Shown here piece after piece: positions 1-64,000 of a stretch of 64,000 bases of DNA. A program made the translations under genes and the position numbers. The notes below the pieces were generated by a model. That model did no database searches. It was not told the DNA's origin and saw only the letters and a program-made list of their open reading frames with translations. The DNA lies in IMG/VR virus record IMGVR_UViG_3300033066_001466, positions 1 to 64,000 of that record. One strand, written 5' to 3'. Source of the DNA: a virus (lineage: Duplodnaviria; Caudoviricetes). Every line of letters begins with the position of its first letter. Positions within the stretch are counted from its first letter, which is position 1.

Positions 1-1
1 C

Positions 2-238
2 AAGGGAAACGAAATCCCAAAGAATAAAATTGGATATCTTGATAATACGGTTACTCACCTCTATCATGGTAAACCCTCATCTCGCCAATACGATTCTCGC
101 ATAGAAATCCTACGGAAACATAATTTTAATCCATTAGATGATATGGTCGTCGAAAAATCCGGCTTATATAGACTAGTGAATAAAGACTTTGAAAACGATG
201 TTAAGCATTATTTCCTAGGCAGAGAAGAAGATGATTAA
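2..238 (+). CDS. 3' end of a glycosyltransferase-like protein (truncated by window edge)
   Basis: Open frame 2 to TAA at 236-238: ...THLYHGKPSSRQYDSRIEILRKHNFNPLDD...YFLGREEDD; resembles the HLxHG...R.Y..R...L....F.P...YF..R.ED C-terminus I recall from viral GT-A-like proteins. Confidence 0.45.
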   Translation, partial: KGNEIPKNKIGYLDNTVTHLYHGKPSSRQYDSRIEILRKHNFNPLDDMVVEKSGLYRLVNKDFENDVKHYFLGREEDD

Positions 239-703
239 ATGGCTATCAACTTCAAAAAGTTAAATCTGACTATCATTGATGAGACTAATGTTAAGGATTT
301 ACTTAAGATTGATGCTATTTCGCCCACTAACACACCAGCCAACTATTATGAATTAATCGAGGAAAGATTTGTATTTGGCCGTTACTTATACGAAAAAAAT
401 ACTTTAAAGCCTGTGGGATATTGGATTTGTCGCGAAGAAATTGCCAATAATTACGTAGTTTGCTGGAATTCGGTCTTGAAAGTTACAGAGTTTTGTGATA
501 TTATCGTGGAATTCTATAGGGCAAGATGTAGGGATGACGGGAATACCTTAACTTTACCAATTAGTGAAACTAACGTCGAGCTATGTAATTTTCTTAAAAA
601 ACACAATCCTATTACTAAATTTGTTTCGCCCAATATAGAATTTAAATTTTTCTCTCGTTACCAAGAGGAATTCCTGGATAGAGAGATGCAAATAACCCAC
701 TGA
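239..703 (+). CDS. hypothetical protein, possible degenerate GNAT (RimI-like) fold
   Basis: Pattern DLLKIDA..VGYWI..LTLPISETNVELCNFLKK resembles RimI-like acetyltransferases, but the R/QxxGxG motif A is absent. Confidence 0.35.
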   Translation: MAINFKKLNLTIIDETNVKDLLKIDAISPTNTPANYYELIEERFVFGRYLYEKNTLKPVGYWICREEIANNYVVCWNSVLKVTEFCDIIVEFYRARCRDDGNTLTLPISETNVELCNFLKKHNPITKFVSPNIEFKFFSRYQEEFLDREMQITH

Positions 704-711
704 AAGCTCGA

Positions 712-1179
712 ATGTCCTTTAAAACTTCGTTAGCAGTCGGAACCCAAGGAGAAACATACGCTCGCCAAATGTTGGAAAAGTTAGGAATTGACACAAAAGA
801 AAGCAATAGTAAAGATGTCGACTTTTATCTTGCCTTTGAGAGCAAGGAATATAGTTGTGAATGCAAATATGACGTTTACGCTAAAAGGTCAGGAAATGTT
901 TTTTTGGAGGTATTTAATCCCAAGTCTGAGAAACCTTCAGGGATAATGTCCACTAAGGCCGTTTTTTGGTTTACGGTATTCAGTGAGCATGATATTTTCT
1001 TTTGTTTAAGTGCTGATTTAAGAGATTTTGCGGGAAAGGTTAAGCCCAAAAGAGTAATAAATGCCGCCGGAGACAAAAACTCTGATGGTATCCTATATGC
1101 TAAAGATGTTATTTGTGGGCAATGCTTGCAGGAGCTAACTAAAAAGAATTTGCTAGAGGAGATTAAGAAATTAACATGA
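712..1179 (+). CDS. PD-(D/E)XK-type nuclease-like phage protein
   Basis: E..(GETY), D (DVDF), ECK motif followed by GNVFLE...KPSGIMSTKA..W. Confidence 0.55.
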   Translation: MSFKTSLAVGTQGETYARQMLEKLGIDTKESNSKDVDFYLAFESKEYSCECKYDVYAKRSGNVFLEVFNPKSEKPSGIMSTKAVFWFTVFSEHDIFFCLSADLRDFAGKVKPKRVINAAGDKNSDGILYAKDVICGQCLQELTKKNLLEEIKKLT

Positions 1180-1514
1180 ATATTAAGGCCAACCTTATCC
1201 TAGAATGTATTAATCAAGCCGGAATTTCTATCTGTTCTTATAATGATGATATTCCTTTTTGTGACATAGATGGAGACCCCAAGTCGTGCGTAGCTAATCT
1301 ACTAGAGCGAATGACTTCAGTCAAAATTAATCCTTATGTCTCTGATTGGCTAACTCTAGAATTGGCCGATACTTACTATGATATTGACGCAAACTCGGTG
1401 TATCTTATCTATGTATGCCGAGTAGGGGAAAATTTACCACTACAGGCTGGCTATAAATGGTCAGATATTATGACTATGAAGCCAAAACTTGATAAAATCA
1501 AAGGCCTAATTTAG
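1176..1514 (+). CDS. hypothetical protein
   Basis: 112-aa ORF with ATGA overlap to the upstream gene and GAGGAG RBS. Confidence 0.7.
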   Translation: MNIKANLILECINQAGISICSYNDDIPFCDIDGDPKSCVANLLERMTSVKINPYVSDWLTLELADTYYDIDANSVYLIYVCRVGENLPLQAGYKWSDIMTMKPKLDKIKGLI

Positions 1515-1533
1515 GCTAGAAAAGAGCGGCCCC

Positions 1534-1827
1534 ATGACTTGCTCGATAAATTTTACAATAAATCCTGAAGGGAAACTCAAGGTTAAGGCTAAATGGAATA
1601 AGGAAAATCCTAAGAATGTAGCCAGATTTAGGAAATTGCTATTGCATATTCAGGCTGGGTCATATAATATGGATATCTGTGAGGCTATAATTAAGCACGG
1701 CGAAGATACAATGGACAAGAAGAATGCTCGCCGAATTTTAAAGGTTTTGGTTCCAAAAGAAACTTACGAAGATGAGCCAATCCTTTTCCCACAAGAACTT
1801 GGACAGGAAATTAACGGTAACGATTAA
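1534..1827 (+). CDS. hypothetical protein
   Basis: 97-aa ORF tightly packed in the operon. Confidence 0.7.
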   Translation: MTCSINFTINPEGKLKVKAKWNKENPKNVARFRKLLLHIQAGSYNMDICEAIIKHGEDTMDKKNARRILKVLVPKETYEDEPILFPQELGQEINGND

Positions 1828-1836
1828 AGGAAAAGT

Positions 1837-2796
1837 ATGCCAAGAACTAATATTGAAGCAGCAGATGAGATTTTAGGACTTAAGTTCCCTGTATTAAACA
1901 ATGGGCACGTTTCGTTAGTAGACTACTGTGGTGGTGACGAAATGATTGAAAATTTTGCCAGAACCTCATACGGTAAAGGAACTAGACAAGTAAATGATAG
2001 ACGAGCTTTAATTAGATATCTTATTAATCATTATCATACCACCCCAATTGAATGTACAGAAATTTCTTTTGATATTGCTTTACCTATCCATTGTGCTCGT
2101 CAGTTAGTTCGTCATCGAACTTTCAGTCCAATTAATGAATATTCAGCTAGATACTCAATTGTCCCAGAAACTCTTTATGAGGACTATGAGTTAAATCTTC
2201 AGTCAAAAAATAATAAACAGGGACGAAATGACCAAATAGCAGAAAACAATGATTTTGGCAATGAGATTAAAGAGTCTCACAAGAATGCCTTCACCCTATA
2301 TAATAAAATGATTGAAGCTGGTGTAGCTCGCGAAATTGCTAGAATGCACCTACCATTAAATTGTTACACTTATTGGTTCTGTAAAATGGACCTAAATAAT
2401 CTGTTTAAAATGCTTAGGTTGCGACTAGACAGTCATGCTCAAGCCGAAATTCGAGAATATGCTCAAGTAATAGCTGGAATTGCTAAAAGAGTGGCTCCCA
2501 TTGCTTTTGAGGCGTTTTTTGATTACCATTATTGTGCTTCTAACTTAAGCCGTCTTGATAAGTTAATGTGGGAAAAACTTATGGAAAAAGACGAGAAGAA
2601 AAGTGAAGAGTGGAATGGACTTTGGCGAAATATTGATTTATGGGATGGCGACGAAATGGATAATTATGGCCTATCAATTGGTATGACAAAAAGGGAAATA
2701 GCAGATTTTCGGACAAAAATTCAACCAACAAAATTTAAATTAGAAGATTTCGACTTAGACCCTACTTCTGTAATTAAGGAGTCTGAAAATGCCTAA
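1837..2796 (+). CDS. thyX: flavin-dependent thymidylate synthase ThyX
   Basis: ARTSYG, H.TPIE, RQLVRHRTFSPINEYSARYS (RHRxxSxxxxSxR signature), AREIARMHLP, LRLDSHAQAEIREYA. Confidence 0.95.
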   Translation: MPRTNIEAADEILGLKFPVLNNGHVSLVDYCGGDEMIENFARTSYGKGTRQVNDRRALIRYLINHYHTTPIECTEISFDIALPIHCARQLVRHRTFSPINEYSARYSIVPETLYEDYELNLQSKNNKQGRNDQIAENNDFGNEIKESHKNAFTLYNKMIEAGVAREIARMHLPLNCYTYWFCKMDLNNLFKMLRLRLDSHAQAEIREYAQVIAGIAKRVAPIAFEAFFDYHYCASNLSRLDKLMWEKLMEKDEKKSEEWNGLWRNIDLWDGDEMDNYGLSIGMTKREIADFRTKIQPTKFKLEDFDLDPTSVIKESENA

Positions 2797-3271
2797 AAAT
2801 ATTATCTGGAAGAAATACATTTCTGGCGTTACAAAATTCTTTAATAAGTTAAAAGGTAAGAAAGGAATGTATCTCCAAAGCTCACAAGGGCTTATGTTCG
2901 AGGACGAAACACCAGATAAGCGTTTTAATCTTTATGAAGGTGTATGTGACTTTTTAATTACCGAAAATGATTATCGTAAAATGGCTTCAGTTTTGGGCGT
3001 AGAAGCTATTTTCCCTGTTTCTGGCTATAAAGTTAGAGTTGGAGTCGCCGAACTATTTAACGAAAAAGAAGTTCTTAAAAAGATTGAAGAAGCTATTGAC
3101 CCGTTTAAAGGAATCCACGACAAAGTAATCTCAGAATACCTTAATGTCGCAGAAAAGAAATATTCAGAATACGTCATTTACGAGGATTTATATGGAATGA
3201 TAAATATAGGGGACAAGAGCAAATCTTCAGATGTAGATGGTTTTCTTATAAGTTCTGGGAAAATCATTTGA
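2789..3271 (+). CDS. hypothetical protein
   Basis: 160-aa ORF overlapping the thyX stop, AAGGAG RBS. Confidence 0.7.
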   Translation: MPKNIIWKKYISGVTKFFNKLKGKKGMYLQSSQGLMFEDETPDKRFNLYEGVCDFLITENDYRKMASVLGVEAIFPVSGYKVRVGVAELFNEKEVLKKIEEAIDPFKGIHDKVISEYLNVAEKKYSEYVIYEDLYGMINIGDKSKSSDVDGFLISSGKII

Positions 3272-3294
3272 GCAAGGTATTAGCTCATGTAGTG

Positions 3295-3305
3295 CGGCGT
3301 ATATT
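3295..3305 (+). promoter_or_regulatory. CGGnGTATA motif copy (candidate phage late promoter)
   Basis: CGGCGTATATT, intergenic, 42 nt before ATG 3337. Confidence 0.6.
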
Positions 3306-3336
3306 AATTACGTACCCTATAATCGGAGAAAGATAA

Positions 3337-3882
3337 ATGCTTTTAACTACTCAAGCCGCGATTTCTGGCGTTTCACCTAAGAAAAATGCTGGTACAGTTG
3401 TAATGGGCGGCAATGTTCCTGCCGGAAATCCCGCTACTTCTTTCCCCGGATTTGTTCCTACAAATACTCAGTCCGGCTTACTTGGCTCACAAACTCCTTA
3501 TAATTATATTACTGTGGCTGCTGCTAATGCTACAACTTTGTATCTACCTTCGGGTATTATTAGTGGTACACTAGTTGCTAACGATAGAGATGACTGCATC
3601 ATGTATTACAGTCAAAAACGAGATTTGGCTGGTGTAACTGTTGCCGCAGTTGGAATTCCTCTTGCTGGGCCAATCGAACAGCCTGCATTAACTACTTCTG
3701 GCAGTTTAGTGAGTTATCCTAGTGGCTGGTCACAATCTGGGCAACTCTTGGCTCCTGCCGTGGTTTTAGGTGCAAATTATGCTATTAATGCCACAAATGA
3801 TAGAGGAGCTACGCTTGCAGGCCGCTATGTTTTCACTTTAGGGGCTGCTCCTACATCTGGCGCATCACCAACGCGCGTCTAG
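3337..3882 (+). CDS. Gly/Ala/Thr/Ser-rich hypothetical protein, possible virion accessory protein
   Basis: Small-residue-rich composition like the minus-strand structural genes; own motif promoter and terminator. Confidence 0.55.
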   Translation: MLLTTQAAISGVSPKKNAGTVVMGGNVPAGNPATSFPGFVPTNTQSGLLGSQTPYNYITVAAANATTLYLPSGIISGTLVANDRDDCIMYYSQKRDLAGVTVAAVGIPLAGPIEQPALTTSGSLVSYPSGWSQSGQLLAPAVVLGANYAINATNDRGATLAGRYVFTLGAAPTSGASPTRV

Positions 3883-3892
3883 TTTAAAATTT

Positions 3893-3916
3893 GGCTCTCG
3901 CAAGAGAGCCTTTTTT
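3893..3916 (+). terminator. Rho-independent terminator
   Basis: GGCTCTC-GCAA-GAGAGCC followed by TTTTTT (GNRA loop). Confidence 0.85.
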
Positions 3917-3935
3917 GTGTACAATGGGGCATCAA

Positions 3936-4832
3936 ATGAAGATTCTATTAGCGATTCTACTATCATTAGGACTTTTTGTAGGCGGAATAGCAGAAGAAAC
4001 TGTTCCTGTAGTTAATAAAGTTCAAAATGTAGCTGGGGTCAAAATGGCCGAAATCAAGCAAACCTTATCTGGTTTGGATAAAGAAGTTCCTATTGGCACC
4101 CTAATTAAAGTTAAGGTATCTCCATTATCTGCTCCAGCAAACAGTGTTATCACAGCAATTTACAACTACGCCTTGTTAGAAAACGGAAAGCTTTCCAATA
4201 ATATCGAAATTTTAACAGGAAGCGAACGAACAGGAGACCCAGCAAGAACTGGTTCTGACATGATTTTTGCTGTAAAAGATAATACCACCAAATACCAAGT
4301 GATTTTTTCAGTCAACTATATTGAAACTAAAGTTGGTACTTCTGAAATTATTAGTGTTCAAAAAGCACCCATTCAAATCTATGATATTAAAGTTTCAGGA
4401 TATGTGCCTCCAGTTCCAGGACCAGACGTAATTCCTGATGGAAATTTTGGCCTAATTCGTTCAGTTTATTTAGAATCAATTAAATTAACACTTGATAAAG
4501 ATAAGAAAATTAAGCTTTTTACTAATCTATCTAATGCTTTTTCTGGTATGTCTTCCAAGATTGCCGCAGGAGTCTATAAAGATGATAATGATGACGCAAA
4601 TCAAGTAAAACGAGTAGAAGACTTCCTTAAAGAAACAAAAGCTCTCGTTAATCAAGCTATTACTGATTCTGGCGTTGAATTAAAAGTGCTAGACGGTAAT
4701 GTAGATGTAGTAGTAAAATCGGCTTTGGAAAAGGCCTATGAGACTGGTAAGATGCGAAAATTTGCCGACTATCAAGCAGCTTGGGCAGAAATTGCCGAAG
4801 GCTATAGACTAGCTTTAAAATCACAACAATAG
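3936..4832 (+). CDS. exported protein with signal peptide and Pro-rich linker
   Basis: MKILLAILLSLGLFVGGIA signal peptide at ATG 3936 (track's TTG 3891 lies in the terminator); PPVPGPDVIP linker between a beta-rich and a helical domain. Confidence 0.7.
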   Translation: MKILLAILLSLGLFVGGIAEETVPVVNKVQNVAGVKMAEIKQTLSGLDKEVPIGTLIKVKVSPLSAPANSVITAIYNYALLENGKLSNNIEILTGSERTGDPARTGSDMIFAVKDNTTKYQVIFSVNYIETKVGTSEIISVQKAPIQIYDIKVSGYVPPVPGPDVIPDGNFGLIRSVYLESIKLTLDKDKKIKLFTNLSNAFSGMSSKIAAGVYKDDNDDANQVKRVEDFLKETKALVNQAITDSGVELKVLDGNVDVVVKSALEKAYETGKMRKFADYQAAWAEIAEGYRLALKSQQ

Positions 4833-4869
4833 ACTCAAATGCCGTCGAGCTTAATATAGGAGTTATGAT

Positions 4870-5871
4870 ATGGCTATTGACTTTAATTTGTTTCCCACTG
4901 ATTCAGATGGCGTTAAACAATTTGGATGGGCTGGTCCAGAAGCAGCTAAGGACGCTTGGGCTAAAGTTAAGAATAATTTTGACCCATTTAAGCTAGAAGG
5001 CAAGTCAAAAAAAAAATCAAAAACAAAAAAGTTCGGAGACTCAGCCCTTAAGAAACGATTCCTCTGGGAAGTAGTCCGTAAAGTTGCTGGACACGATTTG
5101 CTAAATTACGCTCAACGAGCAGGTTCCTGTGTATCAGAGGCTGCTCGTAGTGCTTGTAATTATCTAGCTGCTACTCAAATTCTTCTTGCTAAGAAATCCG
5201 AAAGCTTTAAGGAAAGCTACGCTCCATACCATTATTCGTGTATGCGTACCATTATTGGGCCAAAGCATGGCACAAGATTTGGTTGTAACGATGATGGTGG
5301 TATCGGTTCCTATATGGCCGAATCCTTCCAAGAATATGGGAATTTATTCAAGGATACCCCCGGACTAGAAGAGTACGAAGGCCAAGCTAATATTGCTCAA
5401 CATTGGGGTTGTTATCAGCCAAAGAAAGAATTCATTGAACTAGGAAAGAAACACCTAATCAAGAAGGTAGCTCGAATCAGAAATTGGGATGATTATGTAG
5501 ACGCTATCACAAATGGCTACCCTATTCATTTCTGCTCCAATCTAAGCTGGTCTATGATGCCTAACTCTAAGGGTTACCATGACCAAACTAGCGAGGGTTG
5601 GTCGCACGCAATGCTACATATGGGTGTTGATGATGAAGATACAACTGGATTTTCTGAAATTCTTAATTCCTGGGCGAATTGTCACGGGCAACTAAAAAAT
5701 AAGTATACTGGGGAAAATCTCCCAATTGGAATAGTTCGGTCTAAGAAATCTGTTATTGCTAACGCCTTACAAGATGATGACGTTGAGGCTTTCGCCCTAA
5801 GTGACATGGACGGCTTCTACGAACGTAAGAAAGAAATTGATAAAGCTTTATTCGACCTATTCGGGGGATAA
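4870..5871 (+). CDS. papain-like (C1A) cysteine peptidase
   Basis: Q..GSCV (oxyanion Gln + catalytic Cys), WSHAM (His), ILNSWA (Asn-Ser-Trp). Confidence 0.8.
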   Translation: MAIDFNLFPTDSDGVKQFGWAGPEAAKDAWAKVKNNFDPFKLEGKSKKKSKTKKFGDSALKKRFLWEVVRKVAGHDLLNYAQRAGSCVSEAARSACNYLAATQILLAKKSESFKESYAPYHYSCMRTIIGPKHGTRFGCNDDGGIGSYMAESFQEYGNLFKDTPGLEEYEGQANIAQHWGCYQPKKEFIELGKKHLIKKVARIRNWDDYVDAITNGYPIHFCSNLSWSMMPNSKGYHDQTSEGWSHAMLHMGVDDEDTTGFSEILNSWANCHGQLKNKYTGENLPIGIVRSKKSVIANALQDDDVEAFALSDMDGFYERKKEIDKALFDLFGG

Positions 5872-5873
5872 AC

Positions 5874-6368
5874 ATGAGGATTTTGGCCTATACACTGATA
5901 TTCCTTTTTGTGTCAATGTCTTCGACGTTTGCTGAAGACTCTTCTTTATTAATTAAATGCCCCGAAGGGTATAAAATTGCCATCAATGGTTACACCCAGA
6001 ATATTGGTGGCAAAATTCGTCAATATACCTTTGATTTTCCTAAAGGTGAACAAGGTAAAGTTAAAGTATTGGCATTCACAGATGATAGCCCGAAAGTCTT
6101 ACATTCTAGTGAAGTTATAATTACAGGTGGATTAACAGTAACGCTAGACTTGCGGGATGAAAAAGAAAAAGAATTGGATAAACCGAAGATTGTTAAGCCT
6201 TCTTTCAATATTTTTGAGAAACCTGTATTGCAAAAACCAGACTTTTCGTGTATAACTAAGATTCCAAAAGGTGAGCCAAAAGAAAATGTACAACTAGTTA
6301 GGCCGAAAATACAAAACTCACCAGTCTATCAGGATTGTCCTACTGGGACTTGCTCTACTGGTCGTTGA
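5874..6368 (+). CDS. exported protein with TIGR03000-like (Planctomycete) domain
   Basis: Signal peptide; LLIKCPEGYKIAING....GGKIRQYTF...GGLTVTLDL resembles the TIGR03000 pattern from memory; C-terminal CPTGTC. Confidence 0.5.
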   Translation: MRILAYTLIFLFVSMSSTFAEDSSLLIKCPEGYKIAINGYTQNIGGKIRQYTFDFPKGEQGKVKVLAFTDDSPKVLHSSEVIITGGLTVTLDLRDEKEKELDKPKIVKPSFNIFEKPVLQKPDFSCITKIPKGEPKENVQLVRPKIQNSPVYQDCPTGTCSTGR

Positions 6369-6406
6369 AGGTAAATATTAATCGGCAGTTGCCGAAAAGG
6401 AACAAA

Positions 6407-6940
6407 ATGCCCGAATGTCTTAATAAAATACTTGTTTGGATTATATTTGGCGGAAAAACGATTGGGAGCACGCCAAAGAAATTTAGTGTAGGTGGAGTTA
6501 CTGTCGCTCCAGTAGTAAGCGAAGGTAATTATTATAACATTCTTGCTAAACAAGCCGTTCATGGTATGCGAAAAAATTCGGCCATTGACGTAAAAACCTT
6601 TGACCCATTAACTATATGGCTCATTATTCAGATTATCTATCAAGTCGTTAAGTGTTATATCGGTAAAAAGAAAACTCCTGCCCAAGCTCTTGAAATTGTT
6701 AATGACCCAAATTTTGCTCATAAACTACTTCTAAAGAGAATGGTTCTTAAAGCTATTCGTGACCAAGGTCGTAATATAGGGTCTGCAAGCTCTCAGTCCG
6801 CTTTTAAGACAGAATTATATGAACAACTACTAAAGATGGGCCAAAATGGAACTACGTCTGATTTGAGGCTCCTAGAGAATGACCTACCAGAAATTGCTAA
6901 ACACTTTGAAGGGGAAACCCCTTTAACCCCCATAAAATAA
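6407..6940 (+). CDS. hypothetical membrane-associated protein
   Basis: ATG 6407 with AAGGA RBS; hydrophobic DPLTIWLIIQIIYQVVKC segment. Confidence 0.6.
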   Translation: MPECLNKILVWIIFGGKTIGSTPKKFSVGGVTVAPVVSEGNYYNILAKQAVHGMRKNSAIDVKTFDPLTIWLIIQIIYQVVKCYIGKKKTPAQALEIVNDPNFAHKLLLKRMVLKAIRDQGRNIGSASSQSAFKTELYEQLLKMGQNGTTSDLRLLENDLPEIAKHFEGETPLTPIK

Positions 6941-6945
6941 TTTGA

Positions 6946-7599
6946 ATGAGATTTATTATGTCTAAAGTAGAGGTTAGCTTAGAAGAATTAATATATTTAG
7001 ATTCAGATGAGTACAAGAGTGTACAAGCTTTAGAGGAAATAATGAGCGAAGATTTAGAGATTTGTGGCTGTAAGAAATGTAAGTGTGGAAAAAAAGTAAA
7101 TGATGGTATTTCGGACAGAGATAAACTTAAACTCAAATACTGTAAGGTTCTCACCCATTTAGACTTAGTTTCTAAGAACTGTCGTAAGCTTGCCCTAGCC
7201 TTAATTGATGAAAATCAAACCGAATTAGCCCACAAACTAATCATTCGCGGTCAACTGCACGACGTCTCTAAGCTGACCAATCCAATGGAATGGAACTATT
7301 TGTGCGATTATGAAGCCTATAAAGGCTCAGAAAAGCTAAAAGAAGCTGTTGATACCCATACCCGTTTTAATAACCATCATCCAGAATATTGTTTATACGA
7401 AAATGGGATTCATTCGATGGATGAAGTGTCACTTATTGAATTATATTGTGACTGGTTTAGTCGTGGTGAAGAATTTAAGAAACCTATTCGGCAGTTTATG
7501 GAAGAAACGGCTTTTAAGAAATATAACTTTGATGAAAATTCTGCCGTATTTCAAAAACTTAATTACTATAACCAATTGATGACCGGAGAAAATCTATGA
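6946..7599 (+). CDS. HD-domain protein (DUF5662-like)
   Basis: HDVSKL, H..FNNHHPEY, GIHSMDEVSLIELYCDW; N-terminal CGCKKCKC. Confidence 0.7.
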   Translation: MRFIMSKVEVSLEELIYLDSDEYKSVQALEEIMSEDLEICGCKKCKCGKKVNDGISDRDKLKLKYCKVLTHLDLVSKNCRKLALALIDENQTELAHKLIIRGQLHDVSKLTNPMEWNYLCDYEAYKGSEKLKEAVDTHTRFNNHHPEYCLYENGIHSMDEVSLIELYCDWFSRGEEFKKPIRQFMEETAFKKYNFDENSAVFQKLNYYNQLMTGENL

Positions 7600-7736
7600 A
7601 GAACTTAGCTCTAAGTATTGTTTTTATTTGTCTAATTCTAGTTTCAGGTTGTAAGGTGGATGATTTCTCTAAAAAACCACAAAACTGCAATTGTAAAGAC
7701 TGTAAATGTGTGGTAACATGCAAGTGTTCCAAATGA
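7596..7736 (+). CDS. small Cys-rich putative lipoprotein (not in ORF track)
   Basis: MKNLALSIVFICLILVSGC-KVDDFSKKPQNCNCKDCKCVVTCKCSK, 46 aa; lipobox-like LVSGC; ATGA overlaps at both ends; GGAG RBS. Confidence 0.75.
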   Translation: MKNLALSIVFICLILVSGCKVDDFSKKPQNCNCKDCKCVVTCKCSK

Positions 7737-7927
7737 GCAAAGCAACCTGCTTCATAAGAAAAAATGCTTTTTGGATGATTCTATTATTATCTATTCCTAT
7801 TATAGGTTTTGTTCTTCCAAAAGCTCCAAATAAAACTATTGATTGTTGGTGTACTCCTTGCCGATGTATTGAGTGTGGTTGCACCAAAGAAAAGCCTTGC
7901 AAATGTGAGAAAAATCATACTAATTAG
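7733..7927 (+). CDS. small membrane-anchored Cys-rich protein
   Basis: MSKATCFIRKNAFWMILLLSIPIIGFVLP...CWCTPCRCIECGCTKEKPCKC; ATGA overlap with the previous ORF. Confidence 0.7.
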   Translation: MSKATCFIRKNAFWMILLLSIPIIGFVLPKAPNKTIDCWCTPCRCIECGCTKEKPCKCEKNHTN

Positions 7928-7935
7928 GCGAAAGT

Positions 7936-8046
7936 ATGGGCGAATCAACCTACATGTTTTGGGACTATAATCCTTGGTTTTCAGATGACAATGAAACCTA
8001 TTTCGAGAAATTTTTAAAATGTGAGATGCCAGACTATATTATCTAG
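7936..8046 (+). CDS. small acidic hypothetical protein (36 aa)
   Basis: MGESTYMFWDYNPWFSDDNETYFEKFLKCEMPDYII; TAGG RBS; fills the gap before the terminator. Confidence 0.4.
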   Translation: MGESTYMFWDYNPWFSDDNETYFEKFLKCEMPDYII

Positions 8047-8070
8047 TTATCACAACAGTACGAATTCTAC

Positions 8071-8094
8071 CGCCGCTCCTAAGAGCGGCGTTTT
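8071..8094 (+). terminator. Rho-independent terminator or attenuator before nrdJ
   Basis: CGCCGCTC-CTAA-GAGCGGCG followed by TTTT. Confidence 0.7.
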
Positions 8095-8111
8095 AGCCTC
8101 TAGGAGAAGAG

Positions 8112-11100
8112 ATGTCGGTTTATACTTTTGAAGAAGCGTTTGAAGCCAGTAAAGTTTACTTTAAAGATGATGCTTTAGCGGCTGACGTTTTTTTAAATAA
8201 GTATGCTCTTAGAGATGAGGATGGGAATATTCTGGAAAAAAACCCAGATGATATGCATAAAAGAATAGCTAAAGAGTTTGCCAGAGTTGAATCTAAGAAG
8301 TTTAAAGAACCAATGACTGAAGAATTTATTTATGACCTAATTAAAGGTTTTAAGTATATTGTTCCTCAAGGTTCTCCTATGTATGGGATTGGAAATACTT
8401 TTAGAGAGATTAGTCTTAGTAATTGTTTTGTTGTGGATTCTCCCAAAGACAATTATTCGTCTATTGTTGATACTGATAAACAAATTGCTAATATTAGTAA
8501 AAGACGAGGAGGAGTAGGGGTCAACCTTGATAATCTTAGACCTACAGGTTCAAAAGTCAATAATGCGGCTAGAACTTCGACAGGCATTGTTTCTTGGATG
8601 GAAAGATATTCAAATACAATTAGAGAAGTAGGTCAAAACGGTCGTCGTGGTGCCCTTATGGAAACAATTTCTATTAAGCATCCTGACTCAGTAAATTTAG
8701 ATGAAGGTTCAGTAGATTTTTGTTCAGTCAAAAGGGATAAAACCAAAGTAACTGGAGCTAATGTATCTATTAAAATTGATGATGACTTCATGAATAAAGT
8801 TGTCACAAAAGAAAAATATACACAACAATGGCCAGTAAATACAGAAAAACCAGTTCTAACTAAAGAGATTGATGCTGAAAAAGCTTGGAATAAGATTATT
8901 GATAATGCCCATAATTCGGCAGAACCTGGAATATTATTTTGGGATAATGTACTTAAATATGGCGTAGCTGACATATATGAAAAATATAGAAGTGAAGCCG
9001 TTAACCCTTGTCAGCCTTCTTGGGCCTCGATATTGACACAAAAAGGATTATCAACTATTGGGGAAATTAAGGTAGGAGATAAGATTTGGTCAGAGTCTGG
9101 ATGGACGACTGTTGTTAAAAAATGGTCAACTGGTAAAAAAAGAGTTTTTGCATATAGAACAACATTTGGTACATTTTATGGGACAGAAAACCATAGAGTT
9201 GTATCGGATGGAGAAAAGATTGAAGCAATAGATGCAGAAAGTATTGACTTACTAAGAGGGCCAGACCTACCTATCCAAAGTTTTAAGATTTTAGGTGATT
9301 CTCAATGTATTATGGATGGCCTAGTATTTGGGGATGGAAGCGTTCACAAAGCCTCTAATAATTTAGTTTACCTATGTGTTGGCGAAGACGATAATGATTA
9401 TTTTAATGATACACAACTAAAAGACTTAATTATAAAGAAAAGAGACGGATTAGCTAAATACGCTTGGGAAGTTAAAACAAACATACATCATTCGGAGCTA
9501 CCTAAAACATTTGATAGAAAAATTCCTTCACGATATATTGTTGGTACTCAACAAGAAGTTATTGGATTTTTAAGAGGTCTTTATTCTGCCAATGGAAGCA
9601 TTTGTGGTGGCAGAGTAACTTTAAAAGCATCATCATTCGATGTTATCAAACAAGTTCAATTAATGCTTTCCTCTATAGGAATATCATCATACTACACTAC
9701 TAATAAGCCTAGTGTTGTAGAGTTTGAAAATGGGGAGTACGAATGCAAACAAAGTTACGACTTAAATATAACTAGAGATATAAATAAATTTTCTTATCAT
9801 ATTGGATTCATACAAAAGTACAAAAACATTAAAGTTGAAGAAAGTCTTAACTCTAGAAAAAGACAAAAATATGAAAAAACTCCAAAGGATATTGTTTCAG
9901 TAGATGAAATTTCTTACGAAGAAGTGTTTGATATCACGGTAGATAATGAAAGTCACACTTATTGGACAGGTGGACTAAATGTATCTAATTGTGCTGAGCT
10001 TACTCTTTGTGCCCTTGATTCCTGTCGTCTTCTCTTACTTAATACATTTTCTTTTGTTCAGAATCCTTTCACTAAAGACGCTTATTTTGATTTTAAGGCT
10101 TTTTATCAGTATTCTCAGTATGCTCAACGATTGATGGACGATTTGGTTGACTTAGAGGCTGAATGCGTGGAAAGAATTCTAGCAAAAATTCGCAAACAGT
10201 ACAACGAAGGTGATATTGAGCTACGCGATGAAATTAAGATGTGGGAAAAGATTCTTGATTTAAATTGTAATGGTCGAAGGACTGGTACTGGAGTTACAGC
10301 TATTGGTGATTGCTTGGCTGCATTGGGTATTAAATATGGTTCAGAAGAATCAATCTCTATGGTTGAAGAAATTTATAAATGCTTAAAGCTTGGTTGTTAT
10401 CGCTCTAGTGTGGATATGGCTAGGGAATTAGGAACTTTTGATGCTTGGAATCCAGAATTAGAAAAAAACAATCCATTCATAGAGCAACTTAAAAATGATA
10501 GAATTCATCTATGGGATAGTTGTATGGTGGATGGAAGATTTATTTATGACGAAATGATGAAAGTTGGTAGACGAAATGTTGCTTTATTAACCACTGCTCC
10601 TACTGGCTCAGTTTCCATTCTTACTCAAACTACTGGTGGAATTGAACCTCTGTTTATGATTGGTTACAAACGACGAAAGAAAATTAATCCTAATGATGAT
10701 AATACCAGAGTCGATTTTGTGGACCAAAACGGCGATAGTTGGCAAGAGTTTATGGTTTACCACGAAAAAGTTAAGATGTGGATGGAGAAAACTGGCGAAA
10801 CCGACATATCTAAAAGCCCTTGGTTTGGGGCTTGTGCAAACGACATAGATTGGGTCAATAGAGTTAAATTTCAAGGAGCGGCTCAAAAACATGTGTGTCA
10901 TGGGATTAGTTCGACGATTAACCTGCCTAACGATGTTACAAAAGAAAAAGTATCAGAAATTTACATTCAGGCTTGGAAGAGTAAGTTAAAAGGAATTACA
11001 GTTTATAGAGATGGCTGTAGAACTGGAGTCTTGGTGGCTGATAAGAAGCCCGAAATTAGCTCACAGGATGCCATCAAACGACCTAAAGAGTTAGATTGTG

Positions 11101-11555
11101 ATATCTATTATTATAATGGAATGGGGGTTGTGGTGGGCCTTTTAGGAGGTTTACCATATGAAGTCTTCTTAATTAATGACTTTAAGCCCAAAAAACAACA
11201 AAAAACTGGCAAGATTTCCCGAATTAAACAAAAACATTACAAGCTAACAGATGGTGACGAAACCCTATTAGAGAATGCAGAGGAACACTGCTCTCAAGAG
11301 CAAGAGGCTATGGCCCGATTAGCCTCATTGTCTTTAAGACATAATGTGACTTTAGATTATATTGTTACTCAACTCAGCAAAGTAAAAGGTTCTATGTTTG
11401 ATAGTTGTAGGGCTATTTGTAAAGCTTTAAAGAATTATTTGAAAGATGGCTCCACTATAAAATCCGAGAGATGTGATTCATGTGGTGGAAAAAATGTAGT
11501 TCATCTTGAGGGGTGTTTGACCTGCTCTGATTGCGGTATTTCTAAATGTGGTTAA
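8112..11555 (+). CDS. nrdJ: class II (B12-dependent) ribonucleotide reductase, intein-containing
   Basis: PQGSPMYGIG, SLSNCFV, RRGGVG, GRRGALM, NP[intein]CAE, RRTGTG, TTAPTGSVS, STINLP, KGITVYRDGCR, C-terminal Zn ribbon CDSC..CLTCSDCGISKC. Confidence 0.9.
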   Translation: MSVYTFEEAFEASKVYFKDDALAADVFLNKYALRDEDGNILEKNPDDMHKRIAKEFARVESKKFKEPMTEEFIYDLIKGFKYIVPQGSPMYGIGNTFREISLSNCFVVDSPKDNYSSIVDTDKQIANISKRRGGVGVNLDNLRPTGSKVNNAARTSTGIVSWMERYSNTIREVGQNGRRGALMETISIKHPDSVNLDEGSVDFCSVKRDKTKVTGANVSIKIDDDFMNKVVTKEKYTQQWPVNTEKPVLTKEIDAEKAWNKIIDNAHNSAEPGILFWDNVLKYGVADIYEKYRSEAVNPCQPSWASILTQKGLSTIGEIKVGDKIWSESGWTTVVKKWSTGKKRVFAYRTTFGTFYGTENHRVVSDGEKIEAIDAESIDLLRGPDLPIQSFKILGDSQCIMDGLVFGDGSVHKASNNLVYLCVGEDDNDYFNDTQLKDLIIKKRDGLAKYAWEVKTNIHHSELPKTFDRKIPSRYIVGTQQEVIGFLRGLYSANGSICGGRVTLKASSFDVIKQVQLMLSSIGISSYYTTNKPSVVEFENGEYECKQSYDLNITRDINKFSYHIGFIQKYKNIKVEESLNSRKRQKYEKTPKDIVSVDEISYEEVFDITVDNESHTYWTGGLNVSNCAELTLCALDSCRLLLLNTFSFVQNPFTKDAYFDFKAFYQYSQYAQRLMDDLVDLEAECVERILAKIRKQYNEGDIELRDEIKMWEKILDLNCNGRRTGTGVTAIGDCLAALGIKYGSEESISMVEEIYKCLKLGCYRSSVDMARELGTFDAWNPELEKNNPFIEQLKNDRIHLWDSCMVDGRFIYDEMMKVGRRNVALLTTAPTGSVSILTQTTGGIEPLFMIGYKRRKKINPNDDNTRVDFVDQNGDSWQEFMVYHEKVKMWMEKTGETDISKSPWFGACANDIDWVNRVKFQGAAQKHVCHGISSTINLPNDVTKEKVSEIYIQAWKSKLKGITVYRDGCRTGVLVADKKPEISSQDAIKRPKELDCDIYYYNGMGVVVGLLGGLPYEVFLINDFKPKKQQKTGKISRIKQKHYKLTDGDETLLENAEEHCSQEQEAMARLASLSLRHNVTLDYIVTQLSKVKGSMFDSCRAICKALKNYLKDGSTIKSERCDSCGGKNVVHLEGCLTCSDCGISKCG
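9009..9989 (+). mobile_element. intein (327 aa) with LAGLIDADG homing endonuclease in NrdJ
   Basis: Starts C-QPSWAS after NP; block B GTENHR; LAGLIDADG blocks DGLVFGDG and FLRGLYSANG; block F VFDITVD; ends VSN followed by the extein Cys (CAE). Confidence 0.92.
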
Positions 11556-11590
11556 TTTTCCCTATTAACTTCTTTTGTGACATTCTCCAA

Positions 11591-11619
11591 TTGACAGCTT
11601 CGCGAGTTCATGGTAGGAT
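11591..11619 (+). promoter_or_regulatory. sigma70-type promoter
   Basis: TTGACA-N17-TAGGAT with extended -10 TG. Confidence 0.75.
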
Positions 11620-11634
11620 TATAGTAGGTGACAA

Positions 11635-12039
11635 ATGACTTATCAGTTCAGATGTAATAAATGTAAATTTGACCAAGATAAAGAGTACTCATTTAAAGAG
11701 TTTGACCAGTTGAAGTCAGGCGAATTAGTCGATACTTGCTCAAAATGTGGTAAAAAAACTGAACGATTAATGGGAGGCGTCAACACTTTCGTATGGTTTT
11801 CAGACCCACGTACTTTAGGCTCTCTAGCCGACAGAAACGCTAAATACCGTATACCTCAAGTAGAAGCCGAAGAAGAGAAAAAACGGGAAGAGAAAATTAA
11901 AGCTGGCAAAAAAGTTCCTCCAAAGGAAATTGTTGTTCCTTGGGACGCTCCTGAACGACCAAAAGTTGATATGAAGGAAAGAAAAGAGAAGAAAAAAGAA
12001 TTTATTGCCAAATATAAGAGACCAAAAAATGTCAAATGA
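11635..12039 (+). CDS. FmdB-like zinc-ribbon protein
   Basis: MTYQFRCNKC...CSKCGKKTERLMGG. Confidence 0.7.
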   Translation: MTYQFRCNKCKFDQDKEYSFKEFDQLKSGELVDTCSKCGKKTERLMGGVNTFVWFSDPRTLGSLADRNAKYRIPQVEAEEEKKREEKIKAGKKVPPKEIVVPWDAPERPKVDMKERKEKKKEFIAKYKRPKNVK

Positions 12040-12325
12040 GATTGCAACTATTAATCACCCCAATGCCCCGCATTATGTCTTAGTCACTATGGATGTACGT
12101 TCATGCGAACTTAAAAATACTGGCGAAATGGTTCCTGTTACTAAAAATAGACCATTTATTGTCAAAAAGAGGTTTAATAACCTAGAAGAAGCCAAAGTAT
12201 TTGAGGCCGAAGGTATCAAGATGATGCTTGAATTAGAGCAAGAGCTAAAAGATGCTAAGTTTGATGACATAAAAGAAAATATACAGTTAAATATCCCCGA
12301 AAACGGAGAAAATAATGCGACCTAA
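12029..12325 (+). CDS. hypothetical protein
   Basis: ORF; probable start ATG 12029. Confidence 0.65.
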   Translation: MSNEIATINHPNAPHYVLVTMDVRSCELKNTGEMVPVTKNRPFIVKKRFNNLEEAKVFEAEGIKMMLELEQELKDAKFDDIKENIQLNIPENGENNAT

Positions 12326-12716
12326 TCTAGATGAACTTGTGTTTAAAGCACCGCCCAAGAAAAAGGAAGGGTTTGCCCCAGAAAAATTAAGTAGAGTTAC
12401 GGTTGCGTATACTTTTGATGGGTTAGGTAACGAAAAGCCTGTTGACCCCGAAAGCTATGTCGCTTACGCTAAAGTAGATAAGATTAATGGTAGAGACCAT
12501 CATTATGTCAAAGTTGCAAAAATGGGCGTAATGGCTGGACGACTTCCTAACCCAAAAGACCCAGATGATAGATATACCACAGGCCAAAAGGTTGGCGGAA
12601 CACCCGTTTATGATTGGCACCGTGTTAAGGCAGAAATTTTTAAAGAATATTTAAACTTCCTCAAGACTGGAGACAAGAAATGGCTAAACGCAGCACAAAG
12701 TCACCTAAGAAGCTAA
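12315..12716 (+). CDS. hypothetical protein
   Basis: 133-aa ORF with GGAG RBS. Confidence 0.7.
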   Translation: MRPNLDELVFKAPPKKKEGFAPEKLSRVTVAYTFDGLGNEKPVDPESYVAYAKVDKINGRDHHYVKVAKMGVMAGRLPNPKDPDDRYTTGQKVGGTPVYDWHRVKAEIFKEYLNFLKTGDKKWLNAAQSHLRS

Positions 12717-13198
12717 CTAGGACTTGTAAGACCAAAGATACGCCACGGAATTTTAATGTGGCCGAAATTACATTTATTAAGGCTAATCCGAATATGACAG
12801 TAGAAGATTTGGCAGACGCTTTAAATGCTAGTGAAGGCGAAATTTACGCACTACGTGGCCAATATCCAGTAGTTCCTGCTCCTGAGCCAACAAACAAGAT
12901 GATTTTCATCAAAGATAATGCTGCGAATATGACGGTTAAACAAATGGCAGTCGCCCTTCATACGACCGAACAAGAGGTTGATGAGCTAATTAAAGGTTAT
13001 AACACTGCTAATCGAGCTATGATTCTTCAATCGTTTGTAGTTGGTAAGGACAAAAAACGTGGCACTGTTGTCGCTACAGAGGTAAGCAGCCAATTATCTG
13101 ACACAAAAAATAGCATGACTGGACCAGCTAGCGACGGATTCATTAAGCCGTTAAAAGAGGTGGATTTTATTTTTAAGACACGACCGGACGCAATCTAG
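12680..13198 (+). CDS. hypothetical protein with two HTH-like repeats
   Basis: NPNMTVEDLADALNASEGEI and AANMTVKQMAVALHTTEQEV. Confidence 0.55.
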   Translation: MAKRSTKSPKKLTRTCKTKDTPRNFNVAEITFIKANPNMTVEDLADALNASEGEIYALRGQYPVVPAPEPTNKMIFIKDNAANMTVKQMAVALHTTEQEVDELIKGYNTANRAMILQSFVVGKDKKRGTVVATEVSSQLSDTKNSMTGPASDGFIKPLKEVDFIFKTRPDAI

Positions 13199-13255
13199 TC
13201 TCAAGGCCGACGGGCCAAGTTTTGACACAAAAGAGAATATCAGTATAGGTGATAA

Positions 13256-13324
13256 ATGACTAATTATTATGCCCCTTTTCGACGAGTAGCCCTGATAGAT
13301 AACGAACAATATTGGATGATGTAA
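13256..13324 (+). CDS. possible 22-aa peptide
   Basis: MTNYYAPFRRVALIDNEQYWMM preceded by the ATAGGTGA RBS also used by the 11635 gene. Confidence 0.3.
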   Translation: MTNYYAPFRRVALIDNEQYWMM

Positions 13325-13348
13325 TTATTAAAAAATCAAGCAATTAAA

Positions 13349-13855
13349 ATGTTAAAAATTAAAGATTCAGCCTACTTTAGTCGCCTCTATCATCACCACC
13401 TTGAAGCCAACTGGAAAGCCGTTCTTAGTAACGGCGAAATTGTTTATCAGGCCGATTATTTAACTGGCGACTCATGGCAACAATTACAAGATTACTGCCA
13501 AGAAAATAATCTCCAGTTAGAACATTTTGTGCTTGAATATCATGATAACGTTCTAAACATTTTGCCCCCAAAAGCTGAGGGATACTTCTTCCGAAGGGGC
13601 ATTTTGTCCGAATTAATGTGTGAAGCTCTTGGCGATGGAAGTTCTACACCATTTCAGGGGAAACGCTCTAAAACTTTTATAATTGGATATTATGCCGGAG
13701 GATTATTGTATACCTACCAAGTTAAAGTGCCTGAATTAATCGTTATGTTTGGTGAAGAAGTAAGAGATAAAGACATGCAGATTAAGACTAAAGTGTGGGA
13801 TAATAGGGCTTTGTTTATTCAGAAGGGCGAACATCGTGAACAAGAAAGTTTATGA
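13349..13855 (+). CDS. hypothetical protein
   Basis: 168-aa ORF. Confidence 0.7.
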   Translation: MLKIKDSAYFSRLYHHHLEANWKAVLSNGEIVYQADYLTGDSWQQLQDYCQENNLQLEHFVLEYHDNVLNILPPKAEGYFFRRGILSELMCEALGDGSSTPFQGKRSKTFIIGYYAGGLLYTYQVKVPELIVMFGEEVRDKDMQIKTKVWDNRALFIQKGEHREQESL

Positions 13856-14219
13856 TAGCAAATACACTGATAAGAAGGTCACTGCCGCCCAATTCTTAGC
13901 AGAAATGATGATTGTAAGACTTGCCGCAAAAGAAAAAGTTAAGTTAGAAGAAAAATTCTGGAATAACCCCAAGTGGAGCAAGCAATTCAAATGGCAAATG
14001 ACATTAGCTAACAACCTATTAAAACTATATCCGGCTGGAAATATTATTCAGATTGTTTCAGGTAAAGACTTAGAGTGGGTTTTTTCATTAAACACTAAGG
14101 TTCTATTGAAGAAGATTGAAGCGATTGGCGTCTTGCAGACGTTAGAAGAAGAGCCTCCCAAAGTTGAGACCACTAGGAGAATTGATTGTAAAGGTCAGAC
14201 ATTATTTGATAAGATTTAG
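13836..14219 (+). CDS. hypothetical protein
   Basis: 127-aa ORF, GTG start. Confidence 0.65.
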   Translation: MNKKVYDSKYTDKKVTAAQFLAEMMIVRLAAKEKVKLEEKFWNNPKWSKQFKWQMTLANNLLKLYPAGNIIQIVSGKDLEWVFSLNTKVLLKKIEAIGVLQTLEEEPPKVETTRRIDCKGQTLFDKI

Positions 14220-14224
14220 AGAGA

Positions 14225-14235
14225 CGGAGTATATA
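14225..14235 (+). promoter_or_regulatory. CGGnGTATA motif copy
   Basis: CGGAGTATATA, 43 nt before the endonuclease ATG. Confidence 0.6.
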
Positions 14236-14267
14236 CATGGTAGACCAATAGTTTTTATGGATTAACC

Positions 14268-15104
14268 ATGTCAAAATTAAGTGACCAACAAAAAATTGAT
14301 TTAGTTCAAGAGTATACTACACAAATAGTTACTGCTACAGATTTAGCTAATAAATATGGAGTTTCTTTAACATCTATTTCTAGCATTTTGAAAAATAGAG
14401 GAATAAAAAGAAGAATTCCACGAAAATATCCATTTAATGAACAATATTTTGATGTTGTCGATAATGAAGATAAAGCATATATATTAGGATTTTTGTATGC
14501 GGATGGCTGTAATTATGAAAAAAGAGGCTCAATAATAGTAGCCTTACAAGAGACTGATGCTGAAATACTTAATCTTATAAAAGAAAAAATAGGTCTTAAA
14601 AAACCTCTTATGTTAAGAGATAGGTCTAAAGACAAAGACTCAAATAAAAGGAAAAATCAATTAGCTTTAGAGATTTGCAGTAGACATTTTTCTAATTCTT
14701 TAGTACAATTAGGTTGTTTTCAAGCTAAGTCCTTAGTATTGAATTTTCCAACCAAAGAACAAGTACCAAGTCATCTTATGAGTCATTTTATGAGAGGGTA
14801 TTTCGATGGTGATGCAAATTTTCTCAAATATGAACATAAAGATAGAAATTGTCAAAACTATAAAATAAGTTTCGGGTCCAGTAACATATTTTGTAAATCT
14901 TTTGCTGATTTTATAAAGGAAAATTTTAATATTCATACATCAATTTATCATCCAAAAGACAAACATGAATTATATGACACAGTTATGATAAGTGGAAGGA
15001 TTCAATGTAAAAAAGTTTTAGACTGGGTCTATAAAGACGCAACAATATACCTTAAAAGAAAATACGATAAATATCTAGAAATTTTCGGTGAACAAAATGG
15101 CTAA
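14268..15104 (+). CDS. free-standing LAGLIDADG homing endonuclease
   Basis: N-terminal HTH; YFDVVDNEDKAYILGFLYADG and FMRGYFDGD motifs. Confidence 0.85.
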   Translation: MSKLSDQQKIDLVQEYTTQIVTATDLANKYGVSLTSISSILKNRGIKRRIPRKYPFNEQYFDVVDNEDKAYILGFLYADGCNYEKRGSIIVALQETDAEILNLIKEKIGLKKPLMLRDRSKDKDSNKRKNQLALEICSRHFSNSLVQLGCFQAKSLVLNFPTKEQVPSHLMSHFMRGYFDGDANFLKYEHKDRNCQNYKISFGSSNIFCKSFADFIKENFNIHTSIYHPKDKHELYDTVMISGRIQCKKVLDWVYKDATIYLKRKYDKYLEIFGEQNG

Positions 15105-16149
15105 AAAAAACAAAGAAGACCTAGTTGAAATTCCTGAAGTCTCAAAAAATAATCTTAGTAGACTTCGTTCAATTCTTAAGACTAAGAAGTACGATAACGA
15201 TATTCTTGTAGGCGGAAGCTCTCTGATTGATGACCCCCCAGAGCTTATCAGTATTAGTCCACGCATTGATTTACTTCTTAATGGGGGGATAACCTCTTCA
15301 TCCTGGATAAATATCTTGGGTGCTGCGAAATTGGGTAAAAGTTCGATTTCTTTAAGAATGGCGGCACAAGCTCAAAAAAAAGGGTATTTTGTTTTATACG
15401 TAAATGCCGAGCACCGATTAAAGAAAATGAATCTAGAAGGAACTCATGGATTAATATATGATGACCCAGAAAAATTTATGATTCTTCAATCCTCTAGAGA
15501 TAAAGTCCTTACAGGGCAAGATTTTCTAATTATTATAGAAGATATTCTCAAAAACTTCGATAAAGTAATTTGCATTATTGATTCTATTTCTTCTTTATCT
15601 CATCCTAAACAGGTAGAAGAAGGCACAGGAACTTATACGAGAGGTGGAATGGGAGTTTTGGTCTCTCAATTTATCAATAACTGTGCTCCATTAGTATGCC
15701 AAAGAAAACATATTATGATAGTTATTCAGCAAATGTATAATAACACTGGGGGTTATGGAAAGACTAAGTTAGCTTCAGGTGGAACAAAAGTGACATATCA
15801 AGGCGATTGTATTTTAGAAGCGAAAAGTAAAACTGAGCTTAAAAGTGGAGAAAAGATTATTGGGCACAGTATAGAACTTTGCTGCGAATGTAGTAGTAAT
15901 GGAACAATTCCGTTTACAAAAACAGATGCGTATATGAGATATGGATATGGAATAGACCCAGAATTAGAACTTGTAGAGATGGGAAAGGAATTTGGAGTTA
16001 TTGAAGGAAGCGGATGGCTAAATTATAAAGACACAAAAATTCAAGGTTTAGCTAATTTTGCTGCCGAATTAAGGAAAAATAAAGAGCTTTACGAAAGTAT
16101 TCAGTCTGATGTTAATAAGGCTATCGAAAGCTTAAGAGATGAGGCTTAA
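15097..16149 (+). CDS. recA: RecA/UvsX-like recombinase
   Basis: SPRIDLLLNGG, Walker A GAAKLGKS, YVNAEHRL, Walker B IIDSIS, GG..VTY, YMRYGYGID. Confidence 0.85.
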   Translation: MAKKNKEDLVEIPEVSKNNLSRLRSILKTKKYDNDILVGGSSLIDDPPELISISPRIDLLLNGGITSSSWINILGAAKLGKSSISLRMAAQAQKKGYFVLYVNAEHRLKKMNLEGTHGLIYDDPEKFMILQSSRDKVLTGQDFLIIIEDILKNFDKVICIIDSISSLSHPKQVEEGTGTYTRGGMGVLVSQFINNCAPLVCQRKHIMIVIQQMYNNTGGYGKTKLASGGTKVTYQGDCILEAKSKTELKSGEKIIGHSIELCCECSSNGTIPFTKTDAYMRYGYGIDPELELVEMGKEFGVIEGSGWLNYKDTKIQGLANFAAELRKNKELYESIQSDVNKAIESLRDEA

Positions 16150-16557
16150 ATGAAATATAAAGGCACCGACCCGTCCGACAAAAGAGAATATCAATTAAAA
16201 TTAAAAAAGGTTAATAATAAGTTTAAGTCAGAACTTCATCAGAAAGCTTACCAGATTATTAAGGAATTCTATCCGCTTTATCCAGTTTATGAAGAAACTA
16301 AGTTATGTGGAACTAAAAATGACCTTTATATGGATATATTTATACCTAGTTTAGGACTAGCTGTAGAATGCCAAGGTCAACAACATTTTAAGTTCATTCC
16401 ATTTTTCCATCAAAACATTGCAGGAATGGCCCGCGAAAGAATGAGAGATAAAGAAAAACGTCTTTGGTGCGAAATCAATGATATTACTCTAATAGAGTTA
16501 GCCTATAATGAGACGGAGGAAGTATGGCGGAACAAACTAGCGTTGCAGACAAAATAG
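16150..16557 (+). CDS. PD-(D/E)XK (DUF559/Vsr-like) endonuclease
   Basis: MDIFIPSLGLAVECQGQQH...RDKEKRLWCEINDITLI. Confidence 0.7.
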   Translation: MKYKGTDPSDKREYQLKLKKVNNKFKSELHQKAYQIIKEFYPLYPVYEETKLCGTKNDLYMDIFIPSLGLAVECQGQQHFKFIPFFHQNIAGMARERMRDKEKRLWCEINDITLIELAYNETEEVWRNKLALQTK

Positions 16558-17018
16558 CTAAATTGGAGAAAAAGCTTGAAACTAGATTGGCCGAAAAAAA
16601 GTTATCTTTTAAAGCTGAAGATTCAGAAATAGATGAAATTTTTTCTTTGTGTGTTGAAGATTTGGGCAGATTGCCTCAACAAAAATTAGCTGAATATTCC
16701 TTCATTTTGTCACGATACAATGTTTACTTAGCTAAAGAGCTTAATAAGGAACGCTCTGCACGAAACTGGGCCAAACGTAGTCTTGACTATATTGTGCTTC
16801 CTGTTTTGTCCAATTATCGTATTAATGGCTCATATATGTCAAATGATGAAGTACGAATTATAGCAATTAAAGATAATGATGTAGCTATTAAATTCCATGC
16901 GTATTTTGCCGAAAAAGACCAAAATGTAGACTTGCTATCTGACCTATCTTATGATATAAGGAAGATGGCCGATTCGCTTACCGAAATTTCAAAATCTAAG
17001 AGGTATAACAATGGCTAA
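16524..17018 (+). CDS. helical hypothetical protein (possible UvsY-like mediator)
   Basis: Coiled-coil composition and position downstream of recA; function is inference only. Confidence 0.4.
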   Translation: MAEQTSVADKIAKLEKKLETRLAEKKLSFKAEDSEIDEIFSLCVEDLGRLPQQKLAEYSFILSRYNVYLAKELNKERSARNWAKRSLDYIVLPVLSNYRINGSYMSNDEVRIIAIKDNDVAIKFHAYFAEKDQNVDLLSDLSYDIRKMADSLTEISKSKRYNNG

Positions 17019-17400
17019 AAGAGGCCGACCCGCCAAAGTGGTAGAAAGTAATGAAGAAAAAGCTATTAAATTGATTACTGAGAATCCAGCAATTTTAGAA
17101 GCAGTTCTTAAGCTAACGCAGTCTAAAATAGCTCAACATCAAATTAATAAACGTGTCTATAAGCCCGATAAGCCCCAAGTTATGTTTGATGACCCCGCAA
17201 TTGGCAAAGCTGAGGGAGATTGGGATAAGAAAAGATATCCCAAGGGGAAATTTGTACCAAAAGAAAGATTTAAACCCGTAGAAAAGGTTTTGGTTCAATG
17301 TAATAAGTGCGGGAGAGCAGAATATGTCACGGGCGAAATATATGGGGACGAATTCAGTTACACATGCCTTAACTGCGCTCGACATAGGCAGTCAGATTGA
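17011..17400 (+). CDS. hypothetical protein with C-terminal zinc ribbon
   Basis: CNKCG...CLNC. Confidence 0.65.
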   Translation: MAKRGRPAKVVESNEEKAIKLITENPAILEAVLKLTQSKIAQHQINKRVYKPDKPQVMFDDPAIGKAEGDWDKKRYPKGKFVPKERFKPVEKVLVQCNKCGRAEYVTGEIYGDEFSYTCLNCARHRQSD

Positions 17401-18808
17401 GAAACTGAAGGACGAAGCTGGGGAAAGTAGACTATTATCATCGGTTTTAAGACACGGTTTAGATGCTTATGTAGATATTGAAGGAATAGTTGTTGAAGAC
17501 ACGATGACTTGTGAACCAACTCAGATACTTTGGAAGTGTCTAGTGGCTTTTTTTGATGTAGAAGAAGTAAAGCCTACCCTGTCTTCAATTCTTAAGTATT
17601 CTAAATCCTTAGGCTATGACGTTTTTGACACTAAATCGGAGAAGGACTGGTTAATCTCCCTTTTTAATCTCCCCACCGAATTGCAGGATGCTAGAATATT
17701 GGGAGCAGAATTACGTAAGCTACAAGTAAAACGAGAATTGTATGGTCGCCTTGAGATAGCTGCTAACAAATTAATCGAAATTAATACCATAGAGCCGCTT
17801 TCAAAAATTATTTCATCGGTTGAAGAACCAATCGAAGAGTATTTGATGAAATTAGCATCTTCAGGCGACGAAGGAGAGTACCTTACTAAAGATGGAGATA
17901 TTTATTTAGAGAATTTGTTTGCCAATCCAAATAGTGTCATTGGATTCAAAAGTGGTTATCCTAAATATGATGATTATATTGGTGGGGCTTTAGAGCCTGA
18001 AACAATGCATATTGTTATGGCAAGGCCCAAGGTGGGTAAGTCAAGTTTGGCCCTTAATATGGCAATAAATGTAGCCAAGCAAGGCTATCATTCTATAATT
18101 GCAGATATTGAAATGAGTAAGCGTAAGTGGCTTAACCGATTTTTATCTAACTTGACCAAGATTAATATCCGAAAATTCAAGAATTCAAACTTTTCTGAAG
18201 AAGAAAAAGACAAGATTAGCGATGCTTATAAGACTATTGCTAACTATCCTATTCTTTATTTGAATATTAATGGTAAGTCTCTTGAAGAGGCCTGTTTTTG
18301 CGTTAAAAGATTACTAAATAAGAAGGTTGGTAAAAATTCCGCCGGAAAATACGATTGTTTGTTTCTGTATGACTACTTGAGAGTTAACGACACAGGAGAT
18401 TTGTCTCATGATATCAAGGAATACCAAGCTTTAGGTTTTCAGGCCATTAAATTAAAGAACTTTACTATTCAGATGAAGATTCCTAGTGTGGCTTTTACTC
18501 AGCAGAGTCGTGAAGGCAATGTTTCAGGCTCTGACAGAATTCTTTGGTTATGCGATAGTTTGGTTGAGTTTGCCAAAAAGACAGATGACGAAATAGCTGA
18601 GGATAGAGCGGCAGGCCTCAAGGGGTTCAACAGAAAAATGACACCAAGCGAAACAAGAGACGGCCCCGAAGTTGAAGATGGGTTATATCTAAATTATAGT
18701 TTTGATGGTGCAACCGCAACGATTACTGAGGGGCCGACTAATGCCGAACTTCGCAACAAACAGCCAAAAATCCAAACAACAGAAGCAGATAAACAGACCG
18801 CTTTCTAG
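17324..18808 (+). CDS. dnaB: DnaB-like replicative helicase (start uncertain)
   Basis: Walker A ARPKVGKS, DIEM, Walker B LYDYL, TQQSREG..SGSDRILWLCD. Confidence 0.85.
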   Translation: MSRAKYMGTNSVTHALTALDIGSQIEKLKDEAGESRLLSSVLRHGLDAYVDIEGIVVEDTMTCEPTQILWKCLVAFFDVEEVKPTLSSILKYSKSLGYDVFDTKSEKDWLISLFNLPTELQDARILGAELRKLQVKRELYGRLEIAANKLIEINTIEPLSKIISSVEEPIEEYLMKLASSGDEGEYLTKDGDIYLENLFANPNSVIGFKSGYPKYDDYIGGALEPETMHIVMARPKVGKSSLALNMAINVAKQGYHSIIADIEMSKRKWLNRFLSNLTKINIRKFKNSNFSEEEKDKISDAYKTIANYPILYLNINGKSLEEACFCVKRLLNKKVGKNSAGKYDCLFLYDYLRVNDTGDLSHDIKEYQALGFQAIKLKNFTIQMKIPSVAFTQQSREGNVSGSDRILWLCDSLVEFAKKTDDEIAEDRAAGLKGFNRKMTPSETRDGPEVEDGLYLNYSFDGATATITEGPTNAELRNKQPKIQTTEADKQTAF

Positions 18809-19838
18809 CGGTCAAGATAATCAGGCCTATCTTTATGGCCTAAATCTCGCCCTATGTAATAATTTTGACACAGTTCTTGATAGTCTTGGTATTGAAATGC
18901 AGTCATTTAATCGTTATAGAGCCTCAAAATGCCCAATCCATGATGGTGATAACCCTACTGCTTTAACCATTTATCCTGATTCTGAACCCTATGGATATTG
19001 GATTTGTAATACCAAAGGATGTCATAAACACTTCACTAAGAATGCTATAGGCTTCATTTGGGGCGTCCTATCGGCCCGTAAAGGCTGGAATACCCATAAT
19101 AGGCAGAAAACCCCCTTCGGCGAAATAGTCGAGCTTTGCAAGGGTCTGGTGGGCCATATTGAGATGCCTAAGATTGACCTTCGCGGCAAATTGTTGTCTG
19201 AGATTAGATTGCCTCGCGAAACAAAAAAGGGTGTAAGTAGGGATGTTATCCGAAATAAACTCAAAATCCCAGCAGAATACTTCTTAAGACCCGAAAATGG
19301 AGGATTCAAGGAAGAAACACTAGACTTTTTTGATGTTGGTATACCTCATTCACCAAAACAAGAAATGTATAATCGTGTAATTATCCCTATTTACGATGAA
19401 AACTACATATATCTTGGCTGCCAGGGTCGCGCTCTCGATAACAATCCAATTCGCTGGAAAAATTCAGAAAGTCTTAATGGGCTACTTGGAGAAATTCTTT
19501 ACAACTATCCGTTGGCTAAGTCGTCAATTCGTGATACAAAAGAAATTATATTGGTAGAAGGACCAAAAAGTGTTTGGCGATTAAATGAGGCCGGAATTCG
19601 TAATGTTGTTGGAATTCTTGGTAATTTTAAAAATGCCCAACAAATTAGCCTTGAAATGAGTGGAGCTTCTGTGATAAAATGTATGTTTGATAATGACCCT
19701 GCTGGGGAAGGATTTTATGAAACAGTACAGAAAAAGTGTAAACGACTCTTCCATGTTAGTAAAATTGAATATGGGGAGCCAAATAGTGACCCGGCCAACC
19801 TATCCGTAGAAGAAGTTAAGAGGATTTTCAACGTATGA
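18741..19838 (+). CDS. dnaG: DnaG-like primase (Zn finger + TOPRIM)
   Basis: CPIHDGDNP...WICNTKGC zinc finger; RVIIPI, GCQGR, LVEGPKSV, MFDNDPAG; GAGG RBS before ATG 18741. Confidence 0.85.
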   Translation: MPNFATNSQKSKQQKQINRPLSSGQDNQAYLYGLNLALCNNFDTVLDSLGIEMQSFNRYRASKCPIHDGDNPTALTIYPDSEPYGYWICNTKGCHKHFTKNAIGFIWGVLSARKGWNTHNRQKTPFGEIVELCKGLVGHIEMPKIDLRGKLLSEIRLPRETKKGVSRDVIRNKLKIPAEYFLRPENGGFKEETLDFFDVGIPHSPKQEMYNRVIIPIYDENYIYLGCQGRALDNNPIRWKNSESLNGLLGEILYNYPLAKSSIRDTKEIILVEGPKSVWRLNEAGIRNVVGILGNFKNAQQISLEMSGASVIKCMFDNDPAGEGFYETVQKKCKRLFHVSKIEYGEPNSDPANLSVEEVKRIFNV

Positions 19839-20455
19839 TTATATATTTTGTAGGAAAAAAAGGTAGCGGTAAAAGCACTTGTTCTCAGTGGCTAATCGAC
19901 AATCATAAATTCCAAAAATTAAGTTTCGCCAAGCCTCTTAAGGACAGTATTGCTAACTTATATAAAATTGATGTTACTCTCTTGGGTGACTTATCCTACA
20001 AAGAAGGTAAATTAGCTCAGCCTTGGCCCTGGAACCAAGAAAAACTAGACCAATTATGTGCTTTCTTTTGTATCAAAATTGAAACCAAAGCTATAGATAG
20101 AGTTTTTGAGACTCCCAGAGAAGCCATGCAATATATTGGCACTGATATTTTAAGAACTTATGACCCGAATTTTCATATAAATAGAGCTATTCCAATTATT
20201 TCAAACTATATGGGTCTTGGTATAAACGTTTGTCTTGATGACGTTCGCTTTATTAATGAAGTCACAGAACTAGATAATATTGGTGGTATTGGAATTTATA
20301 TCGAGAGGCCTGGACTACCATCTAATAGTCATATTTCAGAAAATGAGCTTGAAAAATGCATGTTTACGAGATTGTTACTAAATAATGGCACAAAAGAAGA
20401 ATTAATCGAAGATTTTAGAAGTATGCATTACAGACATATAACAAAAAAGGATTAA
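19835..20455 (+). CDS. deoxynucleoside monophosphate kinase
   Basis: P-loop GKKGSGKST, SFAKPLKD, TPREAMQYIGTDILR, DDVRFINE (T4 gp1-like). Confidence 0.85.
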   Translation: MIIYFVGKKGSGKSTCSQWLIDNHKFQKLSFAKPLKDSIANLYKIDVTLLGDLSYKEGKLAQPWPWNQEKLDQLCAFFCIKIETKAIDRVFETPREAMQYIGTDILRTYDPNFHINRAIPIISNYMGLGINVCLDDVRFINEVTELDNIGGIGIYIERPGLPSNSHISENELEKCMFTRLLLNNGTKEELIEDFRSMHYRHITKKD

Positions 20456-20715
20456 TGATGGCCGAAACTTATTATAAGCAATGTGAACTAGTGAAAAAAG
20501 ATGGAGTCTCTACTCTTTATCAAATCTCTTGGATTCCAGAAAAATTTGCTATTAAAGGCAAAGTCTTAAAACTTAAAGAGGGACAAAACTGGAATGACCA
20601 TTGGATTGTGTCTACAGTGAATGATATTCGTCGATTAGAAAAACATCTTCCTGACCCGCATATTGATATTAAGAGACACAGGAAAAATACTGGCGATAGT
20701 TTACCGAAAGAATAG
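20455..20715 (+). CDS. hypothetical protein
   Basis: 86-aa ORF coupled to the kinase stop. Confidence 0.65.
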   Translation: MMAETYYKQCELVKKDGVSTLYQISWIPEKFAIKGKVLKLKEGQNWNDHWIVSTVNDIRRLEKHLPDPHIDIKRHRKNTGDSLPKE

Positions 20716-20716
20716 T

Positions 20717-21772
20717 ATGTTGGTAACTCACTTAAGAAGTTCGATGTTAAGTTCGTTGGAATTTTGTCAACAAAAAGTTTTGATTTCCTACGTGATAGGA
20801 ATTAGAGAGAAGGCCAATCCTCGCGCAGATATGGGTTCAGCGGTTCACAAATCGTTAGAATTACTTGCTCTTCGTAAATTTGCGGAACAAAAAAAAGAAA
20901 AAATCATTGAAAATGAAGCTTTAGATAGGCCTTATGATACAAAAGAAATATCAGTAGATAAAGCATTCTCCTTGGGGTGGGAACATCAAAGAAAAATATC
21001 CCCCGAATTTTCGCAATGGACAGACGAAAAAGAAATAGATAAGTACCGAAAGATGTACAATTCCCTATTAAAGTATCAGGGGGGCATCTATAATCCGTTA
21101 AATCTTAACATTTATCAGCCAGAACAATTTTTTGAATTTGAGATTAAGAAACCGTGGGCCAAATACTCATACAATATTGCCGGAAAAGAACTGTCAGGAT
21201 ATCTTAAGCTTCGCGGCACTGTAGATTTAATTATAATTAATGAGGATGGAAGCTATTCAAGTCTTGATTATAAGACGGGCAAACGTGTAAATTGGGCCAA
21301 AGGAGAATGGTACAAACCAAAAATTAAAGAATATAATGACCTCAAAAATGATAAACAACTAATATTATACTATTATTCTTTGGTTCAAATTTTAAAAACG
21401 TATGATATCAGTTCGATTATTTATTATTTACAAGACGGTGGCCCCTATGAATTTGCTTTTGATGAATCAACTTATAAGTTAGCAGAAAGTATGATTCGAG
21501 ACGAGTTTAAGAAAATAAACGATATTCAGAAACCAACTCTTACTAAAAATTTAGGCAACTCCGCCGAAAATTTCTATAATAAAAGGAAATGCACTTGGTG
21601 CGACTATAATAAAATTCAACCAAAAATTAGCACAAAGAAAACGGTATGTGAGTTTTTTAGGTCAGAAATTGTAGATTTGGGGATGCAAAAAGTTTTAGAT
21701 AAGCATGTTAAGATAGAGAGTTTAGGAGCATATTCTGGAGGGGGGAGGGAGAAAATTGCAGAGGGTACATAG
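20717..21772 (+). CDS. Cas4/RecB-like PD-(D/E)XK exonuclease
   Basis: FC near N-terminus, GSAVH, RGTVDL, DYKTG, QLILY, C-terminal CTWC...C (Fe-S-type Cys pattern). Confidence 0.8.
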   Translation: MLVTHLRSSMLSSLEFCQQKVLISYVIGIREKANPRADMGSAVHKSLELLALRKFAEQKKEKIIENEALDRPYDTKEISVDKAFSLGWEHQRKISPEFSQWTDEKEIDKYRKMYNSLLKYQGGIYNPLNLNIYQPEQFFEFEIKKPWAKYSYNIAGKELSGYLKLRGTVDLIIINEDGSYSSLDYKTGKRVNWAKGEWYKPKIKEYNDLKNDKQLILYYYSLVQILKTYDISSIIYYLQDGGPYEFAFDESTYKLAESMIRDEFKKINDIQKPTLTKNLGNSAENFYNKRKCTWCDYNKIQPKISTKKTVCEFFRSEIVDLGMQKVLDKHVKIESLGAYSGGGREKIAEGT

Positions 21773-21775
21773 AGT

Positions 21776-21804
21776 CGGAGTATATAGTCTCTATAGGAGA
21801 CTAT
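21776..21804 (+). promoter_or_regulatory. CGGnGTATA motif plus RBS-sequestering hairpin
   Basis: CGGAGTATATA then ATAGTCTC-TATAG-GAGACTAT pairing over the AGGAG RBS. Confidence 0.7.
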
Positions 21805-21805
21805 T

Positions 21806-22507
21806 ATGCGAAAAAAGAAACCTGTTATTAGCGGTTGGCAAAAAGATTTTATCAGATTAGCTTTTCCATATCATTCTGCACAAGATATAGCTGATATTCT
21901 AGGTGTACAAAGACACATTGTTAGAGAATTTGCACAGCCTGAAAAATTACAAAAAGAATCTCCTTATCTTGAGAATGGAAGAAAAATAAATAAATTAACT
22001 GTTTTAGAATTATTACCGACTAGAGGTAAAAAGAATTTATTATATAAATGTCAATGCGATTGTGGGAAAATAGTTAATGTTAGAAGCTCTTTAATTAAGA
22101 AGGGCGGAACTAAAGCTTGTAATAGATGTTATGGAAAACAGTCTAGAATAGATTCATACGCATATAAAGATACTAATAAAGCAGTTTGGTCAAGAATGAT
22201 GTCACATGCTTATGAAAGAGGAATAGAATTTAATATCAAAATAGAAGATTTATATGAAATGTTAATAAAACAAGATAAAAAATGTAAATTCAGTGGTTTA
22301 CCAATAAGTTTAGATTGTAATTCTAATGGAGATAAAAGGACAGCATCTTTAGACAGAATAGATAAAAATAAACCATATGAAAAAGGAAATGTACAGTGGG
22401 TTCATAAAAAAATCAATTTCATGAAAAATTCACTATCTGACGAAGAATTTCTTGAGATGTGTAAACTTGTTGTAGAAAATCAGAATAAGGCCGAAAAAGA
22501 CAAATAA
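21806..22507 (+). CDS. HNH-like (SLDRID family) homing endonuclease
   Basis: YKCQCDCGK..CNRC; CKFSGLPI; ASLDRIDKNKPYEKGNVQWVHKKINFMK. Confidence 0.75.
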   Translation: MRKKKPVISGWQKDFIRLAFPYHSAQDIADILGVQRHIVREFAQPEKLQKESPYLENGRKINKLTVLELLPTRGKKNLLYKCQCDCGKIVNVRSSLIKKGGTKACNRCYGKQSRIDSYAYKDTNKAVWSRMMSHAYERGIEFNIKIEDLYEMLIKQDKKCKFSGLPISLDCNSNGDKRTASLDRIDKNKPYEKGNVQWVHKKINFMKNSLSDEEFLEMCKLVVENQNKAEKDK

Positions 22508-22512
22508 CGACA

Positions 22513-22541
22513 TTGACAGACTTCGATAGTTATGTTATAGT
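22513..22541 (+). promoter_or_regulatory. sigma70-type promoter for dut
   Basis: TTGACA-N17-TATAGT with extended -10 TG. Confidence 0.8.
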
Positions 22542-22576
22542 GAGCTTTCAAATTACAGGATAAAGGAACGAAAGAA

Positions 22577-23197
22577 ATGAGCAAGATTATTCTTCCCGAT
22601 GATATTAAACAAGCCGAATCAGTATTTCAGCAACAAGCTGCCGAAGAAGAAGCTGGGCAAGAAATGATGATTGGTCTCGTAAATATGTGTACCCAAAACG
22701 TAATAGCGAGCCTGTTAAATACTCCTTGTGGAATCGTTTATTATAACGATAAAGGGGAAGTTGTCGCAAAAGAAGATAGTATAGGGTTTGAGCCAGAAAG
22801 ACAGAACGAAAGAGATTCGGGCTGGGACTTAAAAGCGGCAGAAGATTTCACCCTAAAGGCTGGCGAACGATATACAACTGGCCTTAAAATTGGCGTTTTG
22901 ATGCCTATTCATATGGATATGTTTATTTTGCCCCGAAGCGGATTAGCTAATAAGTTTGGAATTACAGTTGTTAACTCGCCTGGCCTAGTTGACCAATCGT
23001 TTTTGGGCTATGAATTGAAGGTTATTCTACTAAATACTGGTAATAAAGACTGGGTAGTTAAAAGAGGTGACAGAATCGCTCAAGGAAGATTCCAACTTCG
23101 AGGCTCTAATATGCTATTTAAGGAATTCAAGGGAGATTTGAAGGATTTACAAGATAAAGTCAGCAGGAAGGGTGGAATTGGAAGCTCTGGCATTTAA
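22577..23197 (+). CDS. dut: trimeric dUTPase with N-terminal extension
   Basis: Motifs SGWDL, RSGLA, SPGLVD, GDRIAQ, RKGGIGSSG. Confidence 0.9.
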   Translation: MSKIILPDDIKQAESVFQQQAAEEEAGQEMMIGLVNMCTQNVIASLLNTPCGIVYYNDKGEVVAKEDSIGFEPERQNERDSGWDLKAAEDFTLKAGERYTTGLKIGVLMPIHMDMFILPRSGLANKFGITVVNSPGLVDQSFLGYELKVILLNTGNKDWVVKRGDRIAQGRFQLRGSNMLFKEFKGDLKDLQDKVSRKGGIGSSGI

Positions 23198-23210
23198 GAA
23201 AAAGAGGATT

Positions 23211-23240
23211 CGGCGTATACCTATAATAGGAGGTATATGC
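23211..23240 (+). promoter_or_regulatory. CGGnGTATA motif plus RBS-sequestering hairpin
   Basis: CGGCGTATACC; GCGTATACCT (23213-22) pairs with AGGTATATGC (23231-40), overlapping the AGGAGG RBS. Confidence 0.7.
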
Positions 23241-23241
23241 T

Positions 23242-23931
23242 ATGTTTTTTAAGACGTTTTTAAATGAAGAGAAAACAAAAGAATTCTTTGGATATTATCC
23301 AGTTGGACTATCTAGAGGTTCAAATAAAAAAGTGGTGTGTGAATGCACCAGTTGTAAAAAATTAATTATAAGGTCATATAAAAATTATCATATGGACCAT
23401 CAGTGTTCTGTAGTTAGAGATGGTAAAAAAAGATGTTTTAAATGCTTAGAATGGAAAGAATTTAAATTTTTTAATAAAAACTCTACTCTATCTGGTAAAG
23501 TTTCAAAAATGTGTAAGGAATGTTTTAGGAATTATAAGCCAGTAATAAAATATGAAGTTAGTAGGTCAACAAGATTGAGTTCTTCTCTTGATTCTGGAGA
23601 TATAGAATTTTATCTAAAGAGAAGAATTCCATGTTTAAAGTCAAATGCTAAAAAAAAGAAACTTGAATATGATTTAGACTATGAGTACTTACTAACACTA
23701 TGGAATAATCAGAAGGGAATATGTTATTATACTGGACTAGAAATGAAAAATGATATGAAACAAAAAAAATATCAAGCTTGGAACTCTCCATCGTTAGATA
23801 AATTAAACCCAAGTAAAGGCTATACAAAAGGTAATGTAGTTTGGTGTATAAGCTCTGTTAACTCTTTTAAACAATCATTGACAGAAGAACAATTTCTAGA
23901 AATGCTTAAACAAATAGTATGGAAACAATAG
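23242..23931 (+). CDS. HNH-like homing endonuclease (SLDKLN variant)
   Basis: CTSC, CFKC, CKEC zinc motifs; CYYTG; SPSLDKLNPSKGYTKGNVVWCISSVN. Confidence 0.7.
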   Translation: MFFKTFLNEEKTKEFFGYYPVGLSRGSNKKVVCECTSCKKLIIRSYKNYHMDHQCSVVRDGKKRCFKCLEWKEFKFFNKNSTLSGKVSKMCKECFRNYKPVIKYEVSRSTRLSSSLDSGDIEFYLKRRIPCLKSNAKKKKLEYDLDYEYLLTLWNNQKGICYYTGLEMKNDMKQKKYQAWNSPSLDKLNPSKGYTKGNVVWCISSVNSFKQSLTEEQFLEMLKQIVWKQ

Positions 23932-23938
23932 GAATATC

Positions 23939-25801
23939 ATGTCTTGGGTCAATCTTCACTCTAAGTCTACAGGCTCCTTACTCTCTGGGGCCTTAACTAT
24001 TGAAAATCTTGTAGCCCGAAATAAGACATTAGGCTACAAAAGTGTTTCCATAATGGACCACGGCTCAGTAAGTCTAGCCTATGAATTACAGTTGGAATGT
24101 AAAAAAGCTGGTCTAAAGCCAATTTTTGGTATTGAAGCATTCGTTTGTGAGCAAGATAGCCACATAATGGATGAGTCAAATAGGAAATTAACACGAATTG
24201 GAATTATATCCAAGAATTTGACGGGATGGAAGTCCTTATGTAAAGCTGTCAGTCAGAGCAATCGAAACCACTACAAAAAACCGAGACTTGCTCTCGATGA
24301 ATGGGCTGCTTATGCCGAAAATAACTGGATTATCATTACTGGATGGCCTGGAACACAAGCTCATGGATTATCGCCAGTAGATTTAGCCACCCATTTAGAT
24401 AGTTTAAAGGTTCTGTTTGGCCCCGAAAATGTATTTCTTGGCATTCAGGCTATCAGTGATACAAAAGAAAATATCAGTACGTTAAGAAAGACTGGCCAAA
24501 ATACAAATACACCTTGCGTAGCCATTGCAGATAGTTATTATGGTGAATCTGAGGATAGCTCTGACCAACGAGTTCTTCTTTGCTCATTACTGAAAACATC
24601 TTTGACGAAGGTTCGGGCTTTTTTAGACACTGAAGAAGCTAAAGATATAGGAGTGGCTCGATTTTTTGAATCAAACTCTTATTATATTCCCGAATTATCA
24701 GAGATTGAGGAACTACATAAGGGTTATGAGGACGAAATTAAAAATGCTTTAGTAATTGATTCCCTCTGTGAAACGTACTCATTGAGCAATAATCCTATTC
24801 TGCCGGAATTTCAAGTTGGACTAGACGCTTACGAAGAATTAACTAATCTTTGTAGGAAAGGATGGGCCGAATTACTCAATTTTAAGAAAAGCGACCCTCG
24901 CCACGACATTTATAGGGATAGAATTAAGGAAGAATTAAGAGTTATTAAAGGGGCAAATCTATCTAATTATTTTTTGATTGTAGCCGATATATGTAAGTTT
25001 GCTAGAGATAATGGAATTTTAATGGGAGCAGCGCGTGGAAGTTCAGGTGGATGCTTAATTTCCTATTTAGCTGGAATAACCAAAATTGACCCAATTCCGT
25101 ACAATTTGTTATTTGGTCGGTTTTTTGATGAATCTAGAAAAAATTCTTTGCCAGATATTGATTTAGATTTTCAGCCCTCAAAACGTGAAGAAGTAATTCA
25201 ATATATTAAATCTAAGTATGGCGAAGACTCAGTATGTAAGATTGCAACTTTTGGTAGATTACAAGGTCGTGGGGCTATTAAAGAAGTCTTACGTGTGCAT
25301 GAGGCTTGCGATTTTTCAACAATGAACGAAATAACCAAGTATATTCCTGACGAAGCAAAAATTGCAGACGAACTTCAAGAAATGTCAGAAGATGACCACG
25401 AAAATGCCAAAATTTTGTATTGGGCCGTAACAAATAATGCTAAACAGTTAGCTCCTTGGGTGAAACTTGAAAAGGACGGCTCTTATTCGGGCGAACTAGG
25501 TAAGTATTTTGCCCAAGCTATTAGAATGGAAGGTTTGTATCGTCAAATTGGTGAGCATGCTTCTGGAATTATTGTTACTCCAGGCAATGTTGATGATTAT
25601 TGTCCTTTGATTAAATCTAAACGTGGGATTATTGCAGGCATGCCATATCCAGACCTTGAAGCTATGGGATTAGCAAAAATTGATATCCTTGGCGTTAATG
25701 TTTTAGATAAATTAAAAATGATTTTATTAGCAGCAGAAACAGGCGACATTTATGGCGATATTGGAAATTGTGTCAACAACAACCCATCAAATATCATCTA
25801 A
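23939..25801 (+). CDS. dnaE: DNA polymerase III alpha (DnaE), N-terminal half: PHP + palm
   Basis: DHG, GIE, GAARGSSGG, DP....LLFGRF, PDIDLDF, HASG, KIDILG. Confidence 0.9.
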   Translation: MSWVNLHSKSTGSLLSGALTIENLVARNKTLGYKSVSIMDHGSVSLAYELQLECKKAGLKPIFGIEAFVCEQDSHIMDESNRKLTRIGIISKNLTGWKSLCKAVSQSNRNHYKKPRLALDEWAAYAENNWIIITGWPGTQAHGLSPVDLATHLDSLKVLFGPENVFLGIQAISDTKENISTLRKTGQNTNTPCVAIADSYYGESEDSSDQRVLLCSLLKTSLTKVRAFLDTEEAKDIGVARFFESNSYYIPELSEIEELHKGYEDEIKNALVIDSLCETYSLSNNPILPEFQVGLDAYEELTNLCRKGWAELLNFKKSDPRHDIYRDRIKEELRVIKGANLSNYFLIVADICKFARDNGILMGAARGSSGGCLISYLAGITKIDPIPYNLLFGRFFDESRKNSLPDIDLDFQPSKREEVIQYIKSKYGEDSVCKIATFGRLQGRGAIKEVLRVHEACDFSTMNEITKYIPDEAKIADELQEMSEDDHENAKILYWAVTNNAKQLAPWVKLEKDGSYSGELGKYFAQAIRMEGLYRQIGEHASGIIVTPGNVDDYCPLIKSKRGIIAGMPYPDLEAMGLAKIDILGVNVLDKLKMILLAAETGDIYGDIGNCVNNNPSNII

Positions 25802-26126
25802 ACGTATTTCTCAGATAATGGCCTCATTAGCCATCTCAAATAATCTTTATAAAATAGTCGATAAACCAACAGAATTAGTATATGTGCATTGCGGCAAATT
25901 GTCAAAGATGAAAAAATTAGAAGACAACATAGGAAAGGTCTTCCAAATTGGTGAAAGTCGTGCTATAATCATGTATCCTTTACAATACTTCATCAATAAG
26001 GGCGAAAGTTATATTGGTGGATTTCTTTATAGTTTGGAGATAGCAAAAAATGTCATGGTGGAGCAAAAAAGATGGGAATACTCAAACGGATACATCATCA
26101 GTAGTCCTAAAAGAGTTACAAACTAA
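25752..26126 (+). CDS. hypothetical protein between the dnaE halves
   Basis: 124-aa ORF with AGG RBS. Confidence 0.55.
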   Translation: MAILEIVSTTTHQISSKRISQIMASLAISNNLYKIVDKPTELVYVHCGKLSKMKKLEDNIGKVFQIGESRAIIMYPLQYFINKGESYIGGFLYSLEIAKNVMVEQKRWEYSNGYIISSPKRVTN

Positions 26127-26403
26127 GTTTAGCGAATTAGAAGATAAGCATAAGAAGTTACGTAAGAAGTATAAAAAAGTAACAGAAAATCTTGATATTA
26201 TCGACGAAGTCATTCATGGATATCTAGAGGAACAAGCTGTTGCTAAATTCTTATTGTTTGCAATTGCTGTTAAATGCGGCGGAAAGTTAGAACTCTGTAA
26301 CCATGATATTGAAACAGCTAAAAAATTAGAAGCAGAACATACATTAGATTTCGCCGAAGGCGAAGATTCGGTAATTTACTCTATTAAGAGATTGGAAAAA
26401 TAA
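26050..26403 (+). CDS. coiled-coil hypothetical protein between the dnaE halves
   Basis: 117-aa ORF with GGAG RBS. Confidence 0.6.
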   Translation: MSWWSKKDGNTQTDTSSVVLKELQTKFSELEDKHKKLRKKYKKVTENLDIIDEVIHGYLEEQAVAKFLLFAIAVKCGGKLELCNHDIETAKKLEAEHTLDFAEGEDSVIYSIKRLEK

Positions 26404-27053
26404 TGGCTAATATTGTAGTTTATGATTTAGAAACAACCGGAATTGATGCTACTAAAGTATTTCCTATTCAATTTGCAGCACTTCCTATTGATGGAGTTAA
26501 TCTAAAAATTCGGGAAGATAACGTTTTTAATCAAATGTGTAAACCTCCAGATTTTGATTACATGATTGATTTTACTGATAGTAATGCAGCCAGTAAACAA
26601 GGTCTATGGAAGTTTCATGCTGAACATAGAGGAGTTTCTGTAGAGCAAATAATTGAATTAGTACGAACATCTCCTCCTATGGAACTTGTTTTTGAGCAGT
26701 TTCAGCAATTTATTGCTCAATTTAAAGTTAAGTCTCAAAATCCTGTTCTTGGAGGTTTTAATATTGCTAATTATGATAACGTTATTATTAATCGTCTCTT
26801 AAAAGGTAAAAAAGGCCCTTGGAATCCAATCTTTTATCTTGATGCTATGCAGATGTGTTATACATGGCTAAGGTCTGCCGAGCTAAAATCTCATAGTTTG
26901 GACAATTTGCGACAATACTTTGGTCTAAGTAAGGGTGGCCACGAAGCACTAAAGGACTGTAAAGACACAGCTATTATTCTGACCCGATTTCTTCAGTATC
27001 AGCAACAATTAGCTATTGGTAAGTCATATTTTGCTAATGCTTTCAAATGTTAG
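26403..27053 (+). CDS. DEDDh 3'-5' exonuclease (DnaQ/epsilon-like)
   Basis: ExoI YDLETTG, ExoII GFNIANYD, ExoIII HEALKDC. Confidence 0.88.
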   Translation: MANIVVYDLETTGIDATKVFPIQFAALPIDGVNLKIREDNVFNQMCKPPDFDYMIDFTDSNAASKQGLWKFHAEHRGVSVEQIIELVRTSPPMELVFEQFQQFIAQFKVKSQNPVLGGFNIANYDNVIINRLLKGKKGPWNPIFYLDAMQMCYTWLRSAELKSHSLDNLRQYFGLSKGGHEALKDCKDTAIILTRFLQYQQQLAIGKSYFANAFKC

Positions 27054-27062
27054 GACAAAGCT

Positions 27063-28709
27063 ATGTATAATACTTGGAAGATTGAGGGCGAAAACCTCAT
27101 ATACTCATGCGGGTGTACTTTTAAAATCCGCCAATTACGTGGCGATAATTTTCCTTTGATTCATATAGGAGACCCCTATAGAGATTGGAATGTAACTTGT
27201 GAATCTACTAACATGTTACTTGGAGATGGTAGAACTTTAGGGGTATTTCAGTTAGAAAGCAAATTAGGTCAACACTGGTGTAAAGAAGTAAAGCCGGAAG
27301 AAATTAAACACGTAGCTGCTCTAATTGCTCTAATAAGACCCGGTTGTCTTGAATCGAAAGCAGAAGACGGTATTAGTATTACTCAGCGTTATGCTACATT
27401 CAAAAATAATGAAGAGCTAGCTACTCCTGATATTCCGGTTCTTAAAGATGTTTTGTATGATAATTATTACCAAATGATTTATCAAGAAGATGCTCTTAGA
27501 ATAGCTAGAGAAATAGCTGGATTTACTCCTATTGAAGCTAATGCTCTTCGTAAAGGTATTGGTAAAAAACTGCCAGAAGTTATAGCTGGTCTTAAAACTA
27601 CATTCTTAAATGGGTGTAAGAAGATTGGTAAGGTAAATGAACAAGAAGCTAATAAACTATTTGACAGTATTGAAAAATCACAAAGATACTCATTTTGCGC
27701 AGGACATTCCTATGGGTACAGTAAATTAAGTCAGATTACAGCATACGCTAAAGCCCATTTTACAAACTATTTTTATACCGCATACCTAGAAGGTGCTGAA
27801 AATAAACAAGACCCACTAGAAGAACGTTATAAACTCATTCAAGATGCCAAATTCTTTGATATTAAAGTCACTAAGCCGGACTTGAAACTAAGTAAACCTT
27901 GGTTCTCTAGTCCAAGAATAAAGTCTATACTTTTTGGTCTCAACTCTGTTAAATCCGTTGGCGACTCCACAATTAAACAAGTTAAAGACTTTTGTACAAA
28001 GGAAAGCAATCAGTGGTTAGATATCTTAGTAAATTGTCTGTACAAAATTAATGTGAAAGCAGCCCAAAATATCATTAAGGCTGGTATTATTGAGAATGGG
28101 ATGACCCGAAAACGCCAATTACATGAATTAAATATTTTATGCGAACTTACTGCTAAGGGTCAAATTGGATGGATATTCAATAACGTAAACAATTATAGTT
28201 CTTTAAAAGAACTTTTGGTCGGTATGAATAAACTCAAGAAAGAAGGTGGCGGCTTACATTCAGCTAAAGACATCCCAAAAATTCAAGGGATGATTGATAT
28301 GCTAGATAAACCTTCCTATTCTATGGAAGATAATCCAGAATGGATAGCATCTTGCGAAGAAGAGATTTTAGGGATTGCCCTAAGTGCTAGTTTGCTTGAT
28401 AATGTAAGTTCAAATATTTGTAATACCACCTGTAAAGATTTAGTTTGCGGTAAAGCTAACCCAAATATGCTTGTTAAGTGCCAAATTGATAGAGTCGAAG
28501 AAAAGATTATTGGTAAAGGTAAAAATATAGGAAAGAAGTTTTTTAGGCTTGACTTAAGCGATAGTACCGGTATAATAAGTGGAGTTATGGTTTGGCCAGA
28601 AACATATGATAAGTGTGGACATCTTTGTAAAGAAAGAAATACTATTGTTGCCAAAGTTTATAGAAGCAACAATGGAGGCTTAGCTATTAACGAATTATTC
28701 CAAATCTAA
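27063..28709 (+). CDS. dnaE: DNA polymerase III alpha (DnaE), C-terminal half: fingers, HhH, OB
   Basis: GVFQLES, LIRPG, IYQED, LRKGIGKK, YSFCAGHSYGY, LFGLNSVKSVG, EEEILG, LSDSTG. Confidence 0.9.
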   Translation: MYNTWKIEGENLIYSCGCTFKIRQLRGDNFPLIHIGDPYRDWNVTCESTNMLLGDGRTLGVFQLESKLGQHWCKEVKPEEIKHVAALIALIRPGCLESKAEDGISITQRYATFKNNEELATPDIPVLKDVLYDNYYQMIYQEDALRIAREIAGFTPIEANALRKGIGKKLPEVIAGLKTTFLNGCKKIGKVNEQEANKLFDSIEKSQRYSFCAGHSYGYSKLSQITAYAKAHFTNYFYTAYLEGAENKQDPLEERYKLIQDAKFFDIKVTKPDLKLSKPWFSSPRIKSILFGLNSVKSVGDSTIKQVKDFCTKESNQWLDILVNCLYKINVKAAQNIIKAGIIENGMTRKRQLHELNILCELTAKGQIGWIFNNVNNYSSLKELLVGMNKLKKEGGGLHSAKDIPKIQGMIDMLDKPSYSMEDNPEWIASCEEEILGIALSASLLDNVSSNICNTTCKDLVCGKANPNMLVKCQIDRVEEKIIGKGKNIGKKFFRLDLSDSTGIISGVMVWPETYDKCGHLCKERNTIVAKVYRSNNGGLAINELFQI

Positions 28710-28717
28710 GGATAAAA

Positions 28718-30301
28718 GTGTCTAAAAAACGAATTCTTCTTTCTAGTGAAAACAGCTATCAAAATAGTGGTTATAGCGTAATGACTAGAGAGCTATTAAC
28801 TAGATTGTACGCGACTGGAAAGTATGAGATTGCTGAACTAGGCACTAATGCTCGCCCAGAAGACGATAGAATTAATTATTTTCCTTGGAAAATTTATCCC
28901 GTAATTCCCGCAATGGAAGATAAAGAAAGTTGGGGTTTATTTAATAGTAAACAAGAGGGACAATTTGGGGCATGGTGCTTTGAAAAAACGATTTTGGATT
29001 TTAAGCCAGACGTAGTACTTGATTTTAGAGACCCATATCATTGTACTTATGAACTATTAAGTCCTCTTCGAGAGTATTATAGTCATCTATTTATGCCCAC
29101 TGTTGATGCTACACCCCAAACAGATGAGTGGGCTAATCAATACACTATGTCCGACGGAATTTTATCTTATACAGAATTTGGTCGCAAAATCCTCCAAAAG
29201 ACTTGTGGGGATAGCATTAACTTTATGGGAGTTGCCAGTCCAGGTGCTAACTTTGAAGATTTAAAACCTTTGAACAAAAAAGAAATCAGGGTTAAATATG
29301 GACTACCGGAAGATGTTCTAATTTTAGGAATGGTGGCCCGAAATCAGATTAGAAAATTTTTCCCCGACCTTTTTGAGATGTTTAGGCGATTTATTGAAGT
29401 AGCTCCTAGAGAATTAGCCGACAAAACTTTCTTACATGTTCATACTGGTCATCCAGACGCTGGTTGGGATATGGGCCGAATTTTAAAAGAATACGGATTA
29501 TCACATAAGGTCTACTTCACTTATATTTGCCGAAGCTGTGCAGACATAAGAATTCATTTATGGAATGATTACGGCTTACCTTGCCGAAGATGTGGTAATA
29601 AAAGTGTATTCTTCACTAACCCAGCTTTTGGATTAACTAGAGAGGGGCTATGTGAACTTTATAACCTTTACGACCTATATATTCAGTATGCGGGCCTAGA
29701 AGGATTTGGTGTGCCTGTAGTTGAAGCAGCGGCTTGCGGAATTCCAATTTGTACAGTTCCTTATTCTGGCATGGAAGATTTCGTTGAAAAGATTTTAGCT
29801 CATCCTGTTCCAATTGGTGGATTTAGTCCAGAAGTTCAAAGCCACCGGAAATGGGCTTACCCAAACAATGCTTTATTTGCCGAAGAATTGATTAAAATTT
29901 TAAACCGAGATTTAGTAAGCTGGGGCCAAAAAACTCGCGAAGCCTGCAAAGAACATTTTGATTGGGATAAGTCTGCAAAAGTATGGGAAAATGCAATTGA
30001 TAACTTACCACCTGCAAAACGCAAATGGACAGACCCAAAAAGAGACTTGACAGAACTTCCATTGTCTGACAATCTAGACGATTCAGCCTTTGTTAAGGAA
30101 TGTTTTAAAAATTTAAGCTTTTGTGAGCATCTCACTAAAGGTTATCTTTACCATATTTTTATGAAAAACCTATATAACGGCAATATTCCTAATTCTAATC
30201 AAAATGGGCTTCCTCAACCATTCAGTAGAGAAAACGTGATAAATGAATGTAGAGGACTAGGAAACGCTACAAGACATTGGGAGACTTTACGTTGTCAGTA
30301 A
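28718..30301 (+). CDS. GT4-family (GT-B) glycosyltransferase with inserted Zn ribbon
   Basis: SGYSV, MVARNQIRK, CRSC...CRRC, EGFGVPVVEAAACG. Confidence 0.85.
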   Translation: MSKKRILLSSENSYQNSGYSVMTRELLTRLYATGKYEIAELGTNARPEDDRINYFPWKIYPVIPAMEDKESWGLFNSKQEGQFGAWCFEKTILDFKPDVVLDFRDPYHCTYELLSPLREYYSHLFMPTVDATPQTDEWANQYTMSDGILSYTEFGRKILQKTCGDSINFMGVASPGANFEDLKPLNKKEIRVKYGLPEDVLILGMVARNQIRKFFPDLFEMFRRFIEVAPRELADKTFLHVHTGHPDAGWDMGRILKEYGLSHKVYFTYICRSCADIRIHLWNDYGLPCRRCGNKSVFFTNPAFGLTREGLCELYNLYDLYIQYAGLEGFGVPVVEAAACGIPICTVPYSGMEDFVEKILAHPVPIGGFSPEVQSHRKWAYPNNALFAEELIKILNRDLVSWGQKTREACKEHFDWDKSAKVWENAIDNLPPAKRKWTDPKRDLTELPLSDNLDDSAFVKECFKNLSFCEHLTKGYLYHIFMKNLYNGNIPNSNQNGLPQPFSRENVINECRGLGNATRHWETLRCQ

Positions 30302-31275
30302 TCTATATTGCTCCATTTTTTGAGAATAATGCTCTTGGCGAGGCTTCTACAGCTTATGCTGGCCTTTTGTCTAAATATATGGATGTTACTTGTCGGCCAA
30401 TTGGCGGCAAAGAAACAGAAAAACCTAATATCGTCGAACTTATGAAGAATAAGGGCGGTAATTACTTAGTTATTCATAGCAAGCCCGAAGATTTTTGCTG
30501 GAAAGCTGGCTTTAAGAAAGTCGTTGGTATTACTCACCTAAAAAGCCCTCTTATTGAAGAAACTGATTTTCAACAGAATTTTTCCCTAATGGACGAAGTC
30601 TATCATGATTCTTCCTTTATTTTGCCTGGCACTAATAATATTAATCCCTTTTGTGACAAAAAAGAATATCAAGGTTTTGCACAGAAAACGGAGGAAAAAG
30701 ACAAGACTAAGCCTTATAAGTTCTTAATCGTGGGCGAGCCTACTTGTTATGAAGAAATTTATATGGTTATTAGGGCTTATTGTGAGGAATTTCGGGGCGA
30801 AGAAAATGTAGATTTAACTCTTAAGACTAATCCTAAGTTTAATGTGGCTCAATTTTCAGAAAATATTAAGATTCTTCAGTCTCATATTAGAAAATACAAT
30901 AATCCTGTTTATCCTCAACTTAGTTTTAACAATGTATGGCATAATCGACAAGACCTATTAAAATTTTATGATGAATTTGATTGTGTTCTCAATTGTAATC
31001 TGCATAATAGCTGGAGTAAACCATTTTTAGACTGCTTAATGCTCCAAAAACGGGGTATATCACTTATAGATGACACAGAAATTGTCGAAAAACAGTCCTA
31101 TGGGCCATCTGAACATAAAGATTATCCAGTTGGAACCTCTCGTTCTTTTGTGACCAAAAATGTTAAGCAAATTTTGAGAGATACTTTTTCAGGTAAGAGA
31201 GTAAAAACTAGCCTAAACATTGAAGATTTTACAGAAGAGAAGGTTTTAACGCAACTAATGGCGATTTTTTCATGA
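30277..31275 (+). CDS. GT-B-like protein (acceptor Glu motif degenerate)
   Basis: GEASTAY, YKFLIVG, AYCEEF...VDLTLKT, FDCVLN; NSWSKPFLD in place of EGxxxPxxE. Confidence 0.55.
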   Translation: MGDFTLSVIYIAPFFENNALGEASTAYAGLLSKYMDVTCRPIGGKETEKPNIVELMKNKGGNYLVIHSKPEDFCWKAGFKKVVGITHLKSPLIEETDFQQNFSLMDEVYHDSSFILPGTNNINPFCDKKEYQGFAQKTEEKDKTKPYKFLIVGEPTCYEEIYMVIRAYCEEFRGEENVDLTLKTNPKFNVAQFSENIKILQSHIRKYNNPVYPQLSFNNVWHNRQDLLKFYDEFDCVLNCNLHNSWSKPFLDCLMLQKRGISLIDDTEIVEKQSYGPSEHKDYPVGTSRSFVTKNVKQILRDTFSGKRVKTSLNIEDFTEEKVLTQLMAIFS

Positions 31276-32003
31276 GCCGGAAACCCCGACCAAAAAAACT
31301 TCCTAAAGCCAACGAACTATATAAAGTCACAAATGAGCAAAATAATAAAATATTTATTACCCCAAAACTTGAAGCTAAAACTGAAAGCCAAAAAGAGTGT
31401 ATCAGACTAATTAAAGAAAAAGACATTATTTTTATAGGTGGAGCAGCAGGAGTAGGAAAATCTTGGATAACAGTAGCATATGGGCTTTTGGCTGTTATTA
31501 GAGGCGAATTTGATAAATTAATTTTAGTAAGGCCAGCCGTTACAACTGAAGAAATCGGATTCCTCAGTGGTGACTTAGATGCTAAAACCTTGCCCTTTAT
31601 GGAATCCGTTCTCTATATTGTTAATAAGTTCTTAACAAAAGAACAGTTTGCTGCTATGAAAAAAGAGGATAAGATAGAAATTAAGTCTATGGCTTACATT
31701 AGAGGTGTAACGTGTGACCGAGCTTTCATTGTGGTAGATGAAGCTCAAAATTTGAATCATAAAGCTATGAAGCTTATTGTAACAAGAATTGGAGAAGGAA
31801 GCAAGTTAGTAATTCAGGGAGATACAGAACAGAGTGATTTAAAATCTTATGAAAAAGGTTCTTTGGAGTCACATATTGAGTTATTTAGGGATTTTCATCC
31901 TAAGTTTGGCTCATTTCAATTCAAAGAAGAAGACATTGTAAGAAATCCTTTAATTACAATATATCTCAACAGGTTGAAAAATGCAGAAAATAAAAACCAA
32001 TAG
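31272..32003 (+). CDS. phoH: PhoH-family ATPase
   Basis: GAAGVGKS, VRPAV, IGFLSG, YIRGVT, VDEAQN, TRIGEGSK, GDTEQSDL, VRNPL. Confidence 0.92.
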   Translation: MSRKPRPKKLPKANELYKVTNEQNNKIFITPKLEAKTESQKECIRLIKEKDIIFIGGAAGVGKSWITVAYGLLAVIRGEFDKLILVRPAVTTEEIGFLSGDLDAKTLPFMESVLYIVNKFLTKEQFAAMKKEDKIEIKSMAYIRGVTCDRAFIVVDEAQNLNHKAMKLIVTRIGEGSKLVIQGDTEQSDLKSYEKGSLESHIELFRDFHPKFGSFQFKEEDIVRNPLITIYLNRLKNAENKNQ

Positions 32004-33015
32004 TGGCCCTAAAAAACTTCCACAGAAAGAAATTATAGAAAAATACAAAATAGGCTTTAATAAAGCCGAAATAGCTAAAGAATATAACTCAACCAAACAG
32101 GCTATACACTATATATTAGTCAAGCATAAAATTTTAGTAAAAAACAAAAGAATTTACGAACACAAATTAACCTGTGAAGAAGAATCCGAGTTTCTAAGAA
32201 GGTATTTGAATAATCATGAATCTGCCAAAAAACTTTGTAAAGAATTTAAAATTTCAGAACTAAATGGCTCTAAGTTTCTTAATAGAAATGGTATTTTTCC
32301 ACAAAAACAAAAAAGAAGTTATAGAAAATATACGCTAAACGAACATTATTTTGATTCTATAGATACAGAAGATAAAGCTTATTTCCTTGGATTGTTATAT
32401 GCAGATGGTTTTAATGGCGAAGATTCTGGAGAGATAGAGATTAGTTTAAAAGATAAAGATATTAAAATTTTAGAAAAAATGAACAATAGCATAGGTTCAA
32501 ATAAGCCAATAAAATATAGAAGTATTACCAACAAAAATGGCTTGACAGGACGTTATGCTAGATTATGGATTCATAGTAAAATAATGTCAAAAAGATTAGC
32601 TGAATTAGGATGTTGGCAAAGAAAAAGTTTAACTTTAGAATTTCCAAAAAAAGAAACAATTCCAACTAAATTGATACCTCATTTTGTTAGGGGATTTTTT
32701 GATGGAAATGCATATATATCAAAAGCTTATAAGGTATATTCTGCTGAAGTTATATCTACAGAGATGTTTTTAACTAAGCTTAGAGATATACTAACCGAAG
32801 AATTAGATATAAAAGGAAGTTTTCAAGCTCATCAAAATGGTAAAAATAAAATCTTAAAAATTGGTGGAACAATTCAAACTTTAAAATTTCTTGACTGGCT
32901 CTACAAAGATGCTACTATCTATTTAGATAGAAAATACGATAGATATCAAATGCTCAAAAAGGATAGACAGAAATATGCAGATTCAAGGAATTCACAGGTC
33001 TCTAGCGAAAAGTAA
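31981..33015 (+). CDS. free-standing LAGLIDADG homing endonuclease
   Basis: YFDSIDTEDKAYFLGLLYADG, FVRGFFDGN, DATIYLDRKY; paralog of 14268..15104. Confidence 0.85.
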   Translation: MQKIKTNSGPKKLPQKEIIEKYKIGFNKAEIAKEYNSTKQAIHYILVKHKILVKNKRIYEHKLTCEEESEFLRRYLNNHESAKKLCKEFKISELNGSKFLNRNGIFPQKQKRSYRKYTLNEHYFDSIDTEDKAYFLGLLYADGFNGEDSGEIEISLKDKDIKILEKMNNSIGSNKPIKYRSITNKNGLTGRYARLWIHSKIMSKRLAELGCWQRKSLTLEFPKKETIPTKLIPHFVRGFFDGNAYISKAYKVYSAEVISTEMFLTKLRDILTEELDIKGSFQAHQNGKNKILKIGGTIQTLKFLDWLYKDATIYLDRKYDRYQMLKKDRQKYADSRNSQVSSEK

Positions 33016-33916
33016 GCCAAAACTCTTAACTCTCTATCAAGGTCATAGTTACTTAGCAATGCTGAGTGACTTTCAGACCTATTGTTGGGTTCATCCGCAG
33101 ATTTGTGACGCTAGACATCCAATTAATATTCCAAATATGCTACAAGTTAGCGGTTGGGAACAGTTGGATTTTGACTTATGCGTAAACTTTTCGGGTGGAA
33201 TTACTAAGAGAATTCTTACAGATATAGCTAAAGCTCGCCATATAGATATAATTACCTACGAAATGGACTCCCCTATTGATATTGGGTCAGATTTAAAGTA
33301 TAGGTTTACAGGCAAAAATGGCTTATTTACAAGCGAATCTCATAAAAATGTAGTTCATGGTAATGGTGAAGTCATCTATCCGCCCATTCTTGGATTTGCT
33401 TGTCAAAACCCTATGATACAAAGAAGATTATCAGTATGTACATATGGAGATAATTTAAAAGAAACTGAATCAACATCGCATTTTTCTGATTGGCATGAAA
33501 TTATCAATACTTTGCCGGGCTGTCAGATTTTTGGTCATAACCCTAGATTAGGTACTTTTAACCCTGATTTAGGTCAATTAAATCAAATCCTAAACGACAC
33601 TAAAATCTATTTAAATACTAAAACTGGCGGCTATTTCCCTTTAGATGTTCTTCAAGCAATGACTTGCGGATGCGTTGTTATAAGCTATAATTATCCAGGA
33701 ATTGATGGACTTTTACCCAAGGAATTCATAGTTAAAAACAAGAAAGAGGCCAGAGCTTTAATCAGCGAATTAGTTACTAAGCCTCATCTTCTGCCTAGTT
33801 TGGGTGAAATTAATAGACAATTAGCTGAAAAATTTAAATTTAATGGGCTTGCTGCTCATATTAATAAGGAATGGGAGAATATTTGTGAATTTGGCTATAA
33901 GCAGTACAGGGTTTAG
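32975..33916 (+). CDS. GT4-like glycosyltransferase
   Basis: IFGHNPRLG, KIYLNT...PLDVLQAMTCGCVVIS, C-terminal helix AEKFKF. Confidence 0.65.
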   Translation: MQIQGIHRSLAKSKPKLLTLYQGHSYLAMLSDFQTYCWVHPQICDARHPINIPNMLQVSGWEQLDFDLCVNFSGGITKRILTDIAKARHIDIITYEMDSPIDIGSDLKYRFTGKNGLFTSESHKNVVHGNGEVIYPPILGFACQNPMIQRRLSVCTYGDNLKETESTSHFSDWHEIINTLPGCQIFGHNPRLGTFNPDLGQLNQILNDTKIYLNTKTGGYFPLDVLQAMTCGCVVISYNYPGIDGLLPKEFIVKNKKEARALISELVTKPHLLPSLGEINRQLAEKFKFNGLAAHINKEWENICEFGYKQYRV

Positions 33917-34304
33917 CGAACCAGGATATGCCTTTTTGGGCGTAAATAAAGATAATTTGGCTGAACTATCACTAGATAAAGTCGAATCTTTAGATAATCT
34001 AGTGGTTCATAGGGCTTTACATTTAGTCGATTACAATAGGGTGTTAGAACTATTAAAAATTTACTATGATAAGCTAAAAACTGGAGGAACATTAATTCTT
34101 TACTGTATTGATGTTTACAAACTTTGTCATAAAGTTCATCGTCGCGAAATTGGAGAAGGTGATTTTAACAATTTTGTCTATGAAAATGGGCAAGTTAACT
34201 CAGTTTCGACCTTGTTCTTTCTTGATAATTGTGCTAAGATAGGCTTTAAGAAAATTGGAGCAGGTTTTGATGGGCTGTATGCTAAATTAGAGTTTATTAA
34301 ATAG
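33885..34304 (+). CDS. truncated SAM-methyltransferase-like protein
   Basis: GTG start with GGGAG RBS; LHLVDY...LELLKIYYDKLKTGGTLILYCID resembles post-II/III motifs; no GxGxG. Confidence 0.45.
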   Translation: MNLAISSTGFSEPGYAFLGVNKDNLAELSLDKVESLDNLVVHRALHLVDYNRVLELLKIYYDKLKTGGTLILYCIDVYKLCHKVHRREIGEGDFNNFVYENGQVNSVSTLFFLDNCAKIGFKKIGAGFDGLYAKLEFIK

Positions 34305-34315
34305 GAATCTAAATA

Positions 34316-34933
34316 ATGGACTGTAAAGGATGTAAAAATCTACTAGATAACGAATGTAAGCTTGGTAAACATGAGCTATTAGGAGTCTTAAGAAATGACA
34401 ATAGAGAAGTAATTCAATTAAACGAAACCTGCATTTTTAAGAACACAGTTCATGACTTTACTTTTGATATGGCTCATAAATTTGCTATGGCTAAAGTTGC
34501 GGTAGCTACTTATTTTATTATTAGGAATGAAGACGATATTCAAGAATTATACAATTTGCTAGATAATGAAAAAAACTATGGCGAAACCAATCTTATTGGC
34601 CAATTTAACGTATTAAGCACAATAGAATTATCCGTAAAACAAGTTGGTGAAATCTCTCTTAAGCTTGTAGCTCTCAACAAAAATCGCTTTTGGACATTTA
34701 AAATCCTTTACGAAGATACTCCTGAACGATACATTATCAATAATTGTGAGTTGCCCTACTTTCTACATATCTTATCTGAATCTGACCTTGCTATGATTCA
34801 AAATTTTAAATATATATGCTTTTCGGGCAAGATTCCAAACGTTTATGGTAACATTATCTCAACAAAATGGTTCATTAATAAAGTCGAGGAAATAGAAGAA
34901 AATGCTGGCCTTCAAACCAAAAGTCTTGTTTAA
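34316..34933 (+). CDS. hypothetical protein
   Basis: 205-aa ORF, N-terminal CKGC...C..C. Confidence 0.65.
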   Translation: MDCKGCKNLLDNECKLGKHELLGVLRNDNREVIQLNETCIFKNTVHDFTFDMAHKFAMAKVAVATYFIIRNEDDIQELYNLLDNEKNYGETNLIGQFNVLSTIELSVKQVGEISLKLVALNKNRFWTFKILYEDTPERYIINNCELPYFLHILSESDLAMIQNFKYICFSGKIPNVYGNIISTKWFINKVEEIEENAGLQTKSLV

Positions 34934-35528
34934 TCTGATATGCCGAAATGACGAGACTATCATTCAAGATTGCTTAGATAGTATTTTAAGCCAAGAAGGA
35001 ATTCGGCCTTATCTTAATATTTCCTGCCTTGATAGTAATGATACTACTTTCTTTTGGGCCAAATCCTATTGTAAAAGTCCATCGGTTTATGAACCGAATC
35101 AAGTCGTATCTGAACAAATTACCGCATGCAGGACTCCAGATGAAAAATCTAGCTTAATAAATGGAGTTATAACTGGAAGAAGAGTTGAAGCTCAATACTA
35201 TGTTTTTATGCATTGCCCAGGAATTTTAACAAAAAATTATAGTAAAAAATTAATCACTCTAATTAACGATGAAGTAATGGGTGGTTATACAGATGTGATT
35301 GATAGCGGTATTAAAATTTACACACACTTAAATACTGATAGATGTATTAATATTGGCCCCTATTTATTGTTAAAGTCTTCTATTTCTGAACAGTATAATC
35401 ACGAAGATATGAGAAGCTTTCTATCGGCTATTGTTAATATAGGAATTCTAGCTCATTTGCCTGAATTTCTCGCCGGAAATAATTGGATTAAATCATTGTC
35501 ACAAAAGAAAATATCACTATTATGTTAA
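34902..35528 (+). CDS. GT2-like (GT-A) protein
   Basis: NDETIIQDCLDSILSQ, ISCLDSND; YYVFMHC where DxD is expected. Confidence 0.5.
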   Translation: MLAFKPKVLFNLICRNDETIIQDCLDSILSQEGIRPYLNISCLDSNDTTFFWAKSYCKSPSVYEPNQVVSEQITACRTPDEKSSLINGVITGRRVEAQYYVFMHCPGILTKNYSKKLITLINDEVMGGYTDVIDSGIKIYTHLNTDRCINIGPYLLLKSSISEQYNHEDMRSFLSAIVNIGILAHLPEFLAGNNWIKSLSQKKISLLC

Positions 35529-35776
35529 ATACAAAAGACAAATTAGACTTATTTTATTGGGGCGAATTTTCACTAGAAAAGATGCTAATAATTAAAGAGT
35601 TGCCTGATTTACACATTTATGGCGAAAAGAAATGGCCAACTCATCAATTTATTGGAACTATTCCTTACGACGAAACTTGTTTTTTAGGCCAATGCTATTC
35701 TAGAGCTTTAGCTTTTAACGAAGAAGAATCTAATAAGTTTAAAGAATTAGGTCTGGAGGTAGTGTGCTTAAATTAG
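35522..35776 (+). CDS. hypothetical protein
   Basis: 84-aa ORF in the cluster. Confidence 0.55.
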   Translation: MLNTKDKLDLFYWGEFSLEKMLIIKELPDLHIYGEKKWPTHQFIGTIPYDETCFLGQCYSRALAFNEEESNKFKELGLEVVCLN

Positions 35777-36216
35777 GAGTTTTGCTAGATAATGTTTCGC
35801 CCAAAGAACTTAATCAAGAAGTGTTTCGTGTTTTGCGAACAGTCTATGAAAGAGATAAGCTAGTTTCGGCCAATATTTTTGCCAAGCATCTTAACTGGCC
35901 CTATACGGATGTTCCATACGGAATTTTTAAATGGAATGATTATCAGAGTTTTGATGGAACTACAATAGTTACAAATCTTGAGTTATTATCTTTTGTTAAA
36001 GAAGTTCCTCATAATAATAAAATCATTTTATACTGTAATAGTTTTCCGTGGGTAGACTCAAATATTCCGGCAAAAACTGCTATTTCTCTCTTGACAGACC
36101 CAAAACTTAGTGTATACTGCAAGGTAGACTACATTAAAGATTTTTTAGAAACTCTCAATATTAAGTCTACTGTTTGTAGTTTTCAAGAATTAGTGGATAA
36201 AACGCTTTGGCCATAA
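35764..36216 (+). CDS. hypothetical protein (possible GT-B N-terminal fragment)
   Basis: 150-aa ORF; FDGTTIVTNL, ILYC..FPW. Confidence 0.5.
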   Translation: MLKLGVLLDNVSPKELNQEVFRVLRTVYERDKLVSANIFAKHLNWPYTDVPYGIFKWNDYQSFDGTTIVTNLELLSFVKEVPHNNKIILYCNSFPWVDSNIPAKTAISLLTDPKLSVYCKVDYIKDFLETLNIKSTVCSFQELVDKTLWP

Positions 36217-36929
36217 CATTTGATTATAGTTTCATGATGAGACATCATACTGATGGTATGACAGTTGCCGCTTTAGCTAAAGAGGCTGGTGTTCATACTA
36301 ATCAACTAAGAAGAGCTATGATAAAAGCTGGGATTGAGATTAAGAGTAGAAGTGAATCTATGAGGGATAGTTTTGCGGCTGGTCATTCAGAAGTAAAAGG
36401 AGGATTCACGCTATCCGAAGAGCATAAAGACTCTATTTCAAAAGCTAATAAAGGTCGTGCTGCCGGATTAAGAAATACTACTAATAATGTATTTATGGAT
36501 AAAAATAATAAAGATTGGATTCACGGAAGAAGTGCTAAAGAAAACAGTAAAGCATCTAAAAAAGGCAGTAAATTTGAGAAAGTTATAGTTGACAAACTTA
36601 TCGAGTTAGGTTATAATGTAGGAAACCAAGTCCGCTTAAACGATTACAAAATTGACATTTTTATTGCGGCCTATAATTTAGCTATTGAGATTGATGGAAT
36701 TTCTCATAGAAAACCTGTTTTTGGGGCAGGCAAACTACAAGAAACTAGGGACAGGGATAAGGCTAAAGACGACGCAATGAAACAAAGAGGAATGTCAATA
36801 GTTAGGATTATGAATGACCAAAAAGGTGTTAGCAGATATAATACTAATTTGGTGATTAAATTCATCCTAGAAACCATTAAAATGCTAGAAACTACTAGCC
36901 ACCTATATAGGGTTATCGAAGTACGATAG
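36207..36929 (+). CDS. DUF559/Vsr-type homing endonuclease with NUMOD3-like repeat
   Basis: HTH N-terminus, LSEEHKDSISKANKGR, KIDIFI..NLAIEIDGISH, RD..KD. Confidence 0.7.
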   Translation: MAITFDYSFMMRHHTDGMTVAALAKEAGVHTNQLRRAMIKAGIEIKSRSESMRDSFAAGHSEVKGGFTLSEEHKDSISKANKGRAAGLRNTTNNVFMDKNNKDWIHGRSAKENSKASKKGSKFEKVIVDKLIELGYNVGNQVRLNDYKIDIFIAAYNLAIEIDGISHRKPVFGAGKLQETRDRDKAKDDAMKQRGMSIVRIMNDQKGVSRYNTNLVIKFILETIKMLETTSHLYRVIEVR

Positions 36930-36959
36930 TTAAATGCCAATTGAACCAAAGGAAAATAT

Positions 36960-37700
36960 ATGTTAACGATGGCAGAATTAAAGACAAGCTTTGAGGGTAA
37001 TGAATGGGTGAATCCAGAATGGACAGATTTAGTATTAGAACAATTGGCCGATAATGAAGTTTCGATTGACCAGAAAGGTAAGAAGTATCCGCGAGTTAGA
37101 GGGCTTCGTCGAATTGGTTCATTCTTATCTCAAGCTTATATTGTATGCGACAGTATTAGCTGTAACGAACAATATGCTGCTTGTAAAGCTGAAGCTTATA
37201 TCTATGGTTATGGCGACCGCGGTTATACCGTAAAAGTTGCTAGTTCAATGGCTGAAGCAACCCCAACAAATGTTAACAATGAAATGATTGCTAAGCACCT
37301 ACTAGCAACTGCTGAAAGCCGAGCCGAAGGACGATGTTGGACTAAAGTGCTTAAACTTAACTGTTTAACAGCCGAAGAAATGAGTTTAGGAGCAACTGAA
37401 ACTACTAAACCTGACGCAGTCAAGGATATTGATGAAGAAAACGGCACCATTAATTCAATGCAAAGGAAAATGATTAATAAAAAATGCAAACTCTTAAATA
37501 TTGATGCTAATAAATTTGCCGAGGACGTATGTAATACTAAAGATGAAAGCGGACAGTTACTATTTGACCCAAAAACTAATCTAGTTAAGGGCATATTATC
37601 AAAATTATTGGCTTCTAAAGTTATTGAACTACTTGGAAGAATTGAGCGGGCCGAAGATAAAGTTAAGCCCGAACTTGAGGGTTTTGTTACTTTAAACTAA
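36960..37700 (+). CDS. putative single-strand annealing protein (Rad52/Sak-like)
   Basis: LATAESRAEGRCWTKVLKLNCLTAEE resembles the A.AETRA.GRA...L...AEE SSAP motif; next to an SSB-like gene. Confidence 0.4.
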   Translation: MLTMAELKTSFEGNEWVNPEWTDLVLEQLADNEVSIDQKGKKYPRVRGLRRIGSFLSQAYIVCDSISCNEQYAACKAEAYIYGYGDRGYTVKVASSMAEATPTNVNNEMIAKHLLATAESRAEGRCWTKVLKLNCLTAEEMSLGATETTKPDAVKDIDEENGTINSMQRKMINKKCKLLNIDANKFAEDVCNTKDESGQLLFDPKTNLVKGILSKLLASKVIELLGRIERAEDKVKPELEGFVTLN

Positions 37701-37729
37701 TGTAGTTTTCTTTTGTGAAAGGTTTGATT

Positions 37730-38173
37730 ATGGTACGTTTAAGTAAGAATGTTGGTGCTGGTGTTACAGCCTCTGTTGAGGGCGAAAGCTTTACCGAGGC
37801 TTTTGAGCAAATGGCTATGATTGAAGAGTGTTATGAGGCTTGTCCACTTGAGCAGTCTAATGGCAGTTTCCGTCATCGTGTACGAGACGTTGAAAAGGAT
37901 GGCAAAGAATATCGTTATTACGAATTGATGGATATTGAGACTAAAGCTCGTCTAAGTTTGGGTCAATATGACCAAAAAGACAAAAAGGGTTTCCTATTTC
38001 CAAAGCGTAAAGCTTCTGCTGAAAAGGGTGGAGAATGGCTACCAAATCGCGGCTGGGAAGTTTGGGCACCTCAAAATGCCGCTAAGCCAGCACAAGAGAA
38101 GTCAAAGAGCGCTCCTACCAAAAAAAACACTAGTGCTAAAGTAGCAAATTCTGATGATGAGTTACCATTCTAG
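37730..38173 (+). CDS. putative single-stranded DNA-binding protein
   Basis: Beta-rich core, disordered linker, acidic C-terminal tip SDDELPF. Confidence 0.55.
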   Translation: MVRLSKNVGAGVTASVEGESFTEAFEQMAMIEECYEACPLEQSNGSFRHRVRDVEKDGKEYRYYELMDIETKARLSLGQYDQKDKKGFLFPKRKASAEKGGEWLPNRGWEVWAPQNAAKPAQEKSKSAPTKKNTSAKVANSDDELPF

Positions 38174-38194
38174 TAATTAAATAGGTACAAAAAT

Positions 38195-38212
38195 AGGGGC
38201 CATTTGGCCCCT
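38195..38212. terminator. bidirectional terminator between the convergent gene blocks
   Basis: AGGGGCC-ATTT-GGCCCCT flanked by A-rich (left) and T-rich (right) tracts. Confidence 0.75.
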
Positions 38213-38239
38213 TGCTTTGTTTAATAGGTTGACGACAGT

Positions 38240-38542
38240 TTAGGTAACTGGAAAATTTGGCCCAGGATTAGGTGGATTTACAGGAACTATAGGGTCAACT
38301 GGTGTTTTTGGGGCCAATAAACCATTAATAAAATTTTGTAGGTACTTAAGAACAAGGGCCACAATTGCTACAATAGCAGCAGTATTTGAACCTAAATCTA
38401 GATTTGCTAGATTGTTTGTCACATATGTGATAATTGCGGACAAAACAAAGATACCACCATTAATTAAGAAGTCCTTCCAAGTGGTAGTTGCTGCTGCCGG
38501 AACAGTTGCTGTTAGTGTTAGTGCTTTACCGAACTTATTCAT
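38240..38542 (-). CDS. holin-like membrane protein
   Basis: Two hydrophobic segments (GGIFVLSAIITYV; TAAIVAIVALVLKYL), small size, last gene of the tail module. Confidence 0.45.
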   Translation of the reverse strand: MNKFGKALTLTATVPAAATTTWKDFLINGGIFVLSAIITYVTNNLANLDLGSNTAAIVAIVALVLKYLQNFINGLLAPKTPVDPIVPVNPPNPGPNFPVT

Positions 38543-38598
38543 TGAAATCTCCTATTGATACAAAGAAAAATATAGTGTATTTAAGTCAAGAAAAATTT

Positions 38599-39246
38599 TT
38601 AAGTATACTCACCCGAATAATACAATGCAAACAATTTTGAGCCAATTGATGTTGGAGCGGCCCCAATAGCCACATACCAATCATGTCTAGTATCGCCAGT
38701 TCCACCATTTATAGGGTCAGCCCAAGAGGCAATCCCGCCTGAACCAGGGCTTGGAGTTAAACTTAATGTTGCCCCAGAACCACTGCATAATTGCCAAGTT
38801 GTATCGCCTTTGCCTGTACTTCCGCTAAAAGCTTCAGAATTTAATCTGATAACTTCTGCCAAATAACAACTTACACCAGTCGGATTATTAGTTATAGCAT
38901 TTCTGTCGTAAATATATATCTTGTTATTACTTAGGTTAATTACTGAGGATTCTGTAACTCGAATATTGATAGGAGCGTGTTTGTTTTGAATACGAGTTAA
39001 ACTAACAGAAGAAGCTCCAAAAGCTTGATGATAAAATTTAGTAAAGTCTGAACCATCTGGCTTAGTATTACTTACACCTTGTCCAGAAGCAGTTCCGACA
39101 GAATTAGTGATATAAGTGCTATCCTGAAAAGCTCCAACAGCCACAGAAGCCCCAAAAGTTGAACCATAAAAACCTAAACCGCTACCACTAGTTGTAATAG
39201 GGCTATATGTAGAATAATCACTAATATAAAAGGTCGTTGTTGGCAT
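38599..39246 (-). CDS. putative virion structural protein
   Basis: S/T/G-rich beta composition; own motif promoter. Confidence 0.55.
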   Translation of the reverse strand: MPTTTFYISDYSTYSPITTSGSGLGFYGSTFGASVAVGAFQDSTYITNSVGTASGQGVSNTKPDGSDFTKFYHQAFGASSVSLTRIQNKHAPINIRVTESSVINLSNNKIYIYDRNAITNNPTGVSCYLAEVIRLNSEAFSGSTGKGDTTWQLCSGSGATLSLTPSPGSGGIASWADPINGGTGDTRHDWYVAIGAAPTSIGSKLFALYYSGEYT

Positions 39247-39262
39247 TTAGGTCTCCATAAAT

Positions 39263-39273
39263 AATATACTCCG
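39263..39273 (-). promoter_or_regulatory. CGGnGTATA motif copy
   Basis: CGGAGTATATT on the minus strand, 27 nt before ATG 39246. Confidence 0.6.
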
Positions 39274-39295
39274 AACTCAAACGCCGTTAGGCTTA
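39274..39295 (+). repeat. 22-bp repeat copy A (inverted partner at 57943..57964)
   Basis: AACTCAAACGCCGTTAGGCTTA; 21/22 identical to the reverse complement of 57943..57964. Confidence 0.85.
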
Positions 39296-42200
39296 GCAGT
39301 TAGCAGAGATTATGATAAAACGGTTAGATTGAGCATGGTAAGTTGCAGTTACTATTGTACCAGAACTTAATAAAGAATTATGAATATTATAGACAGGAAT
39401 TGGAGTATCCATTTCTGCATCATTTCTACCCATTAATCTCATTTGTCCAGATTGCCAAGTCGTTGAACCTATATCTTTGCCACTAATATCTACATTTAAA
39501 GTTCCATAAACGTGGGTATGAGATGTCCAACAACCTCTAGCTTGGTCATATAATGGGTCAGAAGGTCCAGCTAACCATAATTGAGACTGTTGTCTGTCTT
39601 CATCACCCAAATTTCCACTATCTGTTACCACAGAATTACATAAAAAGTTAAACCCATATCCAACTAATTGCATAGGAGTCTTTAGTCCTATACCTCTAAT
39701 ATTATCGTAAGTCCCCTGTGCATCATACTTTAGAGTATTATTTTGCCCATTATAACTTAATGCTCTGGCATCTTCAGTTAAAGTTTCACCCTTACTATAA
39801 AGCATTAAATCATTGTTAGAACGAAATGGATTCATACTATAAGAAGTGCCTATTAAGTCAATTTCCTGTAGTTGGTCTACTGGTAACTGATAAGCTGGCA
39901 TATCATCTCGTTCAGAATTAGTAGTAAAAGGCCGGAAAATACTATTTACTGATGCCATACTAAAATTTTTGAAAGAGTTAGCGTCTCTTGTGTTGATGTT
40001 TGCTAAAGCCTCAGTAGGTGTCAGAAAGGCCATCTCATGATAGGCTGTATTGTTCTCATAGTTCCAGTTTCTGCCCGCTATAACCGTGTGAGGAGTTCTA
40101 GGGGACAAAGTAGGATGAACCATATAGTTCTGGGTCGCAAAATTAATTAACGGCCCAACATTATTAAAGATTCTCTCATAATTACGCTTCGCTTCTTGTC
40201 GTAACCTATTAAGAGTTCGACCAATTCTTTGTAATCTAGCCTCTTCCCGTTTTGCAAGACTTCCCATAATATTTGGGTCAAAAGAACGTAACCTATAATT
40301 TGTTACAAATCCGCCGTTTGCCCCTACAGAAACATCAATTGAACTAATATTTGAACCTGCATAATAAAGCTCTTCGCCCAAAGAATGGTTAGGCAAGCCT
40401 GGAAAAGACATACTTCCAAATTCTGCGGCATAAGCTTGGGAAGAGACTTGGAACAACTTAGCGGTAGCCGCAAGAAACATTCCGGGATAGCCGCCAAATG
40501 ACCAAGGATTTAAATTATTGTCTTGTTCTACATCTGTGTTGCCCGGAACTCCTGCTAAATACCAACTACCTCGACCGCTTATAGACCCACCATAAGTTTC
40601 AACCCTACTTCGTAAAGGAATAGAAATATAAAGAGGAATTTTTGGACGAGATACTACTCCTATACCAATAGGGAAAACACCCATATTGTTTTTAACCATC
40701 TGTTTGATGGTATCTGTTGTAGAAGCGGGCGGATTACTTAAAAGAATATTTATCCAGTCCGTAATTTCGGCCATATATATGCTTTTCTTTGTTTCATATA
40801 ATGGATTCGATAAATTAACTATTACACAAGGAAAAGGCAATCTTTTAATATCTGTGCTTACTGAAGCCTGAACATAAATTCCATTAGTTTGAACAACAGT
40901 GTTTGTGTTAGTACATTGCTGGGGGTCAACATTATTATTAGTGTAAGTGGCAAAACTGCCAATTCTTCCAGGACTTGATTCTGCCCATAATCTAGTTGCG
41001 TCATTCATTCCAAGTAAATCTTCGCCTATTCCTACATATCCACCTTCAGTATCTACAGTATAGTTATAAATATACTCGTAAGTTTCTATATCGAATCCCT
41101 CAATAATAAACGGAAGATAGACTAAATAAGAACGACCCATATACTGCTCGCCAGCCTGTTGAATCATCTGGTGAACACGTTTAATTTTTGCGTATTGGAC
41201 GTTATCGGAACCTATCGTGCTATGCAAGAATTTAGTTATATCTTGATTCAGACTACTAAGCAGAGTTGGGGGACCAGCTTGAGTAAAATTACCAGATAGT
41301 AAGTCATTAATTGCTGTTCTATCATAGAATATTGGAATACCAAGTTGGGCTGCTAAAGCTGGTTTTTGTATAGAGATATAATTTAACCATGCTTGCTCTC
41401 CATACATAGCTACACGAATTTCGCCGATTGTAGTTGAATATCCATAAGAACCAAGAATATCTGAACAAGTAGAAGCATTTATAGTAACAGAAGCTGTATC
41501 AGATAAGTCCGTACTATATATATAATTTCCATTAATATCGTTGCCCCAGTACGGATACATCGAAGCTTGATTAGCATGATAGAGATAGCTTACGTTTGAA
41601 CCAATAAGAAGTTTACTGCTTGCAGCCCCATTTACAGCTTCCCAACCAGAATTAATAGATTTAGCTTGTTGGATACTATCCGCATATTCATTAATTGATT
41701 TTCTATTGTAAGCTAATTGGGCACGTCTGCTAATTGTGTGAACAGTAATAACGTTAGTATCAGTAACAGTAAAATAATAGTCTAATGAAGCGTCATTTGT
41801 CAATTGGTCGATAAATTGAATTAAGCTTACTGAAGGGTTTCCTTGAATTTTGTAAAAAAGTGGCGGAATAGGAAGTCTAGATAAATCTAATGTAAAATAA
41901 GAATTTTTCCAACATAAAGGTCCGCCATATAAAGGAGCGGCTCCATCATTAACAATAGCATTAATAGCTCTTAAAATTAATTGCCAAGGCATCCCGCCAT
42001 CATTTGATTGAGAATTTCCAAATCCAAGAACGTTTTCCCAATATCCAAAAGCATTAATTACATTAGGAACGGTATTGGTCTGTCCATAATAATTTGCAAT
42101 TATAACTTTAGTCCCAGATAATAATTCTCTAGCATCACTTAAAGTTACTGAATATACCGGATTTCCTGATTCATCTCTCTTTTTTAGGGTGTTTGTTATT

Positions 42201-42403
42201 AAGCCACGAAATCTAAAACTTCCAGCCTGAAAAGTGTGTGTCTCGCCTACAGGAATTATACCATTATTTTCATAGATATATTCATCGCCAGCCCTTAAGT
42301 CGGGAACTAGTTCTACGTTCAAAGTTCCGGGAGAATTACCCCAAGCTTGTTGACTAGTAAAACTCTTAGTAGAGAGGCCTAAAAATTTAATTACTGAAGG
42401 CAT
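39293..42403 (-). CDS. tail tip / baseplate hub-like protein
   Basis: 1036 aa; N-terminal WGNSPGTLNVELV...FRFRGLI hub-like pattern; position downstream of the tape measure. Confidence 0.55.
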   Translation of the reverse strand: MPSVIKFLGLSTKSFTSQQAWGNSPGTLNVELVPDLRAGDEYIYENNGIIPVGETHTFQAGSFRFRGLITNTLKKRDESGNPVYSVTLSDARELLSGTKVIIANYYGQTNTVPNVINAFGYWENVLGFGNSQSNDGGMPWQLILRAINAIVNDGAAPLYGGPLCWKNSYFTLDLSRLPIPPLFYKIQGNPSVSLIQFIDQLTNDASLDYYFTVTDTNVITVHTISRRAQLAYNRKSINEYADSIQQAKSINSGWEAVNGAASSKLLIGSNVSYLYHANQASMYPYWGNDINGNYIYSTDLSDTASVTINASTCSDILGSYGYSTTIGEIRVAMYGEQAWLNYISIQKPALAAQLGIPIFYDRTAINDLLSGNFTQAGPPTLLSSLNQDITKFLHSTIGSDNVQYAKIKRVHQMIQQAGEQYMGRSYLVYLPFIIEGFDIETYEYIYNYTVDTEGGYVGIGEDLLGMNDATRLWAESSPGRIGSFATYTNNNVDPQQCTNTNTVVQTNGIYVQASVSTDIKRLPFPCVIVNLSNPLYETKKSIYMAEITDWINILLSNPPASTTDTIKQMVKNNMGVFPIGIGVVSRPKIPLYISIPLRSRVETYGGSISGRGSWYLAGVPGNTDVEQDNNLNPWSFGGYPGMFLAATAKLFQVSSQAYAAEFGSMSFPGLPNHSLGEELYYAGSNISSIDVSVGANGGFVTNYRLRSFDPNIMGSLAKREEARLQRIGRTLNRLRQEAKRNYERIFNNVGPLINFATQNYMVHPTLSPRTPHTVIAGRNWNYENNTAYHEMAFLTPTEALANINTRDANSFKNFSMASVNSIFRPFTTNSERDDMPAYQLPVDQLQEIDLIGTSYSMNPFRSNNDLMLYSKGETLTEDARALSYNGQNNTLKYDAQGTYDNIRGIGLKTPMQLVGYGFNFLCNSVVTDSGNLGDEDRQQSQLWLAGPSDPLYDQARGCWTSHTHVYGTLNVDISGKDIGSTTWQSGQMRLMGRNDAEMDTPIPVYNIHNSLLSSGTIVTATYHAQSNRFIIISANC

Positions 42404-42409
42404 ATTATC

Positions 42410-43975
42410 CTACGCATTTCTTTCATATTTATAAGCCACATTTCGACTATATCTTTGGGTGAGAGGCATCCAATTCTCATTATCTTGTGTTATAAACAAG
42501 TATCCTGCCGCATAATTAGTAGGAACCAGTCCACTTATCAATAAATCTACTTGAGTTCTAGGTTTTCTATTCATTAGAACTGTTATACTTGTTCCACTAG
42601 GGTCATAAGTTGGTGCCGGAAAAACGGCTTCATAAGAAATTTGTCGTGTAGGATTAGTAGTAGTATTAATATCCTGAAGTATGCCGCCAATAGCTCTATT
42701 TAGAATTACGTGTTCAGCAATTACATCAACCCACCCACTAATATTATCGTCAATAACTGACAATGTCTCTGAAATGGCCCCACTAACTAACGTGTTTGGC
42801 CGGTTATTAAACTCACAATTATATGTGATATTCCCTTTGATAAAATTATGGGTAACAGTTTGATTATTTGGGAATGGATTTAATTGAACACCAACATAAG
42901 ATTGCGCTCTAGTGTATAAATTTCCAGAGATTGTTGAATTCCAAGCCCCAGAAGCATTATTATATTTTACTAAGCCGCTTGAAGCTACCCAAGGGTCAGT
43001 CCCAACCCTAAAAGGCGACATCCCATTAATAGTTCCTTGAATTGAAACTGTTTTATATGGGTCAGTTGCAGACTGTTTAAGTTCAGCACTAAATTCTTCG
43101 GTATAATTTCCTGATGCTAAAGTCCAAGTTTCAGTAATAGCATAATTTCCCGCAAACTTGTCAATTGTATTACTTCTATAGTGATTATAGTTATTAAATT
43201 GGCCACTTACGTTACCAAATCCACCACTATTAAAGAATAATTGATTGTAGTCTGCTCTAGCGTCAACGAAAGCCTTGGCGTTCTCCCATGCCTCCATTGT
43301 CACTCTTCCAATAGTATCCCACGTTCTATAACCTTTAGCAGAAACGGAATGACTACACTTAAAAACACCATAAATTTCGGGGTCAATTTCTATATTAAAC
43401 GATTCACTACAATCCTCAATATTATAAGAAGCAGCAATATCATAACCATCATACTTATCTAAATTGCCACTATCAGAGAACTTGGTATCTTCAGTTGGTA
43501 CTATATCGGGAGAACCCGGTAACATAGCATCAGTTTCAAGACCAATCGTATATTTTGCGTATCTCCACCATTGGCCATCATCAACATGAAAGCTATTGGT
43601 TCTAAAATAGCACTTCATTGGAGGTTGTCCGTTCCAGGGCGTTATCTCCAATAAGCTACCATCTTTTGAGAATAAACTTCTTAAACCTTCAATTTTTAAT
43701 CTTAAAGCATCTTGACCTGTATTTACAGTTCCCCCTATCGTATCTGCCGGATAGCTAAAAGTTCCGCTATTATTAAACAAAATAGAATTATCACCAGCAT
43801 TAACTATATAGGGAGAACCCATAGTGTTAAGAATATAACCATTCAGGGTGAGATTAAATAAAGGTTTGACCTTTCTACCGTCGGGAAGACGCTTGTATGT
43901 TTTTTCAAACGTCAAAAAAGGCGCGGGTGAAATTTTAAATGAATCTCCACCATGTTGCGTAACAACTACTGGCAT
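42410..43975 (-). CDS. tail tip (distal-tail-like) protein
   Basis: 521 aa, beta-rich with internal repeated domain; position in the tail module. Confidence 0.5.
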   Translation of the reverse strand: MPVVVTQHGGDSFKISPAPFLTFEKTYKRLPDGRKVKPLFNLTLNGYILNTMGSPYIVNAGDNSILFNNSGTFSYPADTIGGTVNTGQDALRLKIEGLRSLFSKDGSLLEITPWNGQPPMKCYFRTNSFHVDDGQWWRYAKYTIGLETDAMLPGSPDIVPTEDTKFSDSGNLDKYDGYDIAASYNIEDCSESFNIEIDPEIYGVFKCSHSVSAKGYRTWDTIGRVTMEAWENAKAFVDARADYNQLFFNSGGFGNVSGQFNNYNHYRSNTIDKFAGNYAITETWTLASGNYTEEFSAELKQSATDPYKTVSIQGTINGMSPFRVGTDPWVASSGLVKYNNASGAWNSTISGNLYTRAQSYVGVQLNPFPNNQTVTHNFIKGNITYNCEFNNRPNTLVSGAISETLSVIDDNISGWVDVIAEHVILNRAIGGILQDINTTTNPTRQISYEAVFPAPTYDPSGTSITVLMNRKPRTQVDLLISGLVPTNYAAGYLFITQDNENWMPLTQRYSRNVAYKYERNA

Positions 43976-43977
43976 TA

Positions 43978-44172
43978 TTAAGTATCCTTAAAGATGTTCA
44001 AATCTGGGCCTTTAGCTGTTGACACCTTAACCGTAGACTTAATTGAATCTACAGCCACTTGTGTGATATCATCAATAAAAGTTGGCCCGGAAATATCCGA
44101 AATATGATGAATAATCCAAGCCTTACAGTCTTCCATAAGCTTATTCTCGTCAAAATAAATTTTAATAGTCAT
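43978..44172 (-). CDS. hypothetical protein
   Basis: 64-aa ORF packed between neighbours. Confidence 0.5.
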   Translation of the reverse strand: MTIKIYFDENKLMEDCKAWIIHHISDISGPTFIDDITQVAVDSIKSTVKVSTAKGPDLNIFKDT

Positions 44173-44174
44173 GA

Positions 44175-44411
44175 TTAAAGCTCTTTAGAGTTATCTTTTT
44201 GTTTATCAACCTTTTCTTCTTTTGGTTTCACATTTTTTGGAACTTCAGGAAATTTAATTGCAGCAATAGCCCTATCTACTAAATCCTTAACTCTTGGCTC
44301 AAGCTCTTTCCAAAAAGCTTCAATGTCAATCTGTACAACCATAGGTTGAGCAAATTCTGTTTGAACTGGTTCTACTACATTATTTTTTGTTACAATCTGG
44401 TCTGGTCGCAT
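44175..44411 (-). CDS. hypothetical protein
   Basis: 78-aa ORF with AAGGA RBS. Confidence 0.55.
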   Translation of the reverse strand: MRPDQIVTKNNVVEPVQTEFAQPMVVQIDIEAFWKELEPRVKDLVDRAIAAIKFPEVPKNVKPKEEKVDKQKDNSKEL

Positions 44412-44473
44412 TTTCGTTCCTTTTAATCGCCAATTAGTTATAAATTTCTAAGCTTGACGACGATTAAGTCAAA

Positions 44474-45649
44474 CTAGAATCCGGCCTCATATAAAAACAT
44501 TCCACTATCAGGAAATCCCTTCACATACTTCATAGATAAATTCATATTTCCACTAATAGCTGTTGTATCCGCTTTCAAAAATAGATTAGTTATGCCCGAA
44601 ATTGGAGTTGTTCCACCACTAATATAGCAAGTGAAAGATAAATTCTCATTACGCTGTATATAAAGGGGAAATCCTGAACCAATCGGAGCATATCCATCAT
44701 TAATTCCACTAGCGTTAATATAAAGATTTTGTCCACTTCCTATCCCTGTATAAGTAGAATACACCGTCAAATTCATTGCTTTACTAACTATATAGTCTGT
44801 ATTTGATAAGTAAAGTGGAAAACCACTAGAAAGTCCATAACTTGCACTAGATTGTTGCATATATAGGGGCATTTGAAACTCAATTAAGTTTTGGCCCGAA
44901 ATATACATATCAAAACCAGCAAAAAAAGCTCCTGCGATTCCACCTGAAGGGCAATACTCGGCCAATAAAGCCGACCCAACCTCATCAAGCAATACATTTC
45001 CGCCCTCATCCGTCAGATAACATACTCCACTTCCAGCTTGAAAAGCTCCCATAGCTAGAGTCATACCCGAACTTAAAGAGTGTGCTGAACCTAAAATAAG
45101 GGAAAACCCGCTTCCTAAAGGTATAGGACTACCAAAACTAGTTTCCGCCGATAAAAATGTGGGATTTATAGGTAACGAATCATAAACTTTAAAATCCGAT
45201 AAAACCCCCGGCGACTGAAAGGAGTTGGAACAAAAGAGAATATCACCACTTAAGTTAAGGGCAGAAATACCATTTGTATAGATAACTTCGTTATCCCTAT
45301 ATATAGATAATGAAAAATCTTTGTCCGCAAAAGTCTCTGGTCGGTAATATATGGCCCATTCTGTTTTATTAGAGGTAACAAAACGATTGTCCGGCTTAAA
45401 GAACTGAGCGTCTATCTTAACATAGGGTAGTTGGCCCCCTTTTAGGCCGATTAAGCCCACAGAAAGATTATCTTGAGAAAAAATTTGACCACTAATACCA
45501 CTAGATTGAAACGAATAATAGGCTCCACTAGGTAAACTAATTGGGCCAAAAACTAACTTATCCCCACTAGCTCTTAAATCACTACCGTACTTGGTAGCAC
45601 CATAGTTTCTTATCATTTGGCCAACGAAGTCAGGTATATGTACACGCAT
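44474..45649 (-). CDS. putative tail or virion protein
   Basis: 391 aa with repeated SGxxLY motifs; directly follows the tape measure. Confidence 0.5.
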   Translation of the reverse strand: MRVHIPDFVGQMIRNYGATKYGSDLRASGDKLVFGPISLPSGAYYSFQSSGISGQIFSQDNLSVGLIGLKGGQLPYVKIDAQFFKPDNRFVTSNKTEWAIYYRPETFADKDFSLSIYRDNEVIYTNGISALNLSGDILFCSNSFQSPGVLSDFKVYDSLPINPTFLSAETSFGSPIPLGSGFSLILGSAHSLSSGMTLAMGAFQAGSGVCYLTDEGGNVLLDEVGSALLAEYCPSGGIAGAFFAGFDMYISGQNLIEFQMPLYMQQSSASYGLSSGFPLYLSNTDYIVSKAMNLTVYSTYTGIGSGQNLYINASGINDGYAPIGSGFPLYIQRNENLSFTCYISGGTTPISGITNLFLKADTTAISGNMNLSMKYVKGFPDSGMFLYEAGF

Positions 45650-48600
45650 TTATGTGACTCTCCCCTGAGAATCTTGCCTGTCACTAGCTACCTTATTGGC
45701 ATTTGGATTTATATTTGGGTCATATTTAATAGTGATATTGGATTCACGTAATTGCCCCCCAATAACTTCAATAGCTCGACTTACAGCCCCATTAGCAATA
45801 GTCCTCATGCTTGGTTCTAAGCTATTTAAAACATCAGCCCCATTAATGATAACTTCAACCTTTTGATTGATATTCATGTCGATAATACGAGGAATAGCTG
45901 CTAAAGCCTCAACTTGTTTGGCGAAATTCGTATTAAAAGCACTAAATACTTCACTAGCCCGATTAAATGAAGCTAAAAGGTCTATTTGTGGCTCTGGAAC
46001 TGGTCTACCGCCCGGCTTAGGTTGAATACCTCCTGGTTGAGTTGGATTCCCTTCAGGAGCAGGTAAAGATAATCCTCCAAATATATTTAATTCTTTTTTG
46101 GGTAAAACTCTTCTTTGTTCGGGTAGACCTCCTTCTAGGATACGAATTTTTTCTCTAAGCTCTGCAACTTCAGCCAATATTAATTCTGGATTTCCACCAT
46201 TCTTAAGAAGGTCAAGTGACTCCTTAGATAGATTCTTAAATCGTGGGTCTAAACCTTTATTTGCACTAACTAAATCCGCTTGTGGCCCACTAACTCTTCC
46301 TCTTTTAATCAAAGCGGATATTTGTTTTGGGTCAACCCGATAAGCGGACTCTCCACTTAAGAATTTATCTTCTTCTGTTCCAATTGTTGGAGCTATACCA
46401 GTAGTGTAATCAGCTAAGCCTAATTTATCAAACACGCTCCTATCTTTTTTCTTTGCTTCATTACGTTTAAATTCATTCAGTGGGTCATCCTGAACAGATT
46501 TCTTTAAAGCAAATAATACGCTATTTGTGGTTTTATCATCTAGCCCAAACTTATCTTTTAGATTTAAAGCTAATTGTTGAGAGCTTAATTTATTTTTATT
46601 TTCTTCAACATAGCTCTCTATATCTTGAGATTGGGAGTCGGCGATACTATTTGCTTGTTTAAGTTCCGTCTGGGCTTTTCTTGAGGCTTCTATTTTAGAA
46701 ATTTGTTTTTTTGCAGCATCTACATCTACTCCAATTAATCCTTTAGCCCCCTTTTCTTTTTCTTCTAGTCCTGCTAACTGAATATTCTTAACAGCTTTTT
46801 CTGTATCGGTAGCCTTCTGTTGCAAAGCATCTACATATTTATCAATCTTGTTAAAGAATTCTTTGTTATTATCTACTAAAGTTTGTTTAAAATCTTCAGC
46901 AGTTTTAGTTAAATTTGTAGCAATAATACCAACTGCACCGCCAGCATTATTAACGCCATTTACTGCTCCTTCTGCTCCAGCTTGTTTTAAAATATCTCCA
47001 ATTTTATCTTGTATTCCTTTTATATTCTTTTCATTACCACTTACATCAAGAGGGCTTCCCTTTAAAATATTTTTACTAAATTCGGCTATTAATTCTTTGT
47101 ATATTTCTGGACCAGACAAATCTTGTCTTTTCCCATCTATTGTTTTTGAAAAACGGCTAGGAATCTTTAAATCTTCTGGTAAGGATTTTAGAAAATCAGC
47201 ACCTTGTTTGAATATAGCGTTTCCTAAACCAGGAATTCCATTGCTTAAACCAAGCTTATTAAAAGAAGTTGTTACATCTGAAGCTTTATTATCAATAACT
47301 ATTTTAGCTGCCCTAGCATCAATCTGTTTTTGTAAAAATTCTTGAGGATTCGCAGTCAATAAAGAGCCTGTAAAGCCCAATTTAGCATCTCTTTCGCTTC
47401 TTTGATTAGCTAAAGCTTGTTGAAGAATAGACAGCCGGTCTGATGTATTAGTTAATCGCTCCAAAGCCCTGTTAGCATCCGCTAGTTTTCTCTGATTTTC
47501 AAATAAAGCATCCCGAAAAGTCGTAACACCTTTTACTCCATCAGCTTCAACCTTAGCTTTTTCTCGAAGTACTTTTTCTTCGTCTTTTAGTTCACTAATT
47601 ACGGCTCCAATAGCATTAGCGTTTTCGCCAATTCCGGCCTTGCCAAGTAGTCTATCTTGTATTTTATTAAAGTTTCTAAAAATAATAGATGGGTCAACCA
47701 CTCTTCCGGGATTAATTCCGGCGTTTTCGAGATTAAAATCACGCTGAGAAGTTTGAAATTGAGTAGATAAAGCACTTTTTTGTTCAGCCAAATTATTTAG
47801 ACGAGAACTAATCTCTAATAAATGACGTAGTCCATCTTGATAAGCCCTATCTCTTTCTTCGAGATTCTTACCAATAGACTGTGCTGCCTTTAACATAGGC
47901 TCAAATTGCTGCTCAAATTCCTTGGCAAATTTTTCTGGGTCTTTCTTAAAATTCTCAAATAGCTCACTACTCTTTAAGCCTTGTAGCTTATCGGCCATTA
48001 TATTGATAACTTTTTTATCAAATTGCTGACCAGTCTCTTGACCAATTTTATTAAAAGTAGATACAAAATCTCCTGACAAGTTATCGGAAGCTTGATTTCC
48101 AGGCTTAATGGTACGAGATAAAACTTCTGGCAAATATTTTGAAATTTGGTCTACATTAGCAATTTTATTCGTAACTTCTCTAAAAGCTCCTCCTGATAAT
48201 CCACCCAATCTAGACAAATCTTCTTTGTCTATATTACCAAATTCTCCCGGCCTAAACGAAGCTCCAACATAACCTCCGCTTGTTATTACTTTTAGTTTCT
48301 CATCTAACTCTTTTACCTCTTGAGCAGCTTTATTAATAGCTTCTGAAAATGAAGTAGCAGAAGATATAGATTTATTGACTTCTACTGTGAAACGTAATTG
48401 GGCTTGTCTGCTAATCTCATCAGTTTTTGCAGCTTCATATAGTCTGGTTGCCTCTTCCTTAATATTAGCTTTTGGCCGAAGAGTTTGAATATTTTTAGTT
48501 ATCGCACCTAAATCTCCACTTGTAATATCTAATGGTTGACCGTTCTTGGCCTGTTTTTTAATTTCCTCTTGCAAAACTTTACTGAGGTCACCCAATTTTA

Positions 48601-51600
48601 AACCAACAGATTTCTTGAATTCGTCACTATTAGCTTTAATTAAATCGCCACCATTTTTTGTATCAAGAATAGCTTGAGCCAAAGCTCCCTTCTTAGCGTT
48701 GTCCAACTCTTTTGCAATATCAGAAATTGAACCTGAGCCAGTAGCAAAAGCTTCTAAAGATTCATTTAAATGCTTTATAGAGTCATCAAGTTTTTCTCTA
48801 ATAGTTGTTTTCTTTAAGTCTTCAGCAGCTTGAGCAGCCCCTTGAAACCAACCAACAATACCTCCAATAGCGGCTCCAATTAATGTCCCATATGGCCCTA
48901 AAGGAGTGGCTGACCCCAATGCGGCCCCAATACTAGCTCCAATACTAGCTCCCCCTAATTTACCTTGACTGTCTTTATCGTAAGATTGAGTAGCTGCATA
49001 CCCAAGAGCTAAAGGTGCTGCAACGCCAGCAAAAGAAGCAGCAGCATTAAAGAATCTACCTCTATTAAGAATAGAGTTAACGGCTCCCGATTGTTGATTA
49101 GAAACAGATTGACCTTTTGGGTCTACATAATTTATTTTGTCTTCTGTTAAAGTATAGTCATTTCCACCCGCAAATGAATTAACTAATTGTTGACGACCTT
49201 CTCTTCTAGCTAAATAAGTGTCTGCTCTTTCTCTTCTTTTTTGTAAAATAAAAGCTTGTTGTTCTTCTGGAGTAGAAGATGCTAAATAATCTTTGTTTTC
49301 ATTAACAATATTTCTTACAAAACGAGATTTTGAACTTGCTCCTTCTAATAAATCATTAACTCTATTGGTAAATTCTTGGTCACCAATCCTTAATCTTAAT
49401 CTATCTGGATTATATTGTTGTTGAGAATACGATACAATAGAAGCAGTTGGAGGAAATAACTGTTTTTGTTGGTCTTTTAACGCCTCTAATTTTTGATTGT
49501 TTATATTTGGATTAAGTAAAAATTCATTTGCTAAGTTAGAAATCGGCAAAACTCCTGCTTTTTTAGCAGCTTCAGCCTGTCTCTTCGCTGTTTCTAATCG
49601 AACAATTTCAGCTTGAAGTTCATTTTTTTCAGACTCTGTTCTTAGTTGTTTAAGTTTTTCTATGTGGGCTTTACTAGTGGCCTGAGTAGTAGAAAATTGG
49701 CCCAAAGAAAGAGACTCAGTAGATTGTGGGCCTAAAATACGTTGTCTATATTGAGATAATTGAGGACTTTGATAATCAGGAGCAAAATCTGGTATTTTTA
49801 CATATCTTCCACTAGCCCCTCTTGGTCTTTCGACGCTCTGAACATCTGAAAACAATCCAGCATCTTTACTTAATTGAGTAGCCCTACTAACTGAACTCAA
49901 AATACTTTCTTGTGGTAAAAATCCATAAGATGAATCAGAATTATAAGGAGCTTTAGCTTCTCTTCTAGCTTTAATATTTTCTTCTTTTATTAATCTTCTT
50001 AATCTAGCTTCATTATCAATATCAGACATCAATTCAAAAGGTTTATATCCAAGAGGATTAAATCCGCTGGCAAACCCTGGCAATTTTCCACTAATAAGTC
50101 CCGGAATAATATGAGAGTACTTCTTGACTGATTCGGCAGGGATTACAGCTTCTCCACCCTCTAAAAGAGCGGGAATTCTGTCTCCATTACTTGGGCCAGC
50201 TATAATACCTCCAGCAGCAAATCCTTTTCTAGGAGGAGGTGGCTCATTAAGATTTCCACCAAAATTAGCAAAGGTTCTCTTAGTAAAAGTAGCTAGTGCC
50301 CCAGTTAATATATTTGAACCAGCAATTAGACCTAAAAGAGGAATTAATGGACCAATAGCATCTAATAAACGAATCGCAGCTTTAGCAGAAGTCTCAAGGA
50401 AACTTATAAATTTATTAAAGCCTTCTGATTCGACCAATACGCGACCAATAGCTAAAAATTCTTCCTTAATCCTTACTAATTGATTTAAATAACTATCTTT
50501 CTTTTGTAGAGCTTGAATATCCAAACTATCTTCGCCAGCTAAAGCTGTATTCATAGCCTGAGCCTGCAAAGTAGTTTCCCTTAAAAGTGGAATCACTCTA
50601 GAAAGCTGACGTAAACCACCAATTTCCTCAACAATATTGCTAAATAAAGTACTGCCTGTTCCTAAATTACTTGTGCCTTTAGCGATTCTTTGGATAGCCT
50701 CAAATGGACCAACAAATTTTCCAGCTATGTCGGCCTGACCTAATTTTTGAGCTTCTTCGGCTGTGTAACGAAGCTTAATGCCGAGGTCATCTAAAAACTT
50801 AAGAGTGTCAGGGCGTTGTAGTCTACCAAAAATAGTTCGCAAACCAGTTGAAATAGCATCTGCGGATTCGCGAGTAGTAGCCCTAACAGAAGTAAACAAA
50901 GCTGCTAATTGATTTAAATCTGCTCCAGCCGCTTTTGCTGCTCCACCAGTTTTCTGAACTGCTGTAATTAAATCTGAAGATTCAACTGCGTATTCACCAG
51001 CAACCGCATTTAAAGCACCTAATTGTTTTTCTAAACTGCCTGCGTCTTTACCAAACTGCTGAAAGATAGCAATAACACCTTCAGTAGTTTTCGCAATACT
51101 CTCGAAGTTAGGAGCTAAATCTGTTTTGGCGAGAGCTTGTAGGGCCTGACCTGTTTCTTTAGTGCTTAAGCCTGCCTGTCTCAACACAGTGGCACTTTTA
51201 ATAAGCTCGGCAGAACTTACACCATAAGCCTTTGCGAGGTTTCCTACGTCATCTCCAAGCTTCTTAATAACATTATCAGCATCTCCCGATACCTGCTTTA
51301 GTTTAATTAACTCATCTTGAAATTTAATACCTTCGCTAATAGCTGTCTTAATTAGGGCGATACCACCTAGTAACCCAGTAGATGCAATAAAATAGGACGA
51401 GAATCGGCGAAATACGTTATCTGTTTGTGCCCCAAGCTTTTGAAAATCACCAACTAATCCAGTGGCCTCTCTCCTAGTTATAGCAAGAGCCTTATTTAGT
51501 TCTTGAAGGTTAGCTGGCCTACTAATATCAAAAGTTAAGGCATTATTAGAGAATGTTTTCCGTAACTCGCCCTGAACTTGAGCCAAATTAGCGGCATCAG

Positions 51601-51637
51601 TTTTAACAATCAAGTTGGAATAAATTGGGAGACTCAT
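45650..51637 (-). CDS. tail tape measure protein (TP901-type core)
   Basis: 1995 aa helical; LIKLKQVSG, LNAVAGEYAVESSDL, TTRESADAISTGLRTIFGRL, FAAGGIIAGP..D.IPALLEGGE. Confidence 0.9.
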   Translation of the reverse strand: MSLPIYSNLIVKTDAANLAQVQGELRKTFSNNALTFDISRPANLQELNKALAITRREATGLVGDFQKLGAQTDNVFRRFSSYFIASTGLLGGIALIKTAISEGIKFQDELIKLKQVSGDADNVIKKLGDDVGNLAKAYGVSSAELIKSATVLRQAGLSTKETGQALQALAKTDLAPNFESIAKTTEGVIAIFQQFGKDAGSLEKQLGALNAVAGEYAVESSDLITAVQKTGGAAKAAGADLNQLAALFTSVRATTRESADAISTGLRTIFGRLQRPDTLKFLDDLGIKLRYTAEEAQKLGQADIAGKFVGPFEAIQRIAKGTSNLGTGSTLFSNIVEEIGGLRQLSRVIPLLRETTLQAQAMNTALAGEDSLDIQALQKKDSYLNQLVRIKEEFLAIGRVLVESEGFNKFISFLETSAKAAIRLLDAIGPLIPLLGLIAGSNILTGALATFTKRTFANFGGNLNEPPPPRKGFAAGGIIAGPSNGDRIPALLEGGEAVIPAESVKKYSHIIPGLISGKLPGFASGFNPLGYKPFELMSDIDNEARLRRLIKEENIKARREAKAPYNSDSSYGFLPQESILSSVSRATQLSKDAGLFSDVQSVERPRGASGRYVKIPDFAPDYQSPQLSQYRQRILGPQSTESLSLGQFSTTQATSKAHIEKLKQLRTESEKNELQAEIVRLETAKRQAEAAKKAGVLPISNLANEFLLNPNINNQKLEALKDQQKQLFPPTASIVSYSQQQYNPDRLRLRIGDQEFTNRVNDLLEGASSKSRFVRNIVNENKDYLASSTPEEQQAFILQKRRERADTYLARREGRQQLVNSFAGGNDYTLTEDKINYVDPKGQSVSNQQSGAVNSILNRGRFFNAAASFAGVAAPLALGYAATQSYDKDSQGKLGGASIGASIGAALGSATPLGPYGTLIGAAIGGIVGWFQGAAQAAEDLKKTTIREKLDDSIKHLNESLEAFATGSGSISDIAKELDNAKKGALAQAILDTKNGGDLIKANSDEFKKSVGLKLGDLSKVLQEEIKKQAKNGQPLDITSGDLGAITKNIQTLRPKANIKEEATRLYEAAKTDEISRQAQLRFTVEVNKSISSATSFSEAINKAAQEVKELDEKLKVITSGGYVGASFRPGEFGNIDKEDLSRLGGLSGGAFREVTNKIANVDQISKYLPEVLSRTIKPGNQASDNLSGDFVSTFNKIGQETGQQFDKKVINIMADKLQGLKSSELFENFKKDPEKFAKEFEQQFEPMLKAAQSIGKNLEERDRAYQDGLRHLLEISSRLNNLAEQKSALSTQFQTSQRDFNLENAGINPGRVVDPSIIFRNFNKIQDRLLGKAGIGENANAIGAVISELKDEEKVLREKAKVEADGVKGVTTFRDALFENQRKLADANRALERLTNTSDRLSILQQALANQRSERDAKLGFTGSLLTANPQEFLQKQIDARAAKIVIDNKASDVTTSFNKLGLSNGIPGLGNAIFKQGADFLKSLPEDLKIPSRFSKTIDGKRQDLSGPEIYKELIAEFSKNILKGSPLDVSGNEKNIKGIQDKIGDILKQAGAEGAVNGVNNAGGAVGIIATNLTKTAEDFKQTLVDNNKEFFNKIDKYVDALQQKATDTEKAVKNIQLAGLEEKEKGAKGLIGVDVDAAKKQISKIEASRKAQTELKQANSIADSQSQDIESYVEENKNKLSSQQLALNLKDKFGLDDKTTNSVLFALKKSVQDDPLNEFKRNEAKKKDRSVFDKLGLADYTTGIAPTIGTEEDKFLSGESAYRVDPKQISALIKRGRVSGPQADLVSANKGLDPRFKNLSKESLDLLKNGGNPELILAEVAELREKIRILEGGLPEQRRVLPKKELNIFGGLSLPAPEGNPTQPGGIQPKPGGRPVPEPQIDLLASFNRASEVFSAFNTNFAKQVEALAAIPRIIDMNINQKVEVIINGADVLNSLEPSMRTIANGAVSRAIEVIGGQLRESNITIKYDPNINPNANKVASDRQDSQGRVT

Positions 51638-51649
51638 TGCACAGCCCTA

Positions 51650-51677
51650 AAAATAAAGGCCACTCATTTGAGCGGCC
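51650..51677 (-). terminator. Rho-independent terminator before the tape measure gene
   Basis: GGCCGCTC-AAAT-GAGTGGCC followed by TTTATTTT on the minus strand. Confidence 0.7.
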
Positions 51678-51709
51678 CAATTGTAACCTAAATTATCCTA
51701 CTGCGTAGT

Positions 51710-52597
51710 CTATTTTGTTTCTGCCAAAGCTAACAAGTCTTTTTCTTTTATTTTAGCTAGCTCTGCTTCATATTTAGCTAATTCTTCTTTATACCCTTCA
51801 TCTAAGATTGGGTTTCCCTCATTATCTAAAAATGGAACTGGTTTAATTAATTCTTTTGGCTTACTAAGTAGTTCACCATCTTCTCCTAATAGTTCACCAT
51901 CCGAATTGATTGGATTTCCATCTTTGTTAATAAATCGCCCTTCTTTATCAATAAAATTAAATCTCTTAAAGAATGCGTTTTCAGGATTGGTATCAGTACT
52001 TTTTTGATAATCACCCAAAACTTTCATTTGGTATGACAGAAAAGCTCTAGTTACCACTACATATTTTTCAGCATTTTCTTCGGTTAAAACCGTTGAAGCA
52101 TCAAAATCTTCATAGCTACTAAAAACTCTCTCTCCACTATCTTTATACACCGTTGTAGCATATAGAAGGTAGTTTAGACGTTCGTTTTCAGAATAGCCCT
52201 CTACTGTGTTTTGTTGAGCTTCAGCAAATACTGTATTTAAACTAAGGATTTTAGCCCTTAATTCGATACATCTCATAGCCGCCCTAAACATCGTACCTTC
52301 ACTTTTGTCAGTTGGTCCACCAAGCTTAAAGGATTCGCGTTTTTTAGGATTAGTGAGGATATCCTCGTTCTTAGCAAGCTCTGCTCTTAAATCTCGTAAT
52401 TCAGCAGCCTTTTTTTCATCCCAAGATGATTCTTGCAAGAGTTTTGCTGCATCATTGGCTAATGGCAATTTATCCTGAAGGGCCTTCCAATAAGCCTTTG
52501 CCCGTATTTTAGTAGCTTCTTTGATTTCGGAAGCCTTTGGCTCGCGAACTAAAACTTCTTTTTCTACGCCACCAATCATTACTTTAAAAGATTCCAT
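51710..52597 (-). CDS. putative tail assembly chaperone
   Basis: Immediately upstream of the tape measure; EVLVREP..SEI N-terminus; acidic helical protein. Confidence 0.5.
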   Translation of the reverse strand: MESFKVMIGGVEKEVLVREPKASEIKEATKIRAKAYWKALQDKLPLANDAAKLLQESSWDEKKAAELRDLRAELAKNEDILTNPKKRESFKLGGPTDKSEGTMFRAAMRCIELRAKILSLNTVFAEAQQNTVEGYSENERLNYLLYATTVYKDSGERVFSSYEDFDASTVLTEENAEKYVVVTRAFLSYQMKVLGDYQKSTDTNPENAFFKRFNFIDKEGRFINKDGNPINSDGELLGEDGELLSKPKELIKPVPFLDNEGNPILDEGYKEELAKYEAELAKIKEKDLLALAETK

Positions 52598-52625
52598 ATC
52601 GCCTATTCCTTATTAAAATATTAAG

Positions 52626-52973
52626 TTATCGTGGTTTTACATCAAAGACGTAATTATAATTAATTTCGCCAGTTTCAGGGTCAATACGAGTGTTACAACT
52701 CGACTGACTCTTATAAGTATTTTTTGTTACCGTAAATTTCCTAAATTCCCTGTCAATTACTCTACTTTGTTCATTACCACAGTCTAACACCGCATTTCGT
52801 GTTGGCAACCATAACCTTAAAAAATTCTTTTCGCTGTCAGTCAAAGTATATCTATCTTTATTATGGCCCCATAAATATCCAAAGCTTTTTTCAAATTGAG
52901 CTATAGCTCCAATAAACGTAGTTCGTATAGCCCGATTAACGTTAGAGTTTAAATTATCATTGTTTTTGTTCAT
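52626..52973 (-). CDS. hypothetical protein
   Basis: 115-aa ORF. Confidence 0.6.
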   Translation of the reverse strand: MNKNNDNLNSNVNRAIRTTFIGAIAQFEKSFGYLWGHNKDRYTLTDSEKNFLRLWLPTRNAVLDCGNEQSRVIDREFRKFTVTKNTYKSQSSCNTRIDPETGEINYNYVFDVKPR

Positions 52974-53929
52974 TTTACCCCAAATCCTTGTCCAAGAGAT
53001 TGTTCAGTATGTTCGCTAAGTTTACCTTTATCTATCAAATTTTGTTTTGCTTTAATATAAGCCTTACCACCAGCATTATTAGCATTATAGACTACGTCAT
53101 TCATTTTTGCCCCGCCCATAATATAGACTTCTTGAGAACCAGCAACAGCCGATGAATGAATCTTACCTTCGACATAATTAACTGATTCAGATTTAGCTCC
53201 TTTTCTACTTTGTAAGATATACCAACCATCTAATGCTAAATCATCCTCTATAATCCAATCAAAAGGTTTCTCTGAATGCTCTAATACGTTTTTATAGAAG
53301 CGATACCAATACATCAAAGTTGTTTGTTCGTCGGTTAATGGGTAATTTTGGAACAAAGAAGAAGTACATGTGTTTAAATTAAAGAAAGTATTTGAGCGGG
53401 CAATTTGACGAAAAATTGTCTCACTAATAGAGTTTTTTGATAACCACATCATAATAGATTCTAATTCACTATCCGATACGCTCTTCTTTATAGACTTACG
53501 TAGTAAATATCTTGATTTAATCATTTCCGCTACGCCTTCGGCGGTAATACTATCCATGAAGTGAAGTTTTGATAATATAGATATAAGATTATTGTCTAAG
53601 TCTTCCAGTTTTTTTCTTACAGACGAAGTCTGCTTTTTTTCTTTAAATATCTCATATAATTCTACCTTAGCATCCTCAATATCCTTACGTCCTTTTTCTA
53701 GTAATTCCTTATAATTAAAGGGTAATTTATATCTAAATAATTTAAGTTCAAACTCTTGGCTTGTTTTTGAAATACAACCGTCCTCTAAGCATTCGGCCAA
53801 TACATCCTCATATAAGCACTCAGCTAAATATTTGTGCTCATATTTGATAGGATTTATTATGTAAGTTTGGGCCGGTTTTGCTATAATTTTGCCGGACATT
53901 ATCCTATAAAAGATTTTATTATTTATCAT
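52970..53929 (-). CDS. hypothetical protein (possible tail chaperone)
   Basis: 319 aa; IIEDDLALDGWY segment; between tail tube and tape measure. Confidence 0.45.
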   Translation of the reverse strand: MINNKIFYRIMSGKIIAKPAQTYIINPIKYEHKYLAECLYEDVLAECLEDGCISKTSQEFELKLFRYKLPFNYKELLEKGRKDIEDAKVELYEIFKEKKQTSSVRKKLEDLDNNLISILSKLHFMDSITAEGVAEMIKSRYLLRKSIKKSVSDSELESIMMWLSKNSISETIFRQIARSNTFFNLNTCTSSLFQNYPLTDEQTTLMYWYRFYKNVLEHSEKPFDWIIEDDLALDGWYILQSRKGAKSESVNYVEGKIHSSAVAGSQEVYIMGGAKMNDVVYNANNAGGKAYIKAKQNLIDKGKLSEHTEQSLGQGFGVK

Positions 53930-54101
53930 CTACTTCCTGTTTATCCTTATAAGTAATTGTCCCACCCATTTTAATTTCCTGAACTCATGTCACAACATGC
54001 TCCTCTTTAAATCCTGTAAAATTTTCACCAGGAGCAATTACAATTTGCTGCATATGAAAAGTTATTCTATTGCTAGGTGTGCTAACCTTTATTTTTTCCA
54101 T
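53919..54101 (-). pseudogene. diverged mini-paralog of the tail-tube N-terminus, interrupted by TGA
   Basis: MEKIKVSTPSNRITFHMQQIVIAPGENFTGFKEEHVVT*VQEIKMGGTITY... aligns without gaps to MASNRVIFNAEQLLIAPGLNFTAFASGHVVHGAQSVGMNGNV of 54774..55952. Confidence 0.7.
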
Positions 54102-54105
54102 ATAA

Positions 54106-54699
54106 CTAGGCCCATTTATCCCAATATAGTGGTGACTCTTGTTTAGTTTGATTTCTTTGACAATTTGAAATTTCATGACACCACTGAATAAATTCTTCGT
54201 GTGGTTTATTACCTTTTGTAAATTGCAAATCCTTATGAATCCATTGAACATTTCCTTCGATATATCCTTTTGTACTATCAATTCTATCTAAAGATGCAGT
54301 TTGATTAATTCTATTTTTCTTATAACTTCTAGTAAATTGTAATGGTCTTCCAGAATAAGCACATTTTCCATTTTGTTTCTTAAATATATTATCAACGTAT
54401 TCTAGACTTACTGCGAATTCCATATTTCTTTCCTTAATGGCTTTTCCTTTTATTCCATTATAATACCTGCAAGTTACACTTCCAAATGGGCAATATTCAA
54501 CCATCCTACATTTAATACACTGATTATTATTTCTACAATTTTCTGGAGTTTTTTGATAAATATTTTTACACTTTGGACATTTTACATTAACTAAACTTTT
54601 CCAATTAATTATTTTACTAGTTTTAGTTGTGACTTTTTCTGTCCATGCTTCCACAACTTCCCAACCATTAATAATTTGTCCAATTTTAAATTTTGTCAT
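54106..54699 (-). CDS. HNH-like (SLDRID family) homing endonuclease
   Basis: CPKC..CIKC; CAYSG; ASLDRIDSTKGYIEGNVQWIHK; AAGGA RBS 7 nt before ATG 54699. Confidence 0.75.
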   Translation of the reverse strand: MTKFKIGQIINGWEVVEAWTEKVTTKTSKIINWKSLVNVKCPKCKNIYQKTPENCRNNNQCIKCRMVEYCPFGSVTCRYYNGIKGKAIKERNMEFAVSLEYVDNIFKKQNGKCAYSGRPLQFTRSYKKNRINQTASLDRIDSTKGYIEGNVQWIHKDLQFTKGNKPHEEFIQWCHEISNCQRNQTKQESPLYWDKWA

Positions 54700-54718
54700 T
54701 ACCATATCCTTAAAATTA

Positions 54719-54735
54719 GGGGCCAAAATAGCCCC
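54719..54735 (-). terminator. hairpin or terminator after the tail tube gene
   Basis: GGGGCTA-TTT-TGGCCCC followed by TAATTTT. Confidence 0.5.
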
Positions 54736-54773
54736 ATATAATCAAAGCATAATATATATTACAACCAAGTCAA

Positions 54774-55952
54774 TTAATTGTAATATGAGCCACTTCCAAT
54801 TCCGCTTGTAATAGTGTATCCATTTTGTCCAGCCCCGAAACGAGGGTCTGCGGGGTGAAGAACGGAAAAATTATTCTTATTGGTATAGGTATAAGTTACA
54901 GTCATATTGCTACCATCCGTGCCGCCCCCACCCACGCTAAAAGAAGTCAACCGATTTTTAGTACCAGTTGAAATTCTTGTACCATCTCGAAGAGCAACTC
55001 TGATGGATTCATTTCGAGTATTTTCACCAGTCGAATACAAACCACCTTCAAGAGCTTCAATAAAGTCACCACTAACTGCCATAATCTCAATTTCAGTATT
55101 ACAGTCGATGGTAGGATTAACTGATTTTACATAGGGGAATTTACAGCCCAACTCGAAAATATCTTGACGAGTAATACCAGCAGTGAATTTAATCGACTGC
55201 ATTTTGACTGTATAGTCACAACCACTTACTCCCGCAGTAGAAACATTTTTACCATTAGAATCAATGCCAGGAATATTTCGTGGGAAAGTACTGCCAGAAG
55301 GATAAACTGGTAATCCGTTAGCATCATTACCAATAGAAGCAGTTACATAATCGAATAAAACATCTTCACGACGATTAATGCCCGAAGCAGCAGAAGGAGC
55401 GTCAGGAGTAGTGAAATTAGTGCCCGTGAAAAACCCAGTCAACATATTAAATGCTGAAGCTTCAGAAGCACGATAGGCCGAAGAATACCACTTACGAGTA
55501 TTACCTACGAAAGATAGAGATTCTCGGCTAGGGCCTTGAGTATTAATTTGATAAGAAAGATTGGTAGGATAGAAGCCGCTCATCAAGCAAGCAAAATCAG
55601 CAGTGCCTGAAGCATAAGCTTGAGTTTCTGGATAAATTGACATACCAAGATGACATCGTGCAGTAGACCGACCTAAAAGGTCAGGAGTAGAAGCGTCTTT
55701 AGTAGCTAAGTGCCAAGCTAAAGGATATCCGTCCAATACCTTATCTACAGAGACTGTGAAATCAGAAATTTCTTCCATCTGTTCATATGGAGTTGCCTGA
55801 CCTAGCTCATAAATGCTAGTGATAGGAACGTTACCATTCATACCAACAGATTGAGCACCATGAACTACGTGACCACTAGCAAAAGCAGTGAAATTTAGGC
55901 CCGGAGCAATCAAAAGTTGTTCAGCATTAAAAATTACGCGATTAGATGCCAT
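54774..55952 (-). CDS. major tail (tube) protein
   Basis: 392 aa; GAQSVG...IYELGQ..YE..E..D..VSVDKVLDG; position after the neck genes; own motif promoter. Confidence 0.65.
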   Translation of the reverse strand: MASNRVIFNAEQLLIAPGLNFTAFASGHVVHGAQSVGMNGNVPITSIYELGQATPYEQMEEISDFTVSVDKVLDGYPLAWHLATKDASTPDLLGRSTARCHLGMSIYPETQAYASGTADFACLMSGFYPTNLSYQINTQGPSRESLSFVGNTRKWYSSAYRASEASAFNMLTGFFTGTNFTTPDAPSAASGINRREDVLFDYVTASIGNDANGLPVYPSGSTFPRNIPGIDSNGKNVSTAGVSGCDYTVKMQSIKFTAGITRQDIFELGCKFPYVKSVNPTIDCNTEIEIMAVSGDFIEALEGGLYSTGENTRNESIRVALRDGTRISTGTKNRLTSFSVGGGGTDGSNMTVTYTYTNKNNFSVLHPADPRFGAGQNGYTITSGIGSGSYYN

Positions 55953-55983
55953 CTATTAACTCCAAATATGAGTGTACAATAAA

Positions 55984-55994
55984 TATATACGCCG
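55984..55994 (-). promoter_or_regulatory. CGGnGTATA motif copy
   Basis: CGGCGTATATA, 42 nt before ATG 55952. Confidence 0.6.
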
Positions 55995-56025
55995 CCGATT
56001 AATAAATTGGTCTATAAAAGGCTAA

Positions 56026-56949
56026 TTAGACAGAGCATAATACTAGTCCAGCATTTCCATGAATTAAGCCTCTATAAACTGGAGGAGCAAACGGAATCTC
56101 TTTACCCTGTAAGTTATTAAAATAAATAGGTTTTACATTCCAAGGATACAAAGGTTGTAATTGTTCAAAAGTTTTAGCTCCACTTGCAAGAAATCCATAA
56201 GAATTAAAAGGTAAAGCGTTTGCAGTAATAACTGAATTAAAATCTACACCCAAAAATGAATGGTTATTTTGTGAACAAATAAGGTCAATGATAAGTCGTC
56301 TTTGGGCCGGATTTTCAGCAAAAACATAAAAGTTAATATCTGGATTATAGTTACTGCCACCACCAAGTTCATAAGGAGTAAAATTATTAGCACTAGTAAC
56401 TTGGATTATTACGGCAGGAAGTTGAATTCTATGATTAGTTAAAGTCGCTCTTATACCAGAGCCTATTCCATCAGCATTAAAAGCATCATATTTATAGGTT
56501 TCTGTTATTAAGTCCCTATACCAAGCAGAATCCGAAGTGTCCCAATATATAGATTTTGGCGAAAACGAAGCTTTAACAGTAGAATTTACAGATACTGGAT
56601 TATCAAATATAATTTGGCCATTTTTATAGTTTACATTAAATCCAGTCCCAGAAAAGTTTCCATTTACATATACGCCTGTAGGAGTTATTCCAGTTCCACC
56701 CCAAACCCAATTTGTTCTATAAGATTCCCAAGCTCTTGCTGTAGTGGTAGCTGGATATTGAGGAGAGTCTACAGGTTTAAGCTGACCTAAAGGTTGCCCA
56801 TTCTGGATAGTATTAAAAGATATATTTTGATAGCCACTCAATTTCATACAACCATAATCAAAAAACATAACCAGATTTCGCTCTAAATTAGTAGAGTGAG
56901 ATATTTGATTAAGGCTAGTGAAATTCTTAAGCGTAAATGCCGGATTCAT
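56026..56949 (-). CDS. putative tail terminator / completion protein
   Basis: RIQLPAVIIQV...ELGG...INFYVFAEN...R..IDL; position before the tail tube. Confidence 0.5.
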   Translation of the reverse strand: MNPAFTLKNFTSLNQISHSTNLERNLVMFFDYGCMKLSGYQNISFNTIQNGQPLGQLKPVDSPQYPATTTARAWESYRTNWVWGGTGITPTGVYVNGNFSGTGFNVNYKNGQIIFDNPVSVNSTVKASFSPKSIYWDTSDSAWYRDLITETYKYDAFNADGIGSGIRATLTNHRIQLPAVIIQVTSANNFTPYELGGGSNYNPDINFYVFAENPAQRRLIIDLICSQNNHSFLGVDFNSVITANALPFNSYGFLASGAKTFEQLQPLYPWNVKPIYFNNLQGKEIPFAPPVYRGLIHGNAGLVLCSV

Positions 56950-56957
56950 AATTCGTC

Positions 56958-57647
56958 CTATATTTTACTTATAAAGTATTTATCTATTAAGTCCGATATT
57001 TCTTCGTTCATATCTTCTGCGGCCCTTGTAATAAAATTATTATTTTTTGTGCCAGCAAATCGGGAGTCTACTGAAAATCTTTCCCCTTTAACCATAATAG
57101 CATGTTGAGTTCTTGATGGGTTATTGCCTTTTTCGCTATAATCATCATAAAAGACTTGGTATCCAATAATTACTGGCGAAGAACCACCCACTAGTAACCA
57201 TTCTAACCAAGGAACTTCAGCATAATTACCTTTAGAATTTATAGAAACATATTTTCCGGCAGGAGAATTAACTATATTATCAATATTTTCTAACAAGGTT
57301 ATTTTAATTCCAATTACAAAATCGTCACCAGTCTTTCGGTCATTTATAGTAACTTTAACTCCATCTATTACTAAATCTACTATTTCTCGCAATGCTGTAA
57401 CTGCATCAGCTATGCCTTCCCAATCGCCGCCCAACTCTCCAAGCCCAAAGTCCAAATGAAGAGCACCTTGAGGAGAAACTAAAGAGCGATATTCTGAGGA
57501 AGTCCTAATTTTGGCCGCAAATTTTTGTTTAACTCCGGCAACAAACCTCGCCTCATTCTTCTGAAAAATATCTCTAAGCATTTTCTTGTGTTCTATAACA
57601 AGTTGCCGATTGAAGTCAGAAAAATCAAAAGCTAATGAAAATCGCAC
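56958..57647 (-). CDS. putative neck / tail completion protein
   Basis: PWLEWLL.GG, SRTQHAIMV, GTKNNNFITRA; position. Confidence 0.5.
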   Translation of the reverse strand: MRFSLAFDFSDFNRQLVIEHKKMLRDIFQKNEARFVAGVKQKFAAKIRTSSEYRSLVSPQGALHLDFGLGELGGDWEGIADAVTALREIVDLVIDGVKVTINDRKTGDDFVIGIKITLLENIDNIVNSPAGKYVSINSKGNYAEVPWLEWLLVGGSSPVIIGYQVFYDDYSEKGNNPSRTQHAIMVKGERFSVDSRFAGTKNNNFITRAAEDMNEEISDLIDKYFISKI

Positions 57648-57707
57648 TTAAATTATGTCACAAAAAAGAATACAGTATATGTACATTATCTTTAGAACCC
57701 GAAGGCC

Positions 57708-57917
57708 TTATTTTATAAAAAAGCCTACGCCGAAAAATATTAGCAGCCAAAAAAGTGTAGATATTAAACCATAAGTCATTTGAATTAAGAATCCTATTCC
57801 CATAGTTACATCACTTCCTTGGCCCATATTCATATTATAGATATATATGGAGGATAATAGCCATCCTACCAAACAAACTAGACTAAGAATTAACATAAAA
57901 CCTCCAATTTTGCCCAC
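57708..57917 (-). CDS. small two-TM membrane protein (moron-like)
   Basis: 69 aa, two long hydrophobic helices; inserted between neck genes. Confidence 0.55.
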   Translation of the reverse strand: MGKIGGFMLILSLVCLVGWLLSSIYIYNMNMGQGSDVTMGIGFLIQMTYGLISTLFWLLIFFGVGFFIK

Positions 57918-57942
57918 TATATTAATTTTTTGTATAATGCAT

Positions 57943-57964
57943 TAAGCCTAACGGCGATTGAGTT
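57943..57964 (-). repeat. 22-bp repeat copy B, part of an AGCCTAA-N12-TTAGGCT hairpin (57945..57970)
   Basis: Minus strand AACTCAATCGCCGTTAGGCTTA. Confidence 0.85.
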
Positions 57965-58491
57965 TAGGCTATTTGCTCCCACCAACAATTAAAATATCGC
58001 CCCTGAGCTATACTGTTTTTATCGCGAGGATACGACGCAAGTCTAAACTTCATAGGAACTACTGACGAAACTGGCATATCAAAAACCGCATATTCGGCCT
58101 TAATAACATTTAAAAAATCTTTCATATAACCGCGAGAATACACATACTGAAGTTCTTTTTTAAATTCTACCCCGATATTAGCATCTTTTTTGAATCGTTC
58201 TGAGACATTCTGTGGATTAAAAGTGCATAAAAGTTGAACATTTCCAGTTGTATGAATTTGAATAAATGAAGTGCCAGAACCAGCCAGAAAATCATTTTGA
58301 GACTCAAACGCTGTACTTCCATCCGACAAAAAGTTATTTCCCATATTACCAGGACCAATTGGAGCATCTGAACCTGAAATATAAGTTGGATAATATAACG
58401 TTACATTTTTAGCAAAATTATCTATCATGAAATCTTGGCCAGAAATGAAGAAAGAATTAGCTCTGGCCACATTAGGGAAAATTAAAGCCAT
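57964..58491 (-). CDS. putative head-closure protein
   Basis: 175 aa; position after the adaptor; beta-rich. Confidence 0.45.
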   Translation of the reverse strand: MALIFPNVARANSFFISGQDFMIDNFAKNVTLYYPTYISGSDAPIGPGNMGNNFLSDGSTAFESQNDFLAGSGTSFIQIHTTGNVQLLCTFNPQNVSERFKKDANIGVEFKKELQYVYSRGYMKDFLNVIKAEYAVFDMPVSSVVPMKFRLASYPRDKNSIAQGRYFNCWWEQIA

Positions 58492-59024
58492 TAATATGTA
58501 CTCCTTCCACCTCTACATACTCCTCTACCATTTCCAAGATTAGTAGACCATCTATCTCCAAAAGCTGGAAAAGGACTAACAATAGCTTTACCAAAAATCC
58601 CATTACCTGATTCAAAATCAGTTTTGGCTTTTGTATAAGCAACGCACCAATTAATTTTAAGGGCTTCAATCTTACTAGCCCCAACGTCGCCAATCTTCAT
58701 CGTAAAACCGTTATCGGTTAATTGCTGGATATCTTGTGAAGTAAGTTTGCTTACATCTGACCGCTCAATGAGACAGGCTGTCTTCAGAGCCGCCAAAGTC
58801 ATGAAATCCTTATCTGCTGGGGCTGTAGCTGGGTCAGGCGTTATGGTCATTCCTACGATGTCTGCGGTATAGTCTACCGAGAAGTCCACCTCAAGTTGCA
58901 TAAGATTAATAGCAGTAATTATTTTTAATTGAAGGTCAGCATCACAAAAGGTGTAATCTGTAGGGTCAGTATCACCTGTCATGTTACGAACTAATGGGAT
59001 TATATACTCGAATGCATCAGCCAT
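58491..59024 (-). CDS. putative head-tail adaptor
   Basis: IIPLVRNMTGD....Y.F.D..L; follows the major capsid gene. Confidence 0.5.
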   Translation of the reverse strand: MADAFEYIIPLVRNMTGDTDPTDYTFCDADLQLKIITAINLMQLEVDFSVDYTADIVGMTITPDPATAPADKDFMTLAALKTACLIERSDVSKLTSQDIQQLTDNGFTMKIGDVGASKIEALKINWCVAYTKAKTDFESGNGIFGKAIVSPFPAFGDRWSTNLGNGRGVCRGGRSTY

Positions 59025-59078
59025 TTTTAAACCTCTGGGTGTACATTAAGTATATTACCCGCGAACTATATAGAAACG

Positions 59079-59100
59079 AAAAAAGCCATCCGAAGATGGC
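59079..59100 (-). terminator. Rho-independent terminator after the major capsid gene
   Basis: GCCATC-TTCG-GATGGC followed by TTTTTT (C-UUCG-G loop). Confidence 0.9.
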
Positions 59101-59122
59101 TTATTAAGGTAACAATAATTAC

Positions 59123-60127
59123 TTACAAACTGCCACCAAGTGCTCGCCTCGAATCCAAGACAGCAAACCCTTGCATGCTGCTACACCATACACCCTGTAG
59201 TCTCATACGTTCTTGGTCGTCAAACCGAACAGTAGCTTTTTCATTTACAGGCATTACGAAGGAGTCTTCAGCACTTAGGTCTAGACCAATTACTAGTTCT
59301 GAATCACCAGAAGCTAGTAAACCACCAAGGTTATTTAGGTAGTAGTCATTATATTCTTGGCCAACACCAAGTTCAAACAAGCCATGAAGAGCACAACCAT
59401 AGATATCGCGTAGACCTTCATCACTATTATAGATTTGGGTACGAATAGCATCAGGAATTAAATCAAGACCCCAGTTACGAACGTCTTCAAGACTTTCTAG
59501 GCTAAGGAACAAGTCAGTCATGGTGCGATTATTAGTCACACTATTACCACCTGCATTACGTTTCATAACCAATTTCATAACGCTTACTAGACGTTTGGTG
59601 AACTGATTAGCAGAAGCAGTAGCATCATAAGCGATAATACCACGGTCAACGATAGCCATTAAGAGAGCGTGAAAAGCATCATCGTTTAGTTTCTTAACCA
59701 TCATCTGTTCAAGACGGCTTTGGGCCTTACGTAGGAACTGAGGCCCAGCAACCTGTGGCATTCGGCGGTTCCAATCTAGGGAAGCACCAATTTCATAGGT
59801 AGGAACTTCGATATAATCAGCATATACAATCTTGCGAGGTAGTTCGCCTTGAGCAGGAATAGTATAGGCTACATAATCAGCTTCAGTACCAGGGACAACC
59901 CAGTCAAGCATATACATAGGCTTTACATTCATAGGATAGTCTTCGGATGTGAAGATATCACTATAAACATTACCACTTAGTAGAGTTTGGCGAAGGGGTT
60001 CCTGTAAAGCTTCAGCGTAGAAACTACGAGCTTGTTCAGCAACTGCCTTGTCTGGGCTAATAGTGTCCCGGAATGCCTGATAAGCTTCAGGGCTAATTTC
60101 TGTACGCTTTACTTTAGTTCGTGCCAT
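59123..60127 (-). CDS. major capsid protein (HK97 fold)
   Basis: 334 aa; follows protease/scaffold and decoration genes; strong terminator; E-loop/P-domain-like IPAQGELP..IV...IEVPTYEI. Confidence 0.75.
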   Translation of the reverse strand: MARTKVKRTEISPEAYQAFRDTISPDKAVAEQARSFYAEALQEPLRQTLLSGNVYSDIFTSEDYPMNVKPMYMLDWVVPGTEADYVAYTIPAQGELPRKIVYADYIEVPTYEIGASLDWNRRMPQVAGPQFLRKAQSRLEQMMVKKLNDDAFHALLMAIVDRGIIAYDATASANQFTKRLVSVMKLVMKRNAGGNSVTNNRTMTDLFLSLESLEDVRNWGLDLIPDAIRTQIYNSDEGLRDIYGCALHGLFELGVGQEYNDYYLNNLGGLLASGDSELVIGLDLSAEDSFVMPVNEKATVRFDDQERMRLQGVWCSSMQGFAVLDSRRALGGSL

Positions 60128-60171
60128 TATTGAACACTCCTGATACTTTCAAAGTTTAATTAATTAGATTA

Positions 60172-60630
60172 TTATAGAGAGTCGATTGCAACGGTAGCAA
60201 AACCATTACCATCTTTAGCAGTTAGGAAACGACCAACTTGGGCATAACCTAATAGCTGAGTAGGAGACATATAGCCACCAGAGTGAATATAAGCTGGATT
60301 ACCGGCTGTTGGAGTGCCAGAAATATAATTGGTGTTTACCCAACCGTGCTTGATAATCGAAATCTTAGAGCCAGTCTGAGCTTCGTTAGGATTAAAAGGA
60401 TTCAACTTCTGACGGGTTAGGTCATAATTCTGAACCTTCGTTTCGCAAATACCTAGAGGAATAGCACCAGAAGCACTAGAGCCAACATAGGCATAACGAT
60501 TAGCGTGCTCTAAAGCAGCACCAGAATAAGTTCCAGTTGCAGCGATTACACACTGACCATCGTCAATAGTGCCAGAACTGAAATATGTGATGTGACGTTC
60601 GCAGCTATAATCGGTGTTCTTAATAGCCAT
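60172..60630 (-). CDS. head decoration / cement protein
   Basis: 152 aa between scaffold and MCP; GWVNTNYISGTPTAGNPAY...G. Confidence 0.6.
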   Translation of the reverse strand: MAIKNTDYSCERHITYFSSGTIDDGQCVIAATGTYSGAALEHANRYAYVGSSASGAIPLGICETKVQNYDLTRQKLNPFNPNEAQTGSKISIIKHGWVNTNYISGTPTAGNPAYIHSGGYMSPTQLLGYAQVGRFLTAKDGNGFATVAIDSL

Positions 60631-61283
60631 TAGTTAGTCTCCGTGTTCTTGACCTTAGCGAAAACGCTTTTTACAGCATTGAGTTTAGTTTTGTTTTTGT
60701 TTTCAACTTCAACATTAGCGACAACAAGAGTCTTTTCAGATTTCTTGGCATCTTCTAATTTCTTAGCGGCTTCAGCTTTGTTTTGGTCTTCAACATCTTT
60801 AGCAGCCTTAGCTAGTTCAGCCTTTTGAGCTTCAGTAGTTTTATCTTTGGAGGCAGCGAAAGCCTTAGTATTATCTAGCCAAGCCTTGAAATTTTCGTCG
60901 GTTAGAGCAGCAACCACAATGTAGTTCTTTTCTGCATCTGTATTGTCCATACCAAGGTTTTCCTTGATTAGACCAACTCGTTCAAGCTTTAGTTTTTCGG
61001 CTTTTGCTACGCTCAAATCTTTTTCAGTAGAAGCTACTTTAGTATTTGCTTCAGCTAAACTTTTGTTTGATTCGGCAAGCTTTTGCTCAAGAGCAACCTT
61101 TTCGTCAGTTACTTTCTTGATAGATTCATTAGCGGAAGCTAGTTCAGCCTTAACTTTATCTGATTCAGTTTTAGCTGTTTCAACTTCGGTCTTAGTTTTA
61201 GCAAGCTCATCGGCAATTTTCTTTGCCTCAACAAGCTGCCCTTCTAGTTCCGTAATTTTTGCTTGTGCTTCTTCGAGTTTCAT
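60630..61283 (-). CDS. nested scaffolding protein (internal in-frame start at Met293)
   Basis: Internal CGGCGTATATA motif, GGAG RBS and ATG 61283 giving MKLEEAQAKITELEGQL... (217 aa). Confidence 0.65.
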   Translation of the reverse strand: MKLEEAQAKITELEGQLVEAKKIADELAKTKTEVETAKTESDKVKAELASANESIKKVTDEKVALEQKLAESNKSLAEANTKVASTEKDLSVAKAEKLKLERVGLIKENLGMDNTDAEKNYIVVAALTDENFKAWLDNTKAFAASKDKTTEAQKAELAKAAKDVEDQNKAEAAKKLEDAKKSEKTLVVANVEVENKNKTKLNAVKSVFAKVKNTETN

Positions 61284-62159
61284 AATTTCTTCTCCGTTTA
61301 CAATAGGTATATACGCCGAATTAATTTCGGTTTCAAAAATATCTTCACTTTTTACATAATTTTGTGAAGCAAAAGCTAACGAATCTTTACTAAAAATAAC
61401 AGAAGCTGGATTAGCAGGGTCATCAGTGATACCTTTACCCGTGAATACAATATCACGCATTAGCATACCAATTTTAGCCCCTTGATATTCTCCGCTTCCT
61501 TTAAAAGCTCGTAATTTTTTGGTTAAAAATGAACTCTTTGCATCTCTTTTAATAATTTCTTGTTTGCCATCAGCTTTCATAACCGCATAGTCAAAATCAG
61601 AAAAAATACATTCCATACTAACGCATAGTTCACCATCAATAATTTTATCATATACTTTTTGTATAGATGCTGAATATTCTTCGTTTAGCTTCTGATATGC
61701 TTTAATATTGTATTTATAAAAACTGTCTACTGTAAGCAAATGAAAAATATCTGGTATGTCCATATTGGGCTTACCATCAATTTCACTAGGAATTAAAGCA
61801 GGAGTTTCTTCGTCTGTGATTGCAAATACACGATTTGTATGGCCAACTACTTTATCTGGCTTATGGTCAAGATTTGCTGGTTTATTAAGAGGAGTATATT
61901 TTGCTTTCCAAACTTCAAATTTATCAAATACTTGGTCATTCTTATTCCAAACACCAGCCGTTACTAAAATGGCCGGATATTCATATAAAAAGTCGTCCTC
62001 AATTAATTTACCAACTACTCCGCTAACATTTTTTACCTTACCAACATAATTCTTGTTTGTGGCAAGTATTACTGGGATATTATAGGTAATGGATAAATTG
62101 GCCCCAAAATACTGTTCGAGACCATCGTCTATCTCAGTTTGATAGATAATAGGTTTCAT
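60630..62159 (-). CDS. prohead protease fused to coiled-coil scaffold
   Basis: WNKNDQVF, NLDH..DKVVGH, VSMEC, FTGKGITDDPANPASVI, then K/E/A-rich coiled coil. Confidence 0.75.
   Translation of the reverse strand: MKPIIYQTEIDDGLEQYFGANLSITYNIPVILATNKNYVGKVKNVSGVVGKLIEDDFLYEYPAILVTAGVWNKNDQVFDKFEVWKAKYTPLNKPANLDHKPDKVVGHTNRVFAITDEETPALIPSEIDGKPNMDIPDIFHLLTVDSFYKYNIKAYQKLNEEYSASIQKVYDKIIDGELCVSMECIFSDFDYAVMKADGKQEIIKRDAKSSFLTKKLRAFKGSGEYQGAKIGMLMRDIVFTGKGITDDPANPASVIFSKDSLAFASQNYVKSEDIFETEINSAYIPIVNGEEIMKLEEAQAKITELEGQLVEAKKIADELAKTKTEVETAKTESDKVKAELASANESIKKVTDEKVALEQKLAESNKSLAEANTKVASTEKDLSVAKAEKLKLERVGLIKENLGMDNTDAEKNYIVVAALTDENFKAWLDNTKAFAASKDKTTEAQKAELAKAAKDVEDQNKAEAAKKLEDAKKSEKTLVVANVEVENKNKTKLNAVKSVFAKVKNTETN
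61308..61318 (-). promoter_or_regulatory. CGGnGTATA motif copy inside the protease gene
   Basis: CGGCGTATATA, 35 nt before internal ATG 61283. Confidence 0.6.
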
Positions 62160-62419
62160 TATTTAATCTTTTTAAATAAATCTTGAACCGGATTACTATT
62201 TTTATTTTTTGATGCATAACAGCACCATGTTTGGGTATTTACTATACCAGTATCATCTATCGTTTGTCGCATAATATTTAAGTCGTATTCTTCCTCATTT
62301 GGAGAACACTTACACAATGAAACGTTACTTATATTTGGAACTTCTTTTCCATCCATAAGGATTTGTGCAGTTTTTTCTTCTGAATCGTAAGCAATTATAA
62401 TTCTCATTGAATTAATCAT
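62159..62419 (-). CDS. hypothetical protein
   Basis: 86-aa ORF with AAGGA RBS; stop overlaps the protease start. Confidence 0.6.
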   Translation of the reverse strand: MINSMRIIIAYDSEEKTAQILMDGKEVPNISNVSLCKCSPNEEEYDLNIMRQTIDDTGIVNTQTWCCYASKNKNSNPVQDLFKKIK

Positions 62420-62448
62420 CCTTATCTAACTATAGGTTTTCTAGTAAG

Positions 62449-62459
62449 AATATACACCG
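62449..62459 (-). promoter_or_regulatory. CGGnGTATA motif copy
   Basis: CGGTGTATATT, 40 nt before ATG 62419. Confidence 0.6.
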
Positions 62460-62461
62460 AA

Positions 62462-62549
62462 ACCTAAAATCGAAGAACGGCGTGATTACTTCTTCAAATA
62501 AATTTGAAAACTTTTAGGCCTTCGCCAAAGACTGTAATCCCAGTCTCAT
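62462..62549 (-). ncRNA. 3' part of the predicted TnpB omega-RNA (scaffold end + guide)
   Basis: AGACTG-GGATTA-CAGTCT hairpin in the tnpB 3' end, TTCAAA-TTTA-TTTGAA hairpin, right end ...GAAGTAATCAC, then guide GCCGTTCTTCGATTTTAGGT; 5' boundary unknown. Confidence 0.5.
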
Positions 62550-63646
62550 AATATTTATACTTGCGTTCAAGTCTCTATTGATTGAGAGTCCACAATTACA
62601 TTGATAAAGCAATTGCTTTAATGGAATTTCATTTAAAACACCACATCTTGAACAAGTTTTCGATGTATTTTGAGGCTCTACAAGTACAACTGTTTTGCCA
62701 GCACTTTCAGCCTTGCAAACTGTTTTCTGTACTAATCTACCCCAACACGCATCTTCAATAGCTTTATTGATTTGACGAATTTCTTCTTTGGTCATCGTCT
62801 TTTTTTCTAATTTTTCAAAACAAATAATATCATATTTTTTAACTAGCTCTAAAGATTGTTTATTTGTAAAATCTTCCCTAGAGTTCACCATTTTTTCGTA
62901 GACCAAACTAAGGGAGTGTCGATTTTTCTCTGTTTTATTATTAGAATATCGTCTTGAAAGTTTTTCAATAGATTTACCGAATTTCTTGATAAATCTAGGA
63001 TTTTCAATAGTCTTTTTATTAGAAAGAGTAGCTAAAACTCTAATCCCTAAATCTACACCAATCGTCTTATGAGTTTTCTTAATCTTTTTATTTACAGAAG
63101 AATCAGTTGTAATACAAACAAAAAATTTATTAGATGAATTTTTAATAATAGAGAGCGACTTAACTTTTCCTAATAATAATTTATGAAATTTACATTTAAT
63201 GTTTCCAATTTTGGAAAAGTCTATATGACCTTTACCTATTTTGAGTCCACCATTTATTTTATAGCCTAACTGTGTATATTTAAGAGACCTTAAACGGCCA
63301 CTACCTTTAAATCGTGGATATTTGCTATGTTTAGCAAAAAACAAACTAAAAGCACAATCTACTTGCTCCTGTGTTTTTTGAGCAACTTGAGCATATGGTT
63401 CCTTAAACAATGGATTTTCTTGTTTCCAAAAGGTAAGCATCCTATTAAGAGTAAATAACGTAAGATTTATTTTAGCTTCTTTATAAGCGTTTATTTTAAC
63501 TTCTAATGTTTTATTGTAGATTTGTCTACAAATTTCCAAGTGATTAGCAATAATTTTTGCTTGTTTTTTTGTAGGATACAATCTATACTTATAAGATATC
63601 ATACTAATATTATACGCCACAGTGTATACGAAAAAATCTATAATTG
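62482..63646 (-). mobile_element. solo tnpB element (IS200/IS605-type, no tnpA)
   Basis: Right end terminating in TCAC after a TTTA-loop hairpin; left boundary inferred after TTAAT at 63651..63647. Confidence 0.55.
62514..63602 (-). CDS. tnpB: TnpB RNA-guided endonuclease
   Basis: YKYRLYPT N-terminus; RuvC D-E-D in GVDLG, FEKL, RDLNA; Zn finger TSKTCSRCG...CNCG. Confidence 0.92.
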   Translation of the reverse strand: MISYKYRLYPTKKQAKIIANHLEICRQIYNKTLEVKINAYKEAKINLTLFTLNRMLTFWKQENPLFKEPYAQVAQKTQEQVDCAFSLFFAKHSKYPRFKGSGRLRSLKYTQLGYKINGGLKIGKGHIDFSKIGNIKCKFHKLLLGKVKSLSIIKNSSNKFFVCITTDSSVNKKIKKTHKTIGVDLGIRVLATLSNKKTIENPRFIKKFGKSIEKLSRRYSNNKTEKNRHSLSLVYEKMVNSREDFTNKQSLELVKKYDIICFEKLEKKTMTKEEIRQINKAIEDACWGRLVQKTVCKAESAGKTVVLVEPQNTSKTCSRCGVLNEIPLKQLLYQCNCGLSINRDLNASINIMRLGLQSLAKA

Positions 63647-63647
63647 A

Positions 63648-64000
63648 TTAATTTTCGTATTTTTCTGTACAAATATCTCTTTGAAGCATTCTTTGCTCTT
63701 CAATGTTAGGCATTCTATTAAAATGAGTTACAGCCAAAGCAAATAATTCGCTGTATCTATTAGAGACTTCTTCGGGTAAAGTATGAGAAAGACCATTTAG
63801 ATTAAGTTCTTCTATCTTTTCGCCGAATTTTGCATTATAGAGATAGCCAAAAACTTCTTTTTCTAGGTCTTCTGTGGCCGCAGTTGATAATTGACGGTAA
63901 TTCTTTTTGCCCGAATTTTGCAAATATTTAGCCAATACTAATTCATGTATCTTTGATTGGGCGTTTGTATACCATAGATTAGCCATAGCTGAACGAGGCT
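63648..64000 (-). CDS. 3' end of a gene that probably runs off the window edge (possibly portal C-terminus)
   Basis: Frame stays open upstream of ATG 63986 to the edge (PRSA-M...); position upstream of the protease. Confidence 0.4.
   Translation of the reverse strand, partial: PRSAMANLWYTNAQSKIHELVLAKYLQNSGKKNYRQLSTAATEDLEKEVFGYLYNAKFGEKIEELNLNGLSHTLPEEVSNRYSELFALAVTHFNRMPNIEEQRMLQRDICTEKYEN

Follow-up and report, generated by a model that had tools for sequence, protein, structure and literature searches.

A recurrent CGGnGTATA element as a candidate single-element promoter for a divergent sigma factor in an uncultured tailed phage

What, if anything, reads a ten-base sequence that recurs just before start codons on both strands of a tailed-phage contig? 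The original prediction took CGG[ACT]GTATA[TC] (CGGHGTATAY) to be a phage late promoter whose sigma factor or activator would lie outside the stretch of DNA then in hand. We favor, at a probability of roughly three in four, a single-element promoter read by core RNA polymerase carrying a 215-aa phage sigma, a reading in which the link of this sigma to the element, the exact start sites and the late timing are inferred from sequence.

Placement and geometry of the element

The window, 64 kb of DNA comprising bases 1-64000 of a 74,719-bp IMG/VR contig, holds eight exact copies of CGGHGTATAY, against 0.17 expected from 100 dinucleotide shuffles, none of which reached eight. The copies start at 3295, 14225, 21776 and 23211 on the plus strand and at 39273, 55994, 61318 and 62459 on the minus strand, as the original prediction had listed them, and their first bases lie 42, 43, 30, 31, 27, 42, 35 and 40 nt from the respective start codons, bearing out the spacing of 27-43 nt that had been claimed. 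Past the window, a ninth exact copy at contig 65758(-) stands 44 nt 5' of a portal-like gene and extends the range to 27-44 nt, or 17-34 nt when measured from the end of the element. Relaxed to CGGnGTATA[TC], the sequence occurs 10 times in the whole contig; eight of these copies fall in the non-coding DNA that makes up 2.9% of it, and all eight are oriented like the next gene, an outcome with a chance of about 2e-11 by a binomial estimate. Strong enrichment 5' of genes thus extends over the whole contig, and a position before genes, in their orientation and concentrated in non-coding DNA, is what one expects of a promoter.

Conservation among the nine aligned copies continues beyond the ten-base core, with T at +13 (8/9), T at +16 (8/9), a purine at +17 (9/9) and A at +19 (7/9). 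Put another way, a TATATn hexamer is followed by six bases and then by T (8/9) and a purine (9/9), a Y(-1)R(+1) pair; a T and then a purine 16-17 nt past the first C fits a start 7 nt after a TATATn -10 box. On this predicted start, CGGnGTATAT would span about -17 to -8, with the TATATn box at -12 to -7 and no -35 box. No column of the -35 zone is conserved among the nine copies, in keeping with the earlier claim that a TTGACA partner is absent. The two TTGACA-17-TAnnnT promoters named alongside that claim are present as well, TTGACA-17-TAGGAT at 11591..11619(+) and TTGACA-17-TATAGT at 22513..22541(+); they form a contrast class with a -35 box, and other intergenic regions carry TTGACA or TTGACT with spacers of 16-17 bp, so two distinct promoter classes coexist in the contig.

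It is conceivable that the element is read by the host primary sigma as an extended -10 promoter without a -35 box, perhaps with the help of a phage activator or sigma appropriator, and that the sigma-like protein described below does something else. TATAT is close to the TATAAT -10 box, a resemblance that we count against our own reading; conserved bases sit at the contact positions of an extended -10, the Y(-1)R(+1) spacing would suit any bacterial holoenzyme, and the contig is incomplete. For primary sigmas, though, T-7 belongs to the pair of -10 bases that are conserved best, and position -7 is not a conserved T here, running t, a, a, c, t, a, a, t, t through the nine copies. The upstream G's of the element fall at -16, -15 and -13 rather than forming a TG at -15/-14, and all host-type promoters of this phage carry a TTGACA-like -35 box. 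If the host primary sigma were the reader, one would also not expect the GTGTAT core to persist in relatives that lack Shine-Dalgarno sites, which suggests other host phyla, and we consider this explanation unlikely.

A sigma-like protein beyond the window

As the original prediction had anticipated, a sigma-like gene lies outside the window, 7.4 kb beyond it, at contig 71444-72091(-). It encodes a protein of 215 aa in which a sigma-2 domain is followed by an insert with four cysteines and by a short, helical C-terminal domain, and it is the second gene of a leftward operon behind a sigma70-type TTGACA-16-TATATA promoter, at the head of the packaging and head module. The protein matches Pfam Sigma70_r2 (71846-71986(-)) at E 3.9e-4 and 16.8 bits, below the curated cut-off of 24, so its assignment rests on matches of its family and on its fold. 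The family comprises 831 clusters at 50% identity (E<=1e-3), and 89 of 123 sampled members match Sigma70_r2 (E<=0.01; best 1.1e-11). TIGR02937 (sigma70-ECF) matches members at about 4e-8 (4.3e-8), and the family profile finds SigR, SigW, SigB, CnrH and SigH in the PDB at E 1e-4 to 2e-3.

The fold agrees with this assignment. In an AlphaFold model of the protein (pLDDT 90), residues 2-82 align with domain 2 of many sigma factors at rmsd 2.2-3.1 A and Z 7-7.7, and with that of ShbA, SigK, SigE, RpoS and sigma70 over 71-77 residues at Z 7.4-7.7; these values stay below the Z of 8 under which the tool warns of a common helical arrangement and are not decisive by themselves. Sigma factors make up most of the 50 best-matching chains. 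The C-terminal helices at 141-207 are confidently modelled but match only within whole-sigma alignments, at rmsd 10-21 A, and neither Pfam r4 nor r4_2, the profiles for sigma domain 4 (the helix-turn-helix for the -35 box and the beta flap), matches the ORF. Neither a T7-type RNA polymerase nor a second sigma was found in the contig, which is 49% complete by CheckV, and another factor could sit in the remainder. The family has no match in 50,697 GenBank phage records, we found no paper on it, and in the sources searched it is unnamed, bearing only partial automatic Pfam Sigma70_r2 tags.

Were this protein the reader, events might run as follows. Host RNA polymerase would make the sigma first, from the TTGACA-16-TATATA promoter, and host core polymerase together with the product of 71444-72091(-) would then initiate about 7 nt past the element, at a purine preceded by T. 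The units served would be the portal gene, a small head gene with the protease/scaffold gene, a nested scaffold product, the tail block and a distal gene that also encodes 215 aa, and further a 181-aa gene on the other strand and three homing endonucleases. In this scheme a compact promoter of 10 bp would let the phage sigma switch on the genes for head, tail and homing endonucleases, which offers a testable transcription programme for a phage lineage without a cultured member; a short orthogonal sigma-promoter pair is, moreover, the kind of part that synthetic biology uses.

Relatives and known systems

The element is retained at orthologous positions in relatives. In two of them, whose sigma is 40-49% identical, CGGnGTATA occurs within the scaffold gene at the corresponding position, after the terminator of the capsid gene, and also before another HNH gene. 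A set of 80 more distantly related IMG/VR loci keeps one gene order, in which the sigma is followed by a 280-aa gene and then by large terminase, portal, scaffold and capsid. GTGTATA is the most enriched upstream 7-mer in these loci, with 51 occurrences against 2.5 expected, a count that includes many near-duplicates; restricted to unique windows, the count is 33 in sense against 6 in antisense orientation. At the terminase-portal junction, GTGTA lies 40-67 nt 5' of the portal ATG in 45 of 47 distinct relatives carrying the sigma, against 2.8% of random windows, and such co-occurrence of sigma and element is also expected from shared ancestry alone. This phage has Shine-Dalgarno sites and some of the relatives that retain the GTGTAT core do not, a contrast that suggests different host phyla served by the same phage sigma.

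Neither the capsid protein nor the sigma of this phage matches any GenBank phage record, and the portal has weak matches (about 22% identity) to Bacillus phages. The clade extends over at least 351 IMG/VR loci on contigs of up to about 240 kb. We hold it about evenly balanced whether this is a large uncultured tailed-phage clade with an uncharacterized Cys4 sigma family at the head of its packaging and head module, one that would read single-box GnGTAT(A/T) promoters independently of the host promoter type. The Cys4 module, which is conserved and probably zinc-binding, would there replace region 3 and read lineage-specific bases upstream of -12 (CGG here). The sigma family is in any case large and its Cys4 insert unusual.

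By analogy, the closest counterpart is gp36 of phiEco32, which reads the single element tAATGTAtA and starts transcription 6-8 bp downstream (PMC8948821, PMC12276001). Both phages have one conserved element near -10, with a shared GTATA core and no conserved -35, and in both a host-type promoter drives the gene for a small (about 215 aa) and highly divergent phage sigma; the start predicted here, 8 bp after GTATA, compares with the 6-8 bp of phiEco32. The upstream bases differ (CGGn here, tAAT there), the conserved four-cysteine insert sets the sigma apart, no gp79-like partner was identified here, and phiEco32 is, unlike this phage, a 77-kb E. coli podovirus. The likeness to gp36 is one of design and predicted start site, not of detectable homology: between gp36 and the 215-aa sigma no sequence similarity is detectable, with a BLASTP E of 5.2 and an hhalign probability of 0.06%.

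T4 offers a second comparison. Its late promoter, TATAAATA, is likewise short and -10-only and is read by the sigma-2-like gp55, whose structure (7d7d_F, Z 7.5) is among the fold matches of the 215-aa model. The consensus is a different one, neither gp33 nor gp45-clamp coupling was identified here, and the sigma, ECF-like by profile, is by its sequence no homologue of gp55. In its region 2 match, by profile and by fold, and in its small two-domain size the protein recalls ECF (group 4) sigmas. It departs from them in that region 4 is undetectable by sequence, the Cys4 module lies between the domains and the protein scores fall short of the curated family thresholds; the promoters differ too, those of ECF sigmas being bipartite and combining a -35 AAC with a -10 CGT-type box. 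The original prediction called the promoter undescribed, and this holds for the sequence of the element and for the sigma family; the design, a single -10-like box without a -35 and a phage sigma, is known from phiEco32 gp36 and T4 gp55.

Genes behind the copies and hairpins at the homing endonucleases

On the minus strand, the copy at 62450..62459 (predicted start A62442) precedes an 86-aa gene (62159-62419) and the 509-aa gene that follows it (60630-62159), and an inserted TnpB gene stands immediately upstream of it. Within the 509-aa gene, the copy at 61309..61318 is a predicted internal promoter for a nested scaffold product: transcription would start at G61301, and further 3' the in-frame ATG at 61283, preceded by the ribosome site GGAGAA, opens a C-terminal product (60630..61285(-), residues 293-509) with coiled-coil, scaffold-like sequence. 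The copy at 55985..55994 (predicted start G55977) precedes a 392-aa gene (54774-55952) that opens the tail block and lies 5' of the gene for a tape measure protein of 1995 aa. The copy at 39264..39273 (predicted start G39256) precedes the distal 215-aa gene (38599-39246) and abuts an inverted copy of a 21-bp dispersed repeat. On the plus strand, CGGCGTATAT at 3295..3304 (predicted start G3312) lies 42 nt before the start codon (ATG) of the 181-aa gene (3337-3882), the first in a series of secreted or unknown genes. The earlier gene labels stand for the three homing endonucleases (PHROG matches) and the internal scaffold start; the genes at 3337 (labelled tail tube), 38599, 54774 and 62159 have no family match. 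No copy was found at the terminase gene or at the genes before it.

The remaining plus-strand copies precede homing endonuclease genes: 14225..14234 (gene 14268-15104, predicted start A14242), 21776..21785 (HNH gene 21806-22507, A21793) and the TATAC variant 23211..23220 (HNH gene 23242-23931, A23228). At each, RNA reading through from upstream could fold over the translation start. The hairpin 14235..14271(+), with arms 14235-14241 and 14265-14271, covers the ATG, and its 5' arm ends one base before A14242. In 21783..21804(+) (-13.3 kcal/mol) the GGAG ribosome site is buried and the 5' arm lies upstream of A21793. In 23213..23240(+) (-15 to -17 kcal/mol) the element itself forms the 5' arm and the 3' arm covers part of AGGAGG. 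For the three genes in this order, read-through RNA folds over the ribosome site or ATG at -10.3, -13.3 and -15.1 kcal/mol and RNA from the predicted start at -5.4, -1.0 and -0.2 kcal/mol; among 90 genes their start regions rank 10th, 4th and 3rd most structured. Given the predicted starts, a translational lock of the T4 type is thus found at all three endonuclease genes linked to the element. A fourth HNH gene (54106-54726) has a host-type promoter in place of the element.

The same arrangement is documented for I-TevI, I-TevII, I-TevIII and segB of T4 and mobE of Aeh1, where promoters lie within hairpins and only late transcripts expose the ribosome site of the endonuclease (PMC2988022). Start sites inside the hairpins would expose the ribosome site only in RNA initiated at the element and would confine endonuclease translation to the sigma-dependent phase. 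In T4 the rule is that homing endonucleases are made from late transcripts alone; the locks would carry this rule over to an unrelated phage whose promoter differs, which argues that the rule is a general solution and not a peculiarity of T4. The Y(-1)R(+1) signature and the locks make sense only with transcription starting about 7 nt after TATAT.

Two other models take these hairpins or these genes as their point of departure. In the first, the element acts in RNA, as an endoribonuclease processing site or a 5'-leader translation signal of selected genes; it is strand-specific and lies 17-34 nt before start codons, and cleavage inside the hairpins would likewise free the ribosome sites. Yet it resembles a -10 box with start-site spacing, it comes after terminators in a relative, and a sigma gene is conserved alongside it while no nuclease candidate was identified; we regard this model as highly improbable. 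In the second, the element is part of the homing-endonuclease cassettes, where it serves as target site, as operator or as the end of a mobile element, and its other copies are footprints of past insertions. Three of the nine contig copies and one in the relative L003 precede endonuclease genes, and I-TevI of T4 binds an operator overlapping its own late promoter (PMC2988022). Against this, the genes behind six of the copies are ordinary structural ones without an endonuclease in the vicinity, 45 of 47 relatives keep the portal-gene copy, the endonucleases come from two unrelated families, and relatives without endonuclease genes were largely seen to keep the element before portal and scaffold, leaving the cassette model only the slimmest chance. 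A phage promoter remains our preferred reading.

Two matches inside coding sequence, which the original prediction had thought might both be chance, are present and differ in character. The near-copy CGGTGTATAA at 52143..52152(-), 505 nt from the next start codon, is probably a chance match, whereas CGGGGTATAT at 31051..31060(+), 211 nt 5' of phoH, also carries the flank signature T13, T16, R17 and A19 and may, with some uncertainty, be an internal promoter.

Gene layout and placement of the motif

The contig, a linear piece of 74,719 bp with a GC content of 35.6%, is estimated by CheckV at 49% complete and is probably incomplete. Its plus-strand genes occupy about 72.3 kb to the end of the contig and 1 to 38.2 kb; among them are genes for ribonucleotide reductase (with an intein), DnaB helicase, primase, DnaE polymerase (in two parts), a glycosyltransferase, PhoH and peptide deformylase. 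The virion module lies on the minus strand and extends from 72.3 kb down to 38.2 kb. It opens with a small ORF, a 215-aa sigma-like gene, a 280-aa gene, GDP-mannose dehydratase, an ERCC4-like nuclease and the large terminase (with an intein); then come the portal, a TnpB insertion, an 86-aa gene, a 509-aa protease/scaffold-like gene and a 152-aa gene; and from there a 334-aa gene in the capsid position, about ten more genes, a 1995-aa tape measure protein and large distal proteins. Five genes (at 3337, 38599, 54774, 59123 and 62159) have no match in PHROG, Pfam or NCBIfam. Among GenBank phages we found no near-identical DNA and, by tblastn, no match to the capsid protein, and the portal reached just ~22% identity, to Bacillus phages.

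The original prediction described CGG[ACT]GTATA[TC] as a candidate phage-specific late promoter with copies at 3295(+), 14225(+), 21776(+), 23211(+), 39273(-), 55994(-), 61318(-) and 62459(-). All eight were recovered exactly, against 0.17 expected by chance, and none of 100 shuffles gave eight. A ninth copy, outside the window, separates the large terminase gene from the portal gene at 65758(-). When the fourth base is relaxed (CGGnGTATA[TC]) the contig has ten copies, and although intergenic DNA makes up 2.9% of the contig it holds eight of them, every one co-oriented with the next gene and with the motif's last base 17-34 nt before the start codon. The copy at 31051(+) is intragenic, 211 nt before phoH. 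The copy at 61318(-) lies within the 509-aa gene (60630-62159(-)); 35 nt further on, at 61283, is an in-frame ATG with a GGAGAA ribosome site, as proposed for an internal scaffold start; this ATG opens a 217-residue coiled-coil product that is, judged by its sequence, scaffold-like and encoded by a nested scaffold gene. We also observe that relatives conserve both this ribosome site and this ATG, and that GnGTAT[AT] occurs no more than 45 nt upstream of the nested start in at least 10 of 49 distinct homologues of the 509-aa gene.

When nine copies are aligned on their first C (column 0), they agree, past the ten core bases, on T in columns 13 and 16 (8/9 each), a purine in column 17 (9/9) and A in column 19 (7/9). 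The -35 zone has no conserved column, in keeping with the claim that the motif lacks a TTGACA partner. If TATATn (columns 5-10) is read as positions -12 to -7, column 17 would become the predicted +1, with a pyrimidine before it; a pyrimidine followed by a purine +1 at such a distance is the usual start preference of bacterial RNA polymerase. The same reading places specific G's at -16, -15 and -13 and a C at -17, and for the copies at 65758, 55994 and 21776 it predicts the purines at 65741, 55977 and 21793 as starts. One might suppose that the host's primary sigma factor, rather than a phage sigma, reads this element, but T is not conserved at -7, which counts against that explanation. The TTGACA-type promoters claimed at 11591 and 22513 are indeed present, and TTGACA or TTGACT boxes with 16-17 bp spacers stand in intergenic regions at 11591, 13222, 22513 and 72331 (+) and at 72278 and 54773 (-). 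With such classical -35 promoters beside the motif copies, the phage has two distinct promoter classes.

A candidate sigma factor and the conserved core

A sigma factor had been predicted to lie beyond the window, and Pfam Sigma70_r2 does match there, at contig 71846-71986(-) within the 215-aa ORF 71444-72091(-), our candidate reader of the motif; the profile, searched alone on the contig, gave E 3.9e-4 and 16.8 bits, under the curated cut-off. This protein has eight metagenome homologues at 51-65% identity, and a 69-kb Logan contig encodes a sigma 58% identical to it. A profile of the eight drew in 831 clusters, nearly all of ~200 aa, from a library of 1.84 billion proteins, and Sigma70_r2 was detected at E<=0.01 in 89 of 123 aligned members (best 1.1e-11). 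Family members match TIGR02937 (sigma70-ECF). Against PDB a profile of 9 close homologues had no match, but the deeper family profile matched SigR, SigW, SigB, CnrH and SigH. The AlphaFold model likewise rose from pLDDT 64 to 90 with the deep alignment, and over its first 82 residues it aligns structurally with domain 2 of many sigma factors (Z 7-7.7), which make up most of the top 50 rows in that comparison; Foldseek E-values were never below 0.07 in two runs. After the sigma-2 domain come four cysteines, C93 invariant and C90, C107 and C116 present in at least 90% of members, and then, in the model, a C-terminal helical domain; the Pfam r4 and r4_2 profiles find nothing in this ORF. A Sigma70_r4 match at 14268-14393 belongs to a homing-endonuclease helix-turn-helix and not to a sigma.

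We found no second sigma in the contig and no T7-type RNA polymerase (PF00940), a profile that the control genomes likewise lack. No match was returned for the sigma and two distant family members among GenBank phages (tblastn) or for the sigma alignment in the genome collection, and IMG/VR scans with the single sigma, the single portal or the 9-sequence alignment gave no relatives; we regard the family as uncharacterised and without a cultured representative. A TTGACA-16-TATATA promoter (72278-72251(-)) precedes the sigma gene, which allows host RNA polymerase to make the sigma first. The sigma operon also has near-copies of the motif upstream of it in each of the three close relatives (GGTGTATAAT, CGGGGTAAATAT and CAGCGTATAAT; contig 72303-72312(-), which is 12303-12312 of the stretch L001, and 4620-4650 and 1930-1945 of the metagenome loci L003 and L004). 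They could reflect self-activation by the sigma or may be plain -10 boxes.

Two metagenome loci have a sigma 40-49% identical to this one and share gene order with the contig. In these loci CGGnGTATA stands at the same internal scaffold-gene site, followed by GGAGAA and an in-frame ATG, and is also found after the terminator behind the capsid gene and before an HNH gene that is inserted at a different place. At the orthologous site after the capsid-gene terminator here (59040-59075(-)) we see a degenerate motif, CGGGTAATATA, against a perfect CGGGGTATAT in L004. The 123-sequence sigma alignment was too diverse for a locus scan, and a 12-sequence subset was used for this purpose. It led to 80 distant IMG/VR loci, on contigs of up to 238 kb, with sigmas ~24-39% identical and the order sigma, 280-aa gene, nuclease, terminase, portal, scaffold, capsid kept. 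The enrichment before genes anticipated in relatives is seen there: the top upstream 7-mer is GTGTATA (51 against 2.5 expected), and 537 unique windows contain 33 sense and 6 antisense occurrences of it. A literature search for this 7-mer gave nothing relevant. At the terminase-portal junction, orthologous to 65758, GTGTA lies 40-67 nt before the portal ATG in 45 of 47 distinct sequences, compared with 2.8% of random windows, and GnGTAT[AT] fits 38 of the 47. Exact CGGnGTATA is not enriched in the 80 loci (16 copies in 1.27 Mb). Together these counts argue that the GnGTAT(A/T) core is family-wide and that CGG is sublineage-specific. Since the 80 loci are related by descent, many of them near-duplicates, what the counts show is purifying selection on the element, and they are not independent evidence for a link between sigma and motif.

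Shine-Dalgarno sites are missing from most genes of the distant relatives but present in the contig's phage, a sequence contrast which hints at different host phyla combined with an unchanged phage sigma and core. This favours a phage sigma over a host sigma as reader of the motif. In the distant loci (L006-L085) the portal 5' leaders have no Shine-Dalgarno site, and two or three ATTACAAT-like words occur in the 40-50 nt that separate GTGTAT from the portal ATG.

Hairpins at homing-endonuclease genes and known systems

At all three motif-linked homing endonucleases, read-through RNA forms a hairpin over the ribosome site or ATG, a T4-like lock. In RNA that begins at the predicted start this hairpin cannot arise, since its 5' arm is encoded between the -10 box and +1 or, at 23211, by the motif itself. 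Folding energies for read-through RNA and for RNA from the predicted start are -10.3 and -5.4 kcal/mol at 14225, -13.3 and -1.0 at 21776, and -15.1 and -0.2 at 23211, and the start regions rank 10th, 4th and 3rd by degree of structure among 90 genes; the two ranked above that of 23211 appear to be transcription terminators. Motif copies at structural genes have no comparable hairpins. The same arrangement is documented for T4 I-TevI, I-TevII, I-TevIII and segB and for Aeh1 mobE (PMC2988022). The locks give independent support for the predicted start ~7 nt past the motif. A fourth HNH gene (54106-54726) has a host-type promoter, TTGACT-16-TATGCT (54746-54773(-)), and its start region is strongly structured (-11.9 kcal/mol, rank 6 of 90).

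The gp36 sigma of phiEco32 uses a single element, tAATGTAtA, that lacks a conserved -35 box; transcription begins 6-8 bp downstream of it (PMC8948821; PMC12276001). The GTATA core and the promoter geometry are the same here, where the start is predicted, although gp36 and our sigma have no detectable similarity. T4 gp55 with its TATAAATA promoter offers a second model, and the homing-endonuclease lock is common to T4 and the phage described here. By analogy, the mode of action may resemble phiEco32 and T4 late transcription; the 'late' timing is assigned solely from the functions of the genes served and the T4 analogy.

Inserted elements and other features

Inteins with LAGLIDADG domains occur in ribonucleotide reductase (8112-11555(+)) and in the large terminase (contig 65767-69120(-)). 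The DnaE polymerase is split into 620-aa and 548-aa genes with ~1.26 kb of other genes between them (23939-28709(+)), and a motif-bearing HNH gene lies directly upstream. The TnpB-type transposase gene (62514-63620(-); PHROG 506, E 4e-84), with which no tnpA was seen, sits between the portal and the 86-aa head gene, whereas in L004 these two genes overlap with nothing inserted; searched in the genome collection as a host clue, TnpB had no match.

Of 82 related loci, 81 have the 280-aa gene (contig 70642-71484(-), L001 10642-11484) next to the sigma gene. In the N-terminal part of its product, residues 20-75 resemble a helix-turn-helix (PHROG 323, 'transcriptional regulator', E 3.7e-5), and the product could be a small terminase or a protein that partners the sigma. 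Four copies of a 21-bp dispersed repeat, ACTCAAnnGCCGTnnRGCTTA, are present against 0.15 expected (4833-4853(+), 39275-39295(+), 44449-44469(-) and 57943-57963(-)); the repeat could be an operator or an RNA element. All copies begin at, or shortly past, a stop codon, and the one at 39275, inverted relative to local transcription, touches the motif copy at 39273.
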